Origin: Minisyncoccota bacterium
Lineage (GTDB): Bacteria; Patescibacteriota; Microgenomatia; PFEM01; JAFGMK01
Assembly (NCBI GenBank): GCA_016927565.1
Contig: JAFGMK010000008.1
Location: 1,115-65,114, forward strand
DNA length: 64,000 nucleotides
Direction: 5' to 3'
In this document: positions 1 through 64,000 of the stretch, piece by piece
How the letters are laid out: each line of letters opens with the position of its first letter
How positions within the stretch are numbered: position 1 is the stretch's first letter
Translations under genes and position numbers: made by a program
The notes under the pieces: generated by a model
Told to the model about the DNA's origin: nothing
Database searches by the model: none
Seen by the model: the letters and a program-made list of their open reading frames with translations, nothing else

Positions 1-166
1 TTTCCAATTCTTCAACTAAAACATGATCAGCCAAGGAATCACTAAAACGATAAATTCTTCTCTTAGTCAAAGCAATTTGAGCTTCAAGCTTTTTTCTTTC
101 TTGTTCTTCTCTGCTTAAAAGTAAACCTGCCCCTTCCGGTAGACGGGTAGGTTGTTCTTTTTGCCC
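1..166 (-). CDS. hypothetical protein, N-terminal 55 codons only (gene continues beyond window start)
   Basis: ATG at 164-166 (minus strand) opens a stop-free frame that runs to the window edge. It starts 18 nt downstream of the kinase gene on the same strand, consistent with operon continuation. Confidence 0.3.
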
Positions 167-184
167 TGACATCTTGTTCCTGTC

Positions 185-955
185 CTACAAGATCTTTAAT
201 TGTCTTAATAATTCGTTATTTTGTTCGGTAAAAATCTTGATTGTATCTTTGCCTAAATTAGGATTATACCTTTGGGACATAATATTGGAATTAATCATCG
301 CCAAAGTAAAAGATTGAAGATAATTTTTAGTCTTGGCCGAGGAAATAGTTTCTACTAGGAAAATGTTTAAATATTTTTTTATGTCCAGAGAGTGCCATCG
401 CCTTTGATAAGTCAACAGTTGAGCTAAATCCGCTAGAAAAAAGGAGGGAACGACATAATCAAAATCAATTAAATAGACTTTCTTTTTTTGAAAAATCCAA
501 TTAGTTGGCTTAGCATCCTTAAAGACTGAACTTTTAAAATTCTTTTTTAATTTATCAATTAATTTTTTCAAAAGCTCTTTCTCTATCACCAGGGAATTAT
601 TTTTAGCGTAAAGAATAATGTTTTTAAAAACCTTTTCCGGATATTTTCTTGCTGCCTCTTGGCTTTGTCTGTCGCTAAAAGCCTTAAAAATCTTAGCCAA
701 TTCCCCAATGCACAAAACCAGCTTTTCTTTTTCAAGATGCTCTGTTTTTTCTCCTTGAATTTTTTCAAAGATAATTTGCCTCTTTGTTTTCTCTATATGT
801 TCTATTTTAGGGACATTAAAACCAGCTTTCTTAAAGATTGGAATATATTTAAGCTCAGTTTCAAAGCGTTTTAAGCTTATATACTTTTTAAGTAAGCAAG
901 GTTTGCGGTTGTAGGTAATTTCCCAAGTTAAATTAAGAGATTCGTCCATTTGCAT
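185..955 (-). CDS. phosphotransferase-family kinase (APH/choline-kinase-like)
   Basis: 256-aa ORF. Catalytic-loop-like D-A-K-P-T-N and Mg-binding 'LIDFDY' motif typical of the aminoglycoside/choline kinase fold. Overlaps the upstream ORF by 23 nt. Confidence 0.6.
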   Translation of the reverse strand: MQMDESLNLTWEITYNRKPCLLKKYISLKRFETELKYIPIFKKAGFNVPKIEHIEKTKRQIIFEKIQGEKTEHLEKEKLVLCIGELAKIFKAFSDRQSQEAARKYPEKVFKNIILYAKNNSLVIEKELLKKLIDKLKKNFKSSVFKDAKPTNWIFQKKKVYLIDFDYVVPSFFLADLAQLLTYQRRWHSLDIKKYLNIFLVETISSAKTKNYLQSFTLAMINSNIMSQRYNPNLGKDTIKIFTEQNNELLRQLKIL

Positions 956-2000
956 CTTTTACTTTTTTTAGCTGTTTAATAATCACTTCTACCTGTTTTT
1001 CAACGGAAAATATTTTTAGCATCTCGAGTTGTTTTTTTAAAATACTTTTTATTTCTTGGTTTACAAGGGAGGTTAACCAGTTAATCTTTTTAACAATGTT
1101 TTCACTTGACCCAACTACTAATTCCGGCAGGATTATTTTTTCTTTTTGGTAATATTCTTCCGGCACCAGGGGGAGACAAAGTCCCCATAAGCTTTCAAAA
1201 AGCCGCTGGGTATACTGGCCGGATTGATAATATCTATCGGGAGCAATTAGTATAGTTAAGAAAGAATTCAGATAGACAGAGCAGACTTTGTTATACCCAA
1301 TTCGTCCCATAAAATTTAAGTTTTTACACTTATCGGGAAAATTTTTCCATTTTCCGTAAATAAAAACGGTGGAGTTAAGTAATTTTGTTGAATCGATATA
1401 GTATTTCTTGAAAGTCTCATCACGTTCGTAACGATTGCCAATATAAACAAGTTTGTTTTTTTTATTTTCTTTTGAATATCTATCCAAACTTCTGATCGCC
1501 TTTTGGACTTTGTCGTCATCGACGGGAAACAAAAGCTTTACTCTTCCCGGCCTTGGTTTAAGAGCGGCTTCAAAGATAACAACATTTCCTGGGAAAATTT
1601 TTTTTTCTAGTTTCTGATCTTTATCCCAAATCAGAATCGGAATTCTTTGGGTTTGATAATGCTTTAATAATTCATTCTGTCTATCCAAATCAGGTGTATA
1701 TTCAGTGCTTTTTTTATCAACTTGACAGTTTCTGCCTGGAATTGGCCAGCGATACTCCAGGAATAAAGCGTCTATGTCGGGCAAGTCCTCTCGGAAGGAT
1801 AGATAAGAACTGGAAAAATCATCGCCTGCTTCAATCAGGTCACGATTTTTCTGAAGCATATATATCGAAAAATTCCGTTTGATTAGCTCTTTTAATAAAA
1901 CCAGCCGATGACTTCTGCCTCCGTCGGGCGTATCAACAACTCCTTTGCCCAAAAACCCCCAACAACTGTAGCCTAGCTTAATTTTTCTTGGAGACGACAT
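933..2000 (-). CDS. hypothetical protein (operon member, function unknown)
   Basis: 355-aa ORF overlapping both neighbours by 23 nt, suggesting translational coupling. No diagnostic motif recognised. Confidence 0.5.
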   Translation of the reverse strand: MSSPRKIKLGYSCWGFLGKGVVDTPDGGRSHRLVLLKELIKRNFSIYMLQKNRDLIEAGDDFSSSYLSFREDLPDIDALFLEYRWPIPGRNCQVDKKSTEYTPDLDRQNELLKHYQTQRIPILIWDKDQKLEKKIFPGNVVIFEAALKPRPGRVKLLFPVDDDKVQKAIRSLDRYSKENKKNKLVYIGNRYERDETFKKYYIDSTKLLNSTVFIYGKWKNFPDKCKNLNFMGRIGYNKVCSVYLNSFLTILIAPDRYYQSGQYTQRLFESLWGLCLPLVPEEYYQKEKIILPELVVGSSENIVKKINWLTSLVNQEIKSILKKQLEMLKIFSVEKQVEVIIKQLKKVKDANGRIS

Positions 2001-2796
2001 AAATAACCTCGATATATTTATCTATAAAAAGATCACATTTTTTAAGTTTGTTTTTCCATTTCACAAGATAAACTTCTTGAGCTTTTTCTTTTAAATTGGA
2101 AATTAAGTTATATCTTTTAGTGGATAGGATGTATCGCAAAAGATCTTTAAAATTATCAGTAATAATTTGCGTTTCCAAGATATAGCTTTTGACTGAAAAC
2201 GAAGTTGTTGGAAAATTTTTTAATAAAATTTTTCTGGCGTTTTCCAGGCAGAAATGTTCTTCGTCACGAACATTTTTAACACTGTTTGTTAATTCCATCT
2301 CTTTGATAATTTTTGAAAAAAGTGATTCTAATTTGGGAAAAGTAAATTTAGATTTAGTAGTAATTAAGATTTTTCCCTGTTGGTTTAAAGTCATTTTTAG
2401 CTGTTTAAAAAAGAGTTTAAGATCCTTAACGTGATAGAGCATATGCATACAAAAAATATAGTCAAATTTTTGAGCGTATTTTGGAAAATTAACACCATCA
2501 TACAAACCATAGTCCAAGAAGTTTAAAATTTTGCAGGAAGAATTTTCGCAGATGTCTAAAGCGTGAAAGCTGTTGTTTGGGTAGACCGAATAAAGCTTTT
2601 TTAAAAAAGAGCAGTTTCCGCAGCCAATATCTAAAATTTGTTTGTTTTTTAGTTCGGGAAGGATTTTTAATAGGATATCTCTGATTGAATACTTTCTGTT
2701 TGAGTACTTTTTTAAAAAATTCCCCCGGAACTTGATTAAATTTTGGCTGCGGTAAAGTTTTTTTAAGTTTTTCGGGTTTTGAAAATTAAAAGCCAT
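1978..2796 (-). CDS. class I SAM-dependent methyltransferase
   Basis: 272 aa. Motif I 'ILDIGCGNCSFL' (glycine-rich SAM-binding loop) and typical methyltransferase length. Start overlaps the stop of the carbamoyltransferase. Confidence 0.65.
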   Translation of the reverse strand: MAFNFQNPKNLKKLYRSQNLIKFRGNFLKKYSNRKYSIRDILLKILPELKNKQILDIGCGNCSFLKKLYSVYPNNSFHALDICENSSCKILNFLDYGLYDGVNFPKYAQKFDYIFCMHMLYHVKDLKLFFKQLKMTLNQQGKILITTKSKFTFPKLESLFSKIIKEMELTNSVKNVRDEEHFCLENARKILLKNFPTTSFSVKSYILETQIITDNFKDLLRYILSTKRYNLISNLKEKAQEVYLVKWKNKLKKCDLFIDKYIEVIYVVSKKN

Positions 2797-4514
2797 TACT
2801 TTGATACCAGAATATTTTCATCGAGTAATAAATAATCTAAGCCGGAAGCGTAGAAAGTGGACAAAGCCTCCCTTGGGGTACGGCAAATAGGGTAGCCACG
2901 GAGATTAAAAGAAGTATTCAAAATAATCGGTATGCCCGTTATTTTGGCAAATGATTGAATGATGCTTTCAATAAAAGGATCTTCGTTCTTCTTTAGAATT
3001 TGGATTCTGCAAGTATTGTCAACGTGGGTCAACGCCCTCATTTTTGGCCTCCATTTTGGTTTTACCTTGTAGACAAAAGACATATATTTTCCCCCAATAT
3101 ACTCATTCTTATAATCGAGAACCCTTTTGACATCCTTATCAAGAATTATCCCGCCATAGGGTCTAAAATTTTCCCTATATTTGATGCAATTATTCAAATG
3201 GTCTTTCATTTGTTTTTTTTCGGGATTGGCAAGAATACTTCTGTGACCCAAGGCGCGGGGACCGCATTCCATTTCTCTTCTAAAAACAGCAATCACTTTT
3301 CCTTGGGCTAGTACTTTAGCGACAAATTCTGTGGGGTTATTTATTTCCCGATACTTAATTTGGTTATTTTTTAAAATGGTTTTAACTTCATTTTTGGAAA
3401 AATTTTCTCCCAAAAAAGCACTTTCTGTGAAATTAGGCAAACAATTGTTCACCTGATAGTAGAAATAAAGAGCTGAGCCCAAACTGCAGCCTGCATCGTT
3501 GGGAATAGGTGGTATAAAGATTTTCTTTTTGGGGAAGAGGTTACTTATTTTGCCGTTGGCAACACTGTTTTGGCCAACTCCTCCAGTTAAAACAACATTC
3601 TGATCTTTTATACTAGCTACTTGACGGCAGATAATTTTTTCAACTATGCGCTGGAGAGCATAAACTAAATCGTAATGTTGTTGTTTAAAACTTTCGTTGG
3701 ATTTTCGGAAGGGGCCAAATTTTTTTATAAATTCGTCTGTCAGCCTTTGCCCTTTTGGCTGAAAACTTCTTTCTAAAACCAGATTATCCTTTAATTTGAA
3801 TTTTCCGTTATCTAAAAATTCTACTGAATTAAGAAAATATTTCAGGTATCTTTCTTTCCCAAAACCCGCTAATGCCATTATTTTGCCATCATCACTTCCT
3901 CTTTTATAACCTAAGAGTTCAGTGATCGCTCCGTAAAGGTAGCCGATTGAATGTGGGTCTTTTTGTTCAAAGACTTTTTCTACTAATAATCTCTTTTTGC
4001 TTCTTGAAAATCTTAAGGCGAGACTGCAAATATCTTCGCCAACACTGTCATTAGAAATAACGACACAATTGTTAAAATTTGAGGCGTAATATCCATACCA
4101 AGCGTGAGCCAAGTGATGGTCAACCGGATGGATTTTTAAATGATCTTTTTTAAGAATTCTTTTAATTGAGCGGATTTTATTGGTAAAACTTAAAAGCCAT
4201 ACTAATTCGTAGTAAAATCTTTTTCTTTTAAATACGGAGGGATCTTTTAGCCAAAAAAGAGGGTTACTATGTTTAAGATAGCTTTTGAAACAACGGAGTG
4301 GGTTAAAATAAAAAGTGACATCGGTTATATCCTGGCTTGATATTTTCCCTTTTTGAAGGCAATAGTTAATTGCTCCCGTTGGAAAGTTGCCAGTGTGTTT
4401 TACATGATTAAATCTTTCTTCTTCAGAGAAAGCAACAATTTTATCGTTTAATATCAGGCAGGCGGAGGCATCATGATTAAAGGCGGTTATTCCTAAAATT
4501 ACTTTTTTGCTCAT
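2796..4514 (-). CDS. carbamoyltransferase (NodU/CmcH/TobZ family)
   Basis: 572 aa. N-terminal 'ILGITAFNHDASACLI...EEERF' signature of the NodU/CmcH carbamoyltransferase (Kae1-like) N-domain, followed by a C-terminal carbamoyltransferase-like region. Confidence 0.8.
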   Translation of the reverse strand: MSKKVILGITAFNHDASACLILNDKIVAFSEEERFNHVKHTGNFPTGAINYCLQKGKISSQDITDVTFYFNPLRCFKSYLKHSNPLFWLKDPSVFKRKRFYYELVWLLSFTNKIRSIKRILKKDHLKIHPVDHHLAHAWYGYYASNFNNCVVISNDSVGEDICSLALRFSRSKKRLLVEKVFEQKDPHSIGYLYGAITELLGYKRGSDDGKIMALAGFGKERYLKYFLNSVEFLDNGKFKLKDNLVLERSFQPKGQRLTDEFIKKFGPFRKSNESFKQQHYDLVYALQRIVEKIICRQVASIKDQNVVLTGGVGQNSVANGKISNLFPKKKIFIPPIPNDAGCSLGSALYFYYQVNNCLPNFTESAFLGENFSKNEVKTILKNNQIKYREINNPTEFVAKVLAQGKVIAVFRREMECGPRALGHRSILANPEKKQMKDHLNNCIKYRENFRPYGGIILDKDVKRVLDYKNEYIGGKYMSFVYKVKPKWRPKMRALTHVDNTCRIQILKKNEDPFIESIIQSFAKITGIPIILNTSFNLRGYPICRTPREALSTFYASGLDYLLLDENILVSK

Positions 4515-4580
4515 AAAAATATAGATTTATTTTAGGTTGGTTTCCCAAAATTGTTTTATTATATCATTGGTTAGTTATTT

Positions 4581-5048
4581 TTGGCCGAGTTTGAAATGGA
4601 TATGAAATTAAAATATCCCTATTTACCCAGGGGGAGAAAAATTTTATACGCTTCGGCCGATAATCCTTTTATGAAGGAAGCGACTGAAGTGAAGAAAAGT
4701 TGCCCCTGTCTCAAGCAGCCTTCTGGTGCTGTTGTGGTCAAAGATGGGAAGATTATTGGTCAGGGTAAAAATGCTACTAGAAAAGTAGAAGTTTGCCCCA
4801 GGAATAAACAAGGATATGGTACAGGTAAGGGATATCATCTTTGCCGGGAAATTTGTGGCCAAGAAGCTCACACTGAAATAGCAGCCATAAAAGATGCTCA
4901 AAGACAAGGTTTTGACACAAGGGGTGCTGATCTTTATTTAGATGGTCATTGGTGTTGTTGTAAGAATTGCTGGGACGTGATGATTGGAGCAGGGATAAGA
5001 AATGTTTATTTAAGGAAAAATGCTCATTTCTTGTACAGGAAATCTTAA
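4581..5048 (+). CDS. cytidine/deoxycytidylate deaminase-family zinc-binding protein
   Basis: 155 aa. 'HTE' (H-x-E) followed about 30 residues later by 'CCCKNC' (PC-x-x-C-like) zinc ligand arrangement of the CDA fold. Confidence 0.55.
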   Translation: MAEFEMDMKLKYPYLPRGRKILYASADNPFMKEATEVKKSCPCLKQPSGAVVVKDGKIIGQGKNATRKVEVCPRNKQGYGTGKGYHLCREICGQEAHTEIAAIKDAQRQGFDTRGADLYLDGHWCCCKNCWDVMIGAGIRNVYLRKNAHFLYRKS

Positions 5049-5097
5049 GTATATCAAACTATATCAGCCTAAAAATAAGACACTCATTTTTTTATAC

Positions 5098-5192
5098 TGT
5101 CTCATTTGTCTCACTTCGCTTCGCTCAGTGTAAACATTTACGCTTGAGTTATAATGACTAAAAGGTTCAAGACCACGCTGCTCAGCACACCT
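5098..5192 (+). repeat. conserved ~95-nt non-coding element, copy A (contains a TATAAT-like box), immediately 5' of a GNAT gene
   Basis: Near-identical blocks shared with 13750-13862: 'CATTTGTCTCACTTCG', 'CTTCGCTCAGTGT', 'AACATTTA', 'GAGTTATAATGACTAAAAGGT', 'AGACC..CTGCTCA'. Confidence 0.55.
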
Positions 5193-5228
5193 TCGGATTT
5201 CTTTGGAATTTTGCTACAATTTTTATAT

Positions 5229-5744
5229 ATGATATCGATCCGACAAGAAAAACCAGAGGATTATCAAAGTATTTATAGTATCAACAAGTTTGCGTTTGAT
5301 AGTGAAGTTGAGGCAAAATTAGTCAATAATCTGCGTAAAACTAAAGGGTTTATTCCTAATCTTTCTCTAGTTGCTGTAAAAGATAGTAGGGTAGTTGGTC
5401 ATATCTTATTTAGTGTTATCCATATTCAAACGGATACTAATTATGTTCCAGCTTTAGCCCTGGCACCAATGGCAGTATTACCAGAATACCAAAGACAAGG
5501 AATCGGGTCACAGCTTATTCGTGAGGGTATAAAAAAATGCAAAGAATTAGGGCATAAAATAATTATTATTGTTGGACACCCCAATTATTACCCCCGTTTT
5601 GGATTTTCTCCTGCAGTTGAAAAAGGATTGAAACTACCTTTTGAAGCACCAGAGGAAGCATTTATGGTGTATGAGATTATTCCTCAAGCGCTTAAAGACA
5701 TAACAGGGATGGTGGTATATCCACCTGAATTTGCGGAAGTATAG
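5229..5744 (+). CDS. GNAT family N-acetyltransferase
   Basis: About 171 aa from ATG 5229 (MISIRQ...). Motif A 'QRQGIGSQLIREGI' (Q/R-x-x-G-x-G/A) is typical of GNAT acetyl-CoA binding. The longer ORF from 5154 would read through the conserved upstream element. Confidence 0.75.
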   Translation: MISIRQEKPEDYQSIYSINKFAFDSEVEAKLVNNLRKTKGFIPNLSLVAVKDSRVVGHILFSVIHIQTDTNYVPALALAPMAVLPEYQRQGIGSQLIREGIKKCKELGHKIIIIVGHPNYYPRFGFSPAVEKGLKLPFEAPEEAFMVYEIIPQALKDITGMVVYPPEFAEV

Positions 5745-5754
5745 CTTATAAAAT

Positions 5755-5785
5755 AAGTTCGAATAGCGTCTATGTTTGCCAGCGC
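5755..5785 (+). repeat. conserved ~30-nt 3' flank of GNAT gene, copy A
   Basis: 'GTTCGAATAGCGTCTATGTTTGCCAGCG' matches 14492-14520 ('ATTTCGAATAGCGCTTATACTCGCCAGCC'). Both lie 14-26 nt after the GNAT stop codons. Confidence 0.45.
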
Positions 5786-5866
5786 GATCTTTGAGGTTCT
5801 GGGCAACCGAGGTTTCTAAGTAGCTTGATTTAGCTTGTAAGAAGCAATTGTTCTTTTAAGCGTTTT

Positions 5867-6325
5867 TTGAATCAAATGGTTTTTAAAGTTGAAATCACAG
5901 CCAATGAAGTAGCTTGGTATGGTGCAATAGTTGCAACTGTTAGTATGGCTGTTTCTTTGCTCAATCATCTTCGTGATAAAGCAACAATAAAATTAAAGGT
6001 ATCTAAAGTCTTCTTTGCTTATCGTAGTGGCCTAGATAAAAGTCTTAAATTAATGGCAAAAGCAGTCAACACGGGCAGAAGACCTATTACCATTACAAGC
6101 GTAGGATTTTCCCTATCTAATAAAAGAGATATTGTTATAACTAACGATAATATTATTCCCAATTTACCTGCTAAATTAGCTGAAGGCGAACAGCTTCAAT
6201 TTTGGGTAGAAGAAAATAAATTACTATCTCTTTTAAAAAAGAGTAAAACTGAGTTGAATTGTGCATGGTGTCAAGATGCTGCTGGTAAATTATATAAAAA
6301 GAAATATAGGATTAAACCTGAATAG
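5867..6325 (+). CDS. hypothetical protein
   Basis: 152-aa ORF with plausible spacing. No motif recognised. Confidence 0.4.
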   Translation: MNQMVFKVEITANEVAWYGAIVATVSMAVSLLNHLRDKATIKLKVSKVFFAYRSGLDKSLKLMAKAVNTGRRPITITSVGFSLSNKRDIVITNDNIIPNLPAKLAEGEQLQFWVEENKLLSLLKKSKTELNCAWCQDAAGKLYKKKYRIKPE

Positions 6326-6337
6326 ATTTTAAGAGCC

Positions 6338-6812
6338 ACAACCTTCAAGGTACTTTTTCCCTTTGTACCTCGGTATAAAGTCTACTAGAATGGATATGTG
6401 CCCGGCAGAAAAACGATTATAGCAACTGGTCAAATTTATCATCTCTTTAATCGCGGTAGTTCTTTTCAACCAGTTTTTTAAATGTTTTTGATTGCCGCCG
6501 CTTTTTAAAAACGATTAATTTTTACCGTTTTTCTTCTCGCTCAATTAAAAAAGAAAGAACTAATTTCAATCTTTTCTTTCTGTTTAATGCCTAACCATTA
6601 TCATCTCCCGGTCAGACAAGAAAAAGAAAACGCTATTTCAAAATTTATGTCTCAAGTCCAAAATAGCGATACTAAATATTCAATATTAAGAGAAAAAAAT
6701 AAAAAAGACTATCAAGAATTCATTTTTAATCAGGCAGACTATCAACGAAAATTAGAAAAGATTAAACACTTAACTTGGGAAAACTAAACCCCAAGGTATA
6801 CCCTGAAGGTTG
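6338..6812 (+). mobile_element. degraded HUH (RAYT/IS200-like, COG1943-type) transposase element with flanking inverted repeats
   Basis: Inverted repeats 'ACAACCTTCAAGGTA' (6338-6352) and 'TACCCTGAAGGTTGT' (6798-6812). The internal gene is broken (see pseudogene feature). Confidence 0.45.
6421..6787 (+). pseudogene. HUH tyrosine transposase (RAYT-like) pseudogene, frameshifted
   Basis: Frame fragment 'ATGQIYHLFNRGSSFQPVF' (G-x-YH-x-x-x-RG motif) ends in a stop. About 50 codons downstream a second frame carries 'NHYHLPV' (HxH motif) and runs as a 66-aa ORF (6587-6787). The spacing matches intact RAYTs, but the frames are interrupted by stops. Confidence 0.5.
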
Positions 6813-6870
6813 TATCTAAGGTTATATCTATCCGGGTCAGGTAGCTTTTGATAATATTGCTATAGAGTAA

Positions 6871-7578
6871 ATGAAATCAAAAATTTATATAGGCAGAGAC
6901 CAAAAGAATGATAAAGTGTTTTTGGATCTAAACAAGGAAAAAATTTATAGCATTCTCCTTGCGGGTCTGTCCGGTTCCGGAAAAAGCATCTTTCACTTTA
7001 GCCTTTATCACCAGCTTCTTCAACAAAATACTCCAGTTGAGCTTGGCTTTGTGTTCTTTGATATGACTAAAGTAGATTTTGCTAAGTTTCCCTATCCAGC
7101 CTATTTGTATAAACCTATAATTAAGTCTTTAGATGAAGCTTTAGATTGTTTTGAAGAGCTTGGAAAAGAAAGTAAGCTGCGGTGTCAAGGCAAGGTCGAC
7201 CGCCGAAGATCCATTCTAATCCACATCGAAGAGTGTGATCTAATGTATTATGACCGAAAACGGTTTGAGCAGGCTTGGATTGATATTGCCTCTGGTAAAG
7301 ATAAAAACAACATCTATGTAGTATTTTCTTCCAGTCGCTGCTGCCCTGAGGTCTTCACCAGAACTATTCTTAATAATGTAGACCTTAAGATACTTTTTTC
7401 TCCTGGAGGGTCAGGTTTTGATAAGTCTTTATACGACGAATGTTCGCTTTATTTGTTTAGTAAGAGATTTAAAAATACCCCTAGAGAGTGGCAAAGAGTG
7501 TTGATGACAGATCAGAGAGAAATTTTGTGCCAAGGTTATTCGGAAGAAGAAGTTAAGGAAGTTAAAAGCATATTTTAA
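6871..7578 (+). CDS. compact FtsK/SpoIIIE-like P-loop ATPase
   Basis: 235 aa. Walker A 'LLAGLSGSGKS', Walker B-like 'ILIHIEECDLMY', 'YVVFSSSR' (equivalent to FtsK 'VLATQRPS'), and an order of motifs colinear with the FtsK motor domain. Confidence 0.6.
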   Translation: MKSKIYIGRDQKNDKVFLDLNKEKIYSILLAGLSGSGKSIFHFSLYHQLLQQNTPVELGFVFFDMTKVDFAKFPYPAYLYKPIIKSLDEALDCFEELGKESKLRCQGKVDRRRSILIHIEECDLMYYDRKRFEQAWIDIASGKDKNNIYVVFSSSRCCPEVFTRTILNNVDLKILFSPGGSGFDKSLYDECSLYLFSKRFKNTPREWQRVLMTDQREILCQGYSEEEVKEVKSIF

Positions 7579-7671
7579 ATTGAAAGAGGTAGAAATTTAA
7601 GGAAAAAAGTAAGAAAAGATGCAAAATAGAAAATCAACAAATTTATCTTTAAGTCAGTCTGGAGTATAAAA

Positions 7672-8619
7672 ATGGGATTTCTTGGTAATTTTTTCGGACC
7701 GGATATAAAAAAACTCTTAGAAGACGAACAGTACGAGAAAATCAGGAAACTTGCTCTTAAAGACGAAAGAGTCGTGCCTCGGCTTATTGCTCAACTGGAA
7801 TCAAAAAACTCACAAATGGTAGCGCGAGCGGCCAACCTTTTGGGAGAGATAAATGACCCAAGAGCCCTGCCGGCACTGGATCGTGTGGTTGGAGAAAAAA
7901 GCATTGATGATACGCATGTGTCGGCCACACTAGGGAGAATGAGCCTCTCTCTTCCTGGCTCTTTTCCGCAATATTCGGCCAGGAAGTATATTGATAAAGC
8001 AGCTTTCGCTGCAGCCAAGAAGGCACTTTCTAAAATAATTCACGGTGATGAAAAACCTTTAGTTCTTGCGTTGAAAGATAAAAATACAGCGGTTAGGGCA
8101 AAAGCGGCAGAAGCATTAGGTACTAGTCATCCTAGCGAGTATGCAATTCAACCTCTAATTGCTGTTTCAAACCAAGACGGAGATTTGCGTGTCCGAAGAA
8201 AAGCAAGATTGGCCCTAATGAAAATAGGCAAGCCGGCAGTTCAGTTTTTGGTTATTGCCTTAGGAGACAAGAATCCACTCTATAGAAGACAAACGGCATG
8301 GACTTTATACTGGTTGTGGGATCGGCATAAGGTTGAACGGGCAGCTGAAGCATTTCTTGAAGCTTTGGATAAAAAAGATATCTCAGTGGTAGCCGGGGCT
8401 TATGGTTTTTTTATCTTGCGAGGTGAAGTTGGCACAGAACCTATCCTTATTAAGGCTCTTGAAAACCACGGGCATCCGGAGATGGCTGAGCATTTCATAA
8501 ATTGTGGGAATACTCAATTAGAAGAAGCTGGAGAAAATTGGTCTGCCAGTCATGGTTTTCAGGTTAGATCTTCTCATTTTGGCGGAGGTCCCAAGTGGGG
8601 AGCCGGAAGAGAAGAGTAA
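7672..8619 (+). CDS. HEAT-repeat (PBS lyase HEAT-like) protein
   Basis: 315 aa. Repeated 'VR..AA.ALG.I.DPRA...L' units (e.g. 'ARAANLLGEINDPRALPAL', 'VRAKAAEALG', 'VRRKARLALMKIG'). Confidence 0.65.
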   Translation: MGFLGNFFGPDIKKLLEDEQYEKIRKLALKDERVVPRLIAQLESKNSQMVARAANLLGEINDPRALPALDRVVGEKSIDDTHVSATLGRMSLSLPGSFPQYSARKYIDKAAFAAAKKALSKIIHGDEKPLVLALKDKNTAVRAKAAEALGTSHPSEYAIQPLIAVSNQDGDLRVRRKARLALMKIGKPAVQFLVIALGDKNPLYRRQTAWTLYWLWDRHKVERAAEAFLEALDKKDISVVAGAYGFFILRGEVGTEPILIKALENHGHPEMAEHFINCGNTQLEEAGENWSASHGFQVRSSHFGGGPKWGAGREE

Positions 8620-8649
8620 GCACAAAGCAGTAATTTAGTTTATTCTCTA

Positions 8650-9576
8650 TTATTTTGAGCCCCAACTGTATTTAAATTCCTTTTTTGCCCATTTTTTCCA
8701 TGCTTCTGGATCGCTTGATCCTTTGGGCGCTTCTTCCTGTCCGTGTTTTCCTTTAGCAATAGCTTCTAATACTGAAAGGGCCATTTGCCGAATGACATCG
8801 GAATTATGAGTCAGAAGTTTTAAAATATGACTGTATAATTCAGATCCTGTCGCGCCATCTTCTCCGAATTTAAGTCTGTAGTGATAGCCATGTGTTTCTA
8901 TTACGTACTGGAAGAATTCAGCAATTCTCGAATTAGGATTACATAACAAGCAGTTTAAAATTGAGGCAATATATTCAAGGTGGTTCATTAAAAACAGGGT
9001 GCCTTGGTATTGAGACCACATCTCTTTATTTCCCCCTTGTCCCACATTCACGAGAATTTCTTTGAGGCGACTATTCATTTCAGGCCATTTTATCCCTTGT
9101 GAATCGGAGGCGTTTTTATGCTTAGTCGGTTGTTTACCGCGCCTCTGTGCTATAAGATGTTTAGAAAACTTCCAAAGTCCGTTCCATGGAAGCTTAATTT
9201 TAGGATGAAGCCGATCATGACTAATATTTGATGGGCGGTACCCCCTTAGGAGTAATCTAGCCAGATGTTTATCAATCCAGGCCTTACAAAACATTAACTC
9301 TGCTAAGTCTCTGGGTATTGGTATCCATTCACTTTGTTGACGCTCGCGGAGACCCATCGGAGATATGAAATTTTCGCAGGTGTCGTTTGGATTCCGAAAG
9401 ATACATTCCCAACAACATTTTTTTACTTTAATCCGACCGTAATTTTTATTTGGACTTTCTTCTAATAATTTACGCGTTTTTTCCAGTAGTTTGTTAAACT
9501 CATGTTCTGGCACCCATTCTTTGGCTTTCTTAACCATTTGTGCTAATTTTTTAGCGTCAGAATTTATCATATCCAC
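8650..9576 (-). CDS. hypothetical protein (Cys-containing, helical C-terminus)
   Basis: 308-aa ORF lying 3 nt downstream of the membrane-protein gene on the same strand. Confidence 0.45.
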   Translation of the reverse strand: MDMINSDAKKLAQMVKKAKEWVPEHEFNKLLEKTRKLLEESPNKNYGRIKVKKCCWECIFRNPNDTCENFISPMGLRERQQSEWIPIPRDLAELMFCKAWIDKHLARLLLRGYRPSNISHDRLHPKIKLPWNGLWKFSKHLIAQRRGKQPTKHKNASDSQGIKWPEMNSRLKEILVNVGQGGNKEMWSQYQGTLFLMNHLEYIASILNCLLCNPNSRIAEFFQYVIETHGYHYRLKFGEDGATGSELYSHILKLLTHNSDVIRQMALSVLEAIAKGKHGQEEAPKGSSDPEAWKKWAKKEFKYSWGSK

Positions 9577-9579
9577 AAG

Positions 9580-10659
9580 TTATTTTATTGTAAGGCTTTC
9601 CAGAATTCGACTACCTTCAATACTTGTTTCTCCTAAATAAACAAAATACATCCGGTCTCCTTTTAGTATATAAACGTAATGGCCTTCTCCGTTCATTTCT
9701 GGCAGAGTAACTTGCCTGCCTATGGCATTTTTAATTGGAAAGTCTTGAGTTGGTTGCTCTTGTTCAGGACGTGTGCCAATTGATGGCCCGAAGTTATCTG
9801 GGTAAAAACCATATTGGCTATACCACGAATCAATACTTATCATATTGGAGTTATCGAATAACCAAATTCTCATGTGAGTTCTTTTATTTTTATCAACTAG
9901 TTTGATCCCATATAGAAACTTGGGTGGTTCATAACCCATTAAATTTATAAAATGGACCTTGATGCTACTATCTAAATTGCCTTCTCGACCATAGATTATT
10001 TCATCATCAGGTGCTACTTGATATTTATCTTCTGGATATCGGAAGGAAAAAGAGCAACTGTTATTCTTGTAGGTTTGCCATAAAGAGGAATCAATCTTTT
10101 CTTCAATAGTTGGAAAAGGCGAAGGTTTTATAGAAGAAGCTCGTTGACTTTTCAACCTAAAATCTCTTCCAAAGAACAACCAGAACAAAAGAACTAAAAA
10201 AGGAATAGTCAGAATTGCACCGATCCTCACCGGTCGATTTCTATGACGAATAAGTTTGCCTATTCCAATGCCAGTATAGCCACAGATAACAACGGCAAAG
10301 AATCCTAAAATACCACCCGCCCCAAAAGCAGGTTTTTCGGTCATGGCACTGTAGGTTTCGCCAATTATCATCAGGCCAATAAGCGCCGGGATTGCCCGAG
10401 CCCAAGAGATATCGCCACTCCGCCGAAAAGCAATCAGAAAAACAACACACGAAGCCAGAGACCAAGGAACCGCTTCTAAGTATGATAATTCTAATCCGAC
10501 CATGCCCCAAAAGAATGGAATTACTAACAATCCTCCGATAATAAAAATGCCAAGCATAAAGGGAAGATAATCTGCTTGTTTAAACAGGGCGTTCTTAACT
10601 ACTTTTTCTTCGGATAGATTGTGACTATTAGTATTGTTAGAAACAGATACTTGTTTCAT
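9580..10659 (-). CDS. hypothetical membrane protein (N-terminal multi-TM, C-terminal extracytoplasmic domain)
   Basis: 359 aa. About 5 hydrophobic helices in the first 170 residues, then a hydrophilic domain. Confidence 0.5.
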   Translation of the reverse strand: MKQVSVSNNTNSHNLSEEKVVKNALFKQADYLPFMLGIFIIGGLLVIPFFWGMVGLELSYLEAVPWSLASCVVFLIAFRRSGDISWARAIPALIGLMIIGETYSAMTEKPAFGAGGILGFFAVVICGYTGIGIGKLIRHRNRPVRIGAILTIPFLVLLFWLFFGRDFRLKSQRASSIKPSPFPTIEEKIDSSLWQTYKNNSCSFSFRYPEDKYQVAPDDEIIYGREGNLDSSIKVHFINLMGYEPPKFLYGIKLVDKNKRTHMRIWLFDNSNMISIDSWYSQYGFYPDNFGPSIGTRPEQEQPTQDFPIKNAIGRQVTLPEMNGEGHYVYILKGDRMYFVYLGETSIEGSRILESLTIK

Positions 10660-10662
10660 TTT

Positions 10663-11029
10663 TCACTTTCTCTCGGGTTGACTTTATCCAGTGCTTTCTT
10701 ACTGCTTCAGCGATTTCTTTCAATTCGCCATTTTTTAAGCTCTTGGTTGTCAAGATCAACGGTTTTGATTCGGTAATAGCCATAACGAGCTTGAAGGGCT
10801 AATACGATCCACATTGCGCCAAGGCCGGTAAAAAACGCGCCAGTAAAGGTGGGATTTTTCCCGCAGAGAGGCTAAATTTGTTTTTAAACTTGAGTAGGCG
10901 TTTGTCAGTTGCGTAATAGTCTGCCTTTCCGCAGGAGAGCTTTGAAATAGTTTTTTCTCTCTCTGGCAATTGTTTTTCGACCCATGCGGGAGTTTCGATT
11001 TTCTCTATAATATATCACCTCCTATCGCA
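10663..11029 (-). pseudogene. possible frameshifted small PH-domain-like (bPH) protein remnant
   Basis: Three successive minus-strand frames encode 'EKTISKLSCGKADYYATDKRLLKFKNKF', 'ALQARYGYYRIKTVDLDNQ' and 'MAITESKPLILTTKSLKNGELKEIAEAVRKHW'. No intact ORF. Weak. Confidence 0.25.
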
Positions 11030-12295
11030 TCACGGGCGTAATTTTTTATAATAAATTCCGCATTTCTCTGAATCCTTAGTATTCTTATATCTCTCATCGT
11101 CCCAAACAAGATGAACATTATTTTCTGAATCAATCGCTATTAAAGGAAATATAGAACCGTATTTAGCATTGGTTACTCTAATATCATCGTTTAGAGCCTT
11201 TCCGTTATTATCAAGCTTCTTGTAATAAATCTCGTAGTTAGTCGCCCCTGACTTAAATTCCTCTTCGTTTCTATCATCTCTCCACGCCAGGCAGACATTA
11301 TCGTTTGAATCAATCGCAATCGAAGGATCTCCGCAATAAATCTTTGCCTCAACTAATTTAATCTCGCCCGTCAAATCAACTCCGTCCTTGCCTAGTTTTT
11401 TATAGTAAATATCCCATTTTTTGGGTCTTCTATTATCCTGCCAGGCAATATGAACATTATCGCTGGAATCAAGAGCAATTGAAGGGCTTACGGCAGAAAA
11501 TCCTTCCGATATTTTGATGTCATCAGTCAGGCTATCTCCATTCTGATCCTGCTTTTTATAATAGATAACATCGTCGTTTCCCCAAACGAGGTGGATATTA
11601 TTGTTTGAATCAATGGCAATTAAAGGCCTTTCGCTGCTCCTCCCACCAGCCTTTCCTATTCTGATTTCACCACTTAAGTCGTTACCATTATTATCCAACT
11701 TCTTGTAGCAAGCCTCCTCACTGGAATTATCCACCCAAGCAATGTAAACATTATCATGTGAGTTAACTGCAATAGAAGGTGGTTGTATAATACTGGTGGT
11801 AGTTGCCACCTTGATCTCGCTACCCAGGCTATTGCCGTTATTGTCCAGCTTCTTGTAGTAAATTCCCATTACCTCATTTGACAAACCTTGCCACGCGATA
11901 TGGATATTGGTATTTGGATCAATCACCATTGAAATGTCATAGGCCTTATCGGTTGTGACTCTAACATTATCCACTAAGGGATTGCCGTTATTATCTAATT
12001 TTTTGTAATAAACTCCTGCCAGTTCGGGAATACTATTTGTTGCCACTATGTAAACATTGTCATTTGAGTCAAGTGCCATTGAGAATTCGCTTGAAAACCC
12101 ACCGCCGGTTAATACTCCAACCTCACCAGAAGGATGTACATTAGCTATCTGTTGCTTAATAGAGCCAATCACTCCTGGTTCTTCCGCGGCGGGAGTTTTG
12201 TCTGATTTTCGCACGAATCTAACTGCTAAAAAAGCTCCGGTTATCAAAATTATTAAAAATATCAATATCCCTAAATTTTTGGTATTTTTTCCCAT
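11030..12295 (-). CDS. secreted/anchored tandem-repeat protein (about 8 copies of a ~48-aa repeat; beta-propeller-like)
   Basis: 421 aa with an N-terminal hydrophobic anchor. Repeat units end in 'YYKKLDNNGN.L...I.V' and begin 'IA(I/L)DS.DN.HI.W' (YYKKLDNNGNPL, YYKKLDNNGNSL, YKKLDNNGNDL, YYKKQDQNGDSL, YYKKLGKDGVDL, YYKKLDNNGKAL, YYKKL). Confidence 0.6.
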   Translation of the reverse strand: MGKNTKNLGILIFLIILITGAFLAVRFVRKSDKTPAAEEPGVIGSIKQQIANVHPSGEVGVLTGGGFSSEFSMALDSNDNVYIVATNSIPELAGVYYKKLDNNGNPLVDNVRVTTDKAYDISMVIDPNTNIHIAWQGLSNEVMGIYYKKLDNNGNSLGSEIKVATTTSIIQPPSIAVNSHDNVYIAWVDNSSEEACYKKLDNNGNDLSGEIRIGKAGGRSSERPLIAIDSNNNIHLVWGNDDVIYYKKQDQNGDSLTDDIKISEGFSAVSPSIALDSSDNVHIAWQDNRRPKKWDIYYKKLGKDGVDLTGEIKLVEAKIYCGDPSIAIDSNDNVCLAWRDDRNEEEFKSGATNYEIYYKKLDNNGKALNDDIRVTNAKYGSIFPLIAIDSENNVHLVWDDERYKNTKDSEKCGIYYKKLRP

Positions 12296-12298
12296 AAC

Positions 12299-13600
12299 TT
12301 ATTGTTTCTTTTTTGATTGCACAGATTTCCAAAAAATATCTTGGTGACCTGTACACAGGTATAAACCGATTTTATTGCCTTTTTCTTCTATATAGAAATC
12401 TGGTAAATCCGGTTGCTTTTTTTCGGGCAAGTTGCGCAGTTTAACAAAAAATATTTGTCCGTCTTCTTCTCTAACCACTTCTAGGTTGGGATGTTCAAAC
12501 CGGACAGTAAATACGCCCTTTATTATCATAAGTTTTGTTCCGAAGGGTGTTCTGAAAGCATCAGAGAGGTCAAGGTTTGCCATAGTCTTGTCATTTCGTG
12601 CCAGCAAAGAAAAAGAATTACGTTGGATATGCCGTTGCCAGTGATCATCCATGGCTTTAATTAACGGCATAAAGACTAAGGCCGGACAAAAAGGATAAAT
12701 TAATAACCAGACAGGATTCCATTTGAAATGCCCTTTCTCTTCCTCAAGCTGATGTTGGCCCCTCATTTTTTTCAAAATCTTATAGGTGCGGCAAACAACG
12801 TCATAGCCAAGAGTAAAGTAACTAGTCCAGCAATTCATAAATCCTGAGGCCCATCCTAAAGACTCAATCTCGTTACTATGCAGATAGGCCTCATCTAAAA
12901 AATTGAACCGTGCCCTTTTGCCAAAACCAAGGACAAAAGGACCCAGGGGCAGGGGAAGGAGAAACGAAAGAAAAAACGGGAGCCAGCCAATGATAGGGAT
13001 CCACATCCACCAATAAGTATCAATTTGGGTAGCGCCAATTAGTGGCTTAATATATCTTAAACACAATTTTCTGCTTTCTTTAGCTTCACCGAAGTCGGGA
13101 TCTATTTTCAAAGCATTATCGAAACATTTTAAACCTTCTTCGTGGTTGTTTAATTCTGCCAGGGCTTGCCCCTTATCCCACCAAGCAAGTTTTTCGAATG
13201 TCCCCGATTTTATTTCCAGTGCTTTATTAAAACACTCTACAGATTCCTGAGGCCTCCTGAGGTTGAATAGGGAATGCCCTTTAGTGTACCAAATGATGTC
13301 GTCTTTCCGAGTCAGTTCCGGATTCTTCTCAATAACCTTCTCACAACAGGCTAGCGCCTCTTCATGTCTACCCAAATTTGCCAAGCAATACCCCTTTTGA
13401 CTTAGAGCCAAAGCATTATCTGGGTTTAACTTTAGTACTTTCTCGTAACATTCCAGCGCTTCCTCAAATTTATGTTCCTTATATAGAGAAAATCCTTTGT
13501 CATGCCATTCTCTTGCGGTTAAGCCGTTTATTTGGTTTCTGGTCTTTGTTTTTCCAAACAACTTACCAAATATTTCCATCGAAAACATTTTACCATACAA
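12299..13600 (-). CDS. TPR-repeat protein with C-terminal membrane segments
   Basis: 433 aa. N-terminal TPR units ('EEALECYEKVLKLNPDNALALSQKGYCL', 'EEALACCEKVIEKNPE'). Hydrophobic helices around residues 190-320. Confidence 0.65.
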   Translation of the reverse strand: MYGKMFSMEIFGKLFGKTKTRNQINGLTAREWHDKGFSLYKEHKFEEALECYEKVLKLNPDNALALSQKGYCLANLGRHEEALACCEKVIEKNPELTRKDDIIWYTKGHSLFNLRRPQESVECFNKALEIKSGTFEKLAWWDKGQALAELNNHEEGLKCFDNALKIDPDFGEAKESRKLCLRYIKPLIGATQIDTYWWMWIPIIGWLPFFLSFLLPLPLGPFVLGFGKRARFNFLDEAYLHSNEIESLGWASGFMNCWTSYFTLGYDVVCRTYKILKKMRGQHQLEEEKGHFKWNPVWLLIYPFCPALVFMPLIKAMDDHWQRHIQRNSFSLLARNDKTMANLDLSDAFRTPFGTKLMIIKGVFTVRFEHPNLEVVREEDGQIFFVKLRNLPEKKQPDLPDFYIEEKGNKIGLYLCTGHQDIFWKSVQSKKKQ

Positions 13601-13749
13601 ATTTTGAATTCACCCAGCGAAGAAAAGCTATTGTGATAAACGAAAAGCCAATTTCGGAGACTAGGAGGATTTTAATCAATCTATTGGCCTCTCGAAGTGA
13701 TGTATATCAAAGTATATCACTCAAAAAACGAGATATTCCCTTTTTATAG

Positions 13750-13862
13750 TGTTCCATTTGTCTCACTTCGACTTCGCTCAGTGTTATAACATTTAGCCTC
13801 AGAATAAAACATTGGGAATTGTGAGTTATAATGACTAAAAGGTCCCAGACCGATCTGCTCAA
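13750..13862 (+). repeat. conserved non-coding element, copy B (same as 5098-5192, with a ~21-nt insertion), upstream of the second GNAT gene
   Basis: Shares 'CATTTGTCTCACTTCG(A)CTTCGCTCAGTGT', 'AACATTTA', 'GAGTTATAATGACTAAAAGGTCCCAGACC', 'TCTGCTCA' with copy A. Confidence 0.55.
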
Positions 13863-14072
13863 AAAAAGGCAGAAGAATTTTTTGTTCGTTATTAAAACCT
13901 AACGCAACCAATGAAGATTAAAGAGGCGCATAAATATATTAAAGTACACTGGAAAGTTTAGGGGAGTAGTGTAAAGAGTCTAGCTTAGTCAATTTTTCAG
14001 AAGCCGGGCTGAGGTTACGACGTTAAAAGTTATAAGGGCAATTGGACACCAGACCATGAAGATCGGCACTAT

Positions 14073-14468
14073 ATGATAAGAAAAGCCAAAGCATCTGATT
14101 CCAAAAAAATTGAGTCCCTAATGAAATCGGTTAGGGGTTTTTGGGATAAATCGTGGCGGAATAATGTCATTCAATCGGGAATAAAAGCTTCAAACGGCTT
14201 ATCTTTTGTTTATGAGGAAAATGGCAACATCTTAGGTTTTATTTGCGCACACGATTTGGGTTTCAGAGGCTATTTGAGCGAATTAATCGTGGCTTCCGGA
14301 AAACAACATCAAGGAATAGGGAAAAAACTGCTAGTAAAAGTAGAAAGCGAACTTAATAAAAGAGGATGCTGTGTTTTAATCTCTGATGTTTGGAAGGGCG
14401 CTAAAAGGTTTTATGAAAACTCCGGCTGGAGTGAGCCTGATGTGGTCTTGCTCAGGAAAAAATTATAG
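14073..14468 (+). CDS. GNAT family N-acetyltransferase
   Basis: 131 aa. 'QHQGIGKKLLVKVE' acetyl-CoA-binding motif A. Not similar in sequence to the GNAT at 5229. Confidence 0.75.
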   Translation: MIRKAKASDSKKIESLMKSVRGFWDKSWRNNVIQSGIKASNGLSFVYEENGNILGFICAHDLGFRGYLSELIVASGKQHQGIGKKLLVKVESELNKRGCCVLISDVWKGAKRFYENSGWSEPDVVLLRKKL

Positions 14469-14491
14469 TCATCTTTACAATTTAAAAAATA

Positions 14492-14520
14492 ATTTCGAAT
14501 AGCGCTTATACTCGCCAGCC
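14492..14520 (+). repeat. conserved 3' flank of GNAT gene, copy B
   Basis: 'TTTCGAATAGCGCTTATACTCGCCAGCC' matches the flank at 5755-5785. Confidence 0.45.
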
Positions 14521-14796
14521 ACATTGGGCGCCCCGGTGGCCCAGCTGCCTCGATTGCGCTCGTGATACTTGCTTTAAACTGCTGATTTATCACTCAAACA
14601 TTCGGGCCCTACTTTTGGTATCCCGGACATTCTGATTTTTTAGTTAGCGCAAATCACTCCTGCGAGATGGTCGCGAAGTCTATAATGGATTCCAGAATTC
14701 GGACACCGGCGTAAGATACCATTGATATGGTAAGTAATTGTCGGAGAATTTGCTAATGGACTAATAGTCATACTATGATGTATAAAAGAAAAGGGT

Positions 14797-17643
14797 ATGG
14801 ATTTAACCAAGAGGAAAATAATACTTTTAATCATCTTCTTAACAAGTTTTTTTACCTTTGTCGAATCTGTTTCCGCTCAAGCTTCTTCTGATTGGTATAT
14901 GGCCGGGGCTAATCAGCAAAGGACCAGCTGGGTTTCTGAAGAGGTAAAGGGATTTTTATCACCCCGCTGGTATGTGAATTTTCACCCCTGGATCAACACC
15001 AAAATTCAGCCGATTGGTTCTCACGGTTTGATTTATGTTTCTACTGCAAGAGGGCTTTACGCTCTGAATGCTAACAACGGGAATGTCGCTTGGGTTTATC
15101 CGACCGAGATGGCGTTAGGCCATTCACCGACAATTGTGGGCGATGTCTTGTATGTCGGCGGTTATGATAAGAAGATCCATGCGATCAGAGCGAATCCTAA
15201 TACCAGTTCTTTGCCTGTCGACAGTAAAACCGGCTACCGGATCAATAATCAGATTGTTTGGATTTTTAATGGCGGAGAGGCGGGTTTTGAAACTAATCCC
15301 CTGGTAGTTGACGGGTCAGTTTATGCGGGCAATCGTGATGGCTATTTTTATGCTTTGAATGCTTCAAACGGAAACTTGAAATGGAAGTATAAAACTAATG
15401 GTCCGATTCTCTTTTCTGCCGCCTATAAAGATGGGGTGATTTACCTGGCCTCAAACGATGCTCATGCGTATGCTTTGAATACTAACGGAAGCTTAAAATG
15501 GAAATCTGCCAAGCTGCCAATTGCCGGATTTTATTCATTTTGGCCGGTAGTTTATACTGACCATCAAAGCGGCCGGGATTATGTTATTTTTACTTCTGCC
15601 CACAATTACTTGGCCGACGGTTTCCTGCGAATCAACGAAGTTAAATTTGATTATACCGAATTAGTTGAAGTTTTTCACGCCCACGGTTGTACTCAAGAAA
15701 ATCAGCTTTGCAGTCCCCTGCGTAATGAGCCGTATCCCGGTGGTTGGGTTAGCGGCACGCAAACTATGGACTTGGGTTTCGTCAGTGATTATTTTACTCA
15801 AAAGCCTTACAGGAGAACTTATTTGGTTCTTCGTGTAAGTGACGGGGCTGATTATACTGCAGATGGATACCGGCAACCGCCGTTTCTTTGGGGTGGCAGT
15901 ACTCATAGCGGCAGCAAGTATCCTCCAATGGTGGGATCAGATAATGTCTTATACCAATATGCTAACTATCTGGGTGATCAATATATTGCTGAGGGCCGGA
16001 CGGTAGGCTGGAAATTTGGGACTTCAATTGTCAGTAGAATTGCCCAGTCAAGTAGCGCTATTGACGAACTTTATTCGGTCGCTGGCGGCGGTGATTTGTC
16101 TTATTTTCAACATTGGGAAAGCGAGGCGGGTGCCTTCAATTATGTCAATGGCGGAGAAGAAATCTACTATCAATATGGTGATAATTTTCCCTCAGGGTGC
16201 GGCAGAATGTATCCGGATTGGGTTGCTTATGGCAAGGAGAATGAAGATGGAGCGATTAATGGAGTTTATGGCGGCCCGCAAAGTCCGCCGATTCCTTACA
16301 ATGGGAAGGTTTATTTATTTAATAGCAATTGTCTTTTGGCTCTGGAGAGAGGCGGTTCGGCCAACTCCCCTCTAGCGACGATTCAGCCGGTTGAGAGTGA
16401 GCAGGACGGGCTTGTATTTAATGATGCCGTGCTTGAACAAAAACTCACAAATGAAATTCAAAAAATGATTGATTCCGGTCACTTGAGGCCGGGCTATCAT
16501 GGTTCTACTCAGGGCGACTGGATGATGGCAAGTGAGCATGACTATCTTAATCATTATTTTTCCAACCCCGGGGAAACTATCTATACCCTGCTTTTAGCTT
16601 TGGATGTTTTAAGAAGCAAGCCGATTGCCAATAATCTTAGGAATTACATTCAGCAGGAATATAATGCTTATCCGCCCCATAGTATTGCCCACATCGGCTG
16701 GAATTCCGGAGCGAAAAGAGAAGCCTATGATACGCTTCCCAATGTTCAATCGGCGATGAATAATTTTGGATCTTTGAGTTCTACAGGTAATCATTGGAGG
16801 CTTCCTCCGTTTTCAGTGTATGCTCTTTGGTTATACGCCAGAGAATTCGGCAATGCCAATCAAATTTTAAATCAGGTTCAGAATAAGCTTGATTCACCTC
16901 CGACCAATGACTTTGCAAACTATCCTTTTGTCCACAATGCTTATATTGCCGGCTACATCGGTTATTGCAAGCTGGAAGAACTAGCCAACACGGGCAGCAA
17001 TAATCAGGGAATTCCCCAAGGATGTTCGAAGCAAAGCACTCTCAATAATCTTTTAAGCTCAAGAGTCAGCGGTTTTGATAAGAATAATCATCTTACAGGA
17101 TGGCACGATTATTTTCGCGCCTTCACCGGTTCAAGAAATTTTATGTTCATGGTGCCGGAGCTGGCAGATTATATGAATCAGCATATTCTTGGCAAAGTCA
17201 ATGAAGCTGTTGATGAGTATAATTACTATATTCCCGGCTGGTTTGTTTCTAAATATGACAGTACTTTTGAAGAGGGTATGATTCAGTACCTTTATGATTA
17301 TCCCGCTCTTTTTCAGGCCAAAGCCTACATTCTTAAACAATCTCGAGAGGAATTAAGCAAGTATCTGGATGTCCCGGCATTTGAAAGAGGAGATCTCTTC
17401 TATATTCAAAACCTCATAGCGGCGATTAAAGCAAGTTCATCGTCACCGCCAGTCACTCCTACCCCCAGTTCATGTTCAGCCAATGTCAACAATGACGGTT
17501 CGGTCGGAATGCTTGATTTTCTTCAAGTAATTGGCGTTTGGGGAAACAGGGGAGCCCGACTGGTTGAAGATATCAATAATGACGGCAAAGTGAACATAAT
17601 TGATTTGGGAAGAGTGATAAAAGAGTGGGGGAGCAATTGTTAA
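14797..17643 (+). CDS. secreted PQQ-repeat beta-propeller protein with C-terminal dockerin-like module
   Basis: 948 aa with a signal peptide. PQQ-type repeats ('YALNANNGNVAWVY', 'YALNASNGNLKWKY', 'YALNTNGSLKWKS'). C-terminal pair of Ca-loop motifs 'NVNNDGSVGMLD' and 'DINNDGKVNIID' followed by 'W G' helices (dockerin type I pattern). Paralog of 27977-30931. Confidence 0.7.
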   Translation: MDLTKRKIILLIIFLTSFFTFVESVSAQASSDWYMAGANQQRTSWVSEEVKGFLSPRWYVNFHPWINTKIQPIGSHGLIYVSTARGLYALNANNGNVAWVYPTEMALGHSPTIVGDVLYVGGYDKKIHAIRANPNTSSLPVDSKTGYRINNQIVWIFNGGEAGFETNPLVVDGSVYAGNRDGYFYALNASNGNLKWKYKTNGPILFSAAYKDGVIYLASNDAHAYALNTNGSLKWKSAKLPIAGFYSFWPVVYTDHQSGRDYVIFTSAHNYLADGFLRINEVKFDYTELVEVFHAHGCTQENQLCSPLRNEPYPGGWVSGTQTMDLGFVSDYFTQKPYRRTYLVLRVSDGADYTADGYRQPPFLWGGSTHSGSKYPPMVGSDNVLYQYANYLGDQYIAEGRTVGWKFGTSIVSRIAQSSSAIDELYSVAGGGDLSYFQHWESEAGAFNYVNGGEEIYYQYGDNFPSGCGRMYPDWVAYGKENEDGAINGVYGGPQSPPIPYNGKVYLFNSNCLLALERGGSANSPLATIQPVESEQDGLVFNDAVLEQKLTNEIQKMIDSGHLRPGYHGSTQGDWMMASEHDYLNHYFSNPGETIYTLLLALDVLRSKPIANNLRNYIQQEYNAYPPHSIAHIGWNSGAKREAYDTLPNVQSAMNNFGSLSSTGNHWRLPPFSVYALWLYAREFGNANQILNQVQNKLDSPPTNDFANYPFVHNAYIAGYIGYCKLEELANTGSNNQGIPQGCSKQSTLNNLLSSRVSGFDKNNHLTGWHDYFRAFTGSRNFMFMVPELADYMNQHILGKVNEAVDEYNYYIPGWFVSKYDSTFEEGMIQYLYDYPALFQAKAYILKQSREELSKYLDVPAFERGDLFYIQNLIAAIKASSSSPPVTPTPSSCSANVNNDGSVGMLDFLQVIGVWGNRGARLVEDINNDGKVNIIDLGRVIKEWGSNC

Positions 17644-17654
17644 TTGCTTTATAA

Positions 17655-19226
17655 TTATTTTTTAGGTTTCTTGTAGGTAATCTGGTCTGACCACCAGCCG
17701 GGAATAGCTGCAAGCAGTACTCTATCGGGATCGTTTTTGATTTCTCCGGCATAAGTTAGAGAGTAAAGTCTGACAGCGGATTTAATCTCGACGGCCCCTC
17801 CGCTTTGTTGGATTGATTGACCCAATGTAATGATATTCGGTTTTGCTAGCTGTCCTGCGTCAGTGAGGCTGTAACCGGCAACATGTCCTAATTCATTGGG
17901 CCAAACAGTGTGGTAATGGTCGGCTAAGCCAATCCCAAGGGAAAACGGTTTTATTACCTGAGGCAAACCCCGGCCATGAAGGAGTCGCTGGTACTCTGTT
18001 GTAGCGAGGCTTTCATTTCTGGAGGCAAAATCCGGGTTGGAAAAATCAACTGCAACGAAAAAATCATGATTTATTATTTGGTCGGCCCAAGATCCCAAGA
18101 TTGATGACGGCATTGCTCCGGCAGTGTAGGTGCTCATTCCTAAACGCCGGCATTTTCCGGGATCAAAATCATCCCCAAAAACTGCTTTCATTTCGGCTAT
18201 TTCTTTATCGGCAATAGGTCTGGTGACATCGCTTTGGGTGAAACAGGTTAACCGGCTGATTTCCGGATGTTTTTTGGCCAGAGCAGCAAATCTTGACTTT
18301 CCGCCAACGATTTGGCCTTCGTTATATTCGCGGACAACAAAGCGGGTGTTTCTGAGCAGTTCTGCCTGATCTTCCGGGGGCAAATCCCAGATTCTTTTGA
18401 GGATTAATTCAGTCATATTGCCGACACCGCCGGCCGCATCTTCTACCAGGATAGGGATTTCCGGATCTTTCCTGGCAGAGGATCTGATCTGCTCGATCAT
18501 CATATCAGCCGTTTGCCGCCGGCCGATCTGATCCTGGGATACCCAGGGAGCGTCTGGTTCGAGGGTTTTTCGATCTGCGGTAATTAGCGGGTATAATCCG
18601 GCTAATTTACCATCAACTATTGGTAAAGCAGGCTGGAGCTTGTGCCCGGAATCAGGCGTGTGTTTCTCTAAAATTTTATCCAATCCTTCAGAATCAGCCA
18701 GGCTTTCGGGTACTCTCCCGGTGGCTTGGGCGTGAAAAGCGGGATAGCTTGGACCAAGAATGGCGTAGATATTCATCGGTGGCCAGAGGCGGGCGAACAT
18801 CAAGTGGCTGAGTTCAATTCCGGCCGGGCTGCCGTGAGGAAGACAAAGATTTTTATTCCCAGGTTGCCGGCTGAGATACTGCATTGTGGCGAGTATTATT
18901 CTTTTTTGAACAACAAAAGCAGGATTGTCAACCGATGCTTTTCTCACTGCTTGAAGAAATGGAGTTTGAAGGAGTGCTTGTGCCTGTGTGCCGATTTGTT
19001 CACCCGTAACTTCTTGTTGTCTTAATTCTGGCGGGATTTCGGCCGAAAGTCCTTCAATTCCATCCGGTGCCGGCGGCCGATCGCGTCTTAAAACCTGAAG
19101 TCTGCTTCTGGGGTTGGGAAAAAGGCTTTCCGGCGGAACGCGGTCGACTACTTTTAGTTCATCCGAGCAGATTGTTGGTTCCGCTAATTTGTCTGGGTGT
19201 TGGGAAGCTTCGGTTAGTTCTGCCAT
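17655..19226 (-). CDS. hypothetical protein (possible Rossmann/SAM-methyltransferase-like core)
   Basis: 523-aa GC-rich ORF. 'ILVEDAAGGVGNMTELIL' resembles a glycine-rich nucleotide/SAM-binding loop. No firm family assignment. Confidence 0.45.
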   Translation of the reverse strand: MAELTEASQHPDKLAEPTICSDELKVVDRVPPESLFPNPRSRLQVLRRDRPPAPDGIEGLSAEIPPELRQQEVTGEQIGTQAQALLQTPFLQAVRKASVDNPAFVVQKRIILATMQYLSRQPGNKNLCLPHGSPAGIELSHLMFARLWPPMNIYAILGPSYPAFHAQATGRVPESLADSEGLDKILEKHTPDSGHKLQPALPIVDGKLAGLYPLITADRKTLEPDAPWVSQDQIGRRQTADMMIEQIRSSARKDPEIPILVEDAAGGVGNMTELILKRIWDLPPEDQAELLRNTRFVVREYNEGQIVGGKSRFAALAKKHPEISRLTCFTQSDVTRPIADKEIAEMKAVFGDDFDPGKCRRLGMSTYTAGAMPSSILGSWADQIINHDFFVAVDFSNPDFASRNESLATTEYQRLLHGRGLPQVIKPFSLGIGLADHYHTVWPNELGHVAGYSLTDAGQLAKPNIITLGQSIQQSGGAVEIKSAVRLYSLTYAGEIKNDPDRVLLAAIPGWWSDQITYKKPKK

Positions 19227-19316
19227 TTTAGTCTAGACTAATATAAGCACCTTTTTGGCTGATTGGCAATAGTTTAAGCAACTCGGCTTTTTGACTTTCT
19301 GACTGGCGGTCTTTTT

Positions 19317-20087
19317 TTATTTTTTAGGCAGGAGGGGAATAAGCAAACTGGTCTTTCTTTTGTACTCCTGATATTTTTGATTGGTGGCGTATCTTGAGTT
19401 ATATCTTTTCTCGAGCGGGGGAATGCCGCTGACAAATAAAAGTATAAAGGTAATAAAAATCGGGCTAATGATCGTTAACCAAGCTGGGCCTTGAATGAAG
19501 GTTAAAGAGAAAATGAAAATTCCCCACCAGCAAAGCATTTCTCCAAAATAATTCGGATGGCGGGAATATTTCCATAGCCCGTTCCCGATCCATTTTCCTT
19601 GATTTTCCGGTTTATTTTTGAAAACAAACTTCTGTTGGTCAGCCGCTGTTTCAATTGTCAGGCCGATCGCCCAAATGACTATTCCCGAAACCATCAGGAA
19701 AGAAAGGGCCCGGTCTTCAGGCTGGTTCAGAAGGTGAATGCCGGGCAACATAATTGTCCAAACAGCCAAAGCCTGGAAAAGCCAAAATTTTAAAAAATCC
19801 AGCGGCTTTTCTCTGATCTTGTCAAAGCGGCTGTCTTTCTTAATCTTTAAGATCCGGGAAAAAAGATAGCCTATTAACCTGATTCCCCAGAGAACGATCA
19901 TCAAGGCCAAAATTAATTGGTAAAGGTAAAAGGTCTGATTGCGGAAAAGCAAAAAAAAGGTTAGAGAAATAAAAGTCAAGCCATAAGTGAAATCGGTCAG
20001 TTTGTCGGTTTTAAAAAGACTGGCAAAAGTAAAGAATCCCAAATTAATGGCCAAACTGATCAGGAAAGTAAAAAAGTAGATATTCAT
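19317..20087 (-). CDS. DUF1295/ICMT-like membrane methyltransferase-family protein
   Basis: 256 aa, multi-TM. 'YSRHPNYFGEMLCWWG' motif of the steroid-reductase/ICMT/DUF1295 superfamily. Confidence 0.55.
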   Translation of the reverse strand: MNIYFFTFLISLAINLGFFTFASLFKTDKLTDFTYGLTFISLTFFLLFRNQTFYLYQLILALMIVLWGIRLIGYLFSRILKIKKDSRFDKIREKPLDFLKFWLFQALAVWTIMLPGIHLLNQPEDRALSFLMVSGIVIWAIGLTIETAADQQKFVFKNKPENQGKWIGNGLWKYSRHPNYFGEMLCWWGIFIFSLTFIQGPAWLTIISPIFITFILLFVSGIPPLEKRYNSRYATNQKYQEYKRKTSLLIPLLPKK

Positions 20088-20219
20088 AAAATCAACTCCC
20101 CTAAAAGTATTATAACTTTTTAGAAAGATATTAAAAAGATAAATAATCAGCTGGGTTCATTTTTTGCCAAAAAACTAAAAGACCAATTCCCATAAGATAT
20201 CTTTATTTATTGTCTCTGA

Positions 20220-20237
20220 CTGTAAGCTGGCTTACAG
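20220..20237. promoter_or_regulatory. perfect palindrome CTGTAAGC-TG-GCTTACAG (CRP/FNR-like 5-N6-5 geometry TGTAA-N6-TTACA), 38 nt upstream of the ABC ATPase start
   Basis: Read directly from the sequence. Geometry equals the CRP family site TGTGA-N6-TCACA. A Crp/Fnr regulator gene lies at the operon end. Confidence 0.4.
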
Positions 20238-20275
20238 CTTTGCTGCCGGGTAATGATTAAGATATTTTTTAAAGG

Positions 20276-20965
20276 ATGAAAATGAAACCAAAGAAAATAA
20301 TTCAACTTAATCAAATAACTAGAGAATATCAACTTGACGGGGTGGTTGTTCCGGCTTTAAAAGATATTAATCTCGAAATAAACGAAGGAGATTTTTTAGC
20401 TATTGTTGGTCCGTCAGGATCAGGCAAGTCAACTCTGCTTCACATTTTAGGACTGCTCGATCGTCACAGCCGGGGCGATTTTTTGTTTTTAAATAAAAAC
20501 ATTAGTTTATTAACGGATGATCAATTAGCTGATCTTCGCAATCGGGCAATTGGCTTTGTTTTTCAACAATTTAATCTTCTTCCCCGGACCGGGGCTTTAG
20601 AAAACGTTTTGCTGCCAACTCTTTATGGAGATAATAATCCTGAAGAAGCTAGACAAAGAGCCGTTAGACTGCTTGAAGATTTGGGTTTAGGAAAAAAATT
20701 AAATAACTATTCCAATCAGCTTTCCGGTGGTCAGCAGCAACGGGTGGCTGTGGCCCGGGCTTTAATTAACCGGCCGAAGATAATTTTTGCGGATGAACCC
20801 ACTGGGAATCTAGACACTCAGTCCGGAAAAGAAGTTTTTTCTATTTTAAAAAACCTTAATTTGGAAGGGAAGACAATTATCCTGGTTACTCATGATTCTG
20901 ACTTGGCCCGGCAAACCAGCCGCCAGGTTTATCTTCAGGACGGGAAGATTACAAAAATCAACTAA
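20276..20965 (+). CDS. ABC transporter ATP-binding protein (MacB/LolD-type)
   Basis: 229 aa. Walker A 'GPSGSGKST', signature 'LSGGQQQRVAVARAL', Walker B 'IIFADEPTGNLD'. Confidence 0.8.
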   Translation: MKMKPKKIIQLNQITREYQLDGVVVPALKDINLEINEGDFLAIVGPSGSGKSTLLHILGLLDRHSRGDFLFLNKNISLLTDDQLADLRNRAIGFVFQQFNLLPRTGALENVLLPTLYGDNNPEEARQRAVRLLEDLGLGKKLNNYSNQLSGGQQQRVAVARALINRPKIIFADEPTGNLDTQSGKEVFSILKNLNLEGKTIILVTHDSDLARQTSRQVYLQDGKITKIN

Positions 20966-21005
20966 AAGAATAAAGGAGACTGTTGAATAAAAAGAGATTT
21001 TAACT

Positions 21006-22220
21006 ATGAAAATTAAATGGTCCCGGATTTATCAAAGTGCTTTTTTTTCCATCTCTAGGAATAAAACCCGCTCATTTTTAACCATTCTGGGAGTGGTCAT
21101 TGGTGTTTTTGCCGTCGTTGTTCTAACTGCTATTGGCGGAGGGATTCGGAAGTTTATTGCCGATCAGTTTGACAGTTTGGGGGCCAACACTATTTATGTC
21201 TCCCCCGGGGAAGTGTTGGGAGAAGATGGCGGTTTCAGCCGGCAGGCGCAAGCTGTTTCAAACAGCCAGTTGAAAGAAAGCGATATTTCTTTAATTTTAC
21301 GAATCGGAGTACCAATAAAAGCCGCCATTCCTCTTTTTCAGGGTCAGGGAAAGGTGGCCGCTAATGGCGAGCAAAAAACAGTGAGCATTATTGGCACTTT
21401 GCCGGACTATTCTTCGGTCAGAAACACTGATACTGCTAGTGGCCGTTTTTTTACCAAAACTGATCAGTCAGCCGCTAAAAAGGTAGTTGTTTTGGGGCCA
21501 AAAGTGGCTGAGGAAATTTTTCCTGACCAGGAATCAGTCGGTCAAAAGGTAACTTTAAACGGGATTCGTTTTACGGTTATTGGGGTGGTAGAGAAAAAGG
21601 GTGGCGGTGGTTTTGGCGGACCCGACATTGACAGCCAGGTTTACCTGCCGGCTTCAACTGCTCAAAATCTTTTGGAACTGGAAAATCTAAGCACAATTCT
21701 CGTTCAGGTCGATGCCCAAGAGAATATTCCCCAAGCCAAGGAAAAACTGAGAAACGCTCTGCTAAAAAGGTTGGATGAAGATGATTTTTCTGTTTTTGAT
21801 CAAGGCGAGCTGCTTTCGACCATTGACCAGATTTTTCAAACAGTAACAATTGCTCTGCTGGGAATCGCGGCCATCTCTCTTTTGGTAGGCGGAATTGGAA
21901 TTATGAATGTGATGCTGGCAACTGTCACCGAAAGAACCAGGGAAATTGGCTTGCGGAAGGCTGTCGGTGCCAAAGAAAAAATTATCCTGATTCAGTTCTT
22001 AGTCGAGGCGTCTGCCTTAAGTTTGTTTGGGGGTGTTTTGGGAATTGGCCTAGGGTTGGGTCTGGCTTTAATTGTAGGAAATTTTTTCCCAATTGCCGTT
22101 AATCCGGCTTCAGTAATAATCGCTTTTGTGGTCTCAGTCCTGACTGGAGTAATTTTTGGAGTTTGGCCGGCCCGTCGGGCGGCTCGGCTTCCGCCGGTTG
22201 AAGCCCTAAGATATCAATAG
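21006..22220 (+). CDS. ABC transporter permease (FtsX/MacB-like)
   Basis: 404 aa. N-terminal TM, large periplasmic domain, and C-terminal 3-TM FtsX-like core containing 'ERTREIGLRKAVGA'. Confidence 0.75.
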   Translation: MKIKWSRIYQSAFFSISRNKTRSFLTILGVVIGVFAVVVLTAIGGGIRKFIADQFDSLGANTIYVSPGEVLGEDGGFSRQAQAVSNSQLKESDISLILRIGVPIKAAIPLFQGQGKVAANGEQKTVSIIGTLPDYSSVRNTDTASGRFFTKTDQSAAKKVVVLGPKVAEEIFPDQESVGQKVTLNGIRFTVIGVVEKKGGGGFGGPDIDSQVYLPASTAQNLLELENLSTILVQVDAQENIPQAKEKLRNALLKRLDEDDFSVFDQGELLSTIDQIFQTVTIALLGIAAISLLVGGIGIMNVMLATVTERTREIGLRKAVGAKEKIILIQFLVEASALSLFGGVLGIGLGLGLALIVGNFFPIAVNPASVIIAFVVSVLTGVIFGVWPARRAARLPPVEALRYQ

Positions 22221-22282
22221 ATCCTCCGAGAGATCTAAATTAAACTGAAAATTGGCTATCCTCTTTCATTTGGAATTGATCT

Positions 22283-22963
22283 TCATAAAATCGTCGGCAG
22301 AGATCTTGTTTGGTCAAAAATCAATGATTCTTCTTTAAGCTTTTCAATGTTCAGAACGGTGACTGTTTTTTGCTTATAGTCAATAATTTTTTTATCGGCT
22401 AATCTCTTCATCAACGAGCTCGTTGTCTCCCGGGTTAAGCCGTTCAGATGAGCCAAGTCCTGATGGCTAAGCGGAAGACAAATCTTGAAACTCCCCGAAC
22501 CAACCTCCTGGCCAAAACGCTTGGCTAAAATTATCAGGTGGGAGGCTAATTTATTTTTTGCTTTGCCGAAAACTAAATATTCGATCCGGTTAAGCAAGCC
22601 ATTGATGCCGGTTAACATTCGGCGGTTAAGGTCAAAGAAAATACCCGGCTCCTTTTTTAGGAAAAGAAGCACCTCTTCTTTTGGGGCGCGGTAGGTAACT
22701 GTTGGGGTAAAGCTCTCAAAAAAGAAATGATTAGTTTCATCGCTCAAAGCCCAAATCATAGAAAAAAAAGAGCCCGGCTTAAAGAGATTGAGAGTCAATT
22801 CTTGGCCTTGAGCTGAAGAGGTAAAAAGCCGGACATAACCCTTTTTCAAAAAGTAAATCCCGGCCGGGGGTTGATCTGGTTGAATGATTGTTTGATACTT
22901 TAAAAATGTTTTTTTTGGGAAACGGCCGAAAAAGCGGTTAAGTTTGGCAGGAATTGAGTCCAT
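22283..22963 (-). CDS. Crp/Fnr-family transcriptional regulator
   Basis: 226 aa. N-terminal cNMP-binding-like beta-roll region. C-terminal HTH 'QDLAHLNGLTRETTSSLMKRL'. Confidence 0.65.
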   Translation of the reverse strand: MDSIPAKLNRFFGRFPKKTFLKYQTIIQPDQPPAGIYFLKKGYVRLFTSSAQGQELTLNLFKPGSFFSMIWALSDETNHFFFESFTPTVTYRAPKEEVLLFLKKEPGIFFDLNRRMLTGINGLLNRIEYLVFGKAKNKLASHLIILAKRFGQEVGSGSFKICLPLSHQDLAHLNGLTRETTSSLMKRLADKKIIDYKQKTVTVLNIEKLKEESLIFDQTRSLPTIL

Positions 22964-23081
22964 AAACTAAGTATACCATGATCATCAGCTAATAAGGATT
23001 AATGTATAAGTCACCCACTTTCCGGAAGTTTGGCTTCAATGAAAGCCATTGGTTACAAGTACCCCAAAGAGCTGTGTGGTC

Positions 23082-23580
23082 TCAATATAAATACTTGTCT
23101 AGTTTAACTTGAAAAGCTTTTAAATCATAGTAGATCTCATCGTTTCTTTTAATAAATTCTTCCTGGATAGTTCGGTTAAATCTCTCGATAAAGGCATTAA
23201 CTTTAACCAGTCGAGGATAGATAAACTTATGCTTGATCTTTTCTTCTTTTGATAATTTTGCCAATGGTGGTTAATTCAATGGTGGGTAGCCCCAGCCTCT
23301 TAGCATAAGCATCAAGAAAGGGCTTGATGATGTTTTTTCCGACATTGCCGTATTCCTTTCTCATCTGTTTGATAAACTCGACTAAGCGCCAATCTGTTTG
23401 CATCCTCCGAACATGCTCTGGTCGGGTTGACCTGGGAACCAAGCTGAAAGTCTTTTTTCCTGATTTTTCATACCTTTTCTTCCAGTCATAAAAAGTGCTT
23501 TTTTTGACCCGGAAAGCATCCAGGGTAGAGGCCAGGCCATATTTATAGTAGTGATCGAACATGGAGTCTGAAACGAGCAA
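23082..23580 (-). pseudogene. IS481/IS3-like DDE transposase remnant (N-terminal HTH part plus C-terminal tail; catalytic core deleted)
   Basis: 117-aa ORF with 'KSTFYDWKKRYEKSGKK' (transposase HTH helper pattern). Downstream 60-aa ORF has 'ERFNRTIQEEF', the hallmark C-terminal motif of rve integrase cores. The DDE region between them is missing. Confidence 0.5.
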
Positions 23581-23823
23581 TATCTGATGACTCTAAAGGG
23601 AATGAGTTTTGAATAGTCTTTATGAGCTGAAGATAATCTCTTCGGCTCCATTTGGGAAGACGATATATATCCCGATGAGCATCGCTGGGCATCCAGAATT
23701 TCCTCTCTCTAAACAACTTAAGATTCCGGAATGTATCGCGACTTATTCATTAATTAAATATCTTGAACCGAATATACCATGCTTTTTTTCTGAACTTAAT
23801 TCTGCTATGATTAATCACAGAAG

Positions 23824-24219
23824 ATGCAAAGCAGTCAATGGTATCAGCAACTGATCAGGCCCTCATGGTCACCGCCCAGTTGGCTTTTTGGTCCGGTTTG
23901 GACCTTTTTGTATATTCTAATCGGTATTTCTTTTTTTAGAGTGTTTCAGTTTGCTTTTCAAAAAAAGATTTCCTTTTTCGTTGCTCTTCCCTTTATCCTT
24001 AATCTTGTCTTTAATTTTGCCTTTACTCCTTTGCAGTTTGGGTTGAGAAACAATCTTCTGGCGGCGATTGACATTCTTCTTGTTTTGGCGACTCTTATTT
24101 GGGCAATGATTGCCATTTATCCCCAGCAAAGATGGCTTTCATTTATCCAAATACCCTATTTATTGTGGGTAAGCTTCGCCACGGTTTTGCAGTTAACCAT
24201 TACTTATTTAAACTGGTAA
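23824..24219 (+). CDS. tspO: TspO/MBR (tryptophan-rich sensory protein) family membrane protein
   Basis: 131 aa. 'WYQQLIRPSWSPPSWLFGPVWTFLYILIG' matches the W-rich TspO N-terminal signature. Shorter than typical TspO. Confidence 0.55.
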   Translation: MQSSQWYQQLIRPSWSPPSWLFGPVWTFLYILIGISFFRVFQFAFQKKISFFVALPFILNLVFNFAFTPLQFGLRNNLLAAIDILLVLATLIWAMIAIYPQQRWLSFIQIPYLLWVSFATVLQLTITYLNW

Positions 24220-24220
24220 G

Positions 24221-24619
24221 ATGTTTTTAAAACTCTACCTTATTACTTTGCCTGTTTTTTTAGCGGTTGATCTGGTTTGGCTGGGACTGATTGCCAAAAA
24301 TTTTTATAGCAAGCAGATTGGCTTTTTAATGAAAGCCAAGCCAGATTTGACGGCGGCGCTTCTTTTTTATCTTTTATTTATCATTGGTTTGGTAATTTTT
24401 GTTCTCATTCCCTCTCTTGAAAAAAAATCATGGGTACAAGCTCTGCTTTATGGCGCCTTATTCGGCTTGATCTCCTATGCTACCTACGATCTCACAAATT
24501 TAGCGACAATCAAAGATTGGCCGCTTTTGATTACCATTGTTGATCTGATTTGGGGAACAGTTTTGGGGGCCTCAGTTTCTTTAATTAGCTATCTGATATC
24601 TACTAAAATATTCCGCTAA
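24221..24619 (+). CDS. hypothetical membrane protein (4 TM)
   Basis: 132 aa, hydrophobic. Abuts the TspO-like gene. Confidence 0.45.
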   Translation: MFLKLYLITLPVFLAVDLVWLGLIAKNFYSKQIGFLMKAKPDLTAALLFYLLFIIGLVIFVLIPSLEKKSWVQALLYGALFGLISYATYDLTNLATIKDWPLLITIVDLIWGTVLGASVSLISYLISTKIFR

Positions 24620-24645
24620 TTCAATCTGTTAATACTTCCCGGGAG

Positions 24646-25161
24646 ATGAAAAAGATAATCGTTGTTAATGATAAGATGCAGCGGGATTATTGTTACCAAT
24701 TAGTCGAGCCGATTGGCAAAAACTTTGATTTTGATTTTAAGCCGCAGCTGACTCCCAGACAAATGTTGTCCTTGGGCGTTTTCGGCGGCCGCTATCTGCG
24801 TGATTGTGCCCGAGAGTTTCCCCGGGATTGGTTCCTGGGAGCCAAGTTCCATCCTCAGGGAAGGCCGGGTCACAGCCCGGAACTTAATTTTTTTAAAGTT
24901 GACGCCTCTTTACCCTTATCGGTTTGGGTTAAAAAAGGCTGGATTTATTATCAAGACCCCAGAGGCTGGTTTCAGTGGTATTGTCGTTATTTCATGGGCC
25001 GAAGAATTCCTGAAGAAGACAAGAGACAAATAAAAAGATGGCGGGCAGTCCGCCGCCACCTGGGGGCAATTAAGAAAAATTGTCAACCGGGCGATTTAAG
25101 TTGTCGACCGAAACAAAGGCAGGTTTTGCTTCACTGGGCCTATGACAGTCGCCAAATCTGA
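24646..25161 (+). CDS. hypothetical protein (Trp/Arg-rich, conserved-looking)
   Basis: 171-aa ORF followed by a strong terminator. Confidence 0.45.
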   Translation: MKKIIVVNDKMQRDYCYQLVEPIGKNFDFDFKPQLTPRQMLSLGVFGGRYLRDCAREFPRDWFLGAKFHPQGRPGHSPELNFFKVDASLPLSVWVKKGWIYYQDPRGWFQWYCRYFMGRRIPEEDKRQIKRWRAVRRHLGAIKKNCQPGDLSCRPKQRQVLLHWAYDSRQI

Positions 25162-25168
25162 AAATAAA

Positions 25169-25208
25169 AAAACCAAGGCCCCCTAAAGTCTGGGCCCTGG
25201 TTTTTATT
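25169..25208. terminator. bidirectional rho-independent terminator
   Basis: 11-bp stem AACCAAGGCCC / GGGCCCTGGTT (1 mismatch), loop CCTAAAGTCT. Flanked by an A-run upstream and T-run downstream. Sits between convergent genes. Confidence 0.55.
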
Positions 25209-25222
25209 AATCTCCTGAAGGG

Positions 25223-25828
25223 CTAGGACGGTAACAAGACGGCGTCAATCACATGGATTAAGCCGTTTCCGGCCTCAATGTCGGGTTGGACAACTGTCGA
25301 GTCATTAATCGTTACCTTGCCATTTTCAACCTTGATCTTAACTTCTTGACCATTTAAGGTTTTGGCTGAGGTTAAATTAACAACCTGGTTTGAATCTACC
25401 CTGCCGTCAAAGACATGATAGGTCAAGATTGAAGCCAGCTTTTCTGTGTCCTTAAGCAGTGATTCTACTGTCCCTTCCGGTAACTTGGCAAAAGCCTCGT
25501 CAGTCGGAGCCAGAACCGTAAACGGTCCGCCTTCGGCTAAGGTTTTTTCCAAGCCGGCTGCCTGAACCGCGGCAATCAGAGTCTTAAATGAGCCGGCCTC
25601 AATTGCAGTAGTGACGATGTTTTTATCTTTTCCTTCCATTTCCATTTCCATTTCCTCCTTTCCGGAGTCTGAAGATTCCTGATAACTGATTTTGTTGTTT
25701 TCGTCGGTAATAATTTGATTAACTGGATTCATTGTTTTGAAGAGAAAAAATCCTCCTAAAGCAAGAATACCGATCAAGGCAATCCCGACAAAAATCACGG
25801 AATTATTAATTTTACTTTTTTCATTCAT
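25223..25828 (-). CDS. fasciclin (FAS1) domain protein with N-terminal membrane anchor
   Basis: 201 aa. 'TVLAPTDEAFAKLPEGT...LTYHV' FAS1 signature. Confidence 0.65.
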   Translation of the reverse strand: MNEKSKINNSVIFVGIALIGILALGGFFLFKTMNPVNQIITDENNKISYQESSDSGKEEMEMEMEGKDKNIVTTAIEAGSFKTLIAAVQAAGLEKTLAEGGPFTVLAPTDEAFAKLPEGTVESLLKDTEKLASILTYHVFDGRVDSNQVVNLTSAKTLNGQEVKIKVENGKVTINDSTVVQPDIEAGNGLIHVIDAVLLPS

Positions 25829-26018
25829 TTTTTTTCACCTCCTTTCATTTTTTTAATCTAAAAAAATATTACTTTTTAAAAGTTAGGGAAGCTGTAAGAA
25901 TGATTACAATAATAGTTAATAGGAGGCGGTTCTGTTCGATATGCCTTGAGATAATCCCTCCAAGTGTGAGATAATAAACGACTATTCCATTTTTACTGAT
26001 TCATCAGCTTAAAAAAAT

Positions 26019-26954
26019 ATGAACAAACTAATTGTTGTCGCTCTTGGAGGCAATGCCATTAAGAGTGCGAAGCAAAAAGGCACCAATCAAGAACAATTCT
26101 TCAATGTCAGTAAAACCACCGAACACTTGGCAAAGTTGGTAAAGGAAGGATACCGGTTAGTTATCACTCATGGCAATGGTCCTCAGGTGGGAAATTTACT
26201 TATCCAGCATGATGCCGCCAAAGATAAAGTACCGGCGTTGCCGATGGATGTTTGCGGTGCTCAGAGTCAGGGACAAATTGGCTATATGATTTCCCAAACC
26301 TTGGGCAACCATCTGAAAAAATTGGCCGTAAATAATCCGGTTGCTGCTGTTGTCACCCAGGTTGAAGTCGATAAGAATGATCCGGCTTTTGGCAATCCCA
26401 CCAAGCCGGTAGGTCCTTTTTATGACAGAAAAAACGGCCAAAAGCTTAAAACCAGGGGTTTTACCGTTATTGAGGATGCCGGCCGGGGCTACCGTCGGGT
26501 TGTTCCCTCTCCGCAACCCAAGCGCATTGTTGAAATAGATGCTATTAAATGTTTAGTAAAATCAGGAGCGGTTGTAATTGCCTCCGGAGGCGGAGGGGTG
26601 CCGGTAATTAAGAGAGAAGGGGAATATCAGGGCACAGAAGCGGTTATTGATAAAGATTTGGCCGGTGAGTTGCTGGCCGAAGAATTGAAGGCCTGTCTCT
26701 ACATTATTCTGACTGATGTAGAAAAAGTATCTTTAAATTTCAATACTGAAAATCAGCAGGACTTAAGTGAACTTACTTTGGCCGAGGCAGAAAAATACCA
26801 ACAGGAAGGACACTTTGCGCCCGGCTCTATGGCTCCGAAAGTTAGAGCAGCGACCAGATTTGTTTCAAATACGAATAATCCGGTCCTGATCACTCATCCG
26901 TTTAAAATTTCAGATGCGCTCAATGGCAAAACAGGCACCAGAGTTATTAAATAA
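26019..26954 (+). CDS. arcC: carbamate kinase
   Basis: 311 aa. 'LIVVALGGNAI' and 'ITHGNGPQVGNLL' amino-acid-kinase family motifs. Length and layout match carbamate kinase. Confidence 0.8.
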   Translation: MNKLIVVALGGNAIKSAKQKGTNQEQFFNVSKTTEHLAKLVKEGYRLVITHGNGPQVGNLLIQHDAAKDKVPALPMDVCGAQSQGQIGYMISQTLGNHLKKLAVNNPVAAVVTQVEVDKNDPAFGNPTKPVGPFYDRKNGQKLKTRGFTVIEDAGRGYRRVVPSPQPKRIVEIDAIKCLVKSGAVVIASGGGGVPVIKREGEYQGTEAVIDKDLAGELLAEELKACLYIILTDVEKVSLNFNTENQQDLSELTLAEAEKYQQEGHFAPGSMAPKVRAATRFVSNTNNPVLITHPFKISDALNGKTGTRVIK

Positions 26955-26980
26955 AAAAAATAACAAAAAAAGGAGGATTT

Positions 26981-27907
26981 ATGAGTCTTAAAGGCAATCA
27001 TCTAACCAATGTTTTCGATTTAAATCGTGAACAGATAGAGCTTATTTTCGAAACTGCCAAAGATTTAAAACGAAGACAGAAAATCGGCCAGCCTCATCAG
27101 TTGTTAAAAGGAAAATCTTTGGGCATGATTTTTCAGAAACCTTCCACCAGAACCCGGGTGAGTTTTGAGGTAGGTATGACCCAGCTTGGCGGCCATGCTC
27201 TTTACTTGGGACCCAATGATCTGCAGTTAAACCGCGGAGAAACTATTGCTGATACAGCCAAAGTCCTTTCCCGTTATGTTGATGGGATAATGGCCCGGGT
27301 TTTTTCGCATAATGATATTGTCAGTCTGGCAGAAAATTCGACGGTACCGGTTATAAATGGCCTGTCCGACAGGTTTCATCCCTGTCAGGCGCTGACTGAC
27401 CTTTTTACTATTTTGGAGAAATATCAATCATTTGATGGTTTGAAGGTCGGCTTTGTCGGGGATGGCGATAATAATGTGACCTACTCGCTCATGTATTTGT
27501 GTGCCAGGCTGGGAATTGACATCAGTGTTGGTTGCCCCCCGAAATACAATGTTAAGGACGAGGTCTTGGCTGTAGCTAAAAAGGAAGCTAACAAAACAGG
27601 AGCAAAAATTACCGTTACCCCGGATCCTGAAAAAGCTGTTGCCCTGGCTAATGTTATTTACACCGATGTTTGGGTTAGTATGGGGCGCGAAGATAAAGAA
27701 GAGCGGCTCAAAGCTCTCAAGCCCTATCAGGTAAATAACTTCTTGATTAAGAGGGCGGCTCGGCACGCTATCATTATGCATTGCCTGCCGGCTCACAGAG
27801 GAGAGGAGTTAACAAACGAAGTTATGGATGGACCTCAGTCGGTTGTTTTTGACCAGGCCGAAAATCGGCTTCATATCCAAAAAGCTATCATGGCCTTGAT
27901 GATGTAA
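26981..27907 (+). CDS. argF: ornithine carbamoyltransferase
   Basis: 308 aa. 'STRTRVSFE' carbamoyl-phosphate binding motif and 'HCLPAHRGEE' ornithine-binding motif. Confidence 0.8.
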   Translation: MSLKGNHLTNVFDLNREQIELIFETAKDLKRRQKIGQPHQLLKGKSLGMIFQKPSTRTRVSFEVGMTQLGGHALYLGPNDLQLNRGETIADTAKVLSRYVDGIMARVFSHNDIVSLAENSTVPVINGLSDRFHPCQALTDLFTILEKYQSFDGLKVGFVGDGDNNVTYSLMYLCARLGIDISVGCPPKYNVKDEVLAVAKKEANKTGAKITVTPDPEKAVALANVIYTDVWVSMGREDKEERLKALKPYQVNNFLIKRAARHAIIMHCLPAHRGEELTNEVMDGPQSVVFDQAENRLHIQKAIMALMM

Positions 27908-27976
27908 GAATTCAAAACAGAGGGCGGTCCAAAAAAGAAGGAACAAGCTGGCTGGGGCGGATTGTTTTTACTGTCT

Positions 27977-30931
27977 TTACTGACAATTCTTTCCCCATTC
28001 CCTTATCACTTCTCCCAGGTCAATCCCGTTAACTTTGCGATCATTGTTAATGTCTTCGGCCAACCCCGACCCTGTTTTTCCCCAGGCGCCGATTACTTGG
28101 AGAAAATCAGCCAATCCTACCGACCCGTCGTTATTGACGTTGGCCAAACAAAGAGCGGGAGTGGGAGTAACAACCGGTCCTGAAGAATTTGCTTCAATCG
28201 TTGCCACTAGGTTTTGGATATAAAAAAGGTCTCCTTTTTCGAACCCGGGGACATCCAGATATTTAACCAGCTCCTCGTAAGATTCTTTAAGAATCAAAGC
28301 TTTAGCTTGGAAAACAGCGGGAACATCAAGCAGGTGCTGCAGACCGGATTCGTTGTTGCCGTCATCAAATTTGGACACAAACCAGCCCGGAGTAACATAG
28401 TTATATTCATCAACCGCTTCCTGGACTTTTGACAATGCATGTTGGTTCAGATAATCTCCCAGTTCGGGGACAAGATACAAGAAATTTCTGGCAGTATTCA
28501 TAACCAAAAGATAAACAGAATCCTGAGGGCCGCCACCGCCAAACTCATTGTCTTTTGAAAAATTTCCGATTCTTGCCTGCAATAAGCTGTTTAAGGTTGA
28601 TTGTCTGGAGCAGCTCTGGGGAATTCCCTGATTATTACTTCCGGTATTAACCAGTTCTTCAAGCTTGCAATAGCCAATATATCCGGCAATGTAAGCGTTG
28701 TGCATATAAGGGTAATCGGTGAGAAGATTATTGGAAGGCGGGGATTCAAGTTTGTTTTTAATCTGGTTAAAGACGGTGCTTGCTCCGCCAAATTCCTCTG
28801 CATATTTCCATAATGCATAAAAGTTATATTGAGGAAAGTCCCAAGACCAATCCGACACGTTTATAGCAGGTTCATAGTAATAACTGGAAGTTTTGGATCC
28901 GTAGCTGTTCATTCCCAGTTGAATCTCCGGCAAAGTCTCAAAAGCCTCTCTTTTGGAGCCGGTTGCCCAGCCGATTTGAGCAATCTGGTAGGGAGGGTAG
29001 TCTTCATATTCCTGTTGGATGTATGAGCGGGCCTGCTGTTGCAGTGAGGGAGATAAATGAGGCAGAGTCCTGATTAGAGTTTCTATGGTTTCGGCTGGAT
29101 TATGGAAATAGTGGATAAGGTTACGCGGACCCATACTGGGGTCAGGTATCCCGCCGCTGTGATATCCGGGCCGCAAATGACCGGCTTCAATCATTTTTTG
29201 CACCTCCGTCTCTAATTTTTCTTTTAGCCGGAAAACGGCAATTGGCGGTTGGTTTTGCCGGACATTGACTGGCCGGGCATTCGGCAGGGGATTGTGAGCG
29301 TTCCCGTTCGGCCCAAAGGCCAATAAGCCGTTATAAACATGGTAAAAAACTTTTCCTTTATAAGGAATTGGCGGGTTTTTAGGTTCACCGTAGATTCTGT
29401 TTTGACTTCTGTGTGTTTCGCTGGATGAATATCCCGGAGCAAGAGAATACAGATTATAAGTATAATAATTCCATACTCTTTCTCCGGAAGTAGTCGATAT
29501 ATCGATTGCTCCAGCTTCGCTTTCCCAATGCTGGAAGTAAATCAAATTTCCTCCGGCAGAGAAGGTGTGGAATTCATCATTGGGCATTCCGCTTTTCAGA
29601 TTGCTGATATATTTTGTCCCAAACTTCCAACCGACCACATGTCCCCGTCCGATCCATGGGTCAGAGATATAGTTGTTAAACTGATATAAAACGCCGTCGC
29701 TGCCGATCACCGGCGGATATCTATTGCCTCCATGGCTCCACCCCCCCCAGAGAAAAGGGGCATAATCGGGCAATCCGTCTGAGTCTGCGTCAAAAGTAAC
29801 TTCATTCCCGTTGGCTCTGTTTATGACAAAATAAGTTCTTTTCCACGGCTTATGATCGTTTCTTTCCAGGCCGGCGGGGTCGGAATCGGCTTCCTGGGCA
29901 GTTGGCTGCTCGTAATGATCGACTATTCTTTGGACATCGACAGTTTGTGTCCCGCTAACCCAATCGCCCGGTTGGGTTCCGTTTCCTTGAGGGTAACTGA
30001 CTAATTGCCCGTTGGGGATATTATTTGCGGTAAAAACTTCTCTAAGTTCAGTACCGTCAAATTTACTTCTAAGATCACTATATTGCAGCGTTAAGTCGGC
30101 AAAGTCTATCAGATAATTGTGGCTCCCGCCAAAAATGACATAATTTTGGTAAATTACCGGCCAGAAAGAATGAAATCCTGCTCCGGGTAATTTTGGTGAT
30201 TTCCAGACTCTGGCTCCGGTAGTTGCATTTAAAGCATAAGCATGAGCATCATTAGCGGCAAAGTAGATGACATTATCTGCGTAAGCCGCAGAAAAGAGAA
30301 TCGGTCCGCCGGTTTGGTGCGACCAGAGCAAACTGCCGGTTGTGCTGTTTAAGGCATACATTTTGCCGTCGCGGTTTCCGACATAGACGATATTATTAAC
30401 CACCAGGGGATTAGTTTCGAAACCTGCTTCAGCTTGATCAAAGATCCAAATGATCTTGTTGTTAATGCGATAGCCGGTTTCGCTGTCTACTGGCAATGAA
30501 GAAAGGCTGGGTTTGGCTTCAATGGCGTGAACCTTTTTGTCATATCCTCCCACATACAGCCTGCCCTCAACAACGGTGGGTGATTGGCCGAGAGGCAGTT
30601 CGGTGGGATAAACCCAGGCGATATCGCCATTACTGGCATTCAGAGCGTAAAGCCCTCTTGCTGTAGACAGATAAACCAAATCATTAGCGGCGATTACCTG
30701 TATCTTCCCATTAACATAGGGATTAATTGGCCGATACCAAACAGGGGATAATGTGCCTCTCACCTCTTCGGCTGTCCAGGATATTCTTTGCGGATTGGCG
30801 CCGGACATGGCCCAATTCTGTTCCCACCAGGAAGAACTTTGAGCTGCGGCTTGATTGGAAAAAGCGACAAACAGAACGGCTGTTATTAAACAAATTCTAA
30901 TTTTCATAGGGCCTAACTCCCGCAACCCCAA
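27977..30931 (-). CDS. secreted PQQ-repeat beta-propeller protein with C-terminal dockerin-like module (paralog of 14797-17643)
   Basis: 984 aa with a signal peptide. 'YALNASNGDIAWVYPTE', 'YALNSTTGSLLWSHQT', 'YALNATTGARVWKS'. C-terminal 'NVNNDGSVGLAD...DINNDRKVNGID'. Confidence 0.7.
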   Translation of the reverse strand: MGLRELGPMKIRICLITAVLFVAFSNQAAAQSSSWWEQNWAMSGANPQRISWTAEEVRGTLSPVWYRPINPYVNGKIQVIAANDLVYLSTARGLYALNASNGDIAWVYPTELPLGQSPTVVEGRLYVGGYDKKVHAIEAKPSLSSLPVDSETGYRINNKIIWIFDQAEAGFETNPLVVNNIVYVGNRDGKMYALNSTTGSLLWSHQTGGPILFSAAYADNVIYFAANDAHAYALNATTGARVWKSPKLPGAGFHSFWPVIYQNYVIFGGSHNYLIDFADLTLQYSDLRSKFDGTELREVFTANNIPNGQLVSYPQGNGTQPGDWVSGTQTVDVQRIVDHYEQPTAQEADSDPAGLERNDHKPWKRTYFVINRANGNEVTFDADSDGLPDYAPFLWGGWSHGGNRYPPVIGSDGVLYQFNNYISDPWIGRGHVVGWKFGTKYISNLKSGMPNDEFHTFSAGGNLIYFQHWESEAGAIDISTTSGERVWNYYTYNLYSLAPGYSSSETHRSQNRIYGEPKNPPIPYKGKVFYHVYNGLLAFGPNGNAHNPLPNARPVNVRQNQPPIAVFRLKEKLETEVQKMIEAGHLRPGYHSGGIPDPSMGPRNLIHYFHNPAETIETLIRTLPHLSPSLQQQARSYIQQEYEDYPPYQIAQIGWATGSKREAFETLPEIQLGMNSYGSKTSSYYYEPAINVSDWSWDFPQYNFYALWKYAEEFGGASTVFNQIKNKLESPPSNNLLTDYPYMHNAYIAGYIGYCKLEELVNTGSNNQGIPQSCSRQSTLNSLLQARIGNFSKDNEFGGGGPQDSVYLLVMNTARNFLYLVPELGDYLNQHALSKVQEAVDEYNYVTPGWFVSKFDDGNNESGLQHLLDVPAVFQAKALILKESYEELVKYLDVPGFEKGDLFYIQNLVATIEANSSGPVVTPTPALCLANVNNDGSVGLADFLQVIGAWGKTGSGLAEDINNDRKVNGIDLGEVIREWGKNCQ

Positions 30932-33579
30932 TCGCCAATCGCAATTATCAAATCAAAACCGTTTACTTTTCCATCATCGTTTAAATTTTCTTTTAAGTCA
31001 ACCCCTTCTCGGCCCCAAGAAGAAATAATCTGATAAAAATCATCGGCATTAACCTGGCCATTATTATCTACGTCACCGCGGCAGACAGGATTTGTCGGAA
31101 ATATTGCCTTGGGAATCAGTTTAATTGCCAGATCAGCCTCAAGATTATTAATAGCGAGGCTTATTTGGCCTGAGTTGGAAATTGATTTTGTTTCCTGATT
31201 GGTTTTTTGGCCGGTTCGGGTATTCCACCATTCCAAGTCGTATTCACCACTAAGAAGCCCGCTAATGGTTAAAGTGCTGCTGACTGGTGAAGACTGAGGA
31301 TTGGTCCAGGTATGATTGCGATTATCTATCCATAACAGCATCCGGCCGTCACGGTTGCTTTTAACTCCCCAGGCCCTGATGTTTGAGTTGCTGGTATTGA
31401 TCTGTTGACCGTTTTCTAAATCAGTGCCTATTTCAGTAAAACTGCCATTATTGACCGGCTCGCCTTTCATAAAAGTTTCGTAAGCCTGGAACATTTTGAA
31501 AGTATTAGCTTGGGTGTTGGGGTATTGGCAGCCGGCTTCGGCATCCCAGCTGCTACAATCCTTAAACATTCTGGGATACCATTCTCCGTCACAGCTGGAT
31601 CCCAGAATACCGATGTGAGCCCAAAGTTTTTTATGATACCAGAGACCTTGAGGTTCTTTCTGGACTTCGGGGTGCTGCGGGTCAGTTCCGGAAGCGGCTA
31701 CTCCGCCTTCCCCTTTTATAATTGGTTTTAAATAGCCTGAATTTCTATAGCCCCGGAAAAGATTGAAACATTCTCTTACATAGGCAGCTGAATCTTGCCA
31801 AATATTGCTGATGGCTCCGGATGAGCCGTTTTGCTGGCTGTATAAATGCTGATCTGAGTAATCAATCAGGTATTTTTTTTCCGGATTGTTGAAAAAATCC
31901 CCAATCCAATAGCCCCAAAAAGAGTTGGTCATCATTACATGACGGGGTGATAAATCATGAACAAGACCGGCCAAGTGCCAGGCTGAGTCAAAAGAAAGGA
32001 TCCTGCCGGATCCCCGAGGGTCTTCATACCAGCCGCTTTCATTGCATAATTCCAGAGAATGGATTGAGGGGGAGTATGACCAGCGGCCGATAAAGTAGCG
32101 GGCATAAGCGTCTTCGTACCAGCGGGCTGCTTGGCCGTCGGCAGAGTAAAAATTCACCGGGCATTCTCCCCAGTCACAGCGGTAGGAATCACCGAAACTT
32201 CCGTCGGGCTGAAAATGGTTCAGAACCCGATCGTTTTTTTCGAAAACAGTCAATTTATGGTAAACCCCGTATCTTTCGGAAAGTTTCAGAGCTTCATCCA
32301 GTCTGGCGGCACTGGGTTGATCAACATATAAATGAGTGTCCGGGTCGCCTCTGGTTAACAGGTTCGGTCCCCAATCGCCGCGGCCGGTTTCGTCGCGTTG
32401 AAGGACCATTGAGTGGAGCCTGATTGAACCCTCGGCAGAGGCGTTAAAAGGTGAAGGTGCTTCTGCGGAAACATAAAGACCGCGGACTCCGGCTGTCAGA
32501 CTGCTGTTTGAATTGTTTATCGTTAATGAGTAGTCATGCCAGCCGCTTTGCTGATAGGCACACTGGAAACCATTGGCTTTATGGATTGTGTTGGTTTCCG
32601 AGCAGATGTCCAAGTAAGAATTGCCTAATTGGAGCCTCATTACCTTCTGCCCTTCAACCCGGCCTCGGAAGCTAAAGCGGTATTGGCTCCGTTCTGCCGG
32701 AATCTGCTGGGTCGAATAATAATAAGGCCGGAAGCTGACTTTTTTGCCGCTGGCAGTGTCGACGATATCAAATCGTTCCCGGCCTTCGCTAAAACCCCAG
32801 GCAATTCTGATCCAATCGCCGTAAGGAGCGATCATAAAATTGGCGCCTTCACCGGTGGGAAACCAGCGGATAAAACGGGCTCCGTTGTTGCCTAATTTGG
32901 CGATGTTTTGCCGGAGATCACTGAGGTCATTGAAAGGGTTGCCCTCTTCCATATTCAGAAGGGGACTGACAAACGGTTCGCCATTGGAAAATTCAAAAAA
33001 ACGGGAATCAGCCTGGGAGACTTTAAGATAGCCCTTGCAAAGATGTTCCTGGCTGGTGCAGGCTATCGTTTCAAAACTGCCGATTGCTGATTGAGCGCTG
33101 CCGGCAGCCTCAGTTACTTTAACTTGGTATTTCCAGCTGCCTTCTTCTTCCGGGGAAAAGCGGCAACGCCAATCAGCCGGCCCTTCCGGGAGTAAACTGA
33201 TATTGCTGCCACTTCCTACTTCCCGAACCGGTTGATAATAAAAACAGGGCGTTTTTTTGGCGTTTTGCCAGTTAACCTCTCCGGGTGGCAAGAATAAGGC
33301 ATCAACACTGACTCCGATGCCGGGTTCTATTCCGGCTGCCGGGTGAGGATCATAAGGGAAATAAGGATTAGTAAAATCAGTGTTTTCAAGATTGAAGCTG
33401 ATTTCGAACTTATTAAATTTTTCTATCTTGCCGGGAGTCTCTGCTTTAAGGTTGGTAAGTGATGGTGCTGCCAAGACGGAAGCCGGAAAGAAAAAAGAAG
33501 CAATGGAGAAGCAGGAAAATAAGATAATGAAGATTTTTGATCTCGCTTGATTATAATTGTAATTTACTGATAACTTCAT
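30913..33579 (-). CDS. secreted large protein with putative glycoside-hydrolase-like region and C-terminal dockerin-like module
   Basis: 888 aa with a signal peptide. C-terminal 'DVDNNGQVNADD...NLNDDGKVNGFD'. 19-nt overlap with the downstream paralog gene. Confidence 0.55.
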   Translation of the reverse strand: MKLSVNYNYNQARSKIFIILFSCFSIASFFFPASVLAAPSLTNLKAETPGKIEKFNKFEISFNLENTDFTNPYFPYDPHPAAGIEPGIGVSVDALFLPPGEVNWQNAKKTPCFYYQPVREVGSGSNISLLPEGPADWRCRFSPEEEGSWKYQVKVTEAAGSAQSAIGSFETIACTSQEHLCKGYLKVSQADSRFFEFSNGEPFVSPLLNMEEGNPFNDLSDLRQNIAKLGNNGARFIRWFPTGEGANFMIAPYGDWIRIAWGFSEGRERFDIVDTASGKKVSFRPYYYSTQQIPAERSQYRFSFRGRVEGQKVMRLQLGNSYLDICSETNTIHKANGFQCAYQQSGWHDYSLTINNSNSSLTAGVRGLYVSAEAPSPFNASAEGSIRLHSMVLQRDETGRGDWGPNLLTRGDPDTHLYVDQPSAARLDEALKLSERYGVYHKLTVFEKNDRVLNHFQPDGSFGDSYRCDWGECPVNFYSADGQAARWYEDAYARYFIGRWSYSPSIHSLELCNESGWYEDPRGSGRILSFDSAWHLAGLVHDLSPRHVMMTNSFWGYWIGDFFNNPEKKYLIDYSDQHLYSQQNGSSGAISNIWQDSAAYVRECFNLFRGYRNSGYLKPIIKGEGGVAASGTDPQHPEVQKEPQGLWYHKKLWAHIGILGSSCDGEWYPRMFKDCSSWDAEAGCQYPNTQANTFKMFQAYETFMKGEPVNNGSFTEIGTDLENGQQINTSNSNIRAWGVKSNRDGRMLLWIDNRNHTWTNPQSSPVSSTLTISGLLSGEYDLEWWNTRTGQKTNQETKSISNSGQISLAINNLEADLAIKLIPKAIFPTNPVCRGDVDNNGQVNADDFYQIISSWGREGVDLKENLNDDGKVNGFDLIIAIGDWGCGS

Positions 33580-33770
33580 CTTTTAAGAGATTGTAGTTCA
33601 TTATTTATTTTTAGACAATCCTCTTTTTTTGAGTAATTGCCCGATTTCTTGGACAAAAAACCAAAAATTTTCGAAAAACTTAACTTTTTCCGATGTGCTG
33701 AAATAAACCCACGCCGGGCGTAGAGGCAAAAATTAAAAAGTAATCTTTCTTACAGACTTCTTTCGGAATT

Positions 33771-33805
33771 TTGACTATCTTTGATAAATAGTTTTGATTT
33801 ATTCA
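33771..33805. promoter_or_regulatory. -35-like TTGACT plus imperfect inverted repeat TGATAAAT-N7-ATTTATTCA (Fur/PerR-box-like) ahead of the ferritin-like gene
   Basis: Read from the sequence: 'TTGACTATCTTTGATAAATAGTTTTGATTTATTCA'. Confidence 0.3.
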
Positions 33806-33822
33806 GAAAGGAGGTGAAAAAA

Positions 33823-34374
33823 ATGGCTAAAGTAGCAATTGATGTTGTTAAAAAATCCGGCGTTGATGTTGGCAAATTGTTGAAACTGTTGATCAAAAAT
33901 GCTTCTGCTGAATTGACAACGTACTATTATTACACCATTCTCAGGGCTAATTTAATCGGTTTAGAGGGAGAAGGTGTAAAGGAAATTGCCGAAACAGCGA
34001 GGATTGAAGACCGCAATCATTTTGAGGCCCTAATGCCTCGTATTTATGAGTTGGGAGGCAGATTGCCGGCCGATATGAAAGAGTTTCATGATTTGTCAGC
34101 TTGTCCGCCGGCCAGTCTTCCCGAAAAACCGAACGATACTAAAGCTCTGCTTAAAGTGTTAGTTGAGGCGGAAAGATGTGCGGTTTATGGCTATACCCAA
34201 ATCTGCAATATGACCGCCGGTAAAGATCATCGGACATACGATTTGGTTTTGGCGATTCTAAACGAAGAAATTGAACACGAATCGTGGTTTTCTGAATTTC
34301 TGGGCGAGGGGCCTTCGGGTCATTTCCTCCGCCGGGGAGAAACATCACCCTTTGTTTCGAAATTTCTCAAGTGA
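33823..34374 (+). CDS. ferritin-like diiron protein (Dps/bacterioferritin-like superfamily)
   Basis: About 183 aa from ATG 33823 with RBS AGGAGGTG. Paired 'E..H' motifs ('EDRNHFE', 'EEIEHE') typical of ferritin-like four-helix bundles. Confidence 0.6.
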   Translation: MAKVAIDVVKKSGVDVGKLLKLLIKNASAELTTYYYYTILRANLIGLEGEGVKEIAETARIEDRNHFEALMPRIYELGGRLPADMKEFHDLSACPPASLPEKPNDTKALLKVLVEAERCAVYGYTQICNMTAGKDHRTYDLVLAILNEEIEHESWFSEFLGEGPSGHFLRRGETSPFVSKFLK

Positions 34375-34610
34375 TGAATTGGGTTTGTCGAGCGCTCAAG
34401 CCTGTCTTGGGCGCTTTCAGCCTTTTCAAAAAAAGTTTATTTTGTCCGGATAGTCAAAAAGAATTCTTTTTTGGCTTTTGCTATAATCTTTCTTGAACGG
34501 GAAAGTTGCGAGAACGAAGAAATTTATGATTTTCCATTCCAATGAAAGACGCGGATTAATTATTAAAAAGATCAGAAAGGAGTTAATTATCTGATTCGGA
34601 AAATCCGGCG

Positions 34611-35858
34611 GTGGGAAAAATGACAGAAGAGGCTTTTATTCAGGAGAACGGGCTTTCGGGTAGTTGTTCCGAAGTGTTAGAAAAACCGGAAGGGCAGATC
34701 GAGGTGAGGAATTTGGCTCGATTGGGTCTGGTTCGCTTGGCGGCAACTACTTCCGCAGGCCGATCGGTAATTCTGCCGGAGCAGGTTTTAGCGATTTATG
34801 ATCTTCGTCCTCATCTTTCCCGAGCCGGAATCGCGCTTCAGTCCGGGGTTTCGGAAACAACTATTGAAACAGTTGAGATTAAAGCTAGAGCTTCCTTAGC
34901 TTGGGCAACTGATCATCTTCAGGGAGGAAATAGGCGAAAAGAAGGTTTGGGAAACCGGGGAAAGCAGTACTACGATCGATTGGAAAAACTCCAGGCCATG
35001 ACAGAAAGAATGGAGAGGATTATTGCTGAACCTCGGGTGAGAAACCATCTGGTAAAAATGCCGGTCTCTCTGGAATTGGCGCAAGCCTATGCCAGAGATC
35101 ATACGGTTGGATTCTTTTTGGCAGAAGAGGGGTTTGCCTCCCCCAAACCTTTAGTTAATCAATATAATAGCTCCGTCAGACATCTTTTGGGGCTATCGGG
35201 AACAGGAGAGATTAGAAGAAAAATCAAAATTGGCGATTTGTCTCGGCGAATCCTTTTTTCCCGTTGGCTTAATCACCGTGGTGCCGATTGGAGAGATGCT
35301 TTAGTCAGCCGGGCGGCGGTTGCAGTTTTCACCGATCCAACGGCGGATTTAACCCACAATGGCCAGAGCACTTTATCGGATATGCGGATTTTCTTAGAGT
35401 CGATGATCAGACTGGAATACCGGCAGCTGGAAAGGGACCCGATTTTTAGATTCGCTGATGAGTTTCGAGAGCTGTTTCCTGCTGGTTTGGAAACAGGAGG
35501 AAAAAGCTTTGAGGGTATTTCTATCCCCGGCAGTTATGGGGCTTATGATGTTCTTTATGACTCCTGCCCGACAGCAATAAAAGGATTTGCCCGTTTATAT
35601 ATCCAAAAATCTGATTGGCAGGCTCTTTTGAATTATATGGATTCCGGTTACATTTACGCATTATCAACTAGAAAAAAGGTTATATCAGCCGGAGGGCGGT
35701 TTTTGGAAAACGCTTTGTCGGCCACAGGACCCGGTGGCCATCTCGGAGTTAAGACGCTGGTTTATAACCGCCGGCGAGATTTAAAAAGGGCAGCTTATTG
35801 GGCCCAAAAATTAGCTGATAAAGATAAAAACAGTCAGGCGCAGCAAGACCTATCATAG
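34611..35858 (+). CDS. hypothetical protein (GC-rich ORF)
   Basis: 415-aa ORF. No motif recognised. Confidence 0.4.
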   Translation: MGKMTEEAFIQENGLSGSCSEVLEKPEGQIEVRNLARLGLVRLAATTSAGRSVILPEQVLAIYDLRPHLSRAGIALQSGVSETTIETVEIKARASLAWATDHLQGGNRRKEGLGNRGKQYYDRLEKLQAMTERMERIIAEPRVRNHLVKMPVSLELAQAYARDHTVGFFLAEEGFASPKPLVNQYNSSVRHLLGLSGTGEIRRKIKIGDLSRRILFSRWLNHRGADWRDALVSRAAVAVFTDPTADLTHNGQSTLSDMRIFLESMIRLEYRQLERDPIFRFADEFRELFPAGLETGGKSFEGISIPGSYGAYDVLYDSCPTAIKGFARLYIQKSDWQALLNYMDSGYIYALSTRKKVISAGGRFLENALSATGPGGHLGVKTLVYNRRRDLKRAAYWAQKLADKDKNSQAQQDLS

Positions 35859-35969
35859 ATCAGAGATTATTGAAAAATATCTTTTAAGCTGTAAAGATTG
35901 AAGAAGATTAAACCCTTTTAAGACACTGGGGTTTTCTTTTGAAATCAGAAGCAGTCAATAAGAGAATGG

Positions 35970-37574
35970 TTGTCAAAGGTGTTATTGTTGCCTTTTAAAT
36001 TGAATATCCTGAGATGGGATGGTGTTTTAGTCAAGATCTTGATGCTGGGGTTTCTACTGATATTTATTCTTTTCCCTTCTTCGTTTGTTTTAATTTTTCT
36101 TTTTAAACACAGCCGGGAAGTAGTTGGTTTTTTCTCTGAGTCGTCAAGAATTTTTTTAGTTACCGAGGCGCTGGTTTTTTCTTTAAAAATTGCCCTAACG
36201 GTGGCCTCAGTGGATCTTGTTTTTGGTTTGCCCTTTGCCTGGCTTTTGGCCAAAGAGCGTTTGCCGGCCAGCCGTTTACTGGAAAATATTACCAGCCTGC
36301 CCTTGGCTTTGCCGACCTCAGCGCTGGGTTTTTCCGCCGCTGTTTTTTGGACTTTTTCTAAAATTCCCCTTTCCGCTTTTTGGTTTTTGGTTTTGGTCCA
36401 TCTTTCTTTCACTTTTCCCTTTGTCGTTGGGATTTTGACCCCGGCGCTTAAAAGGGGAACCGGCAGTTTGGAACAGGCGGCAACGATTCTTGGCGCTCCC
36501 AAACTGACCGTTATCAGAACTATTGTCCTGCCCCAAATTAAGCTGGAATTGACAACCGCTGTTTTTTTCTCTTTTGCCCGCTCTTTAAGCGAAACCGGAG
36601 CTACCATTGTCGCTTTGACTGTCTTTGGTTTAAGCCAAGCAACTGCACCGGTATTAATTTCCCAGTTCAGTAATGGCGGGGAGGGTCAAATTTCTTATAA
36701 CGAGCGGTTGCTTTTGGCGGCTCTTATCAGTGGGGTTCTGATCTTAATCAGTCTGACATTGTTCTCGATCGTTCAATTGCTGGTGGGAAAAAGATCCTTG
36801 CCTGTTTTTTCTAAGTTAGTTAGTTTTGAGGCCGGAATGGATTCCGTTTTATTGAAAAGAGTAAAGAATTTTTTTCTTTTCGGATTTCTTGTTTTTATTA
36901 TTCTTATTCCGCCTTTTTTTATTTTGAATCAGGTTTTAAAAGTTCAAACTCTTAACATTCGACTGCTAATGACTTATCTTTTTAATTCACTTTTAATTGC
37001 TTTTTCAACCATTCTTATTAATTTGATAATTGGCACTCCCATGGCTTATTTTTTGGCTCATACCAACTCTCGAAAACTGAAGAGATTGATGAATTTTTTA
37101 GTTGATATTCCTTTGGTAGTGCCGACGGTTGCTCTGGGATTCTCTTTGGCCCTGTATTGGCGAGGCCAAACTTTGATTAGCTCCGATTTGCCGTTGGTTA
37201 TTTTGGCCCATTTGACCTTTACCTACCCGTATGCCGTGCGAACTCTTTGCGATGCTTTTACAGGTCTGAGTCAAGAATTTATTGATGCGGCGCGTAGTTT
37301 CGGAGCCTCGCCGATTATGGTCCTCCGCTCTGTTGTTTTGCCTCTTCTCTCGCCGTCGTTTGCCACGGCAGCGGTGTTGGTAGTTGCCAGATCGTTAGGA
37401 GAGACTGGTGCCACTATGGCAGTTTCTTCCGAAGTGATTACCGCTCCGGTTTACATCGTTGATTTAGTCAATGAATATCAAATTAGGCAAGCCGGGATTG
37501 CTTCGGCTTTGTTAATTACTCTTTCTTTTGGAGTTTTCGCCTTACTTAGAAGATCGGCCTTTGCCCGAAGGTAA
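35970..37574 (+). CDS. ABC importer permease, tandem two-domain type (FbpB/ThiP-like)
   Basis: 534 aa, about 12 TM. Two EAA-loop regions ('ARSLSETGATIVAL' and 'ARSLGETGATMAV'). Confidence 0.7.
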   Translation: MSKVLLLPFKLNILRWDGVLVKILMLGFLLIFILFPSSFVLIFLFKHSREVVGFFSESSRIFLVTEALVFSLKIALTVASVDLVFGLPFAWLLAKERLPASRLLENITSLPLALPTSALGFSAAVFWTFSKIPLSAFWFLVLVHLSFTFPFVVGILTPALKRGTGSLEQAATILGAPKLTVIRTIVLPQIKLELTTAVFFSFARSLSETGATIVALTVFGLSQATAPVLISQFSNGGEGQISYNERLLLAALISGVLILISLTLFSIVQLLVGKRSLPVFSKLVSFEAGMDSVLLKRVKNFFLFGFLVFIILIPPFFILNQVLKVQTLNIRLLMTYLFNSLLIAFSTILINLIIGTPMAYFLAHTNSRKLKRLMNFLVDIPLVVPTVALGFSLALYWRGQTLISSDLPLVILAHLTFTYPYAVRTLCDAFTGLSQEFIDAARSFGASPIMVLRSVVLPLLSPSFATAAVLVVARSLGETGATMAVSSEVITAPVYIVDLVNEYQIRQAGIASALLITLSFGVFALLRRSAFARR

Positions 37575-37576
37575 TC

Positions 37577-38686
37577 ATGGCCAGAATAGTTCTTGAAAAT
37601 ATTAAAAAGGTTTTTAACCAGACTATTGTTGCTCTTGACAACATCAGCCTGAGTATTGAAGATCGGGAATATGTTTCAATTCTCGGTACTAGCGGTTCGG
37701 GAAAGACGACTCTCTTACGAATTATTGCTGGTTTTGAGTCGCCGGAAACGGGAAAAGTTTTTTTTGACGGTCAGGACGTAAGCTTATTCCCCCCAGAGAA
37801 AAGAAATATTGGCTTTGTCTTCCAAGATTTTGCCCTTTTTCCTCATTTATCGGTTTGGGAAAATGTCGCTTATGGCCCGAAAATCAAAGGTCTGGGACGA
37901 GAACAGGTTAATGCTATTGGCCGTCAGACTCTTGAGATTGTTGGACTTTTTTCTCGTAAAGATAGTTTTCCCCACGAGCTTTCCGGAGGCATGAAACAGC
38001 GAGTTGGTTTAGCCAGAGCTATGGCATCGGGGTCTAAAATTTTACTCATGGATGAGCCCTTAGGATCGCTTGATGCCCGTATTAAGCGAACTTTAAAAAC
38101 GGAACTTAGAAACTGGGTTAAGGAGTTAGGCTTAACTGCGATCCATGTTGGTCACAGTCAGCTAGAAGCCATGGAGGTTTCTGATCGTCTCGTTATTATG
38201 GATAAGGGCCGTATTATCCAATCCGGCCCACCGGAAGAAATCTATAAAAACCCCAATAGTATTTTTGTTGCTGATTTCATTAGCGAGTCGAATTTTCTGA
38301 CTGGTACCATTGAGAATATCAAAAATCAGCATCTTACTATTGGCATCTGTCCGGACAGCCGGCTTCAAAGTTTACACAAAAACTTTAAACTCAAACAGAA
38401 AGTGGTTGTTTCTTTTCGTCCTGAGGAAGTCAAAATTCACCAAAGACTTCCGAATGATCCCTGCCTTAAAGGTTCTCTGATAAAAAAAAGATTTCTTCAG
38501 GGAAGGCTTTGCTTCACCGTGCGGCTGGTCAATCAGCAATCTATTACTGTCAGCCTGGCTCCTTCTTCTCATAATTCCGTTTGTAAAGAGGGAGAAGTGC
38601 TTTACATGACTGTTAGCCCAAGCCGAGTTCTGCTCTTTCCATATCCTAAGTCCGGATTAAAACAAGCATTGCGGACTTTTCTGTAG
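37577..38686 (+). CDS. ABC importer ATP-binding protein (FbpC/PotA-type with C-terminal TOBE-like domain)
   Basis: 369 aa. 'LGTSGSGKTTLL', 'LSGGMKQRVGLARAM', 'LLMDEPLGSLD'. Confidence 0.8.
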   Translation: MARIVLENIKKVFNQTIVALDNISLSIEDREYVSILGTSGSGKTTLLRIIAGFESPETGKVFFDGQDVSLFPPEKRNIGFVFQDFALFPHLSVWENVAYGPKIKGLGREQVNAIGRQTLEIVGLFSRKDSFPHELSGGMKQRVGLARAMASGSKILLMDEPLGSLDARIKRTLKTELRNWVKELGLTAIHVGHSQLEAMEVSDRLVIMDKGRIIQSGPPEEIYKNPNSIFVADFISESNFLTGTIENIKNQHLTIGICPDSRLQSLHKNFKLKQKVVVSFRPEEVKIHQRLPNDPCLKGSLIKKRFLQGRLCFTVRLVNQQSITVSLAPSSHNSVCKEGEVLYMTVSPSRVLLFPYPKSGLKQALRTFL

Positions 38687-38758
38687 GGTAATTCGAATCT
38701 CTTGTTTTACCGGGGATGGGGTCTTTAGCAAGGGGAAGAAAGGGAGTATCATATTTTT

Positions 38759-38992
38759 ATGAGCTGGTATATAGCCGCCGTTCTTCCGGTAGCCACCGGA
38801 TTATCTTGGCTTTTTTACTTTTATGCTTTTAAAGTCGGAGAGGCAAACAGAGCGGTGTCCAATAGATAAATTAAGTTTGATTTTAACAATAACAATTGCC
38901 GGAATTATTTTAAAGGAAAAAATCAATGCCCGGGTAGCTCTTGGATCATTACCGATGACTGTCGGTCCTTTAATTATCGCTTATGCAAAATA
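38759..38992 (+). pseudogene. EamA/DMT-transporter C-terminal fragment (remnant)
   Basis: Two short frames 'MSWYIAAVLPVATGLSWLFYFYAFKVGEANRAVS' and 'LILTITIAGIILKEKINARVALGSLPMTVGPLIIAYAK' resemble the last helices of EamA-domain proteins. No full gene. Confidence 0.3.
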
Positions 38993-39070
38993 AAACAAAA
39001 AAGGGCGAAATTTGAGATGTTTCTTATCCCGATCGTTTACCGAAGGCTATCCGAAAAAAGGAGGAATATC

Positions 39071-39114
39071 TATTAGCCATTTGACAAACGATGAAATTCG
39101 ATGGTATATATGAA
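39071..39114 (+). promoter_or_regulatory. sigma70-like promoter (TTGACA-18-TATATA) followed by a perfect 14-bp palindrome operator TGAATATATATTCA
   Basis: Read directly. The palindrome starts right after the -10 box, about 45 nt before the first NifX-like start. Confidence 0.45.
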
Positions 39115-39158
39115 TATATATTCAAAATGTTTACTATAAAGGAGGTAAAAAAGAAAAA

Positions 39159-39497
39159 ATGAAAATAGCCTTAAGTTCTCTGGGAAAAGACATTAATAGT
39201 GATCTTAGTAAAGTCTTCGGCAGGTGTCCCTGTTTTTTTATTATGGAAATTGAAGATAAAAAAGTGAAGGGATTTGAAGCCATTGAAAACACCAGTCAGA
39301 ATCAAATGGGAGGGGCGGGGATTTCTGCCGTCCGAACGATAGCCGGAAAAAATGTCGATGCGGTGATAGCTGGAGCTTTTGGCCCGAGGGCTCTAACAGT
39401 GTTAAAGCAGTTTAATATTGAAGCTTATACCGGCGCCGGTTCAATAAATGAAGTTAGTCAAAAATTTATCCAGGGAAAGCTCAAGAAGATCCAGTAA
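39159..39497 (+). CDS. NifX/NifB-C-terminal-like (dinitrogenase FeMo-cofactor-binding family, COG1433) protein
   Basis: 112 aa. 'KIALSS.G.....LS..FGRCP.F.I' N-terminal pattern characteristic of the family. Confidence 0.65.
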   Translation: MKIALSSLGKDINSDLSKVFGRCPCFFIMEIEDKKVKGFEAIENTSQNQMGGAGISAVRTIAGKNVDAVIAGAFGPRALTVLKQFNIEAYTGAGSINEVSQKFIQGKLKKIQ

Positions 39498-39501
39498 ATA
39501 A

Positions 39502-39867
39502 ATGATGCGAGTAGTAATTCCTACCAATGGCCGGAAAGGTTTAGCCGACAAAGTGGCGGAACATTTCGGCAGATGTGCCGCTTATACCTTTCTTGACGGA
39601 AAAGGCAGAGTTGTCGAAATAATAGATAACACCAGCGAACATCTAGGCGGTGAAGGTTTGCCGCCGGAGCTGATGAAAAAACACCAGGCAGATATTCTGT
39701 TATGTAAGGGATTGGGGTCTAGAGCACTAGATTTATGTCAAGAATTAGGCATAGATGTTTATGTCATCAAAGCAGAAACTGTCAGGGAAATATTTACAAT
39801 CTGGAAAAATAACAAAATAGAAAAGGCCGGGTTTAAAGATGTTTGCCAGGAAGACAAACCCGGATAA
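39502..39867 (+). CDS. NifX-like cofactor-binding protein (second paralog)
   Basis: 121 aa. 'MRVVIPTNG.....V..HFGRCAAYTF' follows the same family pattern. Confidence 0.65.
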   Translation: MMRVVIPTNGRKGLADKVAEHFGRCAAYTFLDGKGRVVEIIDNTSEHLGGEGLPPELMKKHQADILLCKGLGSRALDLCQELGIDVYVIKAETVREIFTIWKNNKIEKAGFKDVCQEDKPG

Positions 39868-39916
39868 AAAAAGCGATGTTGATTTTTACTGATTATAATT
39901 TTTTTCATATAAACCT

Positions 39917-40432
39917 ATGGCTTTAATTCCTTCCCTGGAAAAAAATCAAGTCGGAGAAATTGCCGAAGAGATTTATAAAAAATTTGAAAAAGAAGGCGGG
40001 AAAGTACCGCAGTGGGTAAAAGTAATGGCTCATAACCCAAAAATTTTGAAAGAATTTGTCGAGCTTTTTAAGGCAATCATGGGTGAGGGCAGGATAAAGC
40101 CATATTTAAAATGGAAAATGGCTTATGTTGTTTCCGAAACCCTGAAATGCCGTTTTTGTGTCAGTGTTACTATTATGATGTTAAAAACATTTGGCGCTGA
40201 CGACCGGGTAATTGGGAATATTAAAGAGATGAGAGGTTTGTCAGAAACAGAAAAAGAGATTTTGGAATTAGTAAAAGATGTGACAATAGACGGCCATCTG
40301 GATCAGCCAAAGATTTTTGAGAAATTAAAAGCCAAATTCAATTCTTCTCAAATTGTTGAGCTCGTTTCAGTTATTGGCCTCTTTAATTATATTAATCGTT
40401 TCAATAATACTCTGGTTATTCTGCCCGAATGA
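39917..40432 (+). CDS. carboxymuconolactone decarboxylase/AhpD-like family protein (tentative)
   Basis: 171 aa, all-helical. 'LKCRFCVSV' Cys pair in the position of AhpD-like active-site cysteines. Confidence 0.35.
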   Translation: MALIPSLEKNQVGEIAEEIYKKFEKEGGKVPQWVKVMAHNPKILKEFVELFKAIMGEGRIKPYLKWKMAYVVSETLKCRFCVSVTIMMLKTFGADDRVIGNIKEMRGLSETEKEILELVKDVTIDGHLDQPKIFEKLKAKFNSSQIVELVSVIGLFNYINRFNNTLVILPE

Positions 40433-40498
40433 AGATGATTTTAATCCCGACTGAATGAGACGGAGAATCAACGGGGGAAAGGCAGACGGTATTAAATT

Positions 40499-40699
40499 AT
40501 GCCAACCTATACTTTTCGCTGTCCGCAATGTAAAAAAGAGCTGACGGGCATTTTCCCGATGAAAGATTTTGACGGCAAGAAAGTGGTTTGCCCGGAATGC
40601 GGCCGGAAGGGCTTAAAACAAATTTTTAAAAGCCCGTTTTCAATTATTAATAAAAAGCCTGCCTGTCCAACGGGAAACTGTCCTTTGGTCCGAAAATAA
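40499..40699 (+). CDS. FmdB-type zinc-ribbon protein
   Basis: 66 aa. 'YTFRCPQC...CPECG' double CxxC and the typical N-terminus of FmdB-family regulators. Confidence 0.55.
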   Translation: MPTYTFRCPQCKKELTGIFPMKDFDGKKVVCPECGRKGLKQIFKSPFSIINKKPACPTGNCPLVRK

Positions 40700-40768
40700 A
40701 AATTAAAAAATTGCCTTTTAAGCCTTTCCCGATTTTATACGTTAAATAGTTATGATTTTGGATTTAAT

Positions 40769-41632
40769 ATGAAAATTGCTGTAACCGGCGGAAAAGGGGG
40801 GGTCGGAAAATCGATGGTCGCTACCTCTTTGGCGGTTGAATTTGCCAGAAATGATAAAACAATACTGATTGATGCGGATGCAGAATGCCCCAACGACCAT
40901 CTTTTGCTTTCGATAAAAAGAAAAAAATACACTTTCGTTTATCAGCCGATACCGAAATGGAACTTTAACAAATGCGTTAAGTGTGGCAAATGTGCCGCCG
41001 TTTGCAAACAAAACGCGATTGTTTTCGTGAAGAACAAGTATCCGGCTTTTGTGAAAGATATTTGCATTGGTTGCAAGGCCTGCATCGTTGCCTGTCCGGC
41101 CGGGGCGATAACGGCGACGAAGAAAGTAATTGGCACGATCTACACCGGAAGAAACTACGGGATTGATTTAGTTTCGGGAGAGCTTAAATTGGGAGAATTG
41201 GCATCAGGAGAGGTCGTGGCCGAGGTGAGAAAATATGCTGAGGAAATTAACCAGGCGGTAAAGGCAAAAATAACCATTATCGATTCTTCTCCCGGAATCG
41301 GTTGTCCGGTGATTGCTTCTTTGGTCGGGACTGATTATATTGTGGCCGTTACCGAGCCGACTCCTTCGGCTTTGCACGATTTAAAACGGGTTCTTTATTT
41401 AGCCGATCATTTTGGAATAGGCTGCGGAATTGTTATTAATAAGTTTGACCTGGCTAAAAATTTTTACAAAAAAATAGAAAAATTTGCGGAGGAAAGTAAA
41501 ATTGCCGTTATCGGAAAGATTCCTTATCGGAAAGATTTTGTTGAGGCCGCTATTAAAATGAGGCCGGCGTTGGAGATGAATCCCGAACACCGGGGAGTTT
41601 TCAGAAAAATTATTAAAGAAATGAAATCTTAA
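40769..41632 (+). CDS. MinD/ParA-superfamily P-loop ATPase with inserted double 4Fe-4S ferredoxin domain (COG1149-like)
   Basis: 287 aa. 'KIAVTGGKGGVGKS' deviant Walker A. 'CVKCGKCAAVC' and 'CIGCKACIVACP' ferredoxin motifs. Confidence 0.7.
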   Translation: MKIAVTGGKGGVGKSMVATSLAVEFARNDKTILIDADAECPNDHLLLSIKRKKYTFVYQPIPKWNFNKCVKCGKCAAVCKQNAIVFVKNKYPAFVKDICIGCKACIVACPAGAITATKKVIGTIYTGRNYGIDLVSGELKLGELASGEVVAEVRKYAEEINQAVKAKITIIDSSPGIGCPVIASLVGTDYIVAVTEPTPSALHDLKRVLYLADHFGIGCGIVINKFDLAKNFYKKIEKFAEESKIAVIGKIPYRKDFVEAAIKMRPALEMNPEHRGVFRKIIKEMKS

Positions 41633-41638
41633 ACTATT

Positions 41639-42688
41639 ATGAAAGAGAGAATAGCCGCAATTTCAATTGCGGCCAATGTTGTTTTAGCCGGAGGCAAGCT
41701 GGTGGTCGGATCAATTGCCGGTTCCGGCGCTGTTTTTGCCGAAGGTTTGCATTCGGGGATGGATATCTTATCTTCTGCAATCAGTTTTTTTGGCATCAAA
41801 ATTGCTAAAAAACCCGTCGATGAAAAACACCCCTACGGCCATTATAAATTTGAAGTTCTGGCCGGATTGATAATCACGGCAATTTTGTTTTTAACTGGTT
41901 TGTTTATCGCCATTGAAGCAATTCGTGAATTTAGTGATCCTTCTCCGGCGAATATCGGTTGCCTGGCTTTAGGAGTGATGCTGGTCTCAGCGGCGGTCAA
42001 TGAGGCAATGGCCAGATTAAAAATCCACTATGGCAAAAAGGAGAATTCAGTTTCTTTGCTTTCTGACGGAGTGCATTCCAGAGTTGATGTTTATGCTTCA
42101 TTGGCGGTTTTTGCAGGTTTGTTTTTGACCAAGTATTGGTTTTATATTGATTCATTTATGGCTCTGGCAGTCGGCTTTTTTATTATTAAAGAATCTTTTT
42201 CTTTAGGCAAAGAGGCGATTGATTCTTTGCTTGATGTTTCTGCTGGCGACGAGATGGAAAAAAAGATAAAAGCGATTGCCCAGAGTCAGAACATTGAAAT
42301 AGACTCTTTAAAAACCCAGAAAAAAGGTTCAACGGCAACCGCTAATTTAGAAATAAAACTTTCGAGCAGTCTGAGTGTGGAGGAGGCGGCCAGGCTTTCT
42401 GATAGTCTGAGGGAGAAGCTGATAGAAAAAATTGAGAATCTTTCCTATGTGGCTGTTCAAATCAAAAGCCACCAAGTGGAGACGGGGTTTTACAAGCCTG
42501 CTTTCGGTAAGGGTTTCGGTTGGCAAAGACGAGGCAGGTTTAAAGCGAATATCCGGAAAGCAGAAGGCCGGGGACCGGGCGGTGATTGTGTTTGTTTGAA
42601 GTGTGGTTATAAAATTCCTCATCAGAGGGGCACGCCCTGCTCGGCTTTTCAATGCCCGAACTGTAAAATCGATTTAGAAAGAAGATAG
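41639..42688 (+). CDS. cation diffusion facilitator (CDF) transporter with C-terminal zinc-ribbon extension
   Basis: 349 aa, 6 TM. 'HSGMD' and 'HPYGHYKFE' CDF motifs. C-terminal 'CVCLKCGYKIPHQRGTPCSAFQCPNCK'. Confidence 0.7.
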   Translation: MKERIAAISIAANVVLAGGKLVVGSIAGSGAVFAEGLHSGMDILSSAISFFGIKIAKKPVDEKHPYGHYKFEVLAGLIITAILFLTGLFIAIEAIREFSDPSPANIGCLALGVMLVSAAVNEAMARLKIHYGKKENSVSLLSDGVHSRVDVYASLAVFAGLFLTKYWFYIDSFMALAVGFFIIKESFSLGKEAIDSLLDVSAGDEMEKKIKAIAQSQNIEIDSLKTQKKGSTATANLEIKLSSSLSVEEAARLSDSLREKLIEKIENLSYVAVQIKSHQVETGFYKPAFGKGFGWQRRGRFKANIRKAEGRGPGGDCVCLKCGYKIPHQRGTPCSAFQCPNCKIDLERR

Positions 42689-42716
42689 CCCGGAGATAAA
42701 TTCGCAGTAAATTAAA

Positions 42717-43004
42717 ATGCCCAGACCGAAAATACCCCGCCGTATCCGGTTTAATCCGGATGTCTATTATTTTAAGCCTCAGGGAATTCCTTTGAGGGAA
42801 CTTGAGGAGGTGGTTTTGCTGCCGGATGAGTTGGAGGCTTTGAAATTACACGAGATCGATAGCTTAGAACAAATTGAAGCTTCAAAGGGAATGCAAGTTT
42901 CCCAGCCGACTTTTGCCAGAATCTTGAATAATGCTTATAAAAAAATCGCTCAAGCTCTAATCGAGGGCAAGGCCATCAGAATAGAAGAAAGAAGGTCAAA
43001 GTGA
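42717..43004 (+). CDS. DUF134/UPF0251-family putative DNA-binding protein
   Basis: 95 aa. 'PRPKIPRRI...P.V.YFKP.G' N-terminus and sigma-region-4-like HTH 'QPTFARILNNAYKKIAQAL'. Confidence 0.6.
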   Translation: MPRPKIPRRIRFNPDVYYFKPQGIPLRELEEVVLLPDELEALKLHEIDSLEQIEASKGMQVSQPTFARILNNAYKKIAQALIEGKAIRIEERRSK

Positions 43005-43237
43005 AGACTGTTTCTTTGGTAAAACTGAATGAGAAGGAAAAGGCAGAAGTTGTCTCTATTCTTGGCGGTCAAATGGCCACTAAAAGATTGGTTGATTTAG
43101 GCTTAACCGCGGGAACCAGGGTAAAAATTTTAAAAAAAGCGCCTCTTTTTGGTCCGGTGGAAATTGAGCTCAGGGGTTCAGCTTTAGTCTTGGGCCAGGG
43201 ATTGGCGGCAAAGATTCTGGTGAGAAGAGGCGAATGA
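43001..43237 (+). CDS. feoA: ferrous iron transport protein A
   Basis: 78 aa, small SH3-like. 'G..LGL..G..V.........P.......' FeoA pattern. Overlaps the feoB start. Confidence 0.65.
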   Translation: MKTVSLVKLNEKEKAEVVSILGGQMATKRLVDLGLTAGTRVKILKKAPLFGPVEIELRGSALVLGQGLAAKILVRRGE

Positions 43238-45165
43238 AAGAAAACAAAGAATTAAATATTGTTTTGGCCGGCAATGCCAATGTGGGTAAATCAGTTATCT
43301 TCAATCATCTCACCGGTCTTCATCAGCATATTGGCAATTGGCCCGGAAAAACGATCGAAAAGGCCGAGGGCACTTTGCATTACCGGGGATATACGATTAA
43401 TGTTCTGGACTTGCCGGGAATTTATTCTTTATCAACATATTCAACTGAAGAGATAATTGCCCGCGACTACATTGCTTCTCAGAAGCCTGATTTTATTATC
43501 AATGTCGTTGATGCGACTCATCTGGAGAGAAATTTAATTTTTACTTGGCAGCTTCTGGAATTGAAAAAACCGATGGTGCTCGCTCTTAATATGGTTAATT
43601 TGTTAAAAGAAAAAGGGATAGAGATTGACATCAAGAAACTGGAAAAAGCCCTGAAGATTCCTGTTGTCCCGACGGCTGCCATTTACGGAAAAGGAATAAC
43701 CGAGATTTTGAACCAGGGGATTAGGTCAATTAAAAGAAAAAGAGCAACTACCGATCCCATAAAATACGGGAAAGAGATGGAAGAAAAGATTGGCTGGTTG
43801 ACCGAAAGGATGGCGGAGATTAGCTCGGTTTATCCTAAAAGATGGTTAGCAATAAAACTTCTGGAAAAAGATAAAATCATCGAAAAATTATTTGAAAAGA
43901 AAAATTCGGAGATTTTGGAGCAAGCCAAAATTTTCCGTTCGGAACTTAAAAAGGTTCACGGACATGATCCGTCAATAATGATTGCTGACGAGAGATGCCA
44001 TTTGGTTTCTCAGGTAGTAAAAGAGGCGGTGCGGGTGACAGAGCCGCAGGCGACTGGACTTAATGAACGGCTGGACAACATAACTTGTCATAAAATTCTA
44101 GGTTTTCCGACCATGATTTTTATCTTGGGTCTGGTTTTTCTGAGCGTTTTTCAATTTGGCAACCGGCTTTCTTATCTGCTTGAAAAGCTTTCTTTTGGCT
44201 GGGAGAAATGGTACGAAGGAATGTTTGGGGTTTCTCTCTGGACTTATCTAGGTTGGTCGGTGGCAGAAAGCGCTTTTGCTTTAATTCAGATTGCCCTGCC
44301 TTATATTTTTCCTTTCTACTTCCTCTTATTTTTTTTAGAAGATTGGGGTTACTTAGCTCGGGTTGCTTTTTTGATGGATAATTTCATGCATAAAGTCGGC
44401 GTTCACGGCAAAGCTTGTATTCCTTTGATGCTCGGGTTTGGTTGTAATGTTCCGGCTTGTCTTGCCTGCCGGATTATGGAAACCCGGAGGGAAAGATTTA
44501 TCACTGGAGTTTTGACTACTTTTATTCCTTGTTCGGCTGTGAGCGTCATCATTATCGGGTTAGTCGGTAAATTTATCGGTTTAAGTTGGGCGTTAGGATT
44601 GTATGGGATAGCTTTTTTAACAATTTTTGTTTTAGGAAAATTGGTTTCTAAAATTTTACCCGGAGAGGCCACTGAACTGATTATGGAAATGCCGGACTAC
44701 AAAATTCCTCACTTTAGGACTGTGATCTTGCAGACCTGGTTTAGGTTAAAAGAATTTATTGTTATTGCCGGTCCTGTGGTAATAATTTCCGGAATAGTTA
44801 TCAGGATGATTCGCTTTACGGACTGGCTGACGGCCGTTGCTGATTGGTTAAGTCCGATTACCGTGAACTGGTTAGGGCTGCCGGCAATTACCGGAGTTTT
44901 ACTTATTTTTGGGATTTTAAGAAAAGAGCTGATTTTGGTGATGTTGGCTGCTTTATTGGGGACCGCTGATTTCTCCCAAATTTTATCCCCCAGACAGATG
45001 GTTACTTTAGCGCTGGTTAGCATGTTTTACTTTCCTTGTCTGGCCACTTTTGCTGCTTTCAGGAAGGAATTCGGTTTAAAAGAGGCGATTGGGGTGGCTT
45101 CTTTTAAGATCATTTTTGCTATAATATACGGCGGTTTGTTTTATCGGTTGGGATTATTATTTTAA
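43234..45165 (+). CDS. feoB: ferrous iron transport protein B
   Basis: 643 aa. N-terminal G-domain 'LAGNANVGKS' and large C-terminal polytopic membrane domain with gate motifs. Confidence 0.8.
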   Translation: MKENKELNIVLAGNANVGKSVIFNHLTGLHQHIGNWPGKTIEKAEGTLHYRGYTINVLDLPGIYSLSTYSTEEIIARDYIASQKPDFIINVVDATHLERNLIFTWQLLELKKPMVLALNMVNLLKEKGIEIDIKKLEKALKIPVVPTAAIYGKGITEILNQGIRSIKRKRATTDPIKYGKEMEEKIGWLTERMAEISSVYPKRWLAIKLLEKDKIIEKLFEKKNSEILEQAKIFRSELKKVHGHDPSIMIADERCHLVSQVVKEAVRVTEPQATGLNERLDNITCHKILGFPTMIFILGLVFLSVFQFGNRLSYLLEKLSFGWEKWYEGMFGVSLWTYLGWSVAESAFALIQIALPYIFPFYFLLFFLEDWGYLARVAFLMDNFMHKVGVHGKACIPLMLGFGCNVPACLACRIMETRRERFITGVLTTFIPCSAVSVIIIGLVGKFIGLSWALGLYGIAFLTIFVLGKLVSKILPGEATELIMEMPDYKIPHFRTVILQTWFRLKEFIVIAGPVVIISGIVIRMIRFTDWLTAVADWLSPITVNWLGLPAITGVLLIFGILRKELILVMLAALLGTADFSQILSPRQMVTLALVSMFYFPCLATFAAFRKEFGLKEAIGVASFKIIFAIIYGGLFYRLGLLF

Positions 45166-45186
45166 GTTTCAAAATTAAAGAAGAGT

Positions 45187-46305
45187 GTGAAAAAGGCATT
45201 TTACCTGATCTTATTGTTGTCGGTGACTTTTTTTTCTTTGAATGTTTTCGCTTTTGCCCAGACAGAAACAGCCGATGAACTGTCCCGAGAAGAAACATTT
45301 GAAGCAAGCATAGAGAAAATACTGGAGGAAAAACAAATAAAGTTGCCGGGCTCGGAAGGTTTTCAGCTTTATCAGAAATTGGAGCTTCTGGTTACCAGAG
45401 GTTCATTTAAAGGCCAAAAAATCACGGTCGAAAACGGGGATTTGCCGATGGCCAATCTTGTTAAATACAAAATCGGCGATCGGGTTATGGTCAGTTCCAG
45501 CCGGGATTTTGAAGGCCGCCGCATTTTTTATATTACCGACTTTATCAGACGAAACGTCCTGCTCTGGTTGTTTCTGGTTTTTGTGATCATGGCAGTGGTA
45601 ATTGGCCGGTGGCAGGGGGTGACTTCTCTGGCGGGAATGGCGATTTCTTTTTTGATTATCTTCAAGTTCATTCTGCCTAGAATTTATGCCGGAAGCGATC
45701 CGGTTTTGATTGCTGTTTTGGGTTCGCTGGTGATAATTCCGGCTACTTTTCTTTTATCTCACGGGATAAATAGGAAAACCGGGATTGCCGTTACGGGAAC
45801 GATTATCTCTCTGGTCATTACCGGTGTTTTGGCCGGTTTTTTTGTTAATGCTTCCCGCTTGACCGGCTTTGCCTCCGAGGAAGCTGGTTTTCTTCAAGCT
45901 TACAAACCGGGAGTAATTAACATTAAGGGTCTTCTTTTGGCAGGAATTATTATCGGTGTTTTGGGTGTTTTGGACGATATCACTATTTCCCAATCAGCCA
46001 TTGTTCAGCAGTTGAATATCGCCAATCCGAAACTTAAGCCGGGAGAGCTTTATCAAAGAGCTATGAAGGTTGGTCGGGATCATATTGCCTCAATGGTTAA
46101 TACTTTGATCTTAGTTTATACCGGAGCGGCTTTGCCCCTGCTGCTTCTTTTCCTTGACAGTTCTCACTCCTTTTCAGAAGTAGTTAATTATGAAATAATT
46201 GCTGACGAGGTGGTCAGGACTTTAGTTGGCAGTATCGGTCTGGTTCTGGCTGTTCCGATAACGACCTTAATCGCTGTTTTTGCATTTAATCAAAAAAGGA
46301 GGTGA
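45187..46305 (+). CDS. YibE/F-like membrane protein (tentative)
   Basis: 372 aa. Signal peptide, about 110-aa extracytoplasmic domain, then about 7 TM. Confidence 0.45.
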   Translation: MKKAFYLILLLSVTFFSLNVFAFAQTETADELSREETFEASIEKILEEKQIKLPGSEGFQLYQKLELLVTRGSFKGQKITVENGDLPMANLVKYKIGDRVMVSSSRDFEGRRIFYITDFIRRNVLLWLFLVFVIMAVVIGRWQGVTSLAGMAISFLIIFKFILPRIYAGSDPVLIAVLGSLVIIPATFLLSHGINRKTGIAVTGTIISLVITGVLAGFFVNASRLTGFASEEAGFLQAYKPGVINIKGLLLAGIIIGVLGVLDDITISQSAIVQQLNIANPKLKPGELYQRAMKVGRDHIASMVNTLILVYTGAALPLLLLFLDSSHSFSEVVNYEIIADEVVRTLVGSIGLVLAVPITTLIAVFAFNQKRR

Positions 46306-46583
46306 ATTCGGTGAAGGTTTTAAAGATAGGAGCTGTTTGGTGCAATGGGTGTTTGGTGATGCGGCCTCGCTGGCAGGAGATAGAAAAGGAAAATCCCTGG
46401 TTAAAAACAGAATATTATGATTTTGATCAGGATAAAACAGTCATAAAAAAATACAGGATAGAAGGCGGAAAATTACCCGTTTTTATTTTTTTGGACAGGA
46501 GGGAAAAAGAAATGTTCAGACTTGAGGGGGAAATCGAGAAAAAGGAATTATTAAAAATAATTAGCGAAAATAAAGGTGAATAA
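46302..46583 (+). CDS. small thioredoxin-like protein
   Basis: 93 aa. 'WCNGC' CxxC redox motif in a thioredoxin-like context. Confidence 0.5.
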   Translation: MNSVKVLKIGAVWCNGCLVMRPRWQEIEKENPWLKTEYYDFDQDKTVIKKYRIEGGKLPVFIFLDRREKEMFRLEGEIEKKELLKIISENKGE

Positions 46584-46586
46584 GCA

Positions 46587-47771
46587 ATGCTGAAGAAATT
46601 GTTGGCGTCACTTGGAGGGCTGTTTTTTTTCCTCTTTTTAGCTTTACCGATACGGGCAGAAAACGGGAAAGTCAATCTTTATTTTTTCTGGGCTTACGGG
46701 TGCCCTCATTGCGCCAATGAGAAAACTTTTCTTGAATCATTGGGAAAAAAATATCCTCAACTGACAATTAATGATTATGAGGTGACCGGAAACAAAAAAA
46801 ACCTTGAGCTCCTGAAAAAGATCGGCCAAGAATTATCCGTTAATGTTTCCGGAGTTCCGTTCACGGTTATCGGCAAACAGGATTTTGCCGGTTATTACAA
46901 TGACGAAACGACGGGAAAGAAAATCGAAGAAGCGGTTGAGTGTGCCGTGAGAAACGGTTGCGAAGATTTGGTAGTTGATCTTACCACCGCAGGAGATCAA
47001 CAACCAGAGCAAAAAACTGTTCTAAAATCGGTTCGGCTGCCGATTATCGGAGAGCTGGAAATCAAAAATCTTTCACTGCCGGTTCTGACATTTGTTCTGG
47101 CTTTACTGGATGGTTTCAATCCCTGCGCGATGTGGATACTCCTTTTTTTGATTAGTTTGCTTTTGGGAATGAAAGATCGGAAAAGAATGTGGATTTTGGG
47201 AACTGCTTTTATTGTTGCTTCGGCTTTGGCCTACTTTCTATTTTTAACGGCCTGGCTAAACCTGTTTTTGTTCCTGGGTTATGTTTTTTATGTAAGACTG
47301 GGAATCGGATTACTGGCCTTAGCCGCCGGAGGATATTACTTAAGAGATTACCAGGTTAATAAAAAAGGTGGCTGCAAGGTTATGGGAGATAAAAAAAGAC
47401 AAAGGGTTTTTGAAAAACTCAGGAACATCGCTCAAAAAAAGCAATTTCTGACTGCTCTGGGAGGAATGATTCTTCTGGCTTTTGCCGTTAATTTAATCGA
47501 ATTGATCTGTTCTGCCGGTTTGCCCACAATCTATACCAAAGTTTTGAGCTTGGCCAAATTGCCGGCCTGGCGATATTACTTATATCTTGTTTTTTATATC
47601 ATAATTTTTATGCTGGATGATTTATTTGTTTTTTTTACGGCAATGACTACGCTTCGGGCGGTTGGAGTCCAAAGCAAATATTCGCGCTTTTCTCATCTTA
47701 TTGGCGGAATTTTAATGCTGATCATCGGCGCGCTTCTGCTTTTTAAACCCGAATGGTTAATGTTCGGATAA
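46587..47771 (+). CDS. thiol:disulfide interchange protein: thioredoxin-like domain fused to CcdA/DsbD-type membrane domain
   Basis: 394 aa. 'YGCPHC' CxxC in the N-terminal domain. 'LDGFNPCAMW' DsbD/CcdA transmembrane cysteine motif. Confidence 0.6.
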   Translation: MLKKLLASLGGLFFFLFLALPIRAENGKVNLYFFWAYGCPHCANEKTFLESLGKKYPQLTINDYEVTGNKKNLELLKKIGQELSVNVSGVPFTVIGKQDFAGYYNDETTGKKIEEAVECAVRNGCEDLVVDLTTAGDQQPEQKTVLKSVRLPIIGELEIKNLSLPVLTFVLALLDGFNPCAMWILLFLISLLLGMKDRKRMWILGTAFIVASALAYFLFLTAWLNLFLFLGYVFYVRLGIGLLALAAGGYYLRDYQVNKKGGCKVMGDKKRQRVFEKLRNIAQKKQFLTALGGMILLAFAVNLIELICSAGLPTIYTKVLSLAKLPAWRYYLYLVFYIIIFMLDDLFVFFTAMTTLRAVGVQSKYSRFSHLIGGILMLIIGALLLFKPEWLMFG

Positions 47772-47772
47772 A

Positions 47773-48237
47773 ATGAGAATGACCGAAGACATAAATTACC
47801 AGCTTCTTCCGCCGGCTTATTTTCAAATTTGCCTTTTATTTGAGATAGTTTTGCATTTTCTTTTTCCGGTTGTCAGGATTATCGGTAAGTCTTTAAATTA
47901 TTTTGGATTTTTATTAATTCTCCTCGGTCTCGGTTTAAACATTTGGACGGACATTTTATTTAAGAAAAGAAAAACGACTGTCAAACCCTTTGAAAAACCT
48001 TCTGTTTTAATTACTCATGGGCCTTTTTTTATCAGCCGTCATCCGATGTATTTGGGTTTTGTTTTGATCCTCTTGGGATTGGCGATAGTTTTAGGCAGTT
48101 TAATTTCTTTCATCGGGCCGGTTGCGATGTTTTTTATTTTGGCAAAATTATTCATCTCCAAGGAAGAAAAGTCTTTGGAAAAAATCTTTGGAAAGCAATA
48201 TCGGGAATATAAAAGCCGAGTCAGGCGCTGGTTTTAG
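47773..48237 (+). CDS. isoprenylcysteine carboxyl methyltransferase (ICMT/PEMT)-family membrane protein
   Basis: 154 aa. 'ITHGPFFISRHPMYLG' motif. Confidence 0.6.
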   Translation: MRMTEDINYQLLPPAYFQICLLFEIVLHFLFPVVRIIGKSLNYFGFLLILLGLGLNIWTDILFKKRKTTVKPFEKPSVLITHGPFFISRHPMYLGFVLILLGLAIVLGSLISFIGPVAMFFILAKLFISKEEKSLEKIFGKQYREYKSRVRRWF

Positions 48238-48412
48238 CAACAAAAAAACTCTGGTGTTCAGCTTTGAGGCTTTCCCCTGATGGCCGATTTAGAAGTACCC
48301 CCCCTCTTTTTTTTATTAAGAAGGAAAGCCGGCGATGTTTTTAAGAACGCCAAGCTCTATTCTTGAATCTTTAGCTGGGGCTTGTTTTATCACCATTCAG
48401 GCCGAAAAAAAT

Positions 48413-49162
48413 TTAAGCTTCGATTTTGGAGAAAAGATAACTGCTGACGAGAAGCAGAATAAAAGAGATGGCAATTAAAACCAGGATGTCTGTTGCCAGT
48501 CCCAACCGGCTTGTTCCGGTCAGAACCTGCCGTAAGCCATCAATCCCGTAGGTCAAGGGATTGACTCGGGAAATTGATTTGAGGACAGGAGGAGCGCTTT
48601 CCAGGGGAAAGATTGCCCCGGAAAGAAAATAAGTCGGCATTACCAGGAAATTCATAATTAGCTGGAAACCATGAAAATCTTTCATTAGTGAGGCGATAGC
48701 TGTTCCCAGAGCGGTGTAAACCAGAGCAATTAGAAACATTAATCCCGGTGCTGAGACTGAAAGAAGGCTGATTTCGGGCCGAAAACCCAAAGGCAGGGTT
48801 AAGCAGAAAACAAGCACTCCCTGAAAAGTGGCAATCGTAGCTCCGCCTAAAACCCGCCCTAAGACGATTTCCAATCTGGAAATGGGAGCGACCAGGGTTT
48901 CTTTTAAAAAACCGAATTGACGGTCCCAAATTAACTCAACACCGTTAAAAATGGCCATAAATAAAATTGTCTGGCCCATTACCCCCGGAGCCAGGAAGTT
49001 AAGATAATTTCCCTGACCGGCTCTTTCAAAAACCGGTCCCAGACCAAATCCCAGGGCAATCAAAAATAAAAGCGGCTGACCGATTGAGCCGATAATTCTT
49101 GACTTTGAACGCCAATATCTTTTGATCTGGCGCAACCACATGATGTAAATCGTGTTAAACAT
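48413..49162 (-). CDS. ABC-2 type exporter permease
   Basis: 249 aa, 6 TM, with typical ABC-2 layout. Confidence 0.65.
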   Translation of the reverse strand: MFNTIYIMWLRQIKRYWRSKSRIIGSIGQPLLFLIALGFGLGPVFERAGQGNYLNFLAPGVMGQTILFMAIFNGVELIWDRQFGFLKETLVAPISRLEIVLGRVLGGATIATFQGVLVFCLTLPLGFRPEISLLSVSAPGLMFLIALVYTALGTAIASLMKDFHGFQLIMNFLVMPTYFLSGAIFPLESAPPVLKSISRVNPLTYGIDGLRQVLTGTSRLGLATDILVLIAISFILLLVSSYLFSKIEA

Positions 49163-49163
49163 T

Positions 49164-49970
49164 TTATCTTTTTCTCATCCGGTTCATTCTCATTCTCATT
49201 TTTTCCAAACTGCCGGCGTTTTCTTCTCTGATATCTTTTCCCGTAATTGCTAAATAAGCCGCCTCCAGCGATTCTGTTTTCGTTTCTCTTTTCAACCGGT
49301 CAACAGTTCCCAGAGCGACAATTTTTCCTTTGTCAATAATGGCTATCCGGTTAGCCATTTTTTCTGCTTCTTCTAAATAATGAGTGGTAAAAAAAATGGT
49401 TGTTTGGTATTTCTGATTTAATTGGTGAATATGTTCCCAAATTTTGTTCCTGGTTTGGGTGTCCAAGCCTAAGGTCGGTTCGTCCAGAAAAAAAATTTTC
49501 GGATGATGAAGTAAACCCCGGGCAATTTCCAGGCGTCTTCTCATTCCTCCGGAAAAGGTTTTTACCAGACTATTCCGGCGTTCCCAGAGATCAACAATTT
49601 CCAGAAGATTTTTGACCCTTTTCTTTCTCATTTCTTTGGGAATTTTGTAAAGGATGCCGTGAAATTCCATGTTTTCCAGGGCGGTCAGTTCTTCATCCAG
49701 ACTTGAATCTTGAAAAACAATTCCGAAAGATTTTCTGACCTGGTCTTGCTGGCTTAAGGGGTTGAATCCGTTAATCAGAATTTCTCCTTCGGTTGGTCCG
49801 AGCAGAGTAGTCAGCATTCTGATGGTCGTTGTTTTGCCGGCGCCGTTGGGACCTAAAAAAGCGGCTATTTCACCCTTTTTTATTTCAAAGGAGATATCGT
49901 CAACTGCAGTTAGGCCCTTGAATTTTTTGGTCAGATGTCTGACTTTGATAATCGGCTTGATGTGAGACAT
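49164..49970 (-). CDS. ABC transporter ATP-binding protein (ABC-2/DrrA-type)
   Basis: 268 aa. 'GPNGAGKTT', 'FSGGMRRRLEIARGL', 'FFLDEPTLGLD'. Confidence 0.8.
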   Translation of the reverse strand: MSHIKPIIKVRHLTKKFKGLTAVDDISFEIKKGEIAAFLGPNGAGKTTTIRMLTTLLGPTEGEILINGFNPLSQQDQVRKSFGIVFQDSSLDEELTALENMEFHGILYKIPKEMRKKRVKNLLEIVDLWERRNSLVKTFSGGMRRRLEIARGLLHHPKIFFLDEPTLGLDTQTRNKIWEHIHQLNQKYQTTIFFTTHYLEEAEKMANRIAIIDKGKIVALGTVDRLKRETKTESLEAAYLAITGKDIREENAGSLEKMRMRMNRMRKR

Positions 49971-50138
49971 ATTTTAAACATTATATCCTCTTTCAGATTG
50001 TTTGGGCAGAGATAGTTTTATCTTTCTCAGGCATCCTGCCTGACGGAAATGAACTCCAATCGAAAGATTAGGTTTGAAAAAAGCACTTTTCCCTGATAGA
50101 ATCACCCTAAACTTAATTAGTCGGGCGGAGGACATTTA

Positions 50139-52496
50139 GTGAAAGAGATTTTCCCTAAAAAATATGACTTCAACAAACAGGAAAAGCATTGGCTGGCTTT
50201 TTGGAAAAAAAACAAAATTTACCGGTTTGACAACCAGTCTTCTCGGCCGATCTATTCAGTTGACACTCCTCCTCCTTACGTCTCTGCCGCCCATCTTCAT
50301 GCCGGGCATATTATGAGTTATTCCCAGGCGGAGTTTGTTGTCAGATACAAACGAATGAAGGGCTTCAACATTTTTTATCCCATGGGGTTTGATGACAACG
50401 GCCTTCCTACCGAGCGGTTTGTCGAAAAGAAATATAACCTCGACAAATCAAAAATCAGCCGGAGTGATTTTATTAAGCTTTGCCTTAAAGAAACCAAAAC
50501 CGGTGCTCAAAACTATCGGGATTTGTGGACCAGCTTGGGCATTTCCGTTGATTGGACCAAAATCTACAGCACGATTAACGCCCTGTGCCAGAAAGTTTCC
50601 CAGTGGTCTTTTATTGATCTTTTCCGGAAAGGTAAGGTTTACCGGCAGGAAGAACCGGTTCTTTGGTGTCCTTTTTGTCAAAGCGCCCTGGCTCAAGCTG
50701 ATCTGGAAGACGAAACCGTTAACTCCAGTCTGAATTATATCAGTTTCTCAGTCGATAATAAAAAGTATCCCATTGCGACAACCAGACCGGAATTAATTCC
50801 GGCCTGCGTTGCAATTTTTGCCAATCCTCAAGATCAGCGCTATTTTTCTTTGAAAAACAAGAAGGCAGCAATTCCTTTGTTTGACTACTCGGTGCCGGTA
50901 TATTTCAGCCCGGAAGTTGACCCGAAGTTTGGCACTGGTCTGGTGATGGTTTGTACCTGGGGAGACTTTGAAGATATTAAAAAATTCAAGGAATTTAAAC
51001 TGCCGATCCGGGAAGTGCTTAATCAGGCGGGCGAATTTAATGACCTGGGGGGGAGATTAAAAGGTTTAGGAATTACCGCTGCCAGAAAAAAGATTCTTGA
51101 CGATCTTTTAAAAGAGAATCTTTTAGTCAGGCAGGAGAAAATAAAGCACGTCATTAACACTCATGAGAGATGCGGTACTCCGGTGGAGTTTGTTTTGGCC
51201 AAACAGTGGTTCATTAAGGTTCTTGAGTCTAAAAAAGAGCTTTTGGAAAAAGGCAAAAAACTGAATTGGTACCCCGGACACATGAGACACCGCTATGAGA
51301 GCTGGATTAAAGGTCTTAAATGGGACTGGTGTATTTCCCGGCAAAGATATTACGGTGTTCCTTTTCCGGTTTGGTATTGTCAAGATTGCGGCGAAGTCAT
51401 TCCCGCTTTGGAAAAAGACCTGCCTTTAAATCCGGCCGAAGTCAAACCGCCGGTTTCAAATTGTCCTAACTGCCGGTCGGTCAGATTTATTCCCGAGAAA
51501 GACGTGATGGACACTTGGGCGACTTCGTCCTGCAGTCCGTTTATCATTCCGGAACTGGTAAAAAACAAAAAAATCAGGGCTAAAATTTTTCCTAATTCCT
51601 TAAGACCGCAGGCCTTTGAAATTATCCGCACCTGGTTGTTTTATACGATTGTCAAGGCACATCATCATTTTAACAAACTGCCCTTTAAAGATGTCATGAT
51701 TTCCGGTCACGGTTTAGACGAGAAAGGAAAAAAAATCTCTAAAAGGCTGGGGAATTATATTAAGCCAAGCATCCTTTTAAAAGAATACGGGGCTGATGCC
51801 ATCAGATATTGGGCCACCGGCGCGACTTTGGGATCCAGCCACCGGTTTAATCTTAAAGAAGTGGAAAAAGGGAAATATTTAGTCACCAAGCTTTTTAATG
51901 CTTCAAGATTTTGTGCTAACTATCTTTCCGGATTTAAATCCCGGCCTGAAGATAATTATCGGCTGGAGCCGGAAGATGACTGGATTCTGCACGAACTGAA
52001 CCAAACTGTTAAAGAGGTGACTCTTGCCTTCGAAAAATACGAATATGCTAAGGCCAGAAATGATCTCGATAAATTATTTTGGGCGACTTTTTGCGACTAT
52101 TATCTGGAGATGATTAAACATCGGGCTGATGAAGCTTCGGTCAGATATGTTCTCTACCGTTGTCTTTTGACTATTTTAAAGCTTTACGCCCCGATCCTCC
52201 CTTTTATTACAGAAGAGATTTATCAGCGATTATTCCGGGAAAATGAAAAAAAGATCAGTTTGCACTTGGCGGATTGGCCCCGGCCGAATGAAAATTGGCA
52301 GCTCGCTCCGAAAGACCTGAAAGAAATCGGTTATTTTATCAGTGAGATTGACGGGATCAGGAAAGAAAAAGTTGCCCGGAAATTAAGATTTAAAGAACTT
52401 CTTACCGGCTATACGCCCCGAACTAAAGTCAATTTGACCCTTTTCGGCAAAAAACTTCAGGAAATGCTTGCGGTTGAATTCGGAGAGGCGGAATAA
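50139..52496 (+). CDS. valS: valine--tRNA ligase (short form)
   Basis: 785 aa, GTG start with RBS GGCGGAGGA. HIGH region 'TPPPYVSAAHLHAGH' followed by 'RYKRMKG' (ValRS-like). 'DWCISRQRYYG' and KMSKS variant 'KISKRLGN'. Shorter than canonical ValRS. Confidence 0.65.
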   Translation: MKEIFPKKYDFNKQEKHWLAFWKKNKIYRFDNQSSRPIYSVDTPPPYVSAAHLHAGHIMSYSQAEFVVRYKRMKGFNIFYPMGFDDNGLPTERFVEKKYNLDKSKISRSDFIKLCLKETKTGAQNYRDLWTSLGISVDWTKIYSTINALCQKVSQWSFIDLFRKGKVYRQEEPVLWCPFCQSALAQADLEDETVNSSLNYISFSVDNKKYPIATTRPELIPACVAIFANPQDQRYFSLKNKKAAIPLFDYSVPVYFSPEVDPKFGTGLVMVCTWGDFEDIKKFKEFKLPIREVLNQAGEFNDLGGRLKGLGITAARKKILDDLLKENLLVRQEKIKHVINTHERCGTPVEFVLAKQWFIKVLESKKELLEKGKKLNWYPGHMRHRYESWIKGLKWDWCISRQRYYGVPFPVWYCQDCGEVIPALEKDLPLNPAEVKPPVSNCPNCRSVRFIPEKDVMDTWATSSCSPFIIPELVKNKKIRAKIFPNSLRPQAFEIIRTWLFYTIVKAHHHFNKLPFKDVMISGHGLDEKGKKISKRLGNYIKPSILLKEYGADAIRYWATGATLGSSHRFNLKEVEKGKYLVTKLFNASRFCANYLSGFKSRPEDNYRLEPEDDWILHELNQTVKEVTLAFEKYEYAKARNDLDKLFWATFCDYYLEMIKHRADEASVRYVLYRCLLTILKLYAPILPFITEEIYQRLFRENEKKISLHLADWPRPNENWQLAPKDLKEIGYFISEIDGIRKEKVARKLRFKELLTGYTPRTKVNLTLFGKKLQEMLAVEFGEAE

Positions 52497-52585
52497 GCCG
52501 GTTGCGCATGATATTGCTTTTAGCCCCGGATGGATTATATTATATTAACGGAACTTGATTTAATAGTTAAAAAGAGGAGGAACAA

Positions 52586-52762
52586 ATGGAATGTAAAACC
52601 AAAAACCGCCACGGTTTTTTAACCAAACTGCTGCTTGGCGTTGGCTTGGCGGTGATCGGTGTTTTATTTTTTGACAAAGAAAAACGACAGCGGGCTAAAA
52701 ACTGGCTGGCAAAAACAAAAGAAAAAAAATCGTCAAAAAGCGGGAAAAAATCGAACGGATAA
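52586..52762 (+). CDS. small (58-aa) membrane protein
   Basis: RBS AAGAGGAGG 6 nt before the ATG. One TM helix (LLLGVGLAVIGVLFF) then a Lys-rich tail. Not in the ORF track (under 60 aa). Confidence 0.3.
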   Translation: MECKTKNRHGFLTKLLLGVGLAVIGVLFFDKEKRQRAKNWLAKTKEKKSSKSGKKSNG

Positions 52763-52768
52763 CATCTT

Positions 52769-53659
52769 TCAAGACTGCCGTTTCCGGGTTTTATTTTGGG
52801 TTGGACTTACTTCCGGTAAAGAAGAATTGTTTGGTTCCGGGTGTTCCCTCCAGTAGTTTTCAATGATTTTGACTGACTGGGGACTTATTTGTTCTTTTAT
52901 TTTTTCCCATTGGCCGGTTTCGATCGCTTTTTTAAAAACCCCGGCAATAACATTTTCATATCGGGGGGAAATTAACTTTGTCAGTTTTGGCTTGAAAAAA
53001 TATTCTTTCCGGGCAGTTTTAATCTGAGTTTTAAAAACAGGGATTATTTTGTTGTGTTCCAGATTGTGCGAGAAAAAATCAATCGTTGTTTTGACCAGAA
53101 CCAGAACAATCAGAGGTCCGATTGCCTGGCCATTGATTTTCAAAATCAGCCTGCTTCCCGCTAAAACCACCAGATGCATTGTTATAACCCTTTTATACGG
53201 GGCTGATATCAGTTGTTCGGGACTTAGGCGTTGATATTCCTTTTTTTCCAGATAATTTTGAAAATAGGACAGGCCATGAGTTAAAAATAAAAAGCCGGTA
53301 TTCAAAATGAGGATTGGATTGATTTGTAAATTATTAATTAACCGGCCAAAAAGAAAAAATCCGTGAACGAGGGTAAACATTCCGTAATGAAGAATAAAAA
53401 AGCCGACCAGCTCTTCTCTGGTTTTATTGACGGTTGTTTTGCCGAAAACCGTTTTTTGAACTCCGTTCTGATTAGGCTTTTCCGCCTTTATCATTTTCAA
53501 ACTATTGTAAAAGCCGATGACAATATTTTCGAACCAGTAAAGAAACAAAATGCTTGACAAGTCCCAATTAAAAAATAGAACGCCAAAAACCGGAATTAGA
53601 TTGGTCAGAACCAAAGCGGTGACAGAAGTCTTTGTTCCCAGTTTTATCATTAGAGGCAA
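52769..53659 (-). CDS. hypothetical polytopic membrane protein
   Basis: 296 aa. 10-nt overlap with the upstream gene. Confidence 0.45.
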   Translation of the reverse strand: MPLMIKLGTKTSVTALVLTNLIPVFGVLFFNWDLSSILFLYWFENIVIGFYNSLKMIKAEKPNQNGVQKTVFGKTTVNKTREELVGFFILHYGMFTLVHGFFLFGRLINNLQINPILILNTGFLFLTHGLSYFQNYLEKKEYQRLSPEQLISAPYKRVITMHLVVLAGSRLILKINGQAIGPLIVLVLVKTTIDFFSHNLEHNKIIPVFKTQIKTARKEYFFKPKLTKLISPRYENVIAGVFKKAIETGQWEKIKEQISPQSVKIIENYWREHPEPNNSSLPEVSPTQNKTRKRQS

Positions 53660-55227
53660 CTGGTTATCAGCTTAATGACCAGCCAGGAAAAGAACAAAAA
53701 AGAAATTGAAAAAAGAAAAACAAACCAAAGTTTTTTTTCTTTGGAAAAATTTTTGCCCGATTTGGGATTAATCAGGATCATCACGGCCGTCAGTCCCAGG
53801 AGAGAGAAGCAATTGGCCAATGCCAGCAGACCATATTTTCCGGCATTTAAAAACTTTGTTTTAAAAATCAAGGGTCCGATCAGAGCGCCAGTTGTAAACG
53901 AGATCAAAACCAGTAGAATCAAAAAGATAACTACTGGGTTTTCCGAAGCTAAAAAAGCGAAATGAGTTTTAATCGGTGTCTGCCGGCCTATCCAGAGATC
54001 ATCAGTAAAATATCTTGACGGGGCATTAATTTTAATCTTGGTGTATTTAATATAATCACTTGGTTCATAAAAATTTTTTAATTCCTCGTTAAAAAGAGGA
54101 TTTTTGGCAAAGTAATAAGCGGTGTTGGTATAAGACTTAATCTTGCTAGGGATTTCCGGCGAAACATAACCGAGCACCCGGATAGTGACCGGAATTGTTT
54201 GGCTTTCGTAGACGCTGGTCGGCAAGAGCGGGAAATAGATTTTGGCAGTGGGAAAAGTGACTAAGACTCCCCGGTGTCCGGATTGTTTGGTCTTTTTTGA
54301 AGGATAGAGCTCAATCAGGATCTCTTTATTGTCAAATATGCCGTTGGCCAATTCCTCAAAAGCTTCGTTTTGAGAACTAATTAATTCGAGGTTGTTTTTT
54401 TTGATATAGTCAAAAACCCCGGAAAAATATTTTTCCTTGATTTCCGAAACCAATTTCTGGTATTTCGGGTATTGGTTGCCAAACTGATTGCGGCCGAAGA
54501 AATTTGATCGGACGTCTTTTTTTATCTCAGCAAGGCTGATGTCGATTTCCGGTTCCTTCGGGTTAATCCAGGAAACAACAAAGGAAAATTCTTTACCGAT
54601 GTAATAATTCAACACGGGGATTGCGCCGCTTTCAATTGCCAAACCTTTTTCTTTTAAGTAATCGTAAAGTCCAACGGCAGTTTTAGCTGTAATTATTTGA
54701 GTGGTCAAACCTGCCTTATCCAGTTGTTCATGAATAATCACATCCGGTTCTGTTTCCGCTGAAAGACTGCCGAAGGGGTTATTAAGGCCCAGATCCAAAC
54801 CCCATGGGTTTAAGCTTTTGGAGGGCATTATTAAGGCATGAACCAAGGGGTAATAAACCTGAGTTTCTCTTAGGCTGTTGCCGATGTCTTTAAGATTAAT
54901 TTTAGCTTTTTCGAAGATGTCTTCACCTTTAAAATCAGGAAAATTTCTGACCACATCAATACTGGTTTTTTCCGGCTCTGCCGGAATCGGAAAAATCCAA
55001 ACGGCGGCAACATCACTTTTTTCCAGCCCGACGCCGATAATCATCTTTTCTAAACCATCTTCGTAGTTTATAAAGGCCTGCTGGCTGGTTTCGCTTAAAA
55101 AATCCCATCGGTCTAGGGGATATTTTTCTAAAATTATGCCGTCAGCCAGGGCTGTTTGGAGAAAGAAGAGTAAAAAACTAAAAATCAAAACCGGGACAAT
55201 CAGAAGATAATTAATAACTTTTTTCAT
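53650..55227 (-). CDS. hypothetical exported protein with C-terminal TM segments
   Basis: 525 aa with signal peptide 'MKKVINYLLIVPVLIFSFLLFFLQTALA'. Three hydrophobic helices at the C-terminus. Confidence 0.45.
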   Translation of the reverse strand: MKKVINYLLIVPVLIFSFLLFFLQTALADGIILEKYPLDRWDFLSETSQQAFINYEDGLEKMIIGVGLEKSDVAAVWIFPIPAEPEKTSIDVVRNFPDFKGEDIFEKAKINLKDIGNSLRETQVYYPLVHALIMPSKSLNPWGLDLGLNNPFGSLSAETEPDVIIHEQLDKAGLTTQIITAKTAVGLYDYLKEKGLAIESGAIPVLNYYIGKEFSFVVSWINPKEPEIDISLAEIKKDVRSNFFGRNQFGNQYPKYQKLVSEIKEKYFSGVFDYIKKNNLELISSQNEAFEELANGIFDNKEILIELYPSKKTKQSGHRGVLVTFPTAKIYFPLLPTSVYESQTIPVTIRVLGYVSPEIPSKIKSYTNTAYYFAKNPLFNEELKNFYEPSDYIKYTKIKINAPSRYFTDDLWIGRQTPIKTHFAFLASENPVVIFLILLVLISFTTGALIGPLIFKTKFLNAGKYGLLALANCFSLLGLTAVMILINPKSGKNFSKEKKLWFVFLFSISFLFFSWLVIKLITSCL

Positions 55228-55354
55228 TGGTAACCAAGTTTATTATACTTAGCCTGTCAATGAAGTTAAATCCTGTCTGGGAGTTTTTGTTTTGCGCATT
55301 GGCTTGACTTGCCCGATCAGTTATTTTATAAATAGTCGGGTCTGGTAAATAAAG

Positions 55355-55720
55355 ATGAAGCCCGCAATTAAGAATTATTTAATTATTATCTTTCCGGTTT
55401 TGCTGATAGTTTTGATTGTTTTTTCTCTGATCCGGTTCAGAGCCCGGGAAAATCAGTCTGAGCTATTAAATCTTCAGATTTCCAATTTTGAAGAATGTGC
55501 GATTGCCGGCTGCCCGATTGAGGAGAGCCGGCCTCGCCGGTGTACCGGGCCTGATGGCCAGAGTTTTATTGAGGAGGCTGATCAATTTGTCGGCGATGAC
55601 CGGGACGAACACGGTTGTATCGGTTCCGCCGGTTATGCCTGGTGCGAACCAAAACAAAAATGTCTTCGGTTTTGGGAAGAGCCTTGCGGACATGAAGCAG
55701 TTTTCGATATCAGTAAATAG
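55355..55720 (+). CDS. small Cys-rich secreted/anchored protein
   Basis: 121 aa. N-terminal TM/signal. Six Cys in the mature part. Confidence 0.4.
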   Translation: MKPAIKNYLIIIFPVLLIVLIVFSLIRFRARENQSELLNLQISNFEECAIAGCPIEESRPRRCTGPDGQSFIEEADQFVGDDRDEHGCIGSAGYAWCEPKQKCLRFWEEPCGHEAVFDISK

Positions 55721-55737
55721 CCGGAATTCTTTTTAAG

Positions 55738-56268
55738 ATGCTGGGTAATTGCTTTGTTTTACTGATAATGATTTTGTTATCGTGTTTTTTGCTGGTCGTT
55801 ATCGGTAAGGATCTTTTGTTTAGCGGAACGATTTTTTTCGGTCCCGTTTTTGTTCCCAGCGCTGAGGATAAGTTGAAATTGATGCTGGAATTGGCCGAAC
55901 CCAAACCAGGTGAAAAAATCGTTGATCTTGGCTCTGGAGACGGAAAAATTTTGGTTGAATTAGCCAGAAAGGGTTATCAATCAGAGGGAATGGAAATAAA
56001 TCCGATTTTGGTAAGACGGTCCAGAAAGAATCTGCGGAAGCTGAGATTAGAGCAATGGGCAGCTGTCAGGCGGGCCAACTTCTGGAAAAGTGATTTCTCT
56101 TCTTATGATCTAGTTTTTCTTTATGGAATGAAGCACGTAATGAAAAGGTTGGAAAAGAAAATGCTTGCCGAATTGAAACCGGGAGCAAGAGTGGTTTCCA
56201 ATTATTTTCGGTTTCCCGATTGGCGGCCGGAAAAGGTAAGGGATGAGGTTAGGCTTTATCGCCGCTAA
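55738..56268 (+). CDS. membrane-anchored class I SAM-dependent methyltransferase
   Basis: 176 aa. N-terminal TM. Motif I 'KIVDLGSGDGKILVELA'. Confidence 0.6.
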   Translation: MLGNCFVLLIMILLSCFLLVVIGKDLLFSGTIFFGPVFVPSAEDKLKLMLELAEPKPGEKIVDLGSGDGKILVELARKGYQSEGMEINPILVRRSRKNLRKLRLEQWAAVRRANFWKSDFSSYDLVFLYGMKHVMKRLEKKMLAELKPGARVVSNYFRFPDWRPEKVRDEVRLYRR

Positions 56269-56369
56269 AAAAGGGTGCTTGTCTTTTAGTTAAGCCGGGT
56301 TCTAACGGCCGCTTCTTGCATTCCGGCATTGATAATGATTAATATAATCATAAAGTCAGCTGACGGATA

Positions 56370-57089
56370 ATGGATAATACTGAAGATTTCAGATCAGTTT
56401 TTAACCAAATTGAGGATCATCTCAGAAAGATTACCGATTCTGAGGCTAATGTCGGTTTTGCCCGGTTGGTTGATCTTGCCAGTGTTCAAGATGGGCTTGT
56501 CAGGACTTTCGAAAGAGACTTAAAGCAGTTCGGCGATTTAAGAAATGCCATTGTCCATGCTGTTGACGGCCGGTTTTTAGCCAATCCTTCAGAAAAATCA
56601 GTGGAAAAGCTGAGATATATTTATAAGCTTCTGACCAGACCGCCGACAGCTTTTGATATTGCCACGCAACCGGTTGAAACCTGCGATTTGAATTCTTCAA
56701 TTCTGGAAGTGGTCCAAAAAATGGTCAGTAAGGATTTTACCAATATCCCTGTTTTGTCATCAGGTCAATTTGTTGGTGTTTTTTCCGAGTCTTCAGTGGT
56801 TAGGTGGCTGGGGGATTCGGGTGAAAAGGGCGGTTTTATTCTTGATCGGACTAAGATAGATGAATTAAGAAAGTATTTTGACTCTCCGGAAGGCAAATTC
56901 GGCAGTTACAAATTTACTGCCAGAAGTGTCAGTGCTTATGATATCAGAAACGAGTTTCTAGCTTTGACAGTTCAAAAAAAACGACTGGGGGCGGTTTTTG
57001 TTACCGAACATGGTGATAAAAAGGAAAAAATATTAGGAATAATTACCGCTTGGGATTTGCCGCGGATTGAGAAGTTGGTAGAGGATTAG
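56370..57089 (+). CDS. CBS-domain pair protein with N-terminal uncharacterised domain
   Basis: 239 aa. Two CBS-like segments ('FTNIPVLSSGQFVGVFSESSVVRWL', 'LGAVFVTEHGDKKEKILGIITAWDL'). Confidence 0.6.
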   Translation: MDNTEDFRSVFNQIEDHLRKITDSEANVGFARLVDLASVQDGLVRTFERDLKQFGDLRNAIVHAVDGRFLANPSEKSVEKLRYIYKLLTRPPTAFDIATQPVETCDLNSSILEVVQKMVSKDFTNIPVLSSGQFVGVFSESSVVRWLGDSGEKGGFILDRTKIDELRKYFDSPEGKFGSYKFTARSVSAYDIRNEFLALTVQKKRLGAVFVTEHGDKKEKILGIITAWDLPRIEKLVED

Positions 57090-57472
57090 GGATAGAACTT
57101 GTCGGATTGCCTGGCTTAGACAGGACGAAAAGGCGAATAAAGCAGGGCAGATTTTCTTTAAAAATGAAACTTTTTATGTCGGTTGAAATGTGTTACAATA
57201 AATAAATCAACAATCCAAAAACAACCGAAGAATTACTAGCTGCTTTTTATAAAAAAGGCGGCCGGATTAACGAATTTTACCTCCAGGGCAGGAAGAGCAA
57301 ACCTTCGCTTGTTTATCTTAACGGCTGGTTTGGCGGCCGGAATATCCGTGAAGCAATTCTCAAGGCTTTTCTGGGGTGACAATAATTTTTTTGACGCCAA
57401 ATCTACCCGAAACTTTGTTGGTTCCAGGTATAACTTGGCTCTTAATTTCTGTTAGAGAAATTGAATCAGGAG

Positions 57473-57796
57473 TTAGTGGAAACTTCTTCTTGAACCCCGG
57501 CTGTCTCCTCCAAAGCCCCCCTGCCGATTGTCAAATCTTGGTCTGTCTTCTTTCGGCCTGGCAACATTAACAATGATCTTTCTACCCTCAACCTCAGTGT
57601 CATTTAGCTTAGCGATTGCTTCGTCGGCTTCGGCGTCATTTTCCATTTCTACAAAACCGAATCCCTTGCTCTGGCCGCTGTAACGATCAGTAATAACCGC
57701 ACAGGAAACGATTTTGCCGAATTTGGAAAAAATTTCCTCAAGTTGGGCATTGGTTACACTGTAAGGCAACCCGCCAACATATAGTTTTTTAGCCAT
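57473..57796 (-). CDS. RRM-domain RNA-binding protein with Gly/Arg-rich tail
   Basis: 107 aa. RNP2 'LYVGGL' and RNP1 'KGFGFVEM'. C-terminal 'RQGGFGGDSRGSRR'. Confidence 0.75.
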   Translation of the reverse strand: MAKKLYVGGLPYSVTNAQLEEIFSKFGKIVSCAVITDRYSGQSKGFGFVEMENDAEADEAIAKLNDTEVEGRKIIVNVARPKEDRPRFDNRQGGFGGDSRGSRRSFH

Positions 57797-57979
57797 AAAT
57801 TTTCACCACCCTTCTTTTTAAAAAAAATTGGTCTCTGTCTGAAGGGTAGAAAAAATCTTTTCAGGATGTCTTCTCACCTAAATAGAAGAAACACTTATTT
57901 AATTTTCCCCCTTTAAAAGGGGAATTAAGATATTATAACACGGCGGAATGTCAATATCCATCCGGCTATTTTTTAACTA

Positions 57980-60760
57980 CTATTCGGTTTTTTCTTCTTT
58001 TGTTTTTTCTTTGACGATTCTTAAATCAAAATAGAAGACAGTACCCTTGCCCAGGTTTGAATCAACCCCGATCCGACCGTGATGAAGATCAATAATTTGT
58101 TTGCAGATATAAAGCCCCAGGCCGGTACCGCCGGTTTCGGCTACTGTAGCAAAGGATCGGTCCAGCCGGCCGAATTTCCGAAACAGTTTGGGGATGTCGG
58201 CTTTGGCGATTCCCCGGCCGGTGTCAGTTACTCGGGTTGAGAGCATCTTGCCTTTTTTGTGGAAGGTGATCACAATCTGGCCTCCAGAGTCGGTAAACTT
58301 TATCGCATTGCCGATCAGATTAGTTAAAACTTCTCTGATTTTGTCCGGATCCATCATAACCAGGGGCAGGTTTTTTTTCGGCAGTTCTAAAAACAGTTTG
58401 ATTTTTTTGTTTTGGGCTTTGATTTTCAATTCTTCGATCGTTGTCTTGACGATTTTGGCTATTGAGCCGGGAGCGGTGTTAAGCGATAACTTTCCTCCTT
58501 CAATTCGGGAAACAGTCAGCATATCCTCAACCAAATTAATCAATCTTTTGATTGAGGTCGCCGCCCGGTCGAGATAGAAATGTTGTTTTTGAGTGATTTT
58601 TCCGGCCCTGTTATGAAGCACCATCCAGATATAGTTGTTGGTGGCAGTCATGGGAGTCCTTAGTTCGTGGGAGGCAATAGAAACAAATTCGTCTTTCATC
58701 TGATCCAATTCTCGTAATTTGGCATTGGCCCTTTTTAATTTATTGATGCTTTCCTGAAGCTGGATATATAAAAGGGTGTTTTCCAAAGCAATGCCGGTCT
58801 GGTCAATGACGCTTTGCATTAGATCTCTTTCCCGGGAGAAAATTTCCCGCTCGGCTTTTTCCCAGCCGAAGATCAATAAGCCTAAAACCTTATCTTTGCT
58901 GATAATCGGGTAAATCCAGTAGGTTTTAGTCTGAAGGGAGGCTTGCCAGCCTGTAAGTTTTTTGGGATTAATTGCCGGGGAAAAGATTTCAGCCAGATCT
59001 TGGGTTAAAAATTCTCTTTTGGTAAAAATGGCTTTGGTCAGCAGTCCATTTTCCTGATCAATTGGGAGATAAATATCTTTGACTTTGATTCTTTTCCTAA
59101 TCAAGAGAAGATCAAGATTTGATTGGCTGGTTACTGCCTGATAATAAAGGCGGTTTTGTTTTTCATTGATGAGGCTAATTAATCCAAACTGGCATTTAAG
59201 TTCAGCCGAGAGCGCATCGACAATTTTTTGGCAAAGGGTTTCAAGATTAAATGTTTGCATAATGATTAAATCCAATCGCCGCAAAGCCGCCAAAAAACGG
59301 TTTTGCTCCCTGAGTTCGGAAGTAGCTTTTTTAATTTCCTGAGTTAGTTTTTGATTAAAAAATCTGACCTCAGAGAAAAGCCTGGCATTTTCAATCGCGA
59401 AAGAGGCTTGAGAAGTAAAGGCTTCGAGCAGGTTAATATCGCTGACAGTCATCGCGTCGGATGGTGGTTTCTCGCCCAAGATCAGAAGGCCGATCAGCTC
59501 CTGTTTAATTCTGAGAGGGTAAATAATCGAAACATCATTCTCCTTCATTTTTTTAACAATTTCGGGCAAAAGGTTATCTCCCGGAACATTGCTTCTTTTT
59601 TCCGTTTCCTCTCTGATTATCGGGCTGTCATTTTTTTCAACACAGTGGATAAAAAAATTAAGGTTTTGCTGACTAAATCTTCTTGGTGGCGAACCGATAG
59701 ATTTAAGGCTAGATTTTTTCGGTCTTTTTTTCGGCAGGAGCACAAAGGCAGCGAAGCTGATATTTAAACCGCGCCTGAGTTCTTTTAAAAGACTTTTGAT
59801 CATTTGATCGAAGCCGACAGTTGAAGAGAAAATCTTAACCAGCCTTTTTAACAAAATCTCGGGATCATAACCTGTTCTGAGCAGATAATGGCGGGTAAAA
59901 GTTTCAACTCTTTTATAAATTCCCAAGAAGCTAAAAGAAACGAAGATCATTGCTCCGGCAATGGGGAAAATAACTTCTTTATGAACCGGATAACCGGAAA
60001 TAATTCCGTAAGCGACGGCTGCCAAACCGCAAACAGTTGAAAATGCCAGGGTAGTGATCAGTTTGCTGACCAAGTCGCGGGCCACAATCCTCAGGTCCAT
60101 CAATCGATAACGAATAATGGCAAACCCGATAATGGCCGTCATTGCCATCATAAAAAAGGGGCCGATCCAGATAAAGCGAAATTCTCCGAAAAAAGGCAGG
60201 ATAACATTATAAAGACTGGAAAAAACTCCCGGCAGAGATAAAGAAAAAAGGATATATTTTAGCTGGAGTCTTTTCAGCCCAGACGCTTTTTTATAGCCTA
60301 AGACTAAATTTTTAAAGGAAAGGCCATAATAAATAAAAAAGGCCACCATCCAGACAATGTAAGCCGGACCCAGGGTGGCGTGGTGGGTAGTCAGGTCAAT
60401 CTCCCCGATAAAAAAAGAGGTGCTGATTATCGGGCTGAGTAAAAGAAGAGGTAAAAACAAAGAGACCTGCTTCTTAAGGGAAATATTAATTTCCTGAAAA
60501 GGGAAAACTTGGGTAAACCATAAAAAGGCTGGTGCTGAAATCAGGCCGCTGACATAAATCAGCCAACACCAAAAATAAGCATTAAAGAATCCGTCTGCGT
60601 CTCTGAAACTCGCAATCGAAAAAGCCCAGAAAGCGCCGGCCAGAGTTAAAAGAGAAAACGATTGATGAGTTTGTTTTTTGGGTGACTTGGAATAAATAAA
60701 ATAAGCCAAAACCAAAGATAAAAAAGACAGTAGATAAAGGAGCAGATTAATAAAATCCAT
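57980..60760 (-). CDS. sensor histidine kinase with N-terminal multi-TM sensor and cytoplasmic GAF-like region (no adjacent response regulator)
   Basis: 926 aa. About 7-8 TM helices in the first 260 residues. H-box 'ASHELRTPMTA'. ATPase N/G boxes 'LIGNAIKFT', 'GGTGLGLYICKQI'. Confidence 0.8.
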   Translation of the reverse strand: MDFINLLLYLLSFLSLVLAYFIYSKSPKKQTHQSFSLLTLAGAFWAFSIASFRDADGFFNAYFWCWLIYVSGLISAPAFLWFTQVFPFQEINISLKKQVSLFLPLLLLSPIISTSFFIGEIDLTTHHATLGPAYIVWMVAFFIYYGLSFKNLVLGYKKASGLKRLQLKYILFSLSLPGVFSSLYNVILPFFGEFRFIWIGPFFMMAMTAIIGFAIIRYRLMDLRIVARDLVSKLITTLAFSTVCGLAAVAYGIISGYPVHKEVIFPIAGAMIFVSFSFLGIYKRVETFTRHYLLRTGYDPEILLKRLVKIFSSTVGFDQMIKSLLKELRRGLNISFAAFVLLPKKRPKKSSLKSIGSPPRRFSQQNLNFFIHCVEKNDSPIIREETEKRSNVPGDNLLPEIVKKMKENDVSIIYPLRIKQELIGLLILGEKPPSDAMTVSDINLLEAFTSQASFAIENARLFSEVRFFNQKLTQEIKKATSELREQNRFLAALRRLDLIIMQTFNLETLCQKIVDALSAELKCQFGLISLINEKQNRLYYQAVTSQSNLDLLLIRKRIKVKDIYLPIDQENGLLTKAIFTKREFLTQDLAEIFSPAINPKKLTGWQASLQTKTYWIYPIISKDKVLGLLIFGWEKAEREIFSRERDLMQSVIDQTGIALENTLLYIQLQESINKLKRANAKLRELDQMKDEFVSIASHELRTPMTATNNYIWMVLHNRAGKITQKQHFYLDRAATSIKRLINLVEDMLTVSRIEGGKLSLNTAPGSIAKIVKTTIEELKIKAQNKKIKLFLELPKKNLPLVMMDPDKIREVLTNLIGNAIKFTDSGGQIVITFHKKGKMLSTRVTDTGRGIAKADIPKLFRKFGRLDRSFATVAETGGTGLGLYICKQIIDLHHGRIGVDSNLGKGTVFYFDLRIVKEKTKEEKTE

Positions 60761-60814
60761 AAAAAAAGGATGGCTTTAAACTGTCTGAAGTATAACCTCC
60801 GAATTAAATCAAGG

Positions 60815-61804
60815 TCAAGCTGGAACAGCTTCCATCGCGATTGATTGTCCCCAGACTAAGGTCTCATCTCGTCTAATAACACTCAGGCCGATCTCTGTTA
60901 AAAACCTCGTTGTCTCTCTCGGATACCAAACCGGGTTAACATCTTGAACATCAAAACCAAATTGAGTCATTCTTTTAACGGCCCTGATAGCTCTGACCAC
61001 TGCTGCGGGACTTTTCAAGATATTTCTCGGTACAATCTCACTCATAAAGTGTTCTTTACATGAAACGGGATCAAACCGGCCGTCTCTGAGCATATGAATA
61101 TTAAGGGTAGTTGGGCGGCCTAGGGTAAATTCCGGGGAAAAGCAGTCTCCGGCAAGTTGCTGAAACTCTTGGGCGGGTAAATAAGTCATTCCGAAGTTTG
61201 ATACAAACAAGACTTGATCTGGATCAATTTTTCTAATCACGTTTCTAATTTCAGAGGGAAGGCCCCTGCCCAAATCTTGAGCCAGAAAATGGCCGTTTCT
61301 AACTCCGGCCTTGCCAATGATCGCCTCGGCTGTTTGTTTTAATTGACCGTTTTGATCTATTGTTATGTAGCCCGCCATGGTTCTTCTTTGTTCTGCTGTA
61401 AAGTAAGTTGCCAGAGTTCCGGTCCCACCAAAAAGATCGACCACAAGATCTCCTTTTTGGGGATTTACAAAGTCTCGGGCAAAAGGCCCAGTTCCAGGCA
61501 AAAAGCGCATCACGTCGTCAAATCCTGGTTTTCCTTCTCCCGCTAAGCCACAACGCCAAGGGGCCCAATCAGCCCAAAAATTTTCCTGAGCTAGTCTGAT
61601 CACATCTCTAGCCTGAGCCGCCTCATCATCTGGAAGACAATGGAGAATTTTTGCCAAAGGCCCCGGTCGAAGTGGCTCCCCTTGTCTGTATCTCGCAAAG
61701 AGAGCTTCGGTGGTATTATTTTCTCTTGTCAGTGTGACTGGAGGTGTTCTGTCTTGCTTTCCAGCTCGTGGTTGTTCTGAAGCGATGGCCTCAACAGTTG
61801 CCAT
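60815..61804 (-). CDS. putative SAM-dependent methyltransferase (GC-rich ORF)
   Basis: 329 aa. 'LVVDLFGGTGTLATYF' resembles motif I of class I methyltransferases. Otherwise unassigned. Confidence 0.45.
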   Translation of the reverse strand: MATVEAIASEQPRAGKQDRTPPVTLTRENNTTEALFARYRQGEPLRPGPLAKILHCLPDDEAAQARDVIRLAQENFWADWAPWRCGLAGEGKPGFDDVMRFLPGTGPFARDFVNPQKGDLVVDLFGGTGTLATYFTAEQRRTMAGYITIDQNGQLKQTAEAIIGKAGVRNGHFLAQDLGRGLPSEIRNVIRKIDPDQVLFVSNFGMTYLPAQEFQQLAGDCFSPEFTLGRPTTLNIHMLRDGRFDPVSCKEHFMSEIVPRNILKSPAAVVRAIRAVKRMTQFGFDVQDVNPVWYPRETTRFLTEIGLSVIRRDETLVWGQSIAMEAVPA

Positions 61805-61926
61805 TTCTTTAACTCCTTGTTAAATCTTAATATAAAAAAGTAATCCTATAATAATATTATTGTTTTTAGTTGTCAAGTTTTGTTTCCTGTTACTGGTAAA
61901 TTAGTCTTTTTTTGATAACGAAAAAA

Positions 61927-61951
61927 CCCCGCTTCAACTAGCGGGGTTTTT
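61927..61951. terminator. intrinsic terminator hairpin (bidirectional potential)
   Basis: Stem CCCCGC/GCGGGG with 8-nt loop, A-run before and T-run after. Lies upstream of a GC-rich structured intergenic region. Confidence 0.45.
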
Positions 61952-62336
61952 AAAAATTAACCCTAAATTAACTTGCCTTAATGGCAAAAATAGAAACTGT
62001 CTGATTCTTTTACTCATTTCTATAATAATAGGATAACACGACCCGCCAAAAAAAACCAGAATCAAAAACACACCGTTACCCTGAGTAAAGGGAGGGGTTC
62101 CCGGCTTGAACCCAAAGGGATTCTTCGGCTTTCAGCCTCTGAATAACGGGGCGGGGATTTTTCCCCTGCCGTTGGCGGGGTCAGAATGACAATGGATCAA
62201 GACGCTGTTCAACAGCTTCACAACGCAATTCGTACTTGCGGAAATGTTTTGTCAGTCTGTTTCAAAAGCCTGAGATGATACTTACCAGAAAGTGAAAAGA
62301 ATGATAGTATATTTTCACTATTAATTTTTAGAATTT

Positions 62337-63194
62337 ATGCTTGCCCGGATTATTAAGACCAGCCGGCCTATCTTATGGCTGGCTAATTGGACTTCTTTAA
62401 TCATTGGTGTTGCCGCCGCCGGAGAATCGAAGTTGTTCTGTCCCGGATTCTTTGCCGCCGCTTTTTTACTGGGTTTTCCTTATGCCCTTTTTGTTTACAG
62501 TATCAATGATTATTATGATGTCAAGTCAGACTGGCTGAATCCCCGCAAGGGAACGGCTTTGGGACCGAAACACGAAACAGAATTTGTCAGACTATTGCCG
62601 AGGTTGTCATTTTTGGGATTTATTACCACTCTAGTCGGCTTGCTTTTTTTTGGCAAAGAGGTGATTGCTGTTTATTTTGTTACGAGTCTGTTTTTATATT
62701 TTTATTCGGCCAGGCCAATCCGTTTTAAAGGGATTCCGGTTTTGGATGGTTTAATTGGCGGCGGGTTTTTTTTAACTTCAGGCGGTCTTTTGGGATACTT
62801 AATGTTCGGACAAACAATTAGCTCTCTCTTGACTTCTTTTCCCATTGGTTTTTTTGTTCTCTTTGTTGCTGGAACAGCCATCCATTTGGTCGGGGCCGCC
62901 CTCGATATTGAACCTGACAAAATGGAGGGAACAAACACCTCAGCGGTTTTTTTTGGCTATAAAACCATCGCTGTTTTCTGTATAAGCATTTCCTTGTTGG
63001 GAATCCTGGTGGTTAGGCAAAATCTCTTTTATTCGCTGGAACTTTTTTTGGCGGCTGTTCTAGCTGCCTTATTGTTTTTCCCGATTATCAGAAAGAGCAG
63101 CCTCTTAAAAATAGTGATTTCAGAGACAGTGGTCTTATTTACTTTCCTTGTTGTTTTCGGGATTGGCCTTATTAATCTTGATTTATTGAGGTAA
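62337..63194 (+). CDS. UbiA-family prenyltransferase
   Basis: 285 aa, about 8 TM. Asp-rich 'INDYYDVKSD' (NDxxDxxxD) motif. Confidence 0.65.
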   Translation: MLARIIKTSRPILWLANWTSLIIGVAAAGESKLFCPGFFAAAFLLGFPYALFVYSINDYYDVKSDWLNPRKGTALGPKHETEFVRLLPRLSFLGFITTLVGLLFFGKEVIAVYFVTSLFLYFYSARPIRFKGIPVLDGLIGGGFFLTSGGLLGYLMFGQTISSLLTSFPIGFFVLFVAGTAIHLVGAALDIEPDKMEGTNTSAVFFGYKTIAVFCISISLLGILVVRQNLFYSLELFLAAVLAALLFFPIIRKSSLLKIVISETVVLFTFLVVFGIGLINLDLLR

Positions 63195-63220
63195 TTGAGA
63201 GGCGGAACAAAACAGAGTTG

Positions 63221-64000
63221 ATGAAAAAAAGATTAATCTTTAAAGATTTGGTAATCTTACTGCTGGTGGTTTCTTTTTGCGTTTTGGCTTTTACCGGAAT
63301 CCTGAAATTCAAAAAAGTTTATTCATTTTTACCGGCTTCCTCCCTGCCGGATCTGTTTTTAGCCAGGATAACTAAGCTTCATGAATTTTCCGCCTTGGTC
63401 TTAATCTTTTTGGTTTTGACTCATTTATTAATCCAGAGAGCCTGGTTTAAGCAGTTTTATCAGCGCTTTTTTTCCGATCCCAAAACCCAATCATTGTTTA
63501 TGTTTTTTTTACTTTTTCTTTTGCTATTCTTAATTGCTCGATATTTATTTGTCAGACAGCTGTTTCCCTTTTCAAATAGTAGCCGAACTCTAAACCAGTT
63601 AGCGGCGGTTGAGGTCCGTCAATATGAGGGGGAAAACCTGTCTTCCATTAAAAGCTTTCGGGAAAACTCGATTAAAGGGCCGCAAAAAATTGATATTGAC
63701 AAGTACCGGTTTGAAATTACCGGATTAGTTGGAAAGCCGGCCTCGCTAACCTATGAAGAAGTTTTAAATCTGCCTGTTTATAACAAAGTAGTTACTCTGA
63801 ATTGCGTTGAGGGTTGGAGCAGTAAAATATTATGGGAGGGAGTCGTAATTAGCGATTTGCTTCAAAAAGTCCAAGTCAAACCAGAAGCTGATACTATTAT
63901 CTTTCACGCCTATGATGGTTATACTACTTCCTTGTCACTTGATTTTGTTCAGGCCAAAAACATTCTTCTGGCTTATAAAATGAATGGTGTAATCCTGCCG
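63221..64000 (+). CDS. membrane-anchored molybdopterin oxidoreductase of the sulfite-oxidase/MsrP(YedY) family, 3'-truncated by window end
   Basis: 260 codons with no stop before the window end. N-terminal 4 TM with His residues, then 'KIDIDKYRFEITGLV...VTLNCVEGWSSKILWEGV' typical of the Mo-binding domain. Not in the ORF track because it has no stop codon. Confidence 0.6.
   Translation, partial: MKKRLIFKDLVILLLVVSFCVLAFTGILKFKKVYSFLPASSLPDLFLARITKLHEFSALVLIFLVLTHLLIQRAWFKQFYQRFFSDPKTQSLFMFFLLFLLLFLIARYLFVRQLFPFSNSSRTLNQLAAVEVRQYEGENLSSIKSFRENSIKGPQKIDIDKYRFEITGLVGKPASLTYEEVLNLPVYNKVVTLNCVEGWSSKILWEGVVISDLLQKVQVKPEADTIIFHAYDGYTTSLSLDFVQAKNILLAYKMNGVILP

Follow-up and report, generated by a model that had tools for sequence, protein, structure and literature searches.

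Copies A and B of a non-coding element, which lie in the 64,000-nt stretch of DNA analysed here (the window), are best read overall as members of a modular, interspersed repeat family of Patescibacteria of the Microgenomates type, an interpretation that we consider probable. That they represent an interspersed repeat family and not a leader specific to GNAT acetyltransferase genes is a conclusion we hold with high confidence. The window comes from a Candidatus Pacebacteria MAG. Repeated non-coding DNA would not be expected in Patescibacteria, whose genomes are tiny and streamlined (about 0.6–1 Mb). The conserved non-coding element described in the first-pass annotation of this DNA is genuine, and more copies were found elsewhere: homologous elements occur on other Patescibacteria-type (Microgenomates-type) contigs, and family HMMs detected at least 18 cores in eight loci.

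Copy A is a plus-strand long form (5049–5188; nhmmer E = 1e-32) made up of module a (TATATCAAACTATATCAG), module b (a T-run plus TATACTGTCTCATTTGTCTCA), a micro-repeat insert, a remnant of module c, and the core, TGAGTTATAATGACTAAAAGGTTCAAGACCACGCTGCTCAGC (5145–5186, plus strand; core HMM E = 4e-12). Its 5′ end falls directly behind the stop codon (5046–5048) of an upstream dCMP-deaminase gene. Copy B, also a long form on the plus strand (13702–13865; E = 2.6e-31) with its core at 13822–13863 (plus strand; core HMM E = 3e-12), sits in the divergent gap between a minus-strand TPR gene and the plus-strand GNAT2 gene. The two align as direct repeats (5049–5184 against 13702–13861; BLASTN E = 1.7e-19), with similarity that reaches about 50 nt further 5′ than previously annotated and a longest exact match of 22 nt. 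The identical blocks quoted earlier were recovered, with CATTTGTCTCACTTCG at 5103–5118 and 13755–13770 and GAGTTATAATGACTAAAAGG at 5146–5165 and 13823–13842 (two matches in the window against 0.03 expected by chance), and the insertion reported for copy B relative to A is real (∼21–22 nt), with 1-nt and 2-nt indels besides. No additional high-scoring copy besides A and B was returned when the 64-kb window was searched.

Inserted in module b, copy A carries a 23-nt micro-repeat (CACTTCGCTTCGCTCAGTGTAAA; 5112–5134, plus strand), and copy B has a 26-nt insert in the same position (CACTTCGACTTCGCTCAGTGTTATAA; 13764–13789, plus strand). The micro-repeat at 5112–5134 looks REP-like (CACT...AGTG against CCCT...AGGG), but it is a separate element nested in the one described here. 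The insert is common to A and B only, being absent from the elements of loci L004, L013 and L027. Because this derived 23/26-nt insert is common to both, A and B are shown to be sister copies made inside this genome, with B as the younger sister of A. Specific to copy B is a terminator-like hairpin plus T-run (TCTGCTCAAAAAAAGGCAGA; 13854–13883, plus strand; a consensus match only), which overlaps the end of its core. A third, degenerate long form, copy C (∼13930–14069, plus strand), abuts the GNAT2 start codon. The family HMM gave copy C no significant score (E = 0.73), and the copy is collinear with the element before the GNAT2 orthologue in L027, with an alignment score of 143 against 91 ± 15 in shuffles, equalled in 3 of 1000 shuffles. 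By this comparison, copy C is the old copy proper to GNAT2, matching the arrangement at the orthologous locus L027. The window total is three copies, every one at the two GNAT genes, which would not be expected for a purely random interspersed repeat.

As first annotated, the two downstream genes are unrelated GNATs. GNAT1 (171 aa; 5229–5744, plus strand; Pfam and orthologues) and GNAT2 (131 aa; 14073–14468, plus strand; Pfam) have no BLASTP similarity at E ≤ 100, and a segmental duplication that included the ORFs is therefore ruled out; in blastn and tblastx comparisons, the two regions had only the element in common, together with a 38-nt block that follows the stop codons. The closest GNAT2 homologues include P0122, with 85% identity, and P0123. 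Orthologues of both genes elsewhere are also preceded by the element. For GNAT1, whose gene neighbourhood is different in each genome, it is full in L013, partial in L008, L011 and L009, and absent in L019 and L020; for GNAT2, the element of L027 abuts the ATG of the orthologue. Between the element and the GNAT1 ATG lies an extended −10, TGCTACAAT (5212–5220, plus strand), 8 nt before the ATG and with a putative promoter function, which is kept in every GNAT1 orthologue, element present or absent. The GNAT1 mRNA is probably leaderless or near-leaderless, starting downstream of the element. Given that GNAT1 has its own conserved extended −10 for a leaderless mRNA, the ORF start at 5154 is mis-called, as had been suspected; NCBI and all orthologues start at 5229.

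Across the family, the full element measures 110–165 nt and consists of optional 5′ modules followed by a ∼45-nt 3′ core, which is the part common to all members and which alone makes up the short forms. The consensus is TATATCAAANTATATCA for module a, a T-run plus TATAsTGTCTCATTTGTCTCATTT for module b, and AGCCTYGA plus a variable stretch of 10–20 nt for module c. The core ends in GGTYCTAGACCGNCCTGCTCAGC, and similarity stops sharply after CAGC. Its 5′ half varies, with TATAAT/GACTAAAAGG, TATGGG/ATCAAATGG or GTATGGGATCGAAGGGGCC ahead of the same core, and the element contains direct repeats (TATATCA-N3-TATATCA, and GTCTCATTT twice). With the family HMMs, L004 has nine cores in 8 kb and L013 three cores in 7 kb, and L027 and L008 are also positive. 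L004 was found via an exact 20-mer, and L005 and L006 via a sequence pattern; the copies of all three match in conserved bases outside the search pattern too. The 20-mer matches in L002 (Heimdallarchaeota) and L003 (Clostridia) were by chance only.

All copies are intergenic, filling spacers and often starting a few nt past the preceding stop codon, and tandem copies are frequent (spacing 55–65 nt). Some occupy convergent gaps or the space between two minus-strand genes, and others precede or follow unrelated genes. Among the neighbours are genes for an alpha/beta-hydrolase-like protein, MltG, a SET-domain protein and a DUF5678-like protein, and a methyltransferase gene in convergent orientation. 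The acetyltransferase specificity once proposed is not supported: the pattern-found loci L004, L005 and L006 have no GNAT gene, and other copies sit in convergent or minus-strand gaps. GNAT-bearing loci were retrieved by GNAT searches (an ascertainment effect). Identity between genomes (84–86%) is as high as within genomes (81–89%) and above that of the GNAT proteins (71–78%), which points to selection on the element sequence itself. Except for A and B, copies inside one genome are not closer to each other than copies across genomes, which argues against recent transposition bursts.

Within a locus, the element keeps to one strand, with 11 of 11 further copies on the strand of their locus' first copy (one-sided p = 0.0005). 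The orientation of neighbouring genes is irrelevant to the strand of the element, and the one-strand placement in L004 is found despite near-equal numbers of plus- and minus-strand genes. The strand bias could partly mirror replication or gene-strand bias; the strand that bears the element has a positive GC skew in seven of eight loci, a count confounded with how the loci were oriented. A non-palindromic repeat placed on one strand and conserved at ∼85% across genera would imply a conserved factor that reads it. Candidates are a mobility enzyme and proteins that organise the chromosome or set transcription boundaries; we know of none of these three kinds of factor in Patescibacteria.

We tentatively propose, as a possible explanation, a DNA-level, factor-recognised and duplicative mechanism. 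The element would act as double- or single-stranded DNA and not as folded RNA, and a trans-acting factor would recognise it sequence-specifically and directionally. This factor might be a recombinase/transposase-like enzyme that copies the element, or a protein whose binding to DNA selects for the element. Effects on neighbouring genes would be secondary, for example read-out from the fortuitous TATAAT of A and B, or a contribution of promoter and 5′ UTR to GNAT2, where the element abuts the ATG. Dispersed copies and presence or absence at orthologous loci (GNAT1 in the window, L013, L008 and L011 against L019 and L020) are MITE-like traits. Repeat searches, folds and flank inspection revealed no terminal inverted repeats between the element ends and no extended palindrome. 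In the flanks of eight long copies, whose left boundary is fuzzy, no target-site duplication was visible, and no transposase or integrase was present among window ORFs of at least 120 aa.

Roughly two thirds of the copies precede a co-oriented gene and roughly two thirds follow a co-oriented ORF, so promoter-like or terminator-like roles are possible. The element could be a propagated promoter/operator module copied before several accessory genes, which would therefore form a regulon; its parts would be the −10 box, with a palindromic operator (GGTYCNAGACC) right behind it, and the direct repeats as upstream activator sites. We regard this as unlikely, even with a perfect TATAAT in A and B, a co-oriented gene downstream at about 11 of 16 independent sites, and the element before orthologues of both GNATs. 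Given that the L027 element and copy C abut the GNAT2 ATG, they must hold that gene's promoter and 5′ UTR, if any. However, the first-pass statement that the element at least supplies a promoter could not be upheld. A sigma-70 promoter scan of 5049–5190 and 13702–13865 found no site and no −35/−10 pair, the TG upstream of TATAAT is 3 nt too distant for an extended −10 by direct sequence reading, and TATAAT is not kept across the family, being present in 6 of 16 aligned copies with TATAAG, TATAGG, TATGGG, TACAAG or no box in the other 10. In many copies, the −10 has decayed to TATGGG, TATAGG or TACAAG with the downstream core intact. Furthermore, GNAT1 and the L004 and L006 genes each possess a −10 box of their own that follows the element, the element points at a convergent or antisense gene in five cases (L004 2728/2794, 3496 and 5952; L005; L013 2136), and tandem copies 55–65 nt apart are hard to explain as promoters.

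Both GNAT genes are also followed by a second repeat, which we term the 3′ block, located directly after the GNAT1 stop codon (AAAATAAGTTCGAATAGCGTCTATGTTTGCCAGC; 5746–5788, plus strand; nhmmer E = 1.6e-9) and 14 nt after the GNAT2 stop codon (14482–14524, plus strand; E = 1.5e-6); these two blocks are sisters (82% over 38 nt). Cores and 3′ blocks could be directly oriented recombination sites bracketing single, mostly small accessory genes, analogous to integron attC but without the hairpin, with GNAT1 and GNAT2 acquired or exchanged as cassettes, a proposal that we consider improbable. Four observations would be explained by it: the position of both window GNAT genes between sister copies of one pair of repeats (spacing 558 and 618 nt, with a ∼1–2% chance that the only other 3′ block lands in the right gap); the consecutive one-strand sites in L004 and L013, which bracket one gene each in any gene orientation; the sharp 3′ homology edge at ...CAGC in both the core and 3′ block families; and the changing neighbourhood of GNAT1. 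The gene content (GNAT, DUF1801, SET, DUF5678-like) is also cassette-typical. On the other hand, attC features are absent, since sequence reading placed neither R″ (RYYYAAC) nor R′ (GTTRRRY) at the element ends and no 57–141-nt imperfect hairpin was found. Likewise, there is no recombinase in the window or the annotated loci, with no Phage_integrase among window ORFs of at least 120 aa or in the Pfam annotation of loci L009–L027. One bracketed gene, MltG, has a housekeeping role, the window contains no array, and GNAT2 of L027 has no 3′ block. Similarity between core and 3′ block was not significant either, a candidate homology (AAAA.GGTTCTA.AC...CAGC) being no better than shuffled controls. 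It is doubtful that Patescibacteria possess a previously undescribed, hairpin-independent cassette system capturing, exchanging or excising single accessory genes; if this were true, it would constitute a new gene-exchange route in a major uncultivated radiation.

We also give little credence to a gene-boundary (3′-end) signal, in which an unstructured C-over-G stretch after stop codons would end or insulate upstream transcription, for instance via Rho or else via another RNA- or DNA-binding factor. A co-oriented ORF precedes the element at 9 of 14 informative sites, often within 0–15 nt. Long forms begin 0–15 nt past a co-oriented stop in A, L027, L013-3844, L004-2728 and L004-5520, and cores overlap the stop codon in L004-5952, L006 and L008. 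Also consistent with a boundary role, the next gene's own promoter follows the element, A, B and the L027 copy contain more C than G on a strand that is G-rich overall, and the RNA is predicted to be unstructured. However, the remaining 5 of the 14 informative sites (B; L004-3496 and -4438; L013-2136 and -2596) have no co-oriented upstream ORF, no minus-oriented copy accompanies the minus-strand genes of L004, 85% identity across genera would be unusual for rut-type sites, and a hairpin with U-tract is absent, save by chance in copy B.

That the element is a riboswitch or other structured cis-regulatory leader dedicated to acetyltransferase genes, earlier suggested as a ligand-responsive leader RNA, is very improbable, and we regard this reading as largely refuted. 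The element does precede two unrelated GNAT genes here and their orthologues elsewhere, and a 4-bp mini-hairpin (GGUYCNAGACC) tolerates U·G/C-G exchange. Against this, most copies do not adjoin GNAT genes, indels of 21–26 nt are tolerated, and the GNAT1 mRNA probably begins downstream of the element. Rfam scans of the window at the gathering score, and of both copies and six other loci at E ≤ 10, returned only tRNAs and noise overall: the element had no match in the window at the gathering score, the regions around A and B gave noise only, and the copies in L004–L006, L008, L013 and L027 gave nothing. Folding energies of A and B on both strands were close to those of controls (MFE z = −0.84, −0.02, −0.18 and +1.11), and RNAalifold on 4–8 copies yielded a consensus structure energy of about zero (−0.1 to −3.0 kcal/mol) with no compensatory pairs, whether in eight long or seven core copies. 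The covariation score for the named helices was 0.083 against 0.088 in shuffles. A stem in module c (CTCAGA...TCTGAG) was perfect in one copy but not kept in others. In practice, the element could pass for a riboswitch by mistake, and it misleads gene callers, as with the 5154 start and 'MVLDRPA...' N-terminal extensions such as P0022.

Several other readings were rejected. A protein-coding remnant is contradicted on the plus strand by stops in two of three frames inside the core of every copy; the third frame, which begins at ATG 5154, has no stop in A and B, whereas a TAG interrupts it in L004, L005 and L006. On the minus strand, one frame (AEQxGLEPFSHYNS) runs uninterrupted through the core, yet its substitutions are not synonymous-biased, its stops vary and its start is not conserved. 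For a tRNA-like or att site, ARAGORN found no tRNA in the window, and the GGTTCNAGACC motif is unfit for a T-arm. A phage or plasmid origin was dismissed with no match in phage or plasmid collections or viral contigs, and an integrated island with A and B as attL and attR with no integrase, indel differences between A and B, and a family that is multi-copy elsewhere. Finally, a Logan contig, from an independent assembly, ends inside copy A, yet no identical stretch between A and B exceeds 22 bases, and a repeat-induced assembly break was rejected.

Our literature search turned up no relevant work on integrons, repeats or MITEs in Patescibacteria/CPR, and we compared the repeat family with systems described in other organisms. 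Homologous upstream regions before non-homologous genes are termed putative mobile promoters. The element resembles these in placing the same upstream sequence before unrelated genes, within and between genomes, but many of its copies have no co-oriented gene downstream, and its conservation does not reside in the −10 box. With integron attC and CALIN arrays, it shares same-orientation sites right after stop codons, one ORF per interval in L004 and L013, conserved ends around a middle of variable length, and small accessory genes such as GNATs. In contrast to attC sites, it has no R″/R′ boxes, no folded bottom-strand hairpin and no IntI; attC sites conserve structure and not sequence, whereas the sequence of the element is conserved across genera.

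Like IS200/IS605-derived PATEs and REP/RAYT systems, the element is small and strand-specific, with asymmetric ends and without terminal inverted repeats or visible target duplications. These systems need subterminal imperfect hairpins of 8–12 bp at both ends and a Y1 HUH transposase, whereas the element has only the 4-bp mini-hairpin near its 3′ end and the window has no Y1 HUH gene. Correia elements of Neisseria and MITEs are likewise non-autonomous repeats of 100–160 nt beside genes, with variable presence at orthologous loci, and may also carry outward-facing −10 boxes that alter the expression of neighbours. They are bounded by terminal inverted repeats and duplicate their target site (TA or other); neither feature was seen in the element, for which no partner transposase was found.

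BOX elements of Streptococcus pneumoniae and BIMEs of E. coli are, like the element, short non-coding modules in a fixed order, optional or repeated, that lie intergenically near gene ends, form tandem clusters and have other small repeats nested inside; their copies number dozens. The element shares with REP/BIME sequences an extragenic location, many copies and proximity to gene 3′ ends. BOX and BIMEs are built on stable stem-loops (REP palindromes, boxA/boxC pairing), whereas the element, with a core stem of only 4 bp, has no significant palindrome or folding energy. Moreover, BOX and BIMEs are species-specific, in contrast to the element, which is ∼85% conserved across genera and keeps a one-strand polarity within loci.

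The intergenic element in the window belongs to a conserved, multi-copy, modular and strand-polar repeat family in Patescibacteria, is represented here by three copies, two of which are recent sisters, and has no specificity for the acetyltransferase genes beside which it was first noticed. The duplicated blocks described by the first-pass annotation were confirmed: the window contains each of them two times and no more (5103-5118 and 13755-13770; 5146-5165 and 13823-13842). For the 20-mer among them, 0.03 chance matches are expected. The 5' limit reported then was about 50 nt short: BLASTN matched 5049-5184 (copy A) to 13702-13861 (copy B; E=1.7e-19), and copy A begins directly 3' of the stop codon that ends the upstream dCMP-deaminase gene. 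Aligned pairwise, A and B have 80% column identity, with a ~22-nt insertion in B and two small indels. Module b, one of the optional 5' parts, contains in both copies, at an identical position, an insert of 23/26 nt 3' of GTCT, CACTTCG(A)CTTCGCTCAGTGT(TAT)AA(A), which was not found in the elements of three loci from other genomes (L004, L013, L027). Because this insert, itself part of another small repeat, is common to A and B and lacking in those loci, the two are sister copies, one copied from the other, in either direction, within this lineage.

The insert is a REP-like micro-repeat, C[AC]CTTCG...GCTCAG[GT]GTAAA, found in the window at 5112-5134 and 13764-13789 and elsewhere in L005 (~147, minus strand), L009 (15819) and L011 (7836-7935 and 15646-15720), the last locus holding a 35-nt tandem array of 2.4 units. 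Its 4-bp stem co-varies among copies (CACT/AGTG vs CCCT/AGGG). An independently assembled contig from this population (L001, from SRR13394437) ends within copy A, where CTTCG-CTTCG is duplicated; its position 1 is window 5117. Since A and B have at most 22 identical bases in common, the contig may end there because strains differ at the micro-repeat insert.

Iterated searches with HMMs of the long form and of the core, the ~45-nt 3' part common to the family, recovered the window's own A and B, nine cores within 8 kb of L004 (184, 257, 1432, 2728, 2794, 3496, 4438, 5575 and 5952), three in L013 (2136, 2596 and 3927) and one each in L005, L006, L008 and L027. Two L004 pairs, 184/257 and 2728/2794, are tandem cores 55-65 nt apart. 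The invariant part of the core reads GGTYCTAGACC-G-NN-CTGCTCAGC, similarity breaks off abruptly past CAGC, and the sequence 5' of it differs among sub-families (GAGTTATAATGACTAAAA, GGTTATGGGATCAAAT or AGTATGGGATCGAAGG). Two further modules are present in the long forms: module b, which consists of a T-run and then TATAsTGTCTCATTTGTCTCATTT, and module c, in which 10-20 variable nt come after AGCCTYGA. Module a (TATATCAAANTATATCA) occurs in three of the long forms (A, B and L027). The sister status of A and B aside, element identity was 84-86% between genomes and 81-89% within genomes, absolute values that gap-lenient alignment inflates, and identity of the GNAT proteins is only 71-78%. Identity as high between as within genomes, next to proteins this divergent, argues that the element sequence is constrained and not merely young. 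The core of the AATGG sub-family provides an ATG used by gene callers (L013 2160-2234 and 2619-2738; L008 150-737, P0022), resulting in spurious ORFs or N-terminal extensions that start MVLDRPAQ or MVLDRPAL, a potential protein-database marker for further copies.

A 20-mer scan of one genome per species returned one true relative, the 615-kb chromosome L004, labelled 'uncultured Gammaproteobacteria'; its two other matches were due to chance. A metagenome scan with TATAATGACTAAAAGGTNNNAGACC retrieved L005 and L006, which are genuine homologues because they have 12 extra conserved bases (NNNCYGCTCAGC) in common that the search pattern did not require. None of these three loci has a GNAT gene nearby, and the proposed specificity for acetyltransferase genes is not supported. 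Among loci with orthologues of GNAT1 (5229-5744, plus strand), the element is complete upstream of the gene in Woesebacteria RBG_13_36_22 (L013), incomplete in three loci (L008, L009 and L011), and missing from L019, where a tRNA takes its place, and from L020. In L027, whose GNAT2 orthologue is 76% identical, a complete element constitutes the whole spacer, beginning 3 nt past the stop codon of the upstream gene and ending 2 nt short of the ATG of GNAT2. Alignment of L027 to the window revealed copy C, a degenerate element of 140 nt directly 5' of GNAT2 (~13930-14069), with collinear pieces AATATATTAAAGTACA, AGTTATAAGG, CCAGACC and GGCACTATATG. Its alignment score of 143, against 91 ± 15 in shuffles, was reached by 3 of 1000 shuffles; with the family HMM alone it went undetected (E=0.73). 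In the GNAT2 locus the ancestral element is thus probably copy C, and copy B is an additional one, situated between copy C and the divergently oriented TPR gene.

No feature of the family is more robust than its strand polarity: all 11 further copies in a locus share the strand of that locus's first copy (one-sided p=0.0005), and this one-strand arrangement holds in L004 despite about equal numbers of minus-strand and plus-strand genes there. A co-oriented ORF lies upstream at 9 of 14 informative independent sites, long forms often beginning 0-15 nt past its stop, or the core overlapping the stop; a co-oriented gene lies downstream at about 11 of 16 sites, and at five sites the gene ahead is convergent or antisense. 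Such positions fit neither promoters alone nor terminators alone. A and B may be weak promoters, and the element in L027 and copy C must hold the GNAT2 promoter and 5' UTR unless GNAT2 is co-transcribed with the upstream gene. The statement that the element at least supplies a promoter went too far: a consensus scan found no -35/-10 pair in A or B, TG lies three bases too far 5' of TATAAT for an extended -10, and the hexamer is TATAAT in only 6 of 16 aligned copies, the remaining 10 having TATAAG, TATAGG, TATGGG, TACAAG or none with the downstream core intact. The -10 box is thus not the part preserved by selection. A ligand-responsive leader RNA, as also proposed, is contradicted by the lack of covariation in the mini-hairpin and a candidate module c stem (score 0.083, equal to the shuffled mean of 0.088). 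There is no evidence for RNA structure in the element: no Rfam family matches, minimum free energies of A and B on both strands are indistinguishable from shuffles (z -0.84 to +1.11), and RNAalifold on 4, 6, 7 and 8 copies gave -0.1 to -3.0 kcal/mol without compensatory change, a 4-bp mini-hairpin (GGUY CNA RACC) being the sole structure. The element also tolerates indels of 21-26 nt.

Both downstream genes encode GNAT acetyltransferases (Pfam), with no detectable sequence similarity between the two proteins. GNAT1 is 100% identical to an NCBI protein (P0001) encoded on a 106-kb contig of a Candidatus Pacebacteria MAG. All its close homologues are 171 aa long, with the ATG at 5229 as their start; the ORF start called at 5154, suspected earlier to be wrong, is indeed an artefact, its ATG belonging to the repeat. 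Within the 25 nt 5' of the GNAT1 ATG, an extended -10 box (TTTTGMTACAAT) ends 8 nt from the ATG and is conserved in seven orthologous loci, which makes it very probable that GNAT1 is transcribed from a promoter of its own into an almost leaderless mRNA. The GNAT2 start at 14073 (14073-14468, plus strand; 131 aa) is backed by an N-terminus, MIRKAK.SDS.K..SLMKS, kept in L027 and in 131-aa homologues. The public NCBI annotation (115 aa) begins 16 codons too late (window 14073-14120) and looks too short.

A second repeat, the 3' block of ~40 nt, lies directly past both GNAT stop codons (5746-5788 and 14482-14524; 82% identity over 38 nt) and nowhere else in the window. Further copies stand after the GNAT1 orthologues in L008, L011, L013 and L019 and after additional plus-strand genes of L011 and L013, each time in the orientation of the gene and 0-60 nt past its stop (L011 969, 1426, 7146, 7801 and 16806; L013 3565 and 4519; L019 3918; L008 739). 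The block, AAAATAGGTTCGAAC..GTCCACGGTTNGCAGC, is always on the coding strand, and homology stops sharply at CAGC; kinship with the core was considered and rejected, the resemblance having no statistical support. At L011 7146-7236, between GNAT1 and the next GNAT gene, two inverted 3' blocks make up an imperfect palindrome of ~90 nt that contains bulged bases (MFE -33 kcal/mol), the sole hairpin-like arrangement observed. Since the window blocks are closer to each other than to those of other genomes and L027 has none past GNAT2, both flanks of GNAT2 are sister copies of the GNAT1 flanks, enclosing unrelated genes. By chance, the one remaining 3' block of the 64-kb window would land in the GNAT2 gap in about 1-2% of cases. 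A simple interspersed-repeat model gives no account of these shared flanks, and a cassette hypothesis was therefore raised; a hairpin-independent cassette system strikes us as quite improbable. No integrase, transposase or reverse transcriptase was found among window ORFs of at least 120 aa or in precomputed annotations for the loci retrieved, and phage, plasmid and viral collections contained nothing similar to the element.

Between A and B, a small FtsK/SpoIIIE-like P-loop ATPase (6871-7578, plus strand; 235 aa) has no other mobility genes nearby. A 421-aa ORF (11030-12295, minus strand) is made up of at least five internally repeated units, each 150-180 nt long (YYKKLDNNG...), and gives weak matches to SBBP/BNR beta-propellers. 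Two large PQQ/beta-propeller genes (14797-17643, plus; 27977-30931, minus) are inverted paralogues ~10 kb apart, with stretches of 69-357 nt that are 72-78% complementary. Window 1-8000 has a GC content of 33-36%, against 40-46% in the remainder, and may be a glycan-modification island; it carries carbamoyltransferase, methyltransferase and APH-like kinase genes, and the homologous Logan contig runs on into a sulfotransferase.

Taken as a repeat family, the element would work as DNA read directionally by some factor, and effects on neighbouring genes would be side effects. Palindromes, terminal inverted repeats, target duplications and a partner enzyme are the defining features of the closest known kinds; none of them was found on testing, with no target duplication visible at the flanks of eight long copies whose left boundary is fuzzy, so the element should be filed neither under the mosaic repeats (BOX, BIME) nor under the Correia/MITE elements or the HUH-mobilised PATE/REP elements, which it most nearly resembles.

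Follow-up and report, generated by a model that had tools for sequence, protein, structure and literature searches.

The attC site of integrons is an imperfect palindrome (R''-L''...L'-R') with RYYYAAC and GTTRRRY cores, and its structure is conserved rather than its sequence. A complete integron consists of intI and attI beside a cassette array; a CALIN is a cluster of attC sites that lacks an integrase. Elements that integrate at tRNA genes are bounded by direct repeats of a partial tRNA 3' end, with the intact tRNA on one side, and encode an integrase and usually replication or excision functions. MITEs and transposons have terminal inverted repeats and target-site duplications, whereas REP/REPIN systems combine palindromic REP hairpins with a flanked RAYT (Y1 transposase) gene. 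The dif sites comprise XerC and XerD arms around a 6-bp spacer. In Acinetobacter plasmids, Xer-dependent pdif modules are associated with 28-bp XerC/XerD sites that alternate in orientation (PMC6449649). The tycheposons of Prochlorococcus are integrative elements, forming genomic islands, that target tRNA genes (10.1101/2020.12.28.424599).

Here we describe a locus that resembles each of these systems in part. The analysis covers one stretch of 64,000 nt, hereafter the window, and approximately 600 kb of related metagenome and genome contigs that were fetched for comparison (loci labelled L0xx). Two genes in the window, encoding the acetyltransferases GNAT-A and GNAT-B, are set in the same frame: an upstream non-coding element and a site resembling the tRNA-Gln 3' end come before the gene, and another site of this kind comes after it. 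A first-pass annotation of the DNA had proposed that shared flanks surround both genes, and this frame is confirmed. It had treated the conserved flanks as a single bracketing pair; they are conserved, but belong to three distinct repeat families of Patescibacteria contigs, namely E1, the S and T sites, and E2. Many further accessory genes of related uncultured bacteria are set in this frame too, and its recurrence suggests an integron-like cassette system that has not been described before. In the literature searched on cassettes, integrons, islands and repeats of CPR/Patescibacteria, no description of E1, S, T or E2 was found.

Architecture of the two GNAT loci

Table 1. Features of the two GNAT loci, in window coordinates.
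Feature	Position	Strand	Description
E1-A	5049..5187	+	Non-coding; begins directly after the stop codon of a dCMP-deaminase gene; the S site is its 3' end
S site, copy A	5146..5187	+	GAGTTATAATGACTAAAAGGTTCAAGACCACGCTGCTCAGCA; nhmmer E=2e-10 against the 45-S-site profile; aligns to the tRNA-Gln end from T arm to CCA
GNAT-A cassette leader	5188..5228	+	CACCTTCGGATTTCTTTGGAATTTTGCTACAATTTTTATAT; kept upstream of homologues
GNAT-A	5229..5744	+	171 aa, YhbS-like acetyltransferase; Pfam Acetyltransf_9/_1/_7
T site, copy A	5750..5783	+	AAAATAAGTTCGAATAGCGTCTATGTTTGCCAGC; 28/34 identical to T-B; nhmmer E=5e-7; the 3' flank of the first-pass annotation
E2-like remnant	5784..5866	+	Weak, partial and uncertain; low-level alignment to E2 copies; precedes the next gene
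E1-B	13702..13864	+	S site at 13823-13864; 22-nt insertion relative to E1-A
Terminator-like hairpin	13854-13873		Overlaps the S site of copy B
Spacer between S and S'	13865..14028	+	Non-coding
S' (decayed S site)	14029..14068	+	GTTATAAGGGCAATTGGACACCAGACCATGAAGATCGGCA; followed by ctat and the GNAT-B ATG
GNAT-B	14073..14468	+	131 aa acetyltransferase; Pfam Acetyltransf_1/_7/_10
T site, copy B	14486..14519	+	AAAATAATTTCGAATAGCGCTTATACTCGCCAGC; matches T-A at 28/34
E2-B	14520..14650	+	nhmmer matches to L074, L055, L067, L050; aligns with the tRNA-Gln trailers of L071, L022

The features of both copies are summarized in Table 1. As the first-pass annotation had noted, a common element precedes the two genes: E1-A and E1-B agree at 114 of 137 aligned positions (83%), with the 22-nt insertion in B. 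E1-A contains a TATATCA-N3-TATATCA repeat, TTTTTATAC, a TGTCTCA TT TGTCTCA block, a CACTTCG..CTCAGTG module and the terminal S site. The similarity between the copies stops at the end of the S site of copy A (5187), and the sequences diverge after CTGCTCA. An independent Logan assembly from the same sample breaks off within E1-A, as expected for a repeat. The element is likewise present ahead of GNAT-B, but does not directly adjoin the gene, with a spacer of about 160 nt and the decayed site S' in between. Neither an ORF nor homology was detected in this spacer, which is possibly what is left of a decayed cassette. S' has about 72% identity to the S consensus, as judged by eye, and lies under the nhmmer threshold. 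The same S'-to-gene junction is found at a 76%-identical GNAT-B homologue in L076, where it reads ...GCTCAGCA ctaa ATG.

The shared 3' flank also proved to be real. It matches at 28 of 34 positions without gaps, while 300 shuffles of both 120-nt downstream regions peaked at 21. Its reported spacing is accurate, as the TTCGAATAGCG core begins 14 nt (A) and 26 nt (B) past the stop codon. The pattern written for it is slightly out of register, however, and for this reason a literal search with that pattern found nothing. In copy B, the similarity runs about 130 nt beyond the flank, as E2, and may extend to position ~14690. One of the T sites, in L047, lies antisense between two genes. A codon-like pattern among three copies led us to consider the flank as a minus-strand coding fragment; this reading was dropped because the L047 copy is intergenic and the flank is only ~30 nt long.

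The two GNAT proteins are as dissimilar as had been claimed: no BLASTP alignment was obtained at E<=100, and each belongs to a separate family of close homologues. The window itself belongs to a Candidatus Pacebacteria MAG, and both proteins are 100% identical to proteins of Candidatus Pacebacteria MAGs, in which the annotated start of GNAT-B is an internal Met. Only these two of the ~57 genes in the window have S or T sites, with the S type on the left and the T type on the right, which is not a simple duplicated core. No more sites were found in the 3.4 kb of the contig beyond the window, and a tRNA scan of the 64-kb window found no tRNA. The possibility that the units are MITEs was examined by an inverted-repeat search of both and rejected, with no pair common to A and B at the unit ends. 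As a separate observation, a degraded Y1_Tnp-like fragment is present at 6395-6787, 0.6 kb downstream of cassette A; the Pfam match falls on the 6587-6787 ORF and is below the cut-off (E=0.007).

Repeat families and cargo in related genomes

E1 is a non-coding element of 140-250 nt with four copies of TGTCTCA/TGAGACA and an S site at its 3' end. Matches to its core pattern were found in 46 metagenome loci, and the extended element in 3 of 28 genome matches. When viral sequences were scanned with two motifs, one gave no match and the other a single core-only match. The sample of loci is biased because most were recovered through the exact E1 pattern; the loci anchored on proteins are free of that bias, and few.

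Behind E1-S, a variety of other genes was identified by ORF inspection: a third GNAT, NUDIX, HAD, DHH and GIY-YIG genes, toxin-antitoxin pairs, glycosyltransferases, a CYTH gene and a phosphoribosyltransferase-like gene. Additional cargo between the same flanks, for which the first-pass annotation had suggested looking, thus exists, and it spans many classes rather than the single functional class that had been assumed. GIY-YIG genes of ~90 aa follow E1-S immediately in three loci (L052, L053, L060); in L031 such a gene closely precedes an S site, and the arrays of L035/L071, L068 and L076 contain them at other places. The window has none. Empty junctions, with E1-S set directly against E2, occur twice in L055 and also in L050.

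The S and T sites are 35-45 nt long, end in CAGC(C/A) and can be aligned to the real tRNA-Gln 3' end, both types resembling the stretch from the T arm to the CCA end. Sites of the S type have the form ..GGTCCTAGACCGnCCTGCTCAGC[C/A] and those of the T type the form AAAATAGGTTCGAAC..N..GGTTCGCAAC or ..GCCAGC. The 45 distinct S sites in the fetched loci were used to build the nhmmer profile, and T sites were scored by nhmmer as well. E2 is a sequence of ~150 nt that is natively 3' of tRNA-Gln and is also present behind many S or T sites. The S sites, the T sites and the 3' ends of genuine tRNA-Gln genes can be aligned with each other, and homologous E2 is found downstream of all three. In three independent loci, a tRNA-Gln(CTG) gene lies 0.7-2 kb upstream on the same strand, and tRNA-Gln heads the region in L022, L053 and L071. 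Rfam does not score the S and T sites themselves as tRNA.

By nhmmer, these sites form arrays of up to six members (six in L071, five each in L044 and L086). All sites of a locus are on one strand, as seen in ~22 loci with at least two sites. Co-oriented arrays with one or two, mostly co-oriented, small ORFs between sites are present in L031, L049, L050, L071, L044, L086 and L090; opposite-strand genes are present in a minority of the inter-site segments, and some segments carry several genes. S and T sites are located just past stop codons, and an S site may overlap the stop codon. Of 16 T sites, 15 lie downstream of a gene in the same orientation, at distances of -6 to 49 nt, in a count that includes some duplicate loci and uses gene calls from a simple longest-ORF heuristic.

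Homologous cassettes and their junctions

Homologues of GNAT-A (74-76% identity) and GNAT-B (66-85%) that were found through their proteins occupy different gene neighbourhoods. At all three GNAT-A homologue loci (L084, L086, L090), the T site is 6 nt past the stop codon. The leader is clearly kept in L084 and L090 and partly in L086, and the left-hand site differs in each, being E1-S, an E1 fragment or a T site. At the GNAT-B loci, the 3' site is kept in three of five and a terminator-like hairpin alone is seen in one of five. In L077 the gene lies between a T-like site and an S site, in L081 and L094 between a T-like site and a T site, and in L076 it follows E1-S. In L094, the 85%-identical orthologue shares the post-stop spacer and the T site, with 25 nt inserted, and the similarity ends past CCAGC. 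Since T lies 6 nt past the stop codon in all GNAT-A loci and the GNAT-B post-stop spacer is conserved, the site travels with the gene. Within the window, the two T sites are closer to one another than to those of orthologous cassettes.

The junctions are sharp. The starts of four GNAT-B homologues lie 2-4 nt downstream of ..CAGC(A/C), and that of the fifth (L094) lies 4 nt downstream of ..CAGTA. In one assembly, three contigs (L042, L055, L073) all start 123 nt ahead of a branch point that falls at the 3' end of S, and two copies of one gene in L068 are alike only from CAGCA onward. One MNT-HEPN module, with 84% identity over 634 nt, is flanked by tRNA-Gln and E1-S in L053 and by E1-S and S-E2 in L050. 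Together, the loci establish a modular anatomy with sharp junctions and arrays, in which sites are reused around different cargo and cargo is reused between different sites. The proposal of cassette-like exchange instead of duplication is supported by this comparison, which includes the same flanks with other cargo, the same cargo with other flanks, arrays and empty sites. Template switching, which had been offered as a route, gained no support.

Search for a recombinase

No recombinase linked to the sites was detected; a search for site-specific recombinases nearby had been recommended in the first-pass annotation. In a crude motif scan, the box II motif of tyrosine recombinases was absent from the window and from the ~600 kb of related loci, and a Pfam scan of the window ORFs near both copies gave no integrase. 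In L038/L047, next to a split tRNA-Ser, lies the sole recombinase to emerge from the tyrosine and serine motif scans, a large serine recombinase. When the S and T consensus sequences were read directly, attC cores were absent. These results agree with the earlier remark that neither an integrase nor an attC site is evident.

Proposed mechanism and alternative explanations

We lean towards the view that the cassettes were inserted by site-specific recombination at tRNA-Gln-like sites, with the enzyme supplied in trans; we infer this process, the mode of action of the enzyme and the role of E1 from the comparison of loci. Each GNAT would constitute a separate cassette, a unit that comprises its own short leader, an ORF or two and, at the 3' end, a site of 35-45 nt. 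A cassette would adjoin another S or T site, often the one at the 3' end of E1, or would sit upstream of E2. A recombinase encoded elsewhere in the genome would exchange DNA at or near the CAGC end of the sites; tRNA-Gln would originally have served for attachment, and E1-S would be a portable landing pad. Exchange at the CAGC ends with such a landing pad would cause cassettes to pile up in series and in the same orientation. Counting against this view are the lack of a linked recombinase in the crude motif scan, the inter-site segments with several or opposite-strand genes, the antisense T site of L047 and the unlike left and right sites of the window cassettes. Nor was presence/absence polymorphism seen between near-identical strains, which would have revealed mobility directly.

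It is alternatively conceivable that the genes are resident and the repeats mobile. E1, S, T and E2 would then be non-autonomous repeats of the MITE or REP/REPIN kind, perhaps moved by an IS200/Y1-type (RAYT-like) transposase. The repeats occur as many scattered copies, assemblies break at them, and the inverted TGAGACA/TGTCTCA copies in E1 could form hairpins. Small CCTTCG..GCTCAGG modules are clearly inserted within E1 and within one T site, and a degraded Y1-transposase-like gene lies near cassette A. We nonetheless regard this explanation as unlikely, though deserving of attention. Mobile repeats would not account for the fixed distance of T from the GNAT-A stop codon, the conserved spacer of the GNAT-B orthologue, the mere 2-4 nt that separate cargo from the site before it in four or five independent contexts, or the single strand shared by all sites of a locus. 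In addition, units A and B share no terminal inverted repeats, S lacks a hairpin signal, and the Y1 match is under the Pfam threshold. Exchange by homology is improbable for other reasons. E1 and E2 could serve as homology arms, or breaks made by GIY-YIG enzymes could be repaired from a cassette copy; the length of both elements would suffice for RecA-dependent exchange, the sites have no linked recombinase, GIY-YIG genes are frequent in the arrays, and the mutual closeness of the window T sites is as expected from gene conversion. Yet the junctions are sharp and at the same CAGC position instead of being scattered along the arms, and many cassettes are flanked by the 35-45 nt sites alone, without E1 or E2. 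A GIY-YIG gene is also absent from the window, and the ~90 aa proteins, judged from their size, are apparently too short for a separate DNA-binding domain. Plain segmental duplication of one GNAT locus followed by divergence of the coding part is refuted. While both proteins are GNAT-fold acetyltransferases with similar flanks, they lack BLASTP similarity even at E<=100 although the non-coding flanks are 82-83% identical, each has its own family of close homologues, and the same flanks surround unrelated genes in other genomes.

A role in RNA was also considered. E1 could be a small RNA or a 5' leader or promoter, and S and T could be tRNA-like elements for RNase P/RNase Z processing, termination or stability, in which case the shared flanks would reflect shared regulation of accessory genes. 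By hand count, the gene downstream of E1 is on the same strand in ~24 cases versus 9. Some forms of E1 have an extended -10-like box, TGGTAAAAT, just before S, and in L038 this box precedes the tRNA-Ser 5' fragment. The end of S looks like an acceptor strand with G and CCA behind it, stop codons immediately precede the S and T sites, and a terminator-like hairpin overlaps the S site in copy B. The structural tests favor a different conclusion. Rfam gave no match at the elements, either at the gathering threshold (window) or at E<=10 (the B region and three loci). In the S hairpin, 66.0% of pairs are formed compared with 65.8% in shuffles, with no covariation beyond the control, and E1 has folding z-scores of -0.08 to -1.2 on both strands, i.e. 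no unusual stability. The covariation result concerns S, since one strand of the E1 stem was fixed by the search pattern. Because Rfam matches, covariation and unusual folding stability are all lacking, S and T more likely act as DNA sites than as RNA. Furthermore, the E1 copies of the window contain no sigma-70 consensus promoter, stand-alone S sites have no conserved 5' acceptor strand, and of the ~57 window genes only the two GNATs have these sites. We consider an explanation in terms of RNA very improbable.

Significance

CPR/Patescibacteria have very small genomes, and to our knowledge little is established about the routes by which they gain and exchange accessory genes. One route would be a cassette system whose sites are short and tRNA-like and that has no integrase linked to it. 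Our broadest proposal is a tentative one, attractive but open to considerable doubt: that Patescibacteria (CPR) possess an undescribed integron-like cassette system, with sites that mimic the tRNA-Gln 3' end, E1 as a portable landing pad, and a recombinase encoded elsewhere or provided as a host enzyme. If so, these tiny genomes would own dedicated means of shuffling accessory genes, including GNATs, toxin-antitoxin pairs, NUDIX and GIY-YIG genes. The theme of integrons, dif modules and tRNA islands would extend to a new site type and a new major lineage, and the repeated breaks of CPR metagenome assemblies would be explained. E1, S, T and E2 are concrete motifs that can be counted in complete genomes and reads, and both mobility and the responsible enzyme are therefore directly testable.

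Comparison with known systems

Like REP/REPIN-RAYT repeats and MITEs, the elements are short, multi-copy and intergenic, coincide with assembly breaks, include inverted repeats (in E1) and have a degraded Y1-like gene nearby. They differ in that the units are without terminal inverted repeats or target duplications and S is without a hairpin signal. They keep strict positions with respect to stop and start codons, and the sites are passed on together with particular genes.

Resemblance to pdif modules lies in the discrete accessory modules, toxin-antitoxin pairs included, the short conserved sites and the lack of a recombinase of their own, a host enzyme in trans being the presumed mover. In contrast, S and T are chromosomal, all in the same orientation within a locus, and have no dif-like sequence; by inspection, no similarity to the dif consensus was apparent.

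The integron analogy of the first-pass annotation holds for the traits of a cassette array, but not for membership of the integron family. As in integrons and CALINs, the cargo consists of short accessory genes (GNAT, toxin-antitoxin, NUDIX) that are often nearly leaderless, usually have their own 3' site and form co-oriented arrays; there are ORF-less units, and sites from one lineage look more similar than those of orthologous cassettes. Since tests for the features of attC were negative, the system is not an integron: S and T are tRNA-3'-like and conserved in sequence across many metagenomes, not in structure, with neither an R''/L''/L'/R' palindrome nor a GTTRRRY core. No intI or other tyrosine recombinase was seen adjoining any array in the crude motif scan. 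The platform E1 is a dispersed non-coding element, unlike an attI beside intI, and some inter-site segments are multi-gene or opposite-strand.

Relative to tRNA islands and tycheposons, the units are small, being single genes of 0.4-1.5 kb without integrase, replication or excision genes, and the two sites that flank a cassette can differ in type (S, T). Many arrays, including both window copies, are far from a tRNA gene and use the degenerate tRNA-like site of E1. The two kinds of system also have features in common. As in tRNA islands, the sites here would derive from the 3' part of a tRNA gene, repeats that resemble a partial tRNA are scattered in variable regions, and the cargo is accessory. 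Successive insertions would displace older ones deeper, and an intact tRNA, here tRNA-Gln, heads some of the arrays.

Shared flanks of two unrelated acetyltransferase genes

Two acetyltransferase genes of the window, GNAT-A and GNAT-B, lie 8.7 kb apart within similar flanks. The first-pass annotation described a common 5' element (E1), a common 3' flank of about 30 nt (T) and proteins without obvious similarity, and this description holds. E1-A and E1-B agree at 114 of 137 aligned positions, with a 22-nt insertion in B, and T-A and T-B at 28 of 34. As the best match among 300 shuffles of the downstream regions of A and B was 21, the shared flanks are real rather than due to chance. BLASTP returned no alignment between the two proteins at E ≤ 100. 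Both are 100% identical to proteins on a 106-kb contig of a Candidatus Pacebacteria MAG, the source of the window.

Coordinates of features in the window
Feature	Coordinates	Basis
GNAT-A acetyltransferase, 171 aa	5229-5744	Pfam GNAT families
GNAT-B acetyltransferase, 131 aa	14073-14468	Pfam GNAT families
Shared non-coding 5' element (E1)	A: 5049-5187; B: 13702-13864	
34-nt 3' flank (T)	A: 5750-5783; B: 14486-14519	
Decayed S site before GNAT-B	14029-14068	
TCTCACTTCG(N)CTTCGCTCAGTG motif	5108-5130; 13760-13783	
Degraded IS200/Y1-transposase-like (RAYT-like) gene	6395-6787	Pfam Y1_Tnp, E=0.007, on 6587-6787 ORF
FtsK/SpoIIIE ATPase-domain protein, 235 aa	6871-7578	
Repeat-containing gene, 421 aa	11030-12295	
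Large paralogues, 948 and 984 aa	14797-17643; 27977-30931	Pfam PQQ/beta-propeller, C-terminal dockerin (948 aa)
Helix-turn-helix ORF, 117 aa	23227-23580	HTH_29/28/23/32

A decayed S site (S being the 3' block of E1) lies in front of GNAT-B, with a junction as in comparison locus L076; about 160 nt of remnant sequence therefore separates E1-B from the GNAT-B cassette, a cassette meaning a gene or genes with their own 3'-terminal S or T site. Elsewhere in the window, the two large paralogues are inverted, about 10 kb apart, with DNA 72-80% complementary over several stretches. The gene for the 421-aa protein has at least five internal DNA repeats at 150-180 nt spacing, which suggests a protein of repeated domains in which a YYKKLDNNG motif recurs.

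Anatomy and spread of the 5' element

A 20-base core of E1 is present in 28 species-representative genomes from many phyla; most matches share a motif of about 25 nt only, and the extended element is found at three loci. A pattern specific to extended E1 matched 46 metagenome loci. As read from these, E1 starts with (ATGAGACA)-CCTTTTTATA(C/G)-TGTCTCAT-TTGTCTCA, continues with one or more optional inserted CTTCG..CTCAG modules and then TTTAGCC, often followed by GTGAGACAAT, and terminates in the conserved 3' block. Identical E1 copies on five contigs of one assembly pair are followed by five different sequences. The three of these contigs that come from a single assembly each begin exactly 123 nt before the divergence point, which is the end of the 3' block; this is the pattern expected of an assembly-graph branch node. 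Logan contig L093, an independent assembly of the window's own sample (SRR13394437), stops inside E1-A, about 69 nt beyond the stop codon of the dCMP-deaminase gene, consistent with E1 being an assembly-breaking repeat.

The motif TCTCACTTCG(N)CTTCGCTCAGTG (20-25 nt) occurs in 28 species-representative genomes (L001-L028) and one viral contig, against an estimated two or so matches by chance; the genomes span widely differing phyla, with Bacteroidota, Chloroflexota, Cyanobacteria, Streptomyces, Campylobacterota and others represented. In those genomes it usually forms part of CCTTCG..GCTCAGG repeats, arranged in tandem or as hairpins. Such modules are also inserted in E1 copies and one T site (L081), like very small insertion units in their own right. 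In L036 and L038/L047, a 37-nt insertion (atcgcRgatta..gcaagagcga) splits the TTTTTATA box of E1 just upstream of its 5' block; TATA is duplicated on either side, as in a very small insertion with target duplication. CPR-type (Patescibacteria) E1, S and T also occur in bins assigned by GTDB to 'Bathyarchaeia' (L023) and 'Gammaproteobacteria' (L022). An 847-kb metagenome contig (L064), about as large as an entire CPR genome, contains the L023 region in identical form, and the labels of both bins may be wrong.

Independent sites resembling the tRNA-Gln 3' end

The 3' block of E1 is an independent site, S, with the sequence (GA)GTTATAAGGACTAAAAGGTCCTAGACCGnCCTGCTCAGC(C/A). It is also found without E1 (45 distinct copies), and free copies often directly follow or overlap a stop codon, with the next gene starting shortly afterwards. 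A T profile built from nine copies matched after other genes and in arrays (e.g. L090, L086, L084), reproducing the 3' similarity beyond the window. With some duplicate loci still counted, 15 of 16 T sites are downstream of a co-oriented gene, at a spacing of -6 to 49 nt. At the approximately 22 loci with at least two S or T sites, all sites of each locus share one strand, and some inter-site segments hold genes on the opposite strand; six sites lie within 7 kb in L071, and L044 and L086 have five each.

Both site types can be aligned with the T-arm-to-CCA end of tRNA-Gln. A multiple alignment brings the three into register with an invariant CAGC, and each is followed by homologous E2 (the sequence natively trailing tRNA-Gln). 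Segment lengths of S equal those of the tRNA end (7+5+7+1+3), and T is about five nucleotides longer. E2 lies directly 3' of a real tRNA-Gln(CTG) gene in L071/L035, and its start is seen behind the tRNA-Gln of L022; it recurs behind S or T sites in L050, L051, L055, L067 and L074, and in the window a copy of about 130 nt lies 3' of T-B. In three independent loci a same-strand tRNA-Gln(CTG) precedes E1 by 0.7-2 kb, compared with a few hundredths of a locus expected by chance, an estimate assuming about 45 tRNA genes per Mb.

Proposed exchange of cargo between flanks

The proposed cassette-like exchange is supported in both directions: the same flanks surround other cargo elsewhere, and the same cargo is found in other flanks. 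Judged from their ORFs, without Pfam, the genes behind E1-S elsewhere include a third GNAT, NUDIX, HAD, DHH and GIY-YIG genes, Phd/RelE-type and MNT/HEPN toxin-antitoxin pairs, glycosyltransferases, CYTH and a phosphoribosyltransferase-like gene. GNAT-homologue loci were located via their proteins, hence without DNA-pattern bias. Homologues of GNAT-A (74-76% identity) in three neighbourhoods all have a T site 6 nt past the stop; the 40-nt leader is clear in L084 and L090 and partial in L086, and the left-hand site is E1-S (L086), an E1 fragment (L084) or T (L090). GNAT-B homologues (66-85% identity, five neighbourhoods) start 2-4 nt past a site ending CAGC(A/C), or 4 nt past CAGTA in L094, and three of the five have S or T downstream; that of L078 has only a terminator-like hairpin on its 3' side, and that side is ambiguous in L076. 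L094, the closest orthologue, shares both the post-stop spacer and the T site of the window, its sequence diverging immediately past CCAGC. L053 carries a two-gene MNT-HEPN module between tRNA-Gln and E1-S, and L050 has it, at 84% identity over 634 nt, with E1-S on one side and S-E2 on the other. Empty junctions, with E1-S directly against E2, are present in L055 (two places) and L050.

Nature of the sites and search for recombinases

The elements matched no Rfam family, even at E ≤ 10. A check for secondary structure gave no signal: in two candidate helices of S, 66.0% of cells are paired versus 65.8% in shuffles, its covariation score does not exceed the control, and E1 folds no better than shuffled sequence (z -0.08 to -1.2, neither strand better). 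The window's E1 copies have no sigma-70 consensus promoter and the units no terminal inverted repeats. On these grounds, the elements resemble sequence-specific DNA sites. The four TGTCTCA/TGAGACA copies in E1 are putative protein-binding sites.

As the first-pass annotation indicated, no integrase is evident. Scanned for recombinase motifs, the window and about 600 kb of loci yielded no recombinase linked to the sites, and Pfam scans found no integrase in window ORFs near either copy. The sole motif match, in L038/L047, is a large serine recombinase next to a split tRNA-Ser. There (~8420-10520 in L047), the 5' part of E1 and a TGGTAAAAT box precede a tRNA-Ser(TGA) 5' fragment cut at the T-loop, a complete tRNA-Ser(TGA) about 130 nt further on and, on the other strand, the 432-aa recombinase; the arrangement suggests that an element has integrated into tRNA-Ser.

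Other possible mobile-element traces are present in the window. About 0.6 kb downstream of cassette A is the Y1-like gene, interrupted by stops or frameshifts, whose Pfam match is below the family cut-off. The poorly conserved 8.6-kb stretch separating the cassettes contains the FtsK/SpoIIIE gene; such ATPases are common in mobile elements. The 117-aa ORF, with a transposase-type helix-turn-helix, is probably the N-terminal fragment of an IS transposase. Seven independent loci, but not the window, have genes for GIY-YIG nucleases of about 90 aa (UPF0213-like): directly behind E1-S (L052, L053, L060), just before S (L031) or elsewhere within arrays (L035/L071, L068, L076). They may be ordinary cargo or have a mobility role.

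Interpretation and comparison with known systems

The data are best read as a cassette system working like an integron or a tRNA-targeted island, in which the sites resemble the tRNA-Gln 3' end and the dispersed, non-coding E1 would be the platform. Part of the data could also be explained by intergenic repeats spreading independently, by exchange through homology or GIY-YIG-triggered repair, or by RNA-level signals. All three account less well than cassettes for sites being placed at fixed positions, for junctions falling sharply at CAGC and for a gene being inherited alongside its own 3' site. No presence/absence polymorphism between near-identical strains was seen and no recombinase is linked to the sites, so the mechanism of the cassette system is one that we infer.

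No description of E1, S, T or E2 was found in the literature searched. The system lacks features that define integrons and tRNA-targeted islands, having no attC structure and no integrase inside the units. Among the published systems consulted, its closest analogues are the tycheposons (10.1101/2020.12.28.424599) and the dif modules of Acinetobacter (PMC6449649).

Follow-up and report, generated by a model that had tools for sequence, protein, structure and literature searches.

Three large genes, A, B and C, lie in the 64,000-nucleotide stretch of DNA that we analyzed (the window), which belongs to the genome of a Microgenomates bacterium ('Ca. Pacebacteria'). Each encodes a protein with a Sec-type signal peptide at its start and a ~55-residue double calcium-loop/helix module at its end, as read from the open reading frames and their translations (Table 1). 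We incline, with modest confidence, to the view that these proteins are surface glycan enzymes whose modules tether all three to one shared partner. Specifically, A, B and C would be secreted by the Sec route and would work on extracellular or cell-surface polysaccharide, which we infer to be their substrate. The module, carried behind a Pro/Thr linker, would fold on binding Ca2+ once outside the cell, and the modules would then hold A, B and C non-covalently on one common cell-surface partner, cohesin or otherwise, encoded elsewhere. Such tethering would keep the enzymes with a very small cell rather than letting them be lost by diffusion.

Table 1. Positions in the window of genes A, B and C and of their main features
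Feature	Coordinates	Strand	Basis or remark
Gene A, 948 aa	14797..17643	+	ORF, translation; = P0013
Layout of A: signal peptide, BamB/PQQ-like beta-propeller, all-helical domain, Pro/Thr linker, C-terminal dockerin-type module
Dockerin-type module of A, residues 893-948	17473..17640	+	Loop regex, tail alignment, Dockerin_1
Gene B, 976 aa from ATG 30907	27977..30907	-	= deposited P0001
8-bladed propeller of B, about residues 40-535	29303-30790	-	AlphaFold2/Foldseek
Helical domain of B, about residues 558-908	28184-29236	-	Followed by linker and dockerin-type module
Dockerin-type module of B, residues 920-976	27980..28150	-	Dockerin_1, weak PDB matches
GGGAG ribosome-binding site for B	30917..30921	-	Direct sequence reading; 9 nt upstream of ATG 30907
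Gene C, 888 aa	30913..33579	-	= P0121, 'DUF5060 domain-containing protein'
DUF5060-type beta-sandwich of C, about residues 40-172
(beta/alpha)8 GH5-like catalytic domain of C, about residues 185-705
Beta-sandwich inserted in the barrel of C, about residues 282-396
C-terminal beta-sandwich of C, about residues 714-823			Followed by dockerin-type module
Asn513-Glu514 of C, predicted clan GH-A acid/base motif	32038..32043	-	HMMER alignment, conservation
Glu624 of C, predicted catalytic nucleophile, G-E-G-G motif	31708..31710	-	Conservation
Dockerin-type module of C, residues 833-888	30916..31083	-	Loop regex, Dockerin_1, weak PDB matches

Compact dockerin-type modules on three secreted proteins

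The first-pass annotation had described three large secreted proteins with dockerin-like C-termini, and this description holds: the reading frames are present, they begin with Sec signal peptides, and they end in paired loops that match the Pfam profile Dockerin_1. In the translations the signal peptides span residues 1–27 of A (MDLTKRKIILLIIFLTSFFTFVESVSA, followed by Q), residues 1–22 of B (MKIRICLITAVLFVAFSNQAAA, followed by Q) and residues 1–37 of C (ending in FSIASFFFPASVLA, followed by A). Each tail contains two 12-residue loops of the form D/N-x-D/N-x-D/N-G-x-V-x-x-x-D, with a short helix ending in W-G after each. The module of A opens with Cys893, loop 1 at residues 896–907 (NVNNDGSVGMLD), the helix FLQVIGVWG and a linker, and continues with loop 2 at residues 925–936 (DINNDGKVNIID), the helix LGRVIKEWG and the C-terminal Cys948. 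The order is the same in B (Cys920, NVNNDGSVGLAD-FLQVIGAWG, linker, DINNDRKVNGID-LGEVIREWG, Cys975) and in C (Cys833, DVDNNGQVNADD-FYQIISSWG, linker, NLNDDGKVNGFD-LIIAIGDWG, Cys886). A six-frame regular-expression search of the window returned five matches to the loop motif, all of them in A, B and C (positions 17482 and 17569 in A, 31074 and 30987 in C), and residue-shuffled reading frames gave a mean of 0.02. Two departures from the usual loop were observed, namely a Gly at position 9 of loop 1 in A and B, where Asp or Asn is usual, and, in loop 2 of B, an Arg that replaces the Gly of position 6. The module measures ~52–56 residues, with a repeat period of 29 residues in the tail alignment, and it reaches to within 0–3 residues of the C-terminus, not the 10–20 residues first noted for the motifs.

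In terms of profile scores, the 64–65-residue tails taken alone all exceed the Dockerin_1 gathering threshold of 22.9 bits (A 36.5, B 31.7 and C 23.9 bits); for the full-length proteins the scores are 22.7, 24.2 and 16.3 bits, and B alone passes. No EF-hand model scores above 19 bits on any tail or reaches its own cutoff, and the Dockerin_1 score of each tail is higher, which speaks for a dockerin on the question, raised at the outset, of whether these might be generic EF-hand-like loops. Sequence matches in the PDB outside the propeller and DUF5060 regions are to true dockerins, although weakly (E 0.09–0.6) and with the exception of one marginal, unrelated match (E 0.56); they include the CelL dockerin 6kg9 for the tail of B and the dockerins 2y3n_B, 2mte and 1daq for that of C. 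In the AlphaFold2 models the tails have low confidence (pLDDT about 45–60), and DSSP assigns helices after each loop in this low-confidence region. Judged by their sequences, the tails of A, B and C are genuine but compact dockerin-type modules.

What they share with type I dockerins (PF00404; for example Clostridium thermocellum Cel48S/CelS, 1daq/2mte) is the duplicated segment itself, a 12-residue D/N-x-D/N-x-D-G-x-V Ca2+ loop followed by an alpha-helix, which is present twice in all three tails, as well as the C-terminal placement on secreted carbohydrate-active enzymes behind a Pro/Thr linker. They differ in being shorter, with ~9-residue helices ending in W-G, a period of 29 and a conserved Cys pair. 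In addition, the Ser-Thr type of recognition positions is not conserved, loop 1 of A and B has the Gly at position 9, no cohesin is in view, and the Microgenomates host shows no sign of cellulolysis. The Cys pair brackets the module, whose two ends it probably clasps together by a disulfide. The same tail with the same Cys pair is retained in a homologue of C (P0122, 76% identical), and the tails of the B-like and C-like proteins of another locus (L009) have Cys at the same two positions.

Proposed shared attachment and its alternatives

A profile built from the tails matched 8960 cluster representatives at E<=1e-3, at any position in the protein and in any copy number, up to 17 in one protein. 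Because the module type is this common, its presence by itself says little about function. Well beyond cellulosomes, dockerin-like modules are common in organisms that lack scaffoldins (Peer et al. 2009, summarized in PMC9012536), and a dockerin-domain envelope protein, SEML1_0315, is essential in a cultivated Saccharibacterium (PMC10633639). In these sources the modules sit on assorted extracytoplasmic proteins of non-cellulolytic hosts with no recognizable scaffoldin, Patescibacteria included. With non-cellulosomal dockerins so well documented, the dockerin observation alone is unsurprising. What distinguishes the present case is that the modules tag the functionally linked B and C families and, in relatives, arrays of CAZyme-like proteins.

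The first-pass annotation had reasoned that dockerins imply a cohesin-bearing scaffold. This step was not borne out by the sequences in view: Pfam Cohesin gave no match among the window's reading frames of at least 120 residues, and about 6 kb of additional flanking sequence and the loci of relatives yielded no cohesin either. Nor was there any Pfam Cohesin match among 19 large reading frames beside B genes in Microgenomates-like loci, which are mostly unlabelled or mislabelled. A Chloroflexota-type cohesin HMM, itself of short reach, matched a single locus (L006). The neighboring genes at 17655-19226 and 34611-35858 had already been described as not obviously cohesins; neither shows a signal peptide or a match in the PDB or Pfam, and hhalign gives them a probability of 0.2% against a cohesin profile.

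Two other accounts of the modules have to be weighed, each of which we consider rather unlikely. One is a classical cellulosome-like system, in which another part of the genome encodes a scaffoldin or anchor on whose cohesins the three tails would assemble a multi-enzyme complex. The tails pass Dockerin_1, near-identical modules are shared by several enzymes of a single genome, the hallmark of enzyme-borne dockerins, and Chloroflexota homologues of both enzyme families (P0018, P0154, P0166, P0171 and P0177) carry a cohesin (PF00963) together with a dockerin, which implies that cohesin–dockerin assembly is used with these enzymes elsewhere. Set against this are the lack of a Pfam Cohesin match in the window and in the 19 large reading frames beside B genes, and the existence of dockerin-bearing organisms without scaffoldins in surveys (as related in PMC9012536). 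Recognition also bears on the question. Canonical dockerins recognize cohesin through loop positions 10 and 11, and these positions are not conserved between the A/B tails and the C tail, which argues against one identical binding site.

The other account, no more probable in our estimate, dispenses with a protein partner: the modules would be Ca2+-dependent, EF-hand-like appendages that stabilize the enzymes or bind some ligand other than a protein, such as glycan of the cell wall or S-layer or the substrate polysaccharide. The abundance of the module type and its promiscuity in position and copy number are in keeping with such a role, as are the lack of a cohesin in view, helices that fall short of the canonical type I length, a 29-residue repeat period, and canonical recognition residues that are not conserved. 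On the other hand, Dockerin_1 outscores every EF-hand profile, the tail is better conserved between the paralogs A and B than the catalytic body, and near-identical copies occur on unrelated enzymes within one genome; the last two observations fit a common, specific partner better than a generic stabilizer.

Shared attachment of A, B and C, the reading that we prefer, has indirect support from three sides. The tails of A and B are 73% identical, compared with 53% for the whole proteins. In loci of related Microgenomates, several secreted CAZyme-like proteins encoded side by side bear dockerin-like modules that are nearly identical. Finally, Chloroflexota homologues of both families sometimes have real cohesin and dockerin tails.

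Architecture of the A/B family and of protein C

A and B are paralogs over their full length, as first annotated, with 53% identity. They belong to a large uncharacterized family that combines an 8-bladed BamB/PQQ-like propeller with a conserved helical domain of ~350 residues. The AlphaFold2 model of B is of high confidence (pLDDT 89, pTM 0.89), and Foldseek matches to its propeller are themselves 8-bladed propellers, such as Cake8 (TMt 0.81), BamB and tetrathionate hydrolase. The helical domain returned no Pfam match and no match to a PDB sequence. A scores 55 bits against Pfam PQQ_2, and the corresponding database entry is named 'PQQ-binding-like beta-propeller repeat protein [Ca. Pacebacteria]'.

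An alternative identity for A and B, as PQQ-dependent dehydrogenases (quinoproteins) or BamB-like assembly factors in a locus devoted to redox chemistry or envelope biogenesis rather than to glycans, has in its favor the PQQ_2 and PQQ matches in Pfam, the 'PQQ-binding-like' and 'BamB' type of names given at NCBI and JGI, and a propeller that resembles structurally those of BamB and PQQ alcohol dehydrogenases. BamB itself is a lipoprotein of the outer membrane, about 390 residues long. A and B, at 948 and 976 residues, share with BamB, tetrathionate hydrolase and the PQQ alcohol dehydrogenases the repeat type and the 8-bladed fold, but they add the conserved helical domain, and their AxA-type Sec signal peptides have no lipobox. 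The models of the named families fail by a wide margin: PQQ_enz_alc_DH (TIGR03075) gives 52.5 and 57.5 bits against a cutoff of 480 and spans ~100 residues, and the BamB equivalog TIGR03300 gives 53 and 64 bits for A and B against a cutoff of 285. Pfam and NCBIfam similarity is confined to the repeat region (about residues 70–275 of these ~950-residue proteins), structural matches span the propeller only, and the conserved partner and neighbors are glycoside hydrolases and glycan-biosynthesis genes. We consider this explanation most improbable; the label 'PQQ-type' of the first-pass annotation applies to the repeat, and by family score the proteins are not quinoproteins.

With respect to C, the AlphaFold2 model (pLDDT 91) finds its best Foldseek match in ManDH5, a GH5 beta-mannanase of Dictyoglomus thermophilum (9gpa: E 1.4e-32, TMt 0.81, identity 15%), followed by BVU_0362, the GH140 enzyme BT_1012 and GH5 entries. 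ManDH5 shares with C the DUF5060 beta-sandwich and the (beta/alpha)8 barrel; C differs in its inserted beta-sandwich, its C-terminal beta-sandwich and its dockerin tail. The phmmer match to 9gpc (E 1.2e-7) is significant over the DUF5060 and early-barrel region only, the catalytic-domain stretch being not significant alone. Against the DUF5060 profile (PF16586) C scores 20.5 bits, below the gathering threshold of 27.2; many homologues of C have a precomputed PF16586 match, and the structural and PDB matches favor the same fold in C.

The residues expected of a clan GH-A enzyme are in place, in that the (beta/alpha)8 barrel carries a predicted Asn-Glu acid/base motif, as is typical on strand 4, and a predicted Glu nucleophile. 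In the HMMER alignment, E514 pairs with position 303 of 9gpc, in which ManDH5 has the catalytic mutation E303Q. N513, E514, E624, H578, Y580 and R238 are invariant in 111 homologues, and G623, E624 and G626 are invariant in alignment A2. By analogy with clan GH-A topology, E624 would be the nucleophile and would lie on strand 7. Taken together, these features lead us to propose, on the strength of the model, that C belongs with the GH5-like (clan GH-A) glycoside hydrolases of the retaining type and has a DUF5060 beta-sandwich at its N-terminus.

Genomic linkage, origin and wider meaning

We propose that the A/B family works together with the C family. The stop codon of C is separated by 5 nt from the ATG of B, a spacing that implies co-transcription in the order C then B, and the two genes would thus form one operon in the window. 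B almost certainly starts at ATG 30907, given the GGGAG upstream, which falls within the final codons of C, and the same start in the deposited 976-residue protein; the 19-nt overlap first reported was a product of taking the first TTG as the start. A, on the forward strand, lies to the left of B, on the reverse strand, so that the pair is convergent rather than divergent as first described.

Both families are large and uncharacterized; searches yielded more than 1100 matches with B and 166 with C. B–C adjacency recurs in only 6 of 80 other GTDB loci (L003, L009, L010, L012, L068 and L082), and two fusions are found, one in the order C–B (P0132) and one, a 4661-residue WWE3 protein, in the order B–C–B. 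Across the 80 loci the commonest neighbors of B are GT2, GT4, Wzt, an ABC-2 permease, Wzy_C, a hexapeptide acetyltransferase and a BNR-like protein. Chloroflexota members of the B family, and in some cases those of the C family, reside within polysaccharide clusters of the Wzx/Wzy or ABC-transporter type. Hydrolases and lyases such as PslG, PelA, BcsZ and AlgL sit inside exopolysaccharide biosynthesis clusters, and the Chloroflexota genes may be comparable to them in placement, with no relationship in sequence. In the window, A, B and C stand outside any polysaccharide cluster, and the genes that border them are housekeeping genes. In Roizmanbacteria, Woesebacteria and related loci, similar modules occur on GH140-like apiosidases, beta-helix/CBM35 proteins, an FG-GAP protein and B paralogs, and the loci examined from one Roizmanbacteria genome contain at least four full-length B paralogs. 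Homologues on high-GC contigs, which are mostly unlabelled metagenome and were assigned as Chloroflexota-type from tails and contexts, carry, where the module sits at the C-terminus of A, B and C, a DUF11-like domain and/or a 'YLPL..K/R' end; in both families there are also members on those contigs (e.g. P0018 and P0154) that have the real cohesin and dockerin tails instead.

Self-matches aside, the nearest homologues of A, B and C come from such high-GC contigs with polysaccharide clusters, and a neighbor-joining tree places A and B with high-GC homologues (96–100% bootstrap) and not in the Roizmanbacteria/Woesebacteria clade, as would be expected if the contig were a mis-binned or chimeric Chloroflexota fragment and dockerins in a candidate-phyla bacterium an artefact. 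This explanation is highly improbable: the GC of A (0.435), B (0.459) and C (0.468) is within about 1.5 sd of the window's gene mean of 0.410 (sd 0.040), compared with 0.55–0.61 in Chloroflexota-type loci, the three genes lie among housekeeping genes of 40% GC along a single contig, the same contig was independently assembled in Logan from SRR13394437, and the tails are of the Microgenomates-relative type, not of the DUF11/YLPL type. These GC values also dispose of the description of the locus as GC-rich DNA. An old horizontal transfer into the lineage of the host fits better than mis-binning.

A wider reading, which we advance as speculative and doubtful, is that of a display system common to the Microgenomates lineage (Pacebacteria, Roizmanbacteria, Woesebacteria and relatives). 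In it, compact Cys-clasped modules would arm the surface of the tiny cell with glycan-degrading enzymes on a non-cohesin-like partner. The core of B and C would have been captured horizontally from Chloroflexota polysaccharide clusters, and it would cut envelope glycans of host or neighbor cells rather than a polymer of its own.

Candidate-phyla bacteria, whose genomes are tiny, presumably live attached to other cells, and little is known of their surface equipment. Several 3-kb genes in the window and in relatives are given over to dockerin-tagged, glycan-directed secreted proteins. If the tags tether, they would provide a simple mechanism of attachment and display, with enzymes acting at the symbiont–host interface. 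The mutual linkage of the B and C families, together with their tie to Chloroflexota polysaccharide clusters, offers a starting hypothesis for their function.

Dockerin-type modules of three secreted proteins

The three open reading frames singled out by the first-pass annotation (A, B and C) are real. Each of the three proteins begins with a Sec-type signal peptide, and each carries, after a short Pro/Thr linker, a C-terminal tail of common layout. Specifically, a Cys and two further residues precede a 12-residue loop (N/D-V-N/D-N-D/N-G-x-V-x-x-x-D) and a helix ending in W-G; an 8-residue linker then leads to a second 12-residue loop, a second helix ending in W-G and a final Cys. This last Cys lies 1-3 residues past the W-G and 0-2 residues from the protein end, not 10-20 residues from the C-terminus as had been described for the motifs. 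A regular expression for the loop, applied to the six-frame translation of the window, gave five matches, only in A, B and C (0.02 in residue-shuffled ORFs). The sixth loop, in B, falls outside the expression, with Arg in place of Gly.

Features discussed in the text (window positions unless another record is named)
Feature	Coordinates	Strand	Description
A	14797-17643	+	ORF, 948 aa
B	27977-30931 (as mechanically listed)	-	ORF, TTG start
C	30913-33579	-	ORF, 888 aa
L082 array	1-18676 of the locus; CAWJTN010000001.1 812161-830836		Ca. Roizmanbacteria
DUF11-like/YLPL tail homologues	outside window		P0003-P0012, P0123-P0128, P0136, P0018, P0154, P0166

Against the Pfam Dockerin_1 model (cutoff 22.9 bits), full-length A, B and C are borderline at 22.7, 24.2 and 16.3 bits, and the tails alone score 36.5, 31.7 and 23.9 bits. 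Each EF-hand model scored below its own cutoff with the tails alone, so the motifs do not behave as generic EF-hand-like loops that fail the dockerin profile, and the type-I dockerin signature originally proposed finds support. PDB sequence matches in the tail regions were to solved dockerins only, with weak E-values. The assignment of the tails as dockerin modules is thus supported at the profile level. The modules are compact, with a repeat period of 29 residues and helices of about 9 residues, and at the cohesin-recognition positions of classical dockerins the A and B tails differ from that of C. In the AlphaFold2 models of B and C the tails are of low confidence, because few aligned homologues possess them.

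The Cys pair bracketing the module is conserved in P0122, a homologue 76% identical to C, and in locus L009, where both the B-like and the C-like protein have it. As the two ends of a dockerin are adjacent to each other, this pair probably forms a disulfide clasp. Such a clasp would be similar in role to the 'intramolecular clasp' of a Ruminococcus dockerin, which is non-covalent (PMC3821032). Elsewhere in the window, 46587-47771 (+) encodes a 394-residue protein that combines a signal peptide and a polytopic membrane domain with a motif of DsbA/thioredoxin type, 'YGCPHC' (Pfam matches are only weak). This protein may catalyse disulfide formation outside the cytoplasm, which bears on the Cys pairs bracketing the dockerin modules.

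Gene layout, predicted functions and origin

The source annotation of the 106,473-bp contig is 'Candidatus Pacebacteria bacterium', and part of the contig was also assembled independently from run SRR13394437. Reading of the sequence places the start of B at an ATG at 30907, with GGGAG 9 nt upstream, and this is also the start of the deposited protein (P0001, 976 aa). With this start the 19-nt overlap of B and C claimed previously is absent, and 5 nt separate the C stop from the B start. Given this spacing and a B ribosome-binding site located inside the last codons of C, the two genes look co-transcribed. Since A is the left-hand gene and reads on the plus strand, and B is the right-hand one and reads on the minus strand, the two are convergent and not divergent as was stated. 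They are ~10.3 kb apart, and the interval holds ordinary genes (DUF1295, a MacB-type ABC pair, Crp, TspO, DUF2177, fasciclin, carbamate kinase and ornithine carbamoyltransferase). The DNA had also been called GC-rich; the GC contents of A, B and C (0.435, 0.459 and 0.468) sit in the upper part of the local range (window gene mean 0.410, sd 0.040), and the term does not apply. Overall, the three-protein dockerin observation is real, with four errors in its description.

With respect to other features, an Rfam scan of the whole window returned zero matches, promoter and terminator scans gave counts at background level, and Logan contigs extended the window by only about 6 kb, in which no relevant genes were found. 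A low-GC (0.29-0.36) operon at 185-4514 (-), continuing into locus L088, encodes a carbamoyltransferase, a SAM methyltransferase, an unknown protein and an APH-like kinase, and a sulfotransferase follows just beyond the window; this may be an island for tailoring glycans or small molecules that was gained by horizontal transfer. The carbamate kinase-like and ornithine carbamoyltransferase genes occupy 26019-27907 (+), adjoining B. Because these enzymes are components of the arginine deiminase pathway, the genes suggest that ATP may be derived from arginine or citrulline in this small-genome organism.

A and B are 53% identical over their full length; an exact look-up of the A sequence gave no entry. 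The AlphaFold2 model of B (pLDDT 89) contains an 8-bladed propeller (about residues 40-535), which matches Cake8, BamB, tetrathionate hydrolase and PQQ dehydrogenases, followed by a conserved all-helical domain (about 558-908) that has no Pfam or PDB-sequence match. The initial description of A and B as PQQ-type propeller paralogs therefore holds for paralogy and for the propeller. Models of the quinoprotein and BamB families fail by a wide margin, and 'PQQ' is, as far as profiles indicate, a repeat type and not a cofactor.

The 'different catalytic-looking domain' noticed in C is a predicted GH5-like barrel. The C model (pLDDT 91) is closest in structure to ManDH5, a GH5 beta-mannanase whose N-terminal domain is DUF5060 (E 1.4e-32, TMt 0.81, 15% identity), and the next matches are to other GH5 and GH140 TIM barrels. 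HMMER aligns E514 of C to residue 303 of the ManDH5 E303Q catalytic mutant, and residues N513, E514, E624, H578, Y580 and R238 are invariant in 111 homologues. On the basis of these observations, C is predicted to be a retaining glycosidase of clan GH-A, GH5-like in type and equipped with additional beta-sandwich domains.

In terms of origin, a quick neighbour-joining tree (Kimura distances over 834 columns, 100 bootstraps) groups A and B at 96-100% support with homologues whose contigs have a GC of 0.59-0.61 and bear polysaccharide clusters, apart from a Roizmanbacteria/Woesebacteria clade (100% support). An insertion unique to A and B ('CKLEEL-NTGSNNQGIPQ-CS') suggests duplication, and their tails are 73% identical. 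By contrast, in the tree A falls outside B and its relatives (63% support), and B is 57-63% identical to the high-GC-contig homologues versus 53% to A. These data would fit an old transfer into this lineage and a later duplication, after which either A diverged more quickly or partial gene conversion took place; two separate acquisitions are the alternative. Four loci in the wider set (L009, L055, L061 and L068) are titled 'Pseudomonadales' or 'Gammaproteobacteria', and the two with a computed GC (L009 and L061) are at about 0.40. In the tree, L055, L061 and L068 have B-family genes that fall among Roizmanbacteria/Woesebacteria sequences; that of L009 joins the homologue P0059 outside that clade, and the L009 proteins bear the same dockerin-like tails. 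All four taxon labels look doubtful.

Relatives of B and C and their genomic context

Word-indexed searches returned >1100 matches for B, propeller-only relatives among them, with the best 120 covering about 90% of the protein, and 166 matches for C. Among the homologues listed, both families have a conserved core and an exchangeable C-terminal end, which can be missing or be a DUF11-like domain, SLH, PKD, or cohesin together with dockerin. B and C genes are adjacent in the window and in L003; five of the 80 GTDB loci (L009, L010, L012, L068 and L082) show the same arrangement, and P0132 is a C-B fusion. In a sixth GTDB locus (L043 756-14738; candidate division WWE3 UBA1401, DBQF01000005.1), one 4661-residue ORF is a B-C-B fusion continuing into three CHB_HEX_C_1/Fn3_assoc domains, seven Calx-beta domains and a CarboxypepD_reg-like domain; dockerin is absent from it.

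The commonest B neighbours across the 80 loci, which are mostly Chloroflexota, are GT2, GT4, Wzt, ABC-2 permease, Wzy_C, hexapeptide acetyltransferase and a BNR-like protein. The B and C families therefore belong to surface-polysaccharide biosynthesis/export clusters in Chloroflexota, and it is reasonable to infer that they process the polymer of those clusters. Chloroflexota B loci frequently have a BNR_2-like gene next to B (22 of the 80 loci). The window has at 11030-12295 (-) a gene for a 421-residue protein with an N-terminal membrane anchor and about eight beta-propeller-like repeats ('IYYKKLDNNGN-L---I-V'), with weak BNR_4, SBBP and PDIAV-lipoprotein matches.

In Microgenomates contexts (Roizmanbacteria, Woesebacteria and several doubtfully labelled loci), B paralogs are arrayed with GH140-like apiosidase, beta-helix/CBM35, FG-GAP and C-like proteins, many of which bear dockerin-like modules. 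The L082 array comprises genes for a C-like protein, a GH140-like apiosidase, three B-like proteins, a beta-helix+CBM35+apiosidase protein and a second C-like protein; its 1.23-Mb contig holds at least two further B loci (L065 and L069). Near-identical dockerin-like modules occur in four consecutive L082 genes, three right behind the signal peptide and one internal. Given this N-terminal or internal placement in Roizmanbacteria, the idea that the tail directs secretion or sorting from the C-terminus was rejected.

In homologues from high-GC contigs of Chloroflexota type, most of them metagenomic and without a taxon label, a DUF11-like domain and/or a C-terminal 'YLPL..K/R' motif stands where Microgenomates-type proteins bear the dockerin. 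Mainly because of this exchange at the same position, we read the dockerin module as the probable means by which this lineage retains the enzyme at the surface. In Chloroflexota-type homologues of both families the alternative end consists of a ~136-aa DUF11-like domain and/or 'YLP[LV][IVL]x[KR]' 2-5 residues from the C-terminus, and it resembles a tag for sorting or attachment of a kind not yet described.

Candidate partners and a proposed dockerin tether

No cohesin was found in the Microgenomates-context loci, and the cohesin scaffold first suggested is a hypothetical partner of the modules. An HMM built from eight Chloroflexota cohesin tails matched only in locus L006, a weak negative because the profile also misses solved cohesins. 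The two window hypotheticals described at first as not obviously cohesins (17655-19226 and 34611-35858) are not candidates, since both lack a signal peptide, have no Pfam, NCBIfam or PDB match and reach 0.2% hhalign probability against the cohesin profile. A role of 34611-35858 as binding protein for the ABC transporter encoded downstream was considered and discarded, as it has neither a signal peptide nor an SBP match. Cohesin-annotated tails (precomputed PF00963) of the Chloroflexota homologues P0018, P0154, P0166, P0171 and P0177 (alignment A6) are very divergent, and a profile from them retrieved none of the solved cohesins at E<=0.01. In P0018, P0154 and P0166 a single enzyme has both a dockerin and a cohesin, an arrangement that suggests self-assembling enzyme chains.

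The module itself is abundant. An exhaustive search of 1.84 billion cluster representatives with a three-tail profile gave 8960 proteins at E<=1e-3 and 134 at E<=1e-10, many of them multi-copy (up to 17), with N-terminal, internal or C-terminal modules. Three of ten matches were named, one informatively (a Phycisphaerales beta-helix protein). A word-indexed search with the alignment of the three tails gave no match, A, B and C themselves included. [quoted passage not shown] 2009); a cultivated Saccharibacterium has an essential dockerin-domain envelope protein (PMC10633639). Given this literature and abundance, a dockerin without a visible cohesin is an already known situation, and A, B and C fall among non-cellulosomal dockerin-bearing enzymes, a known kind. 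The present analysis adds the linkage of the B and C families, the polysaccharide clusters in which they occur and the repeated presence of dockerin tags in Microgenomates. In the most likely picture, which we favour by a little over even chances, A, B and C would be secreted glycan-processing enzymes with a Ca2+-dependent dockerin-type tether to a putative partner.
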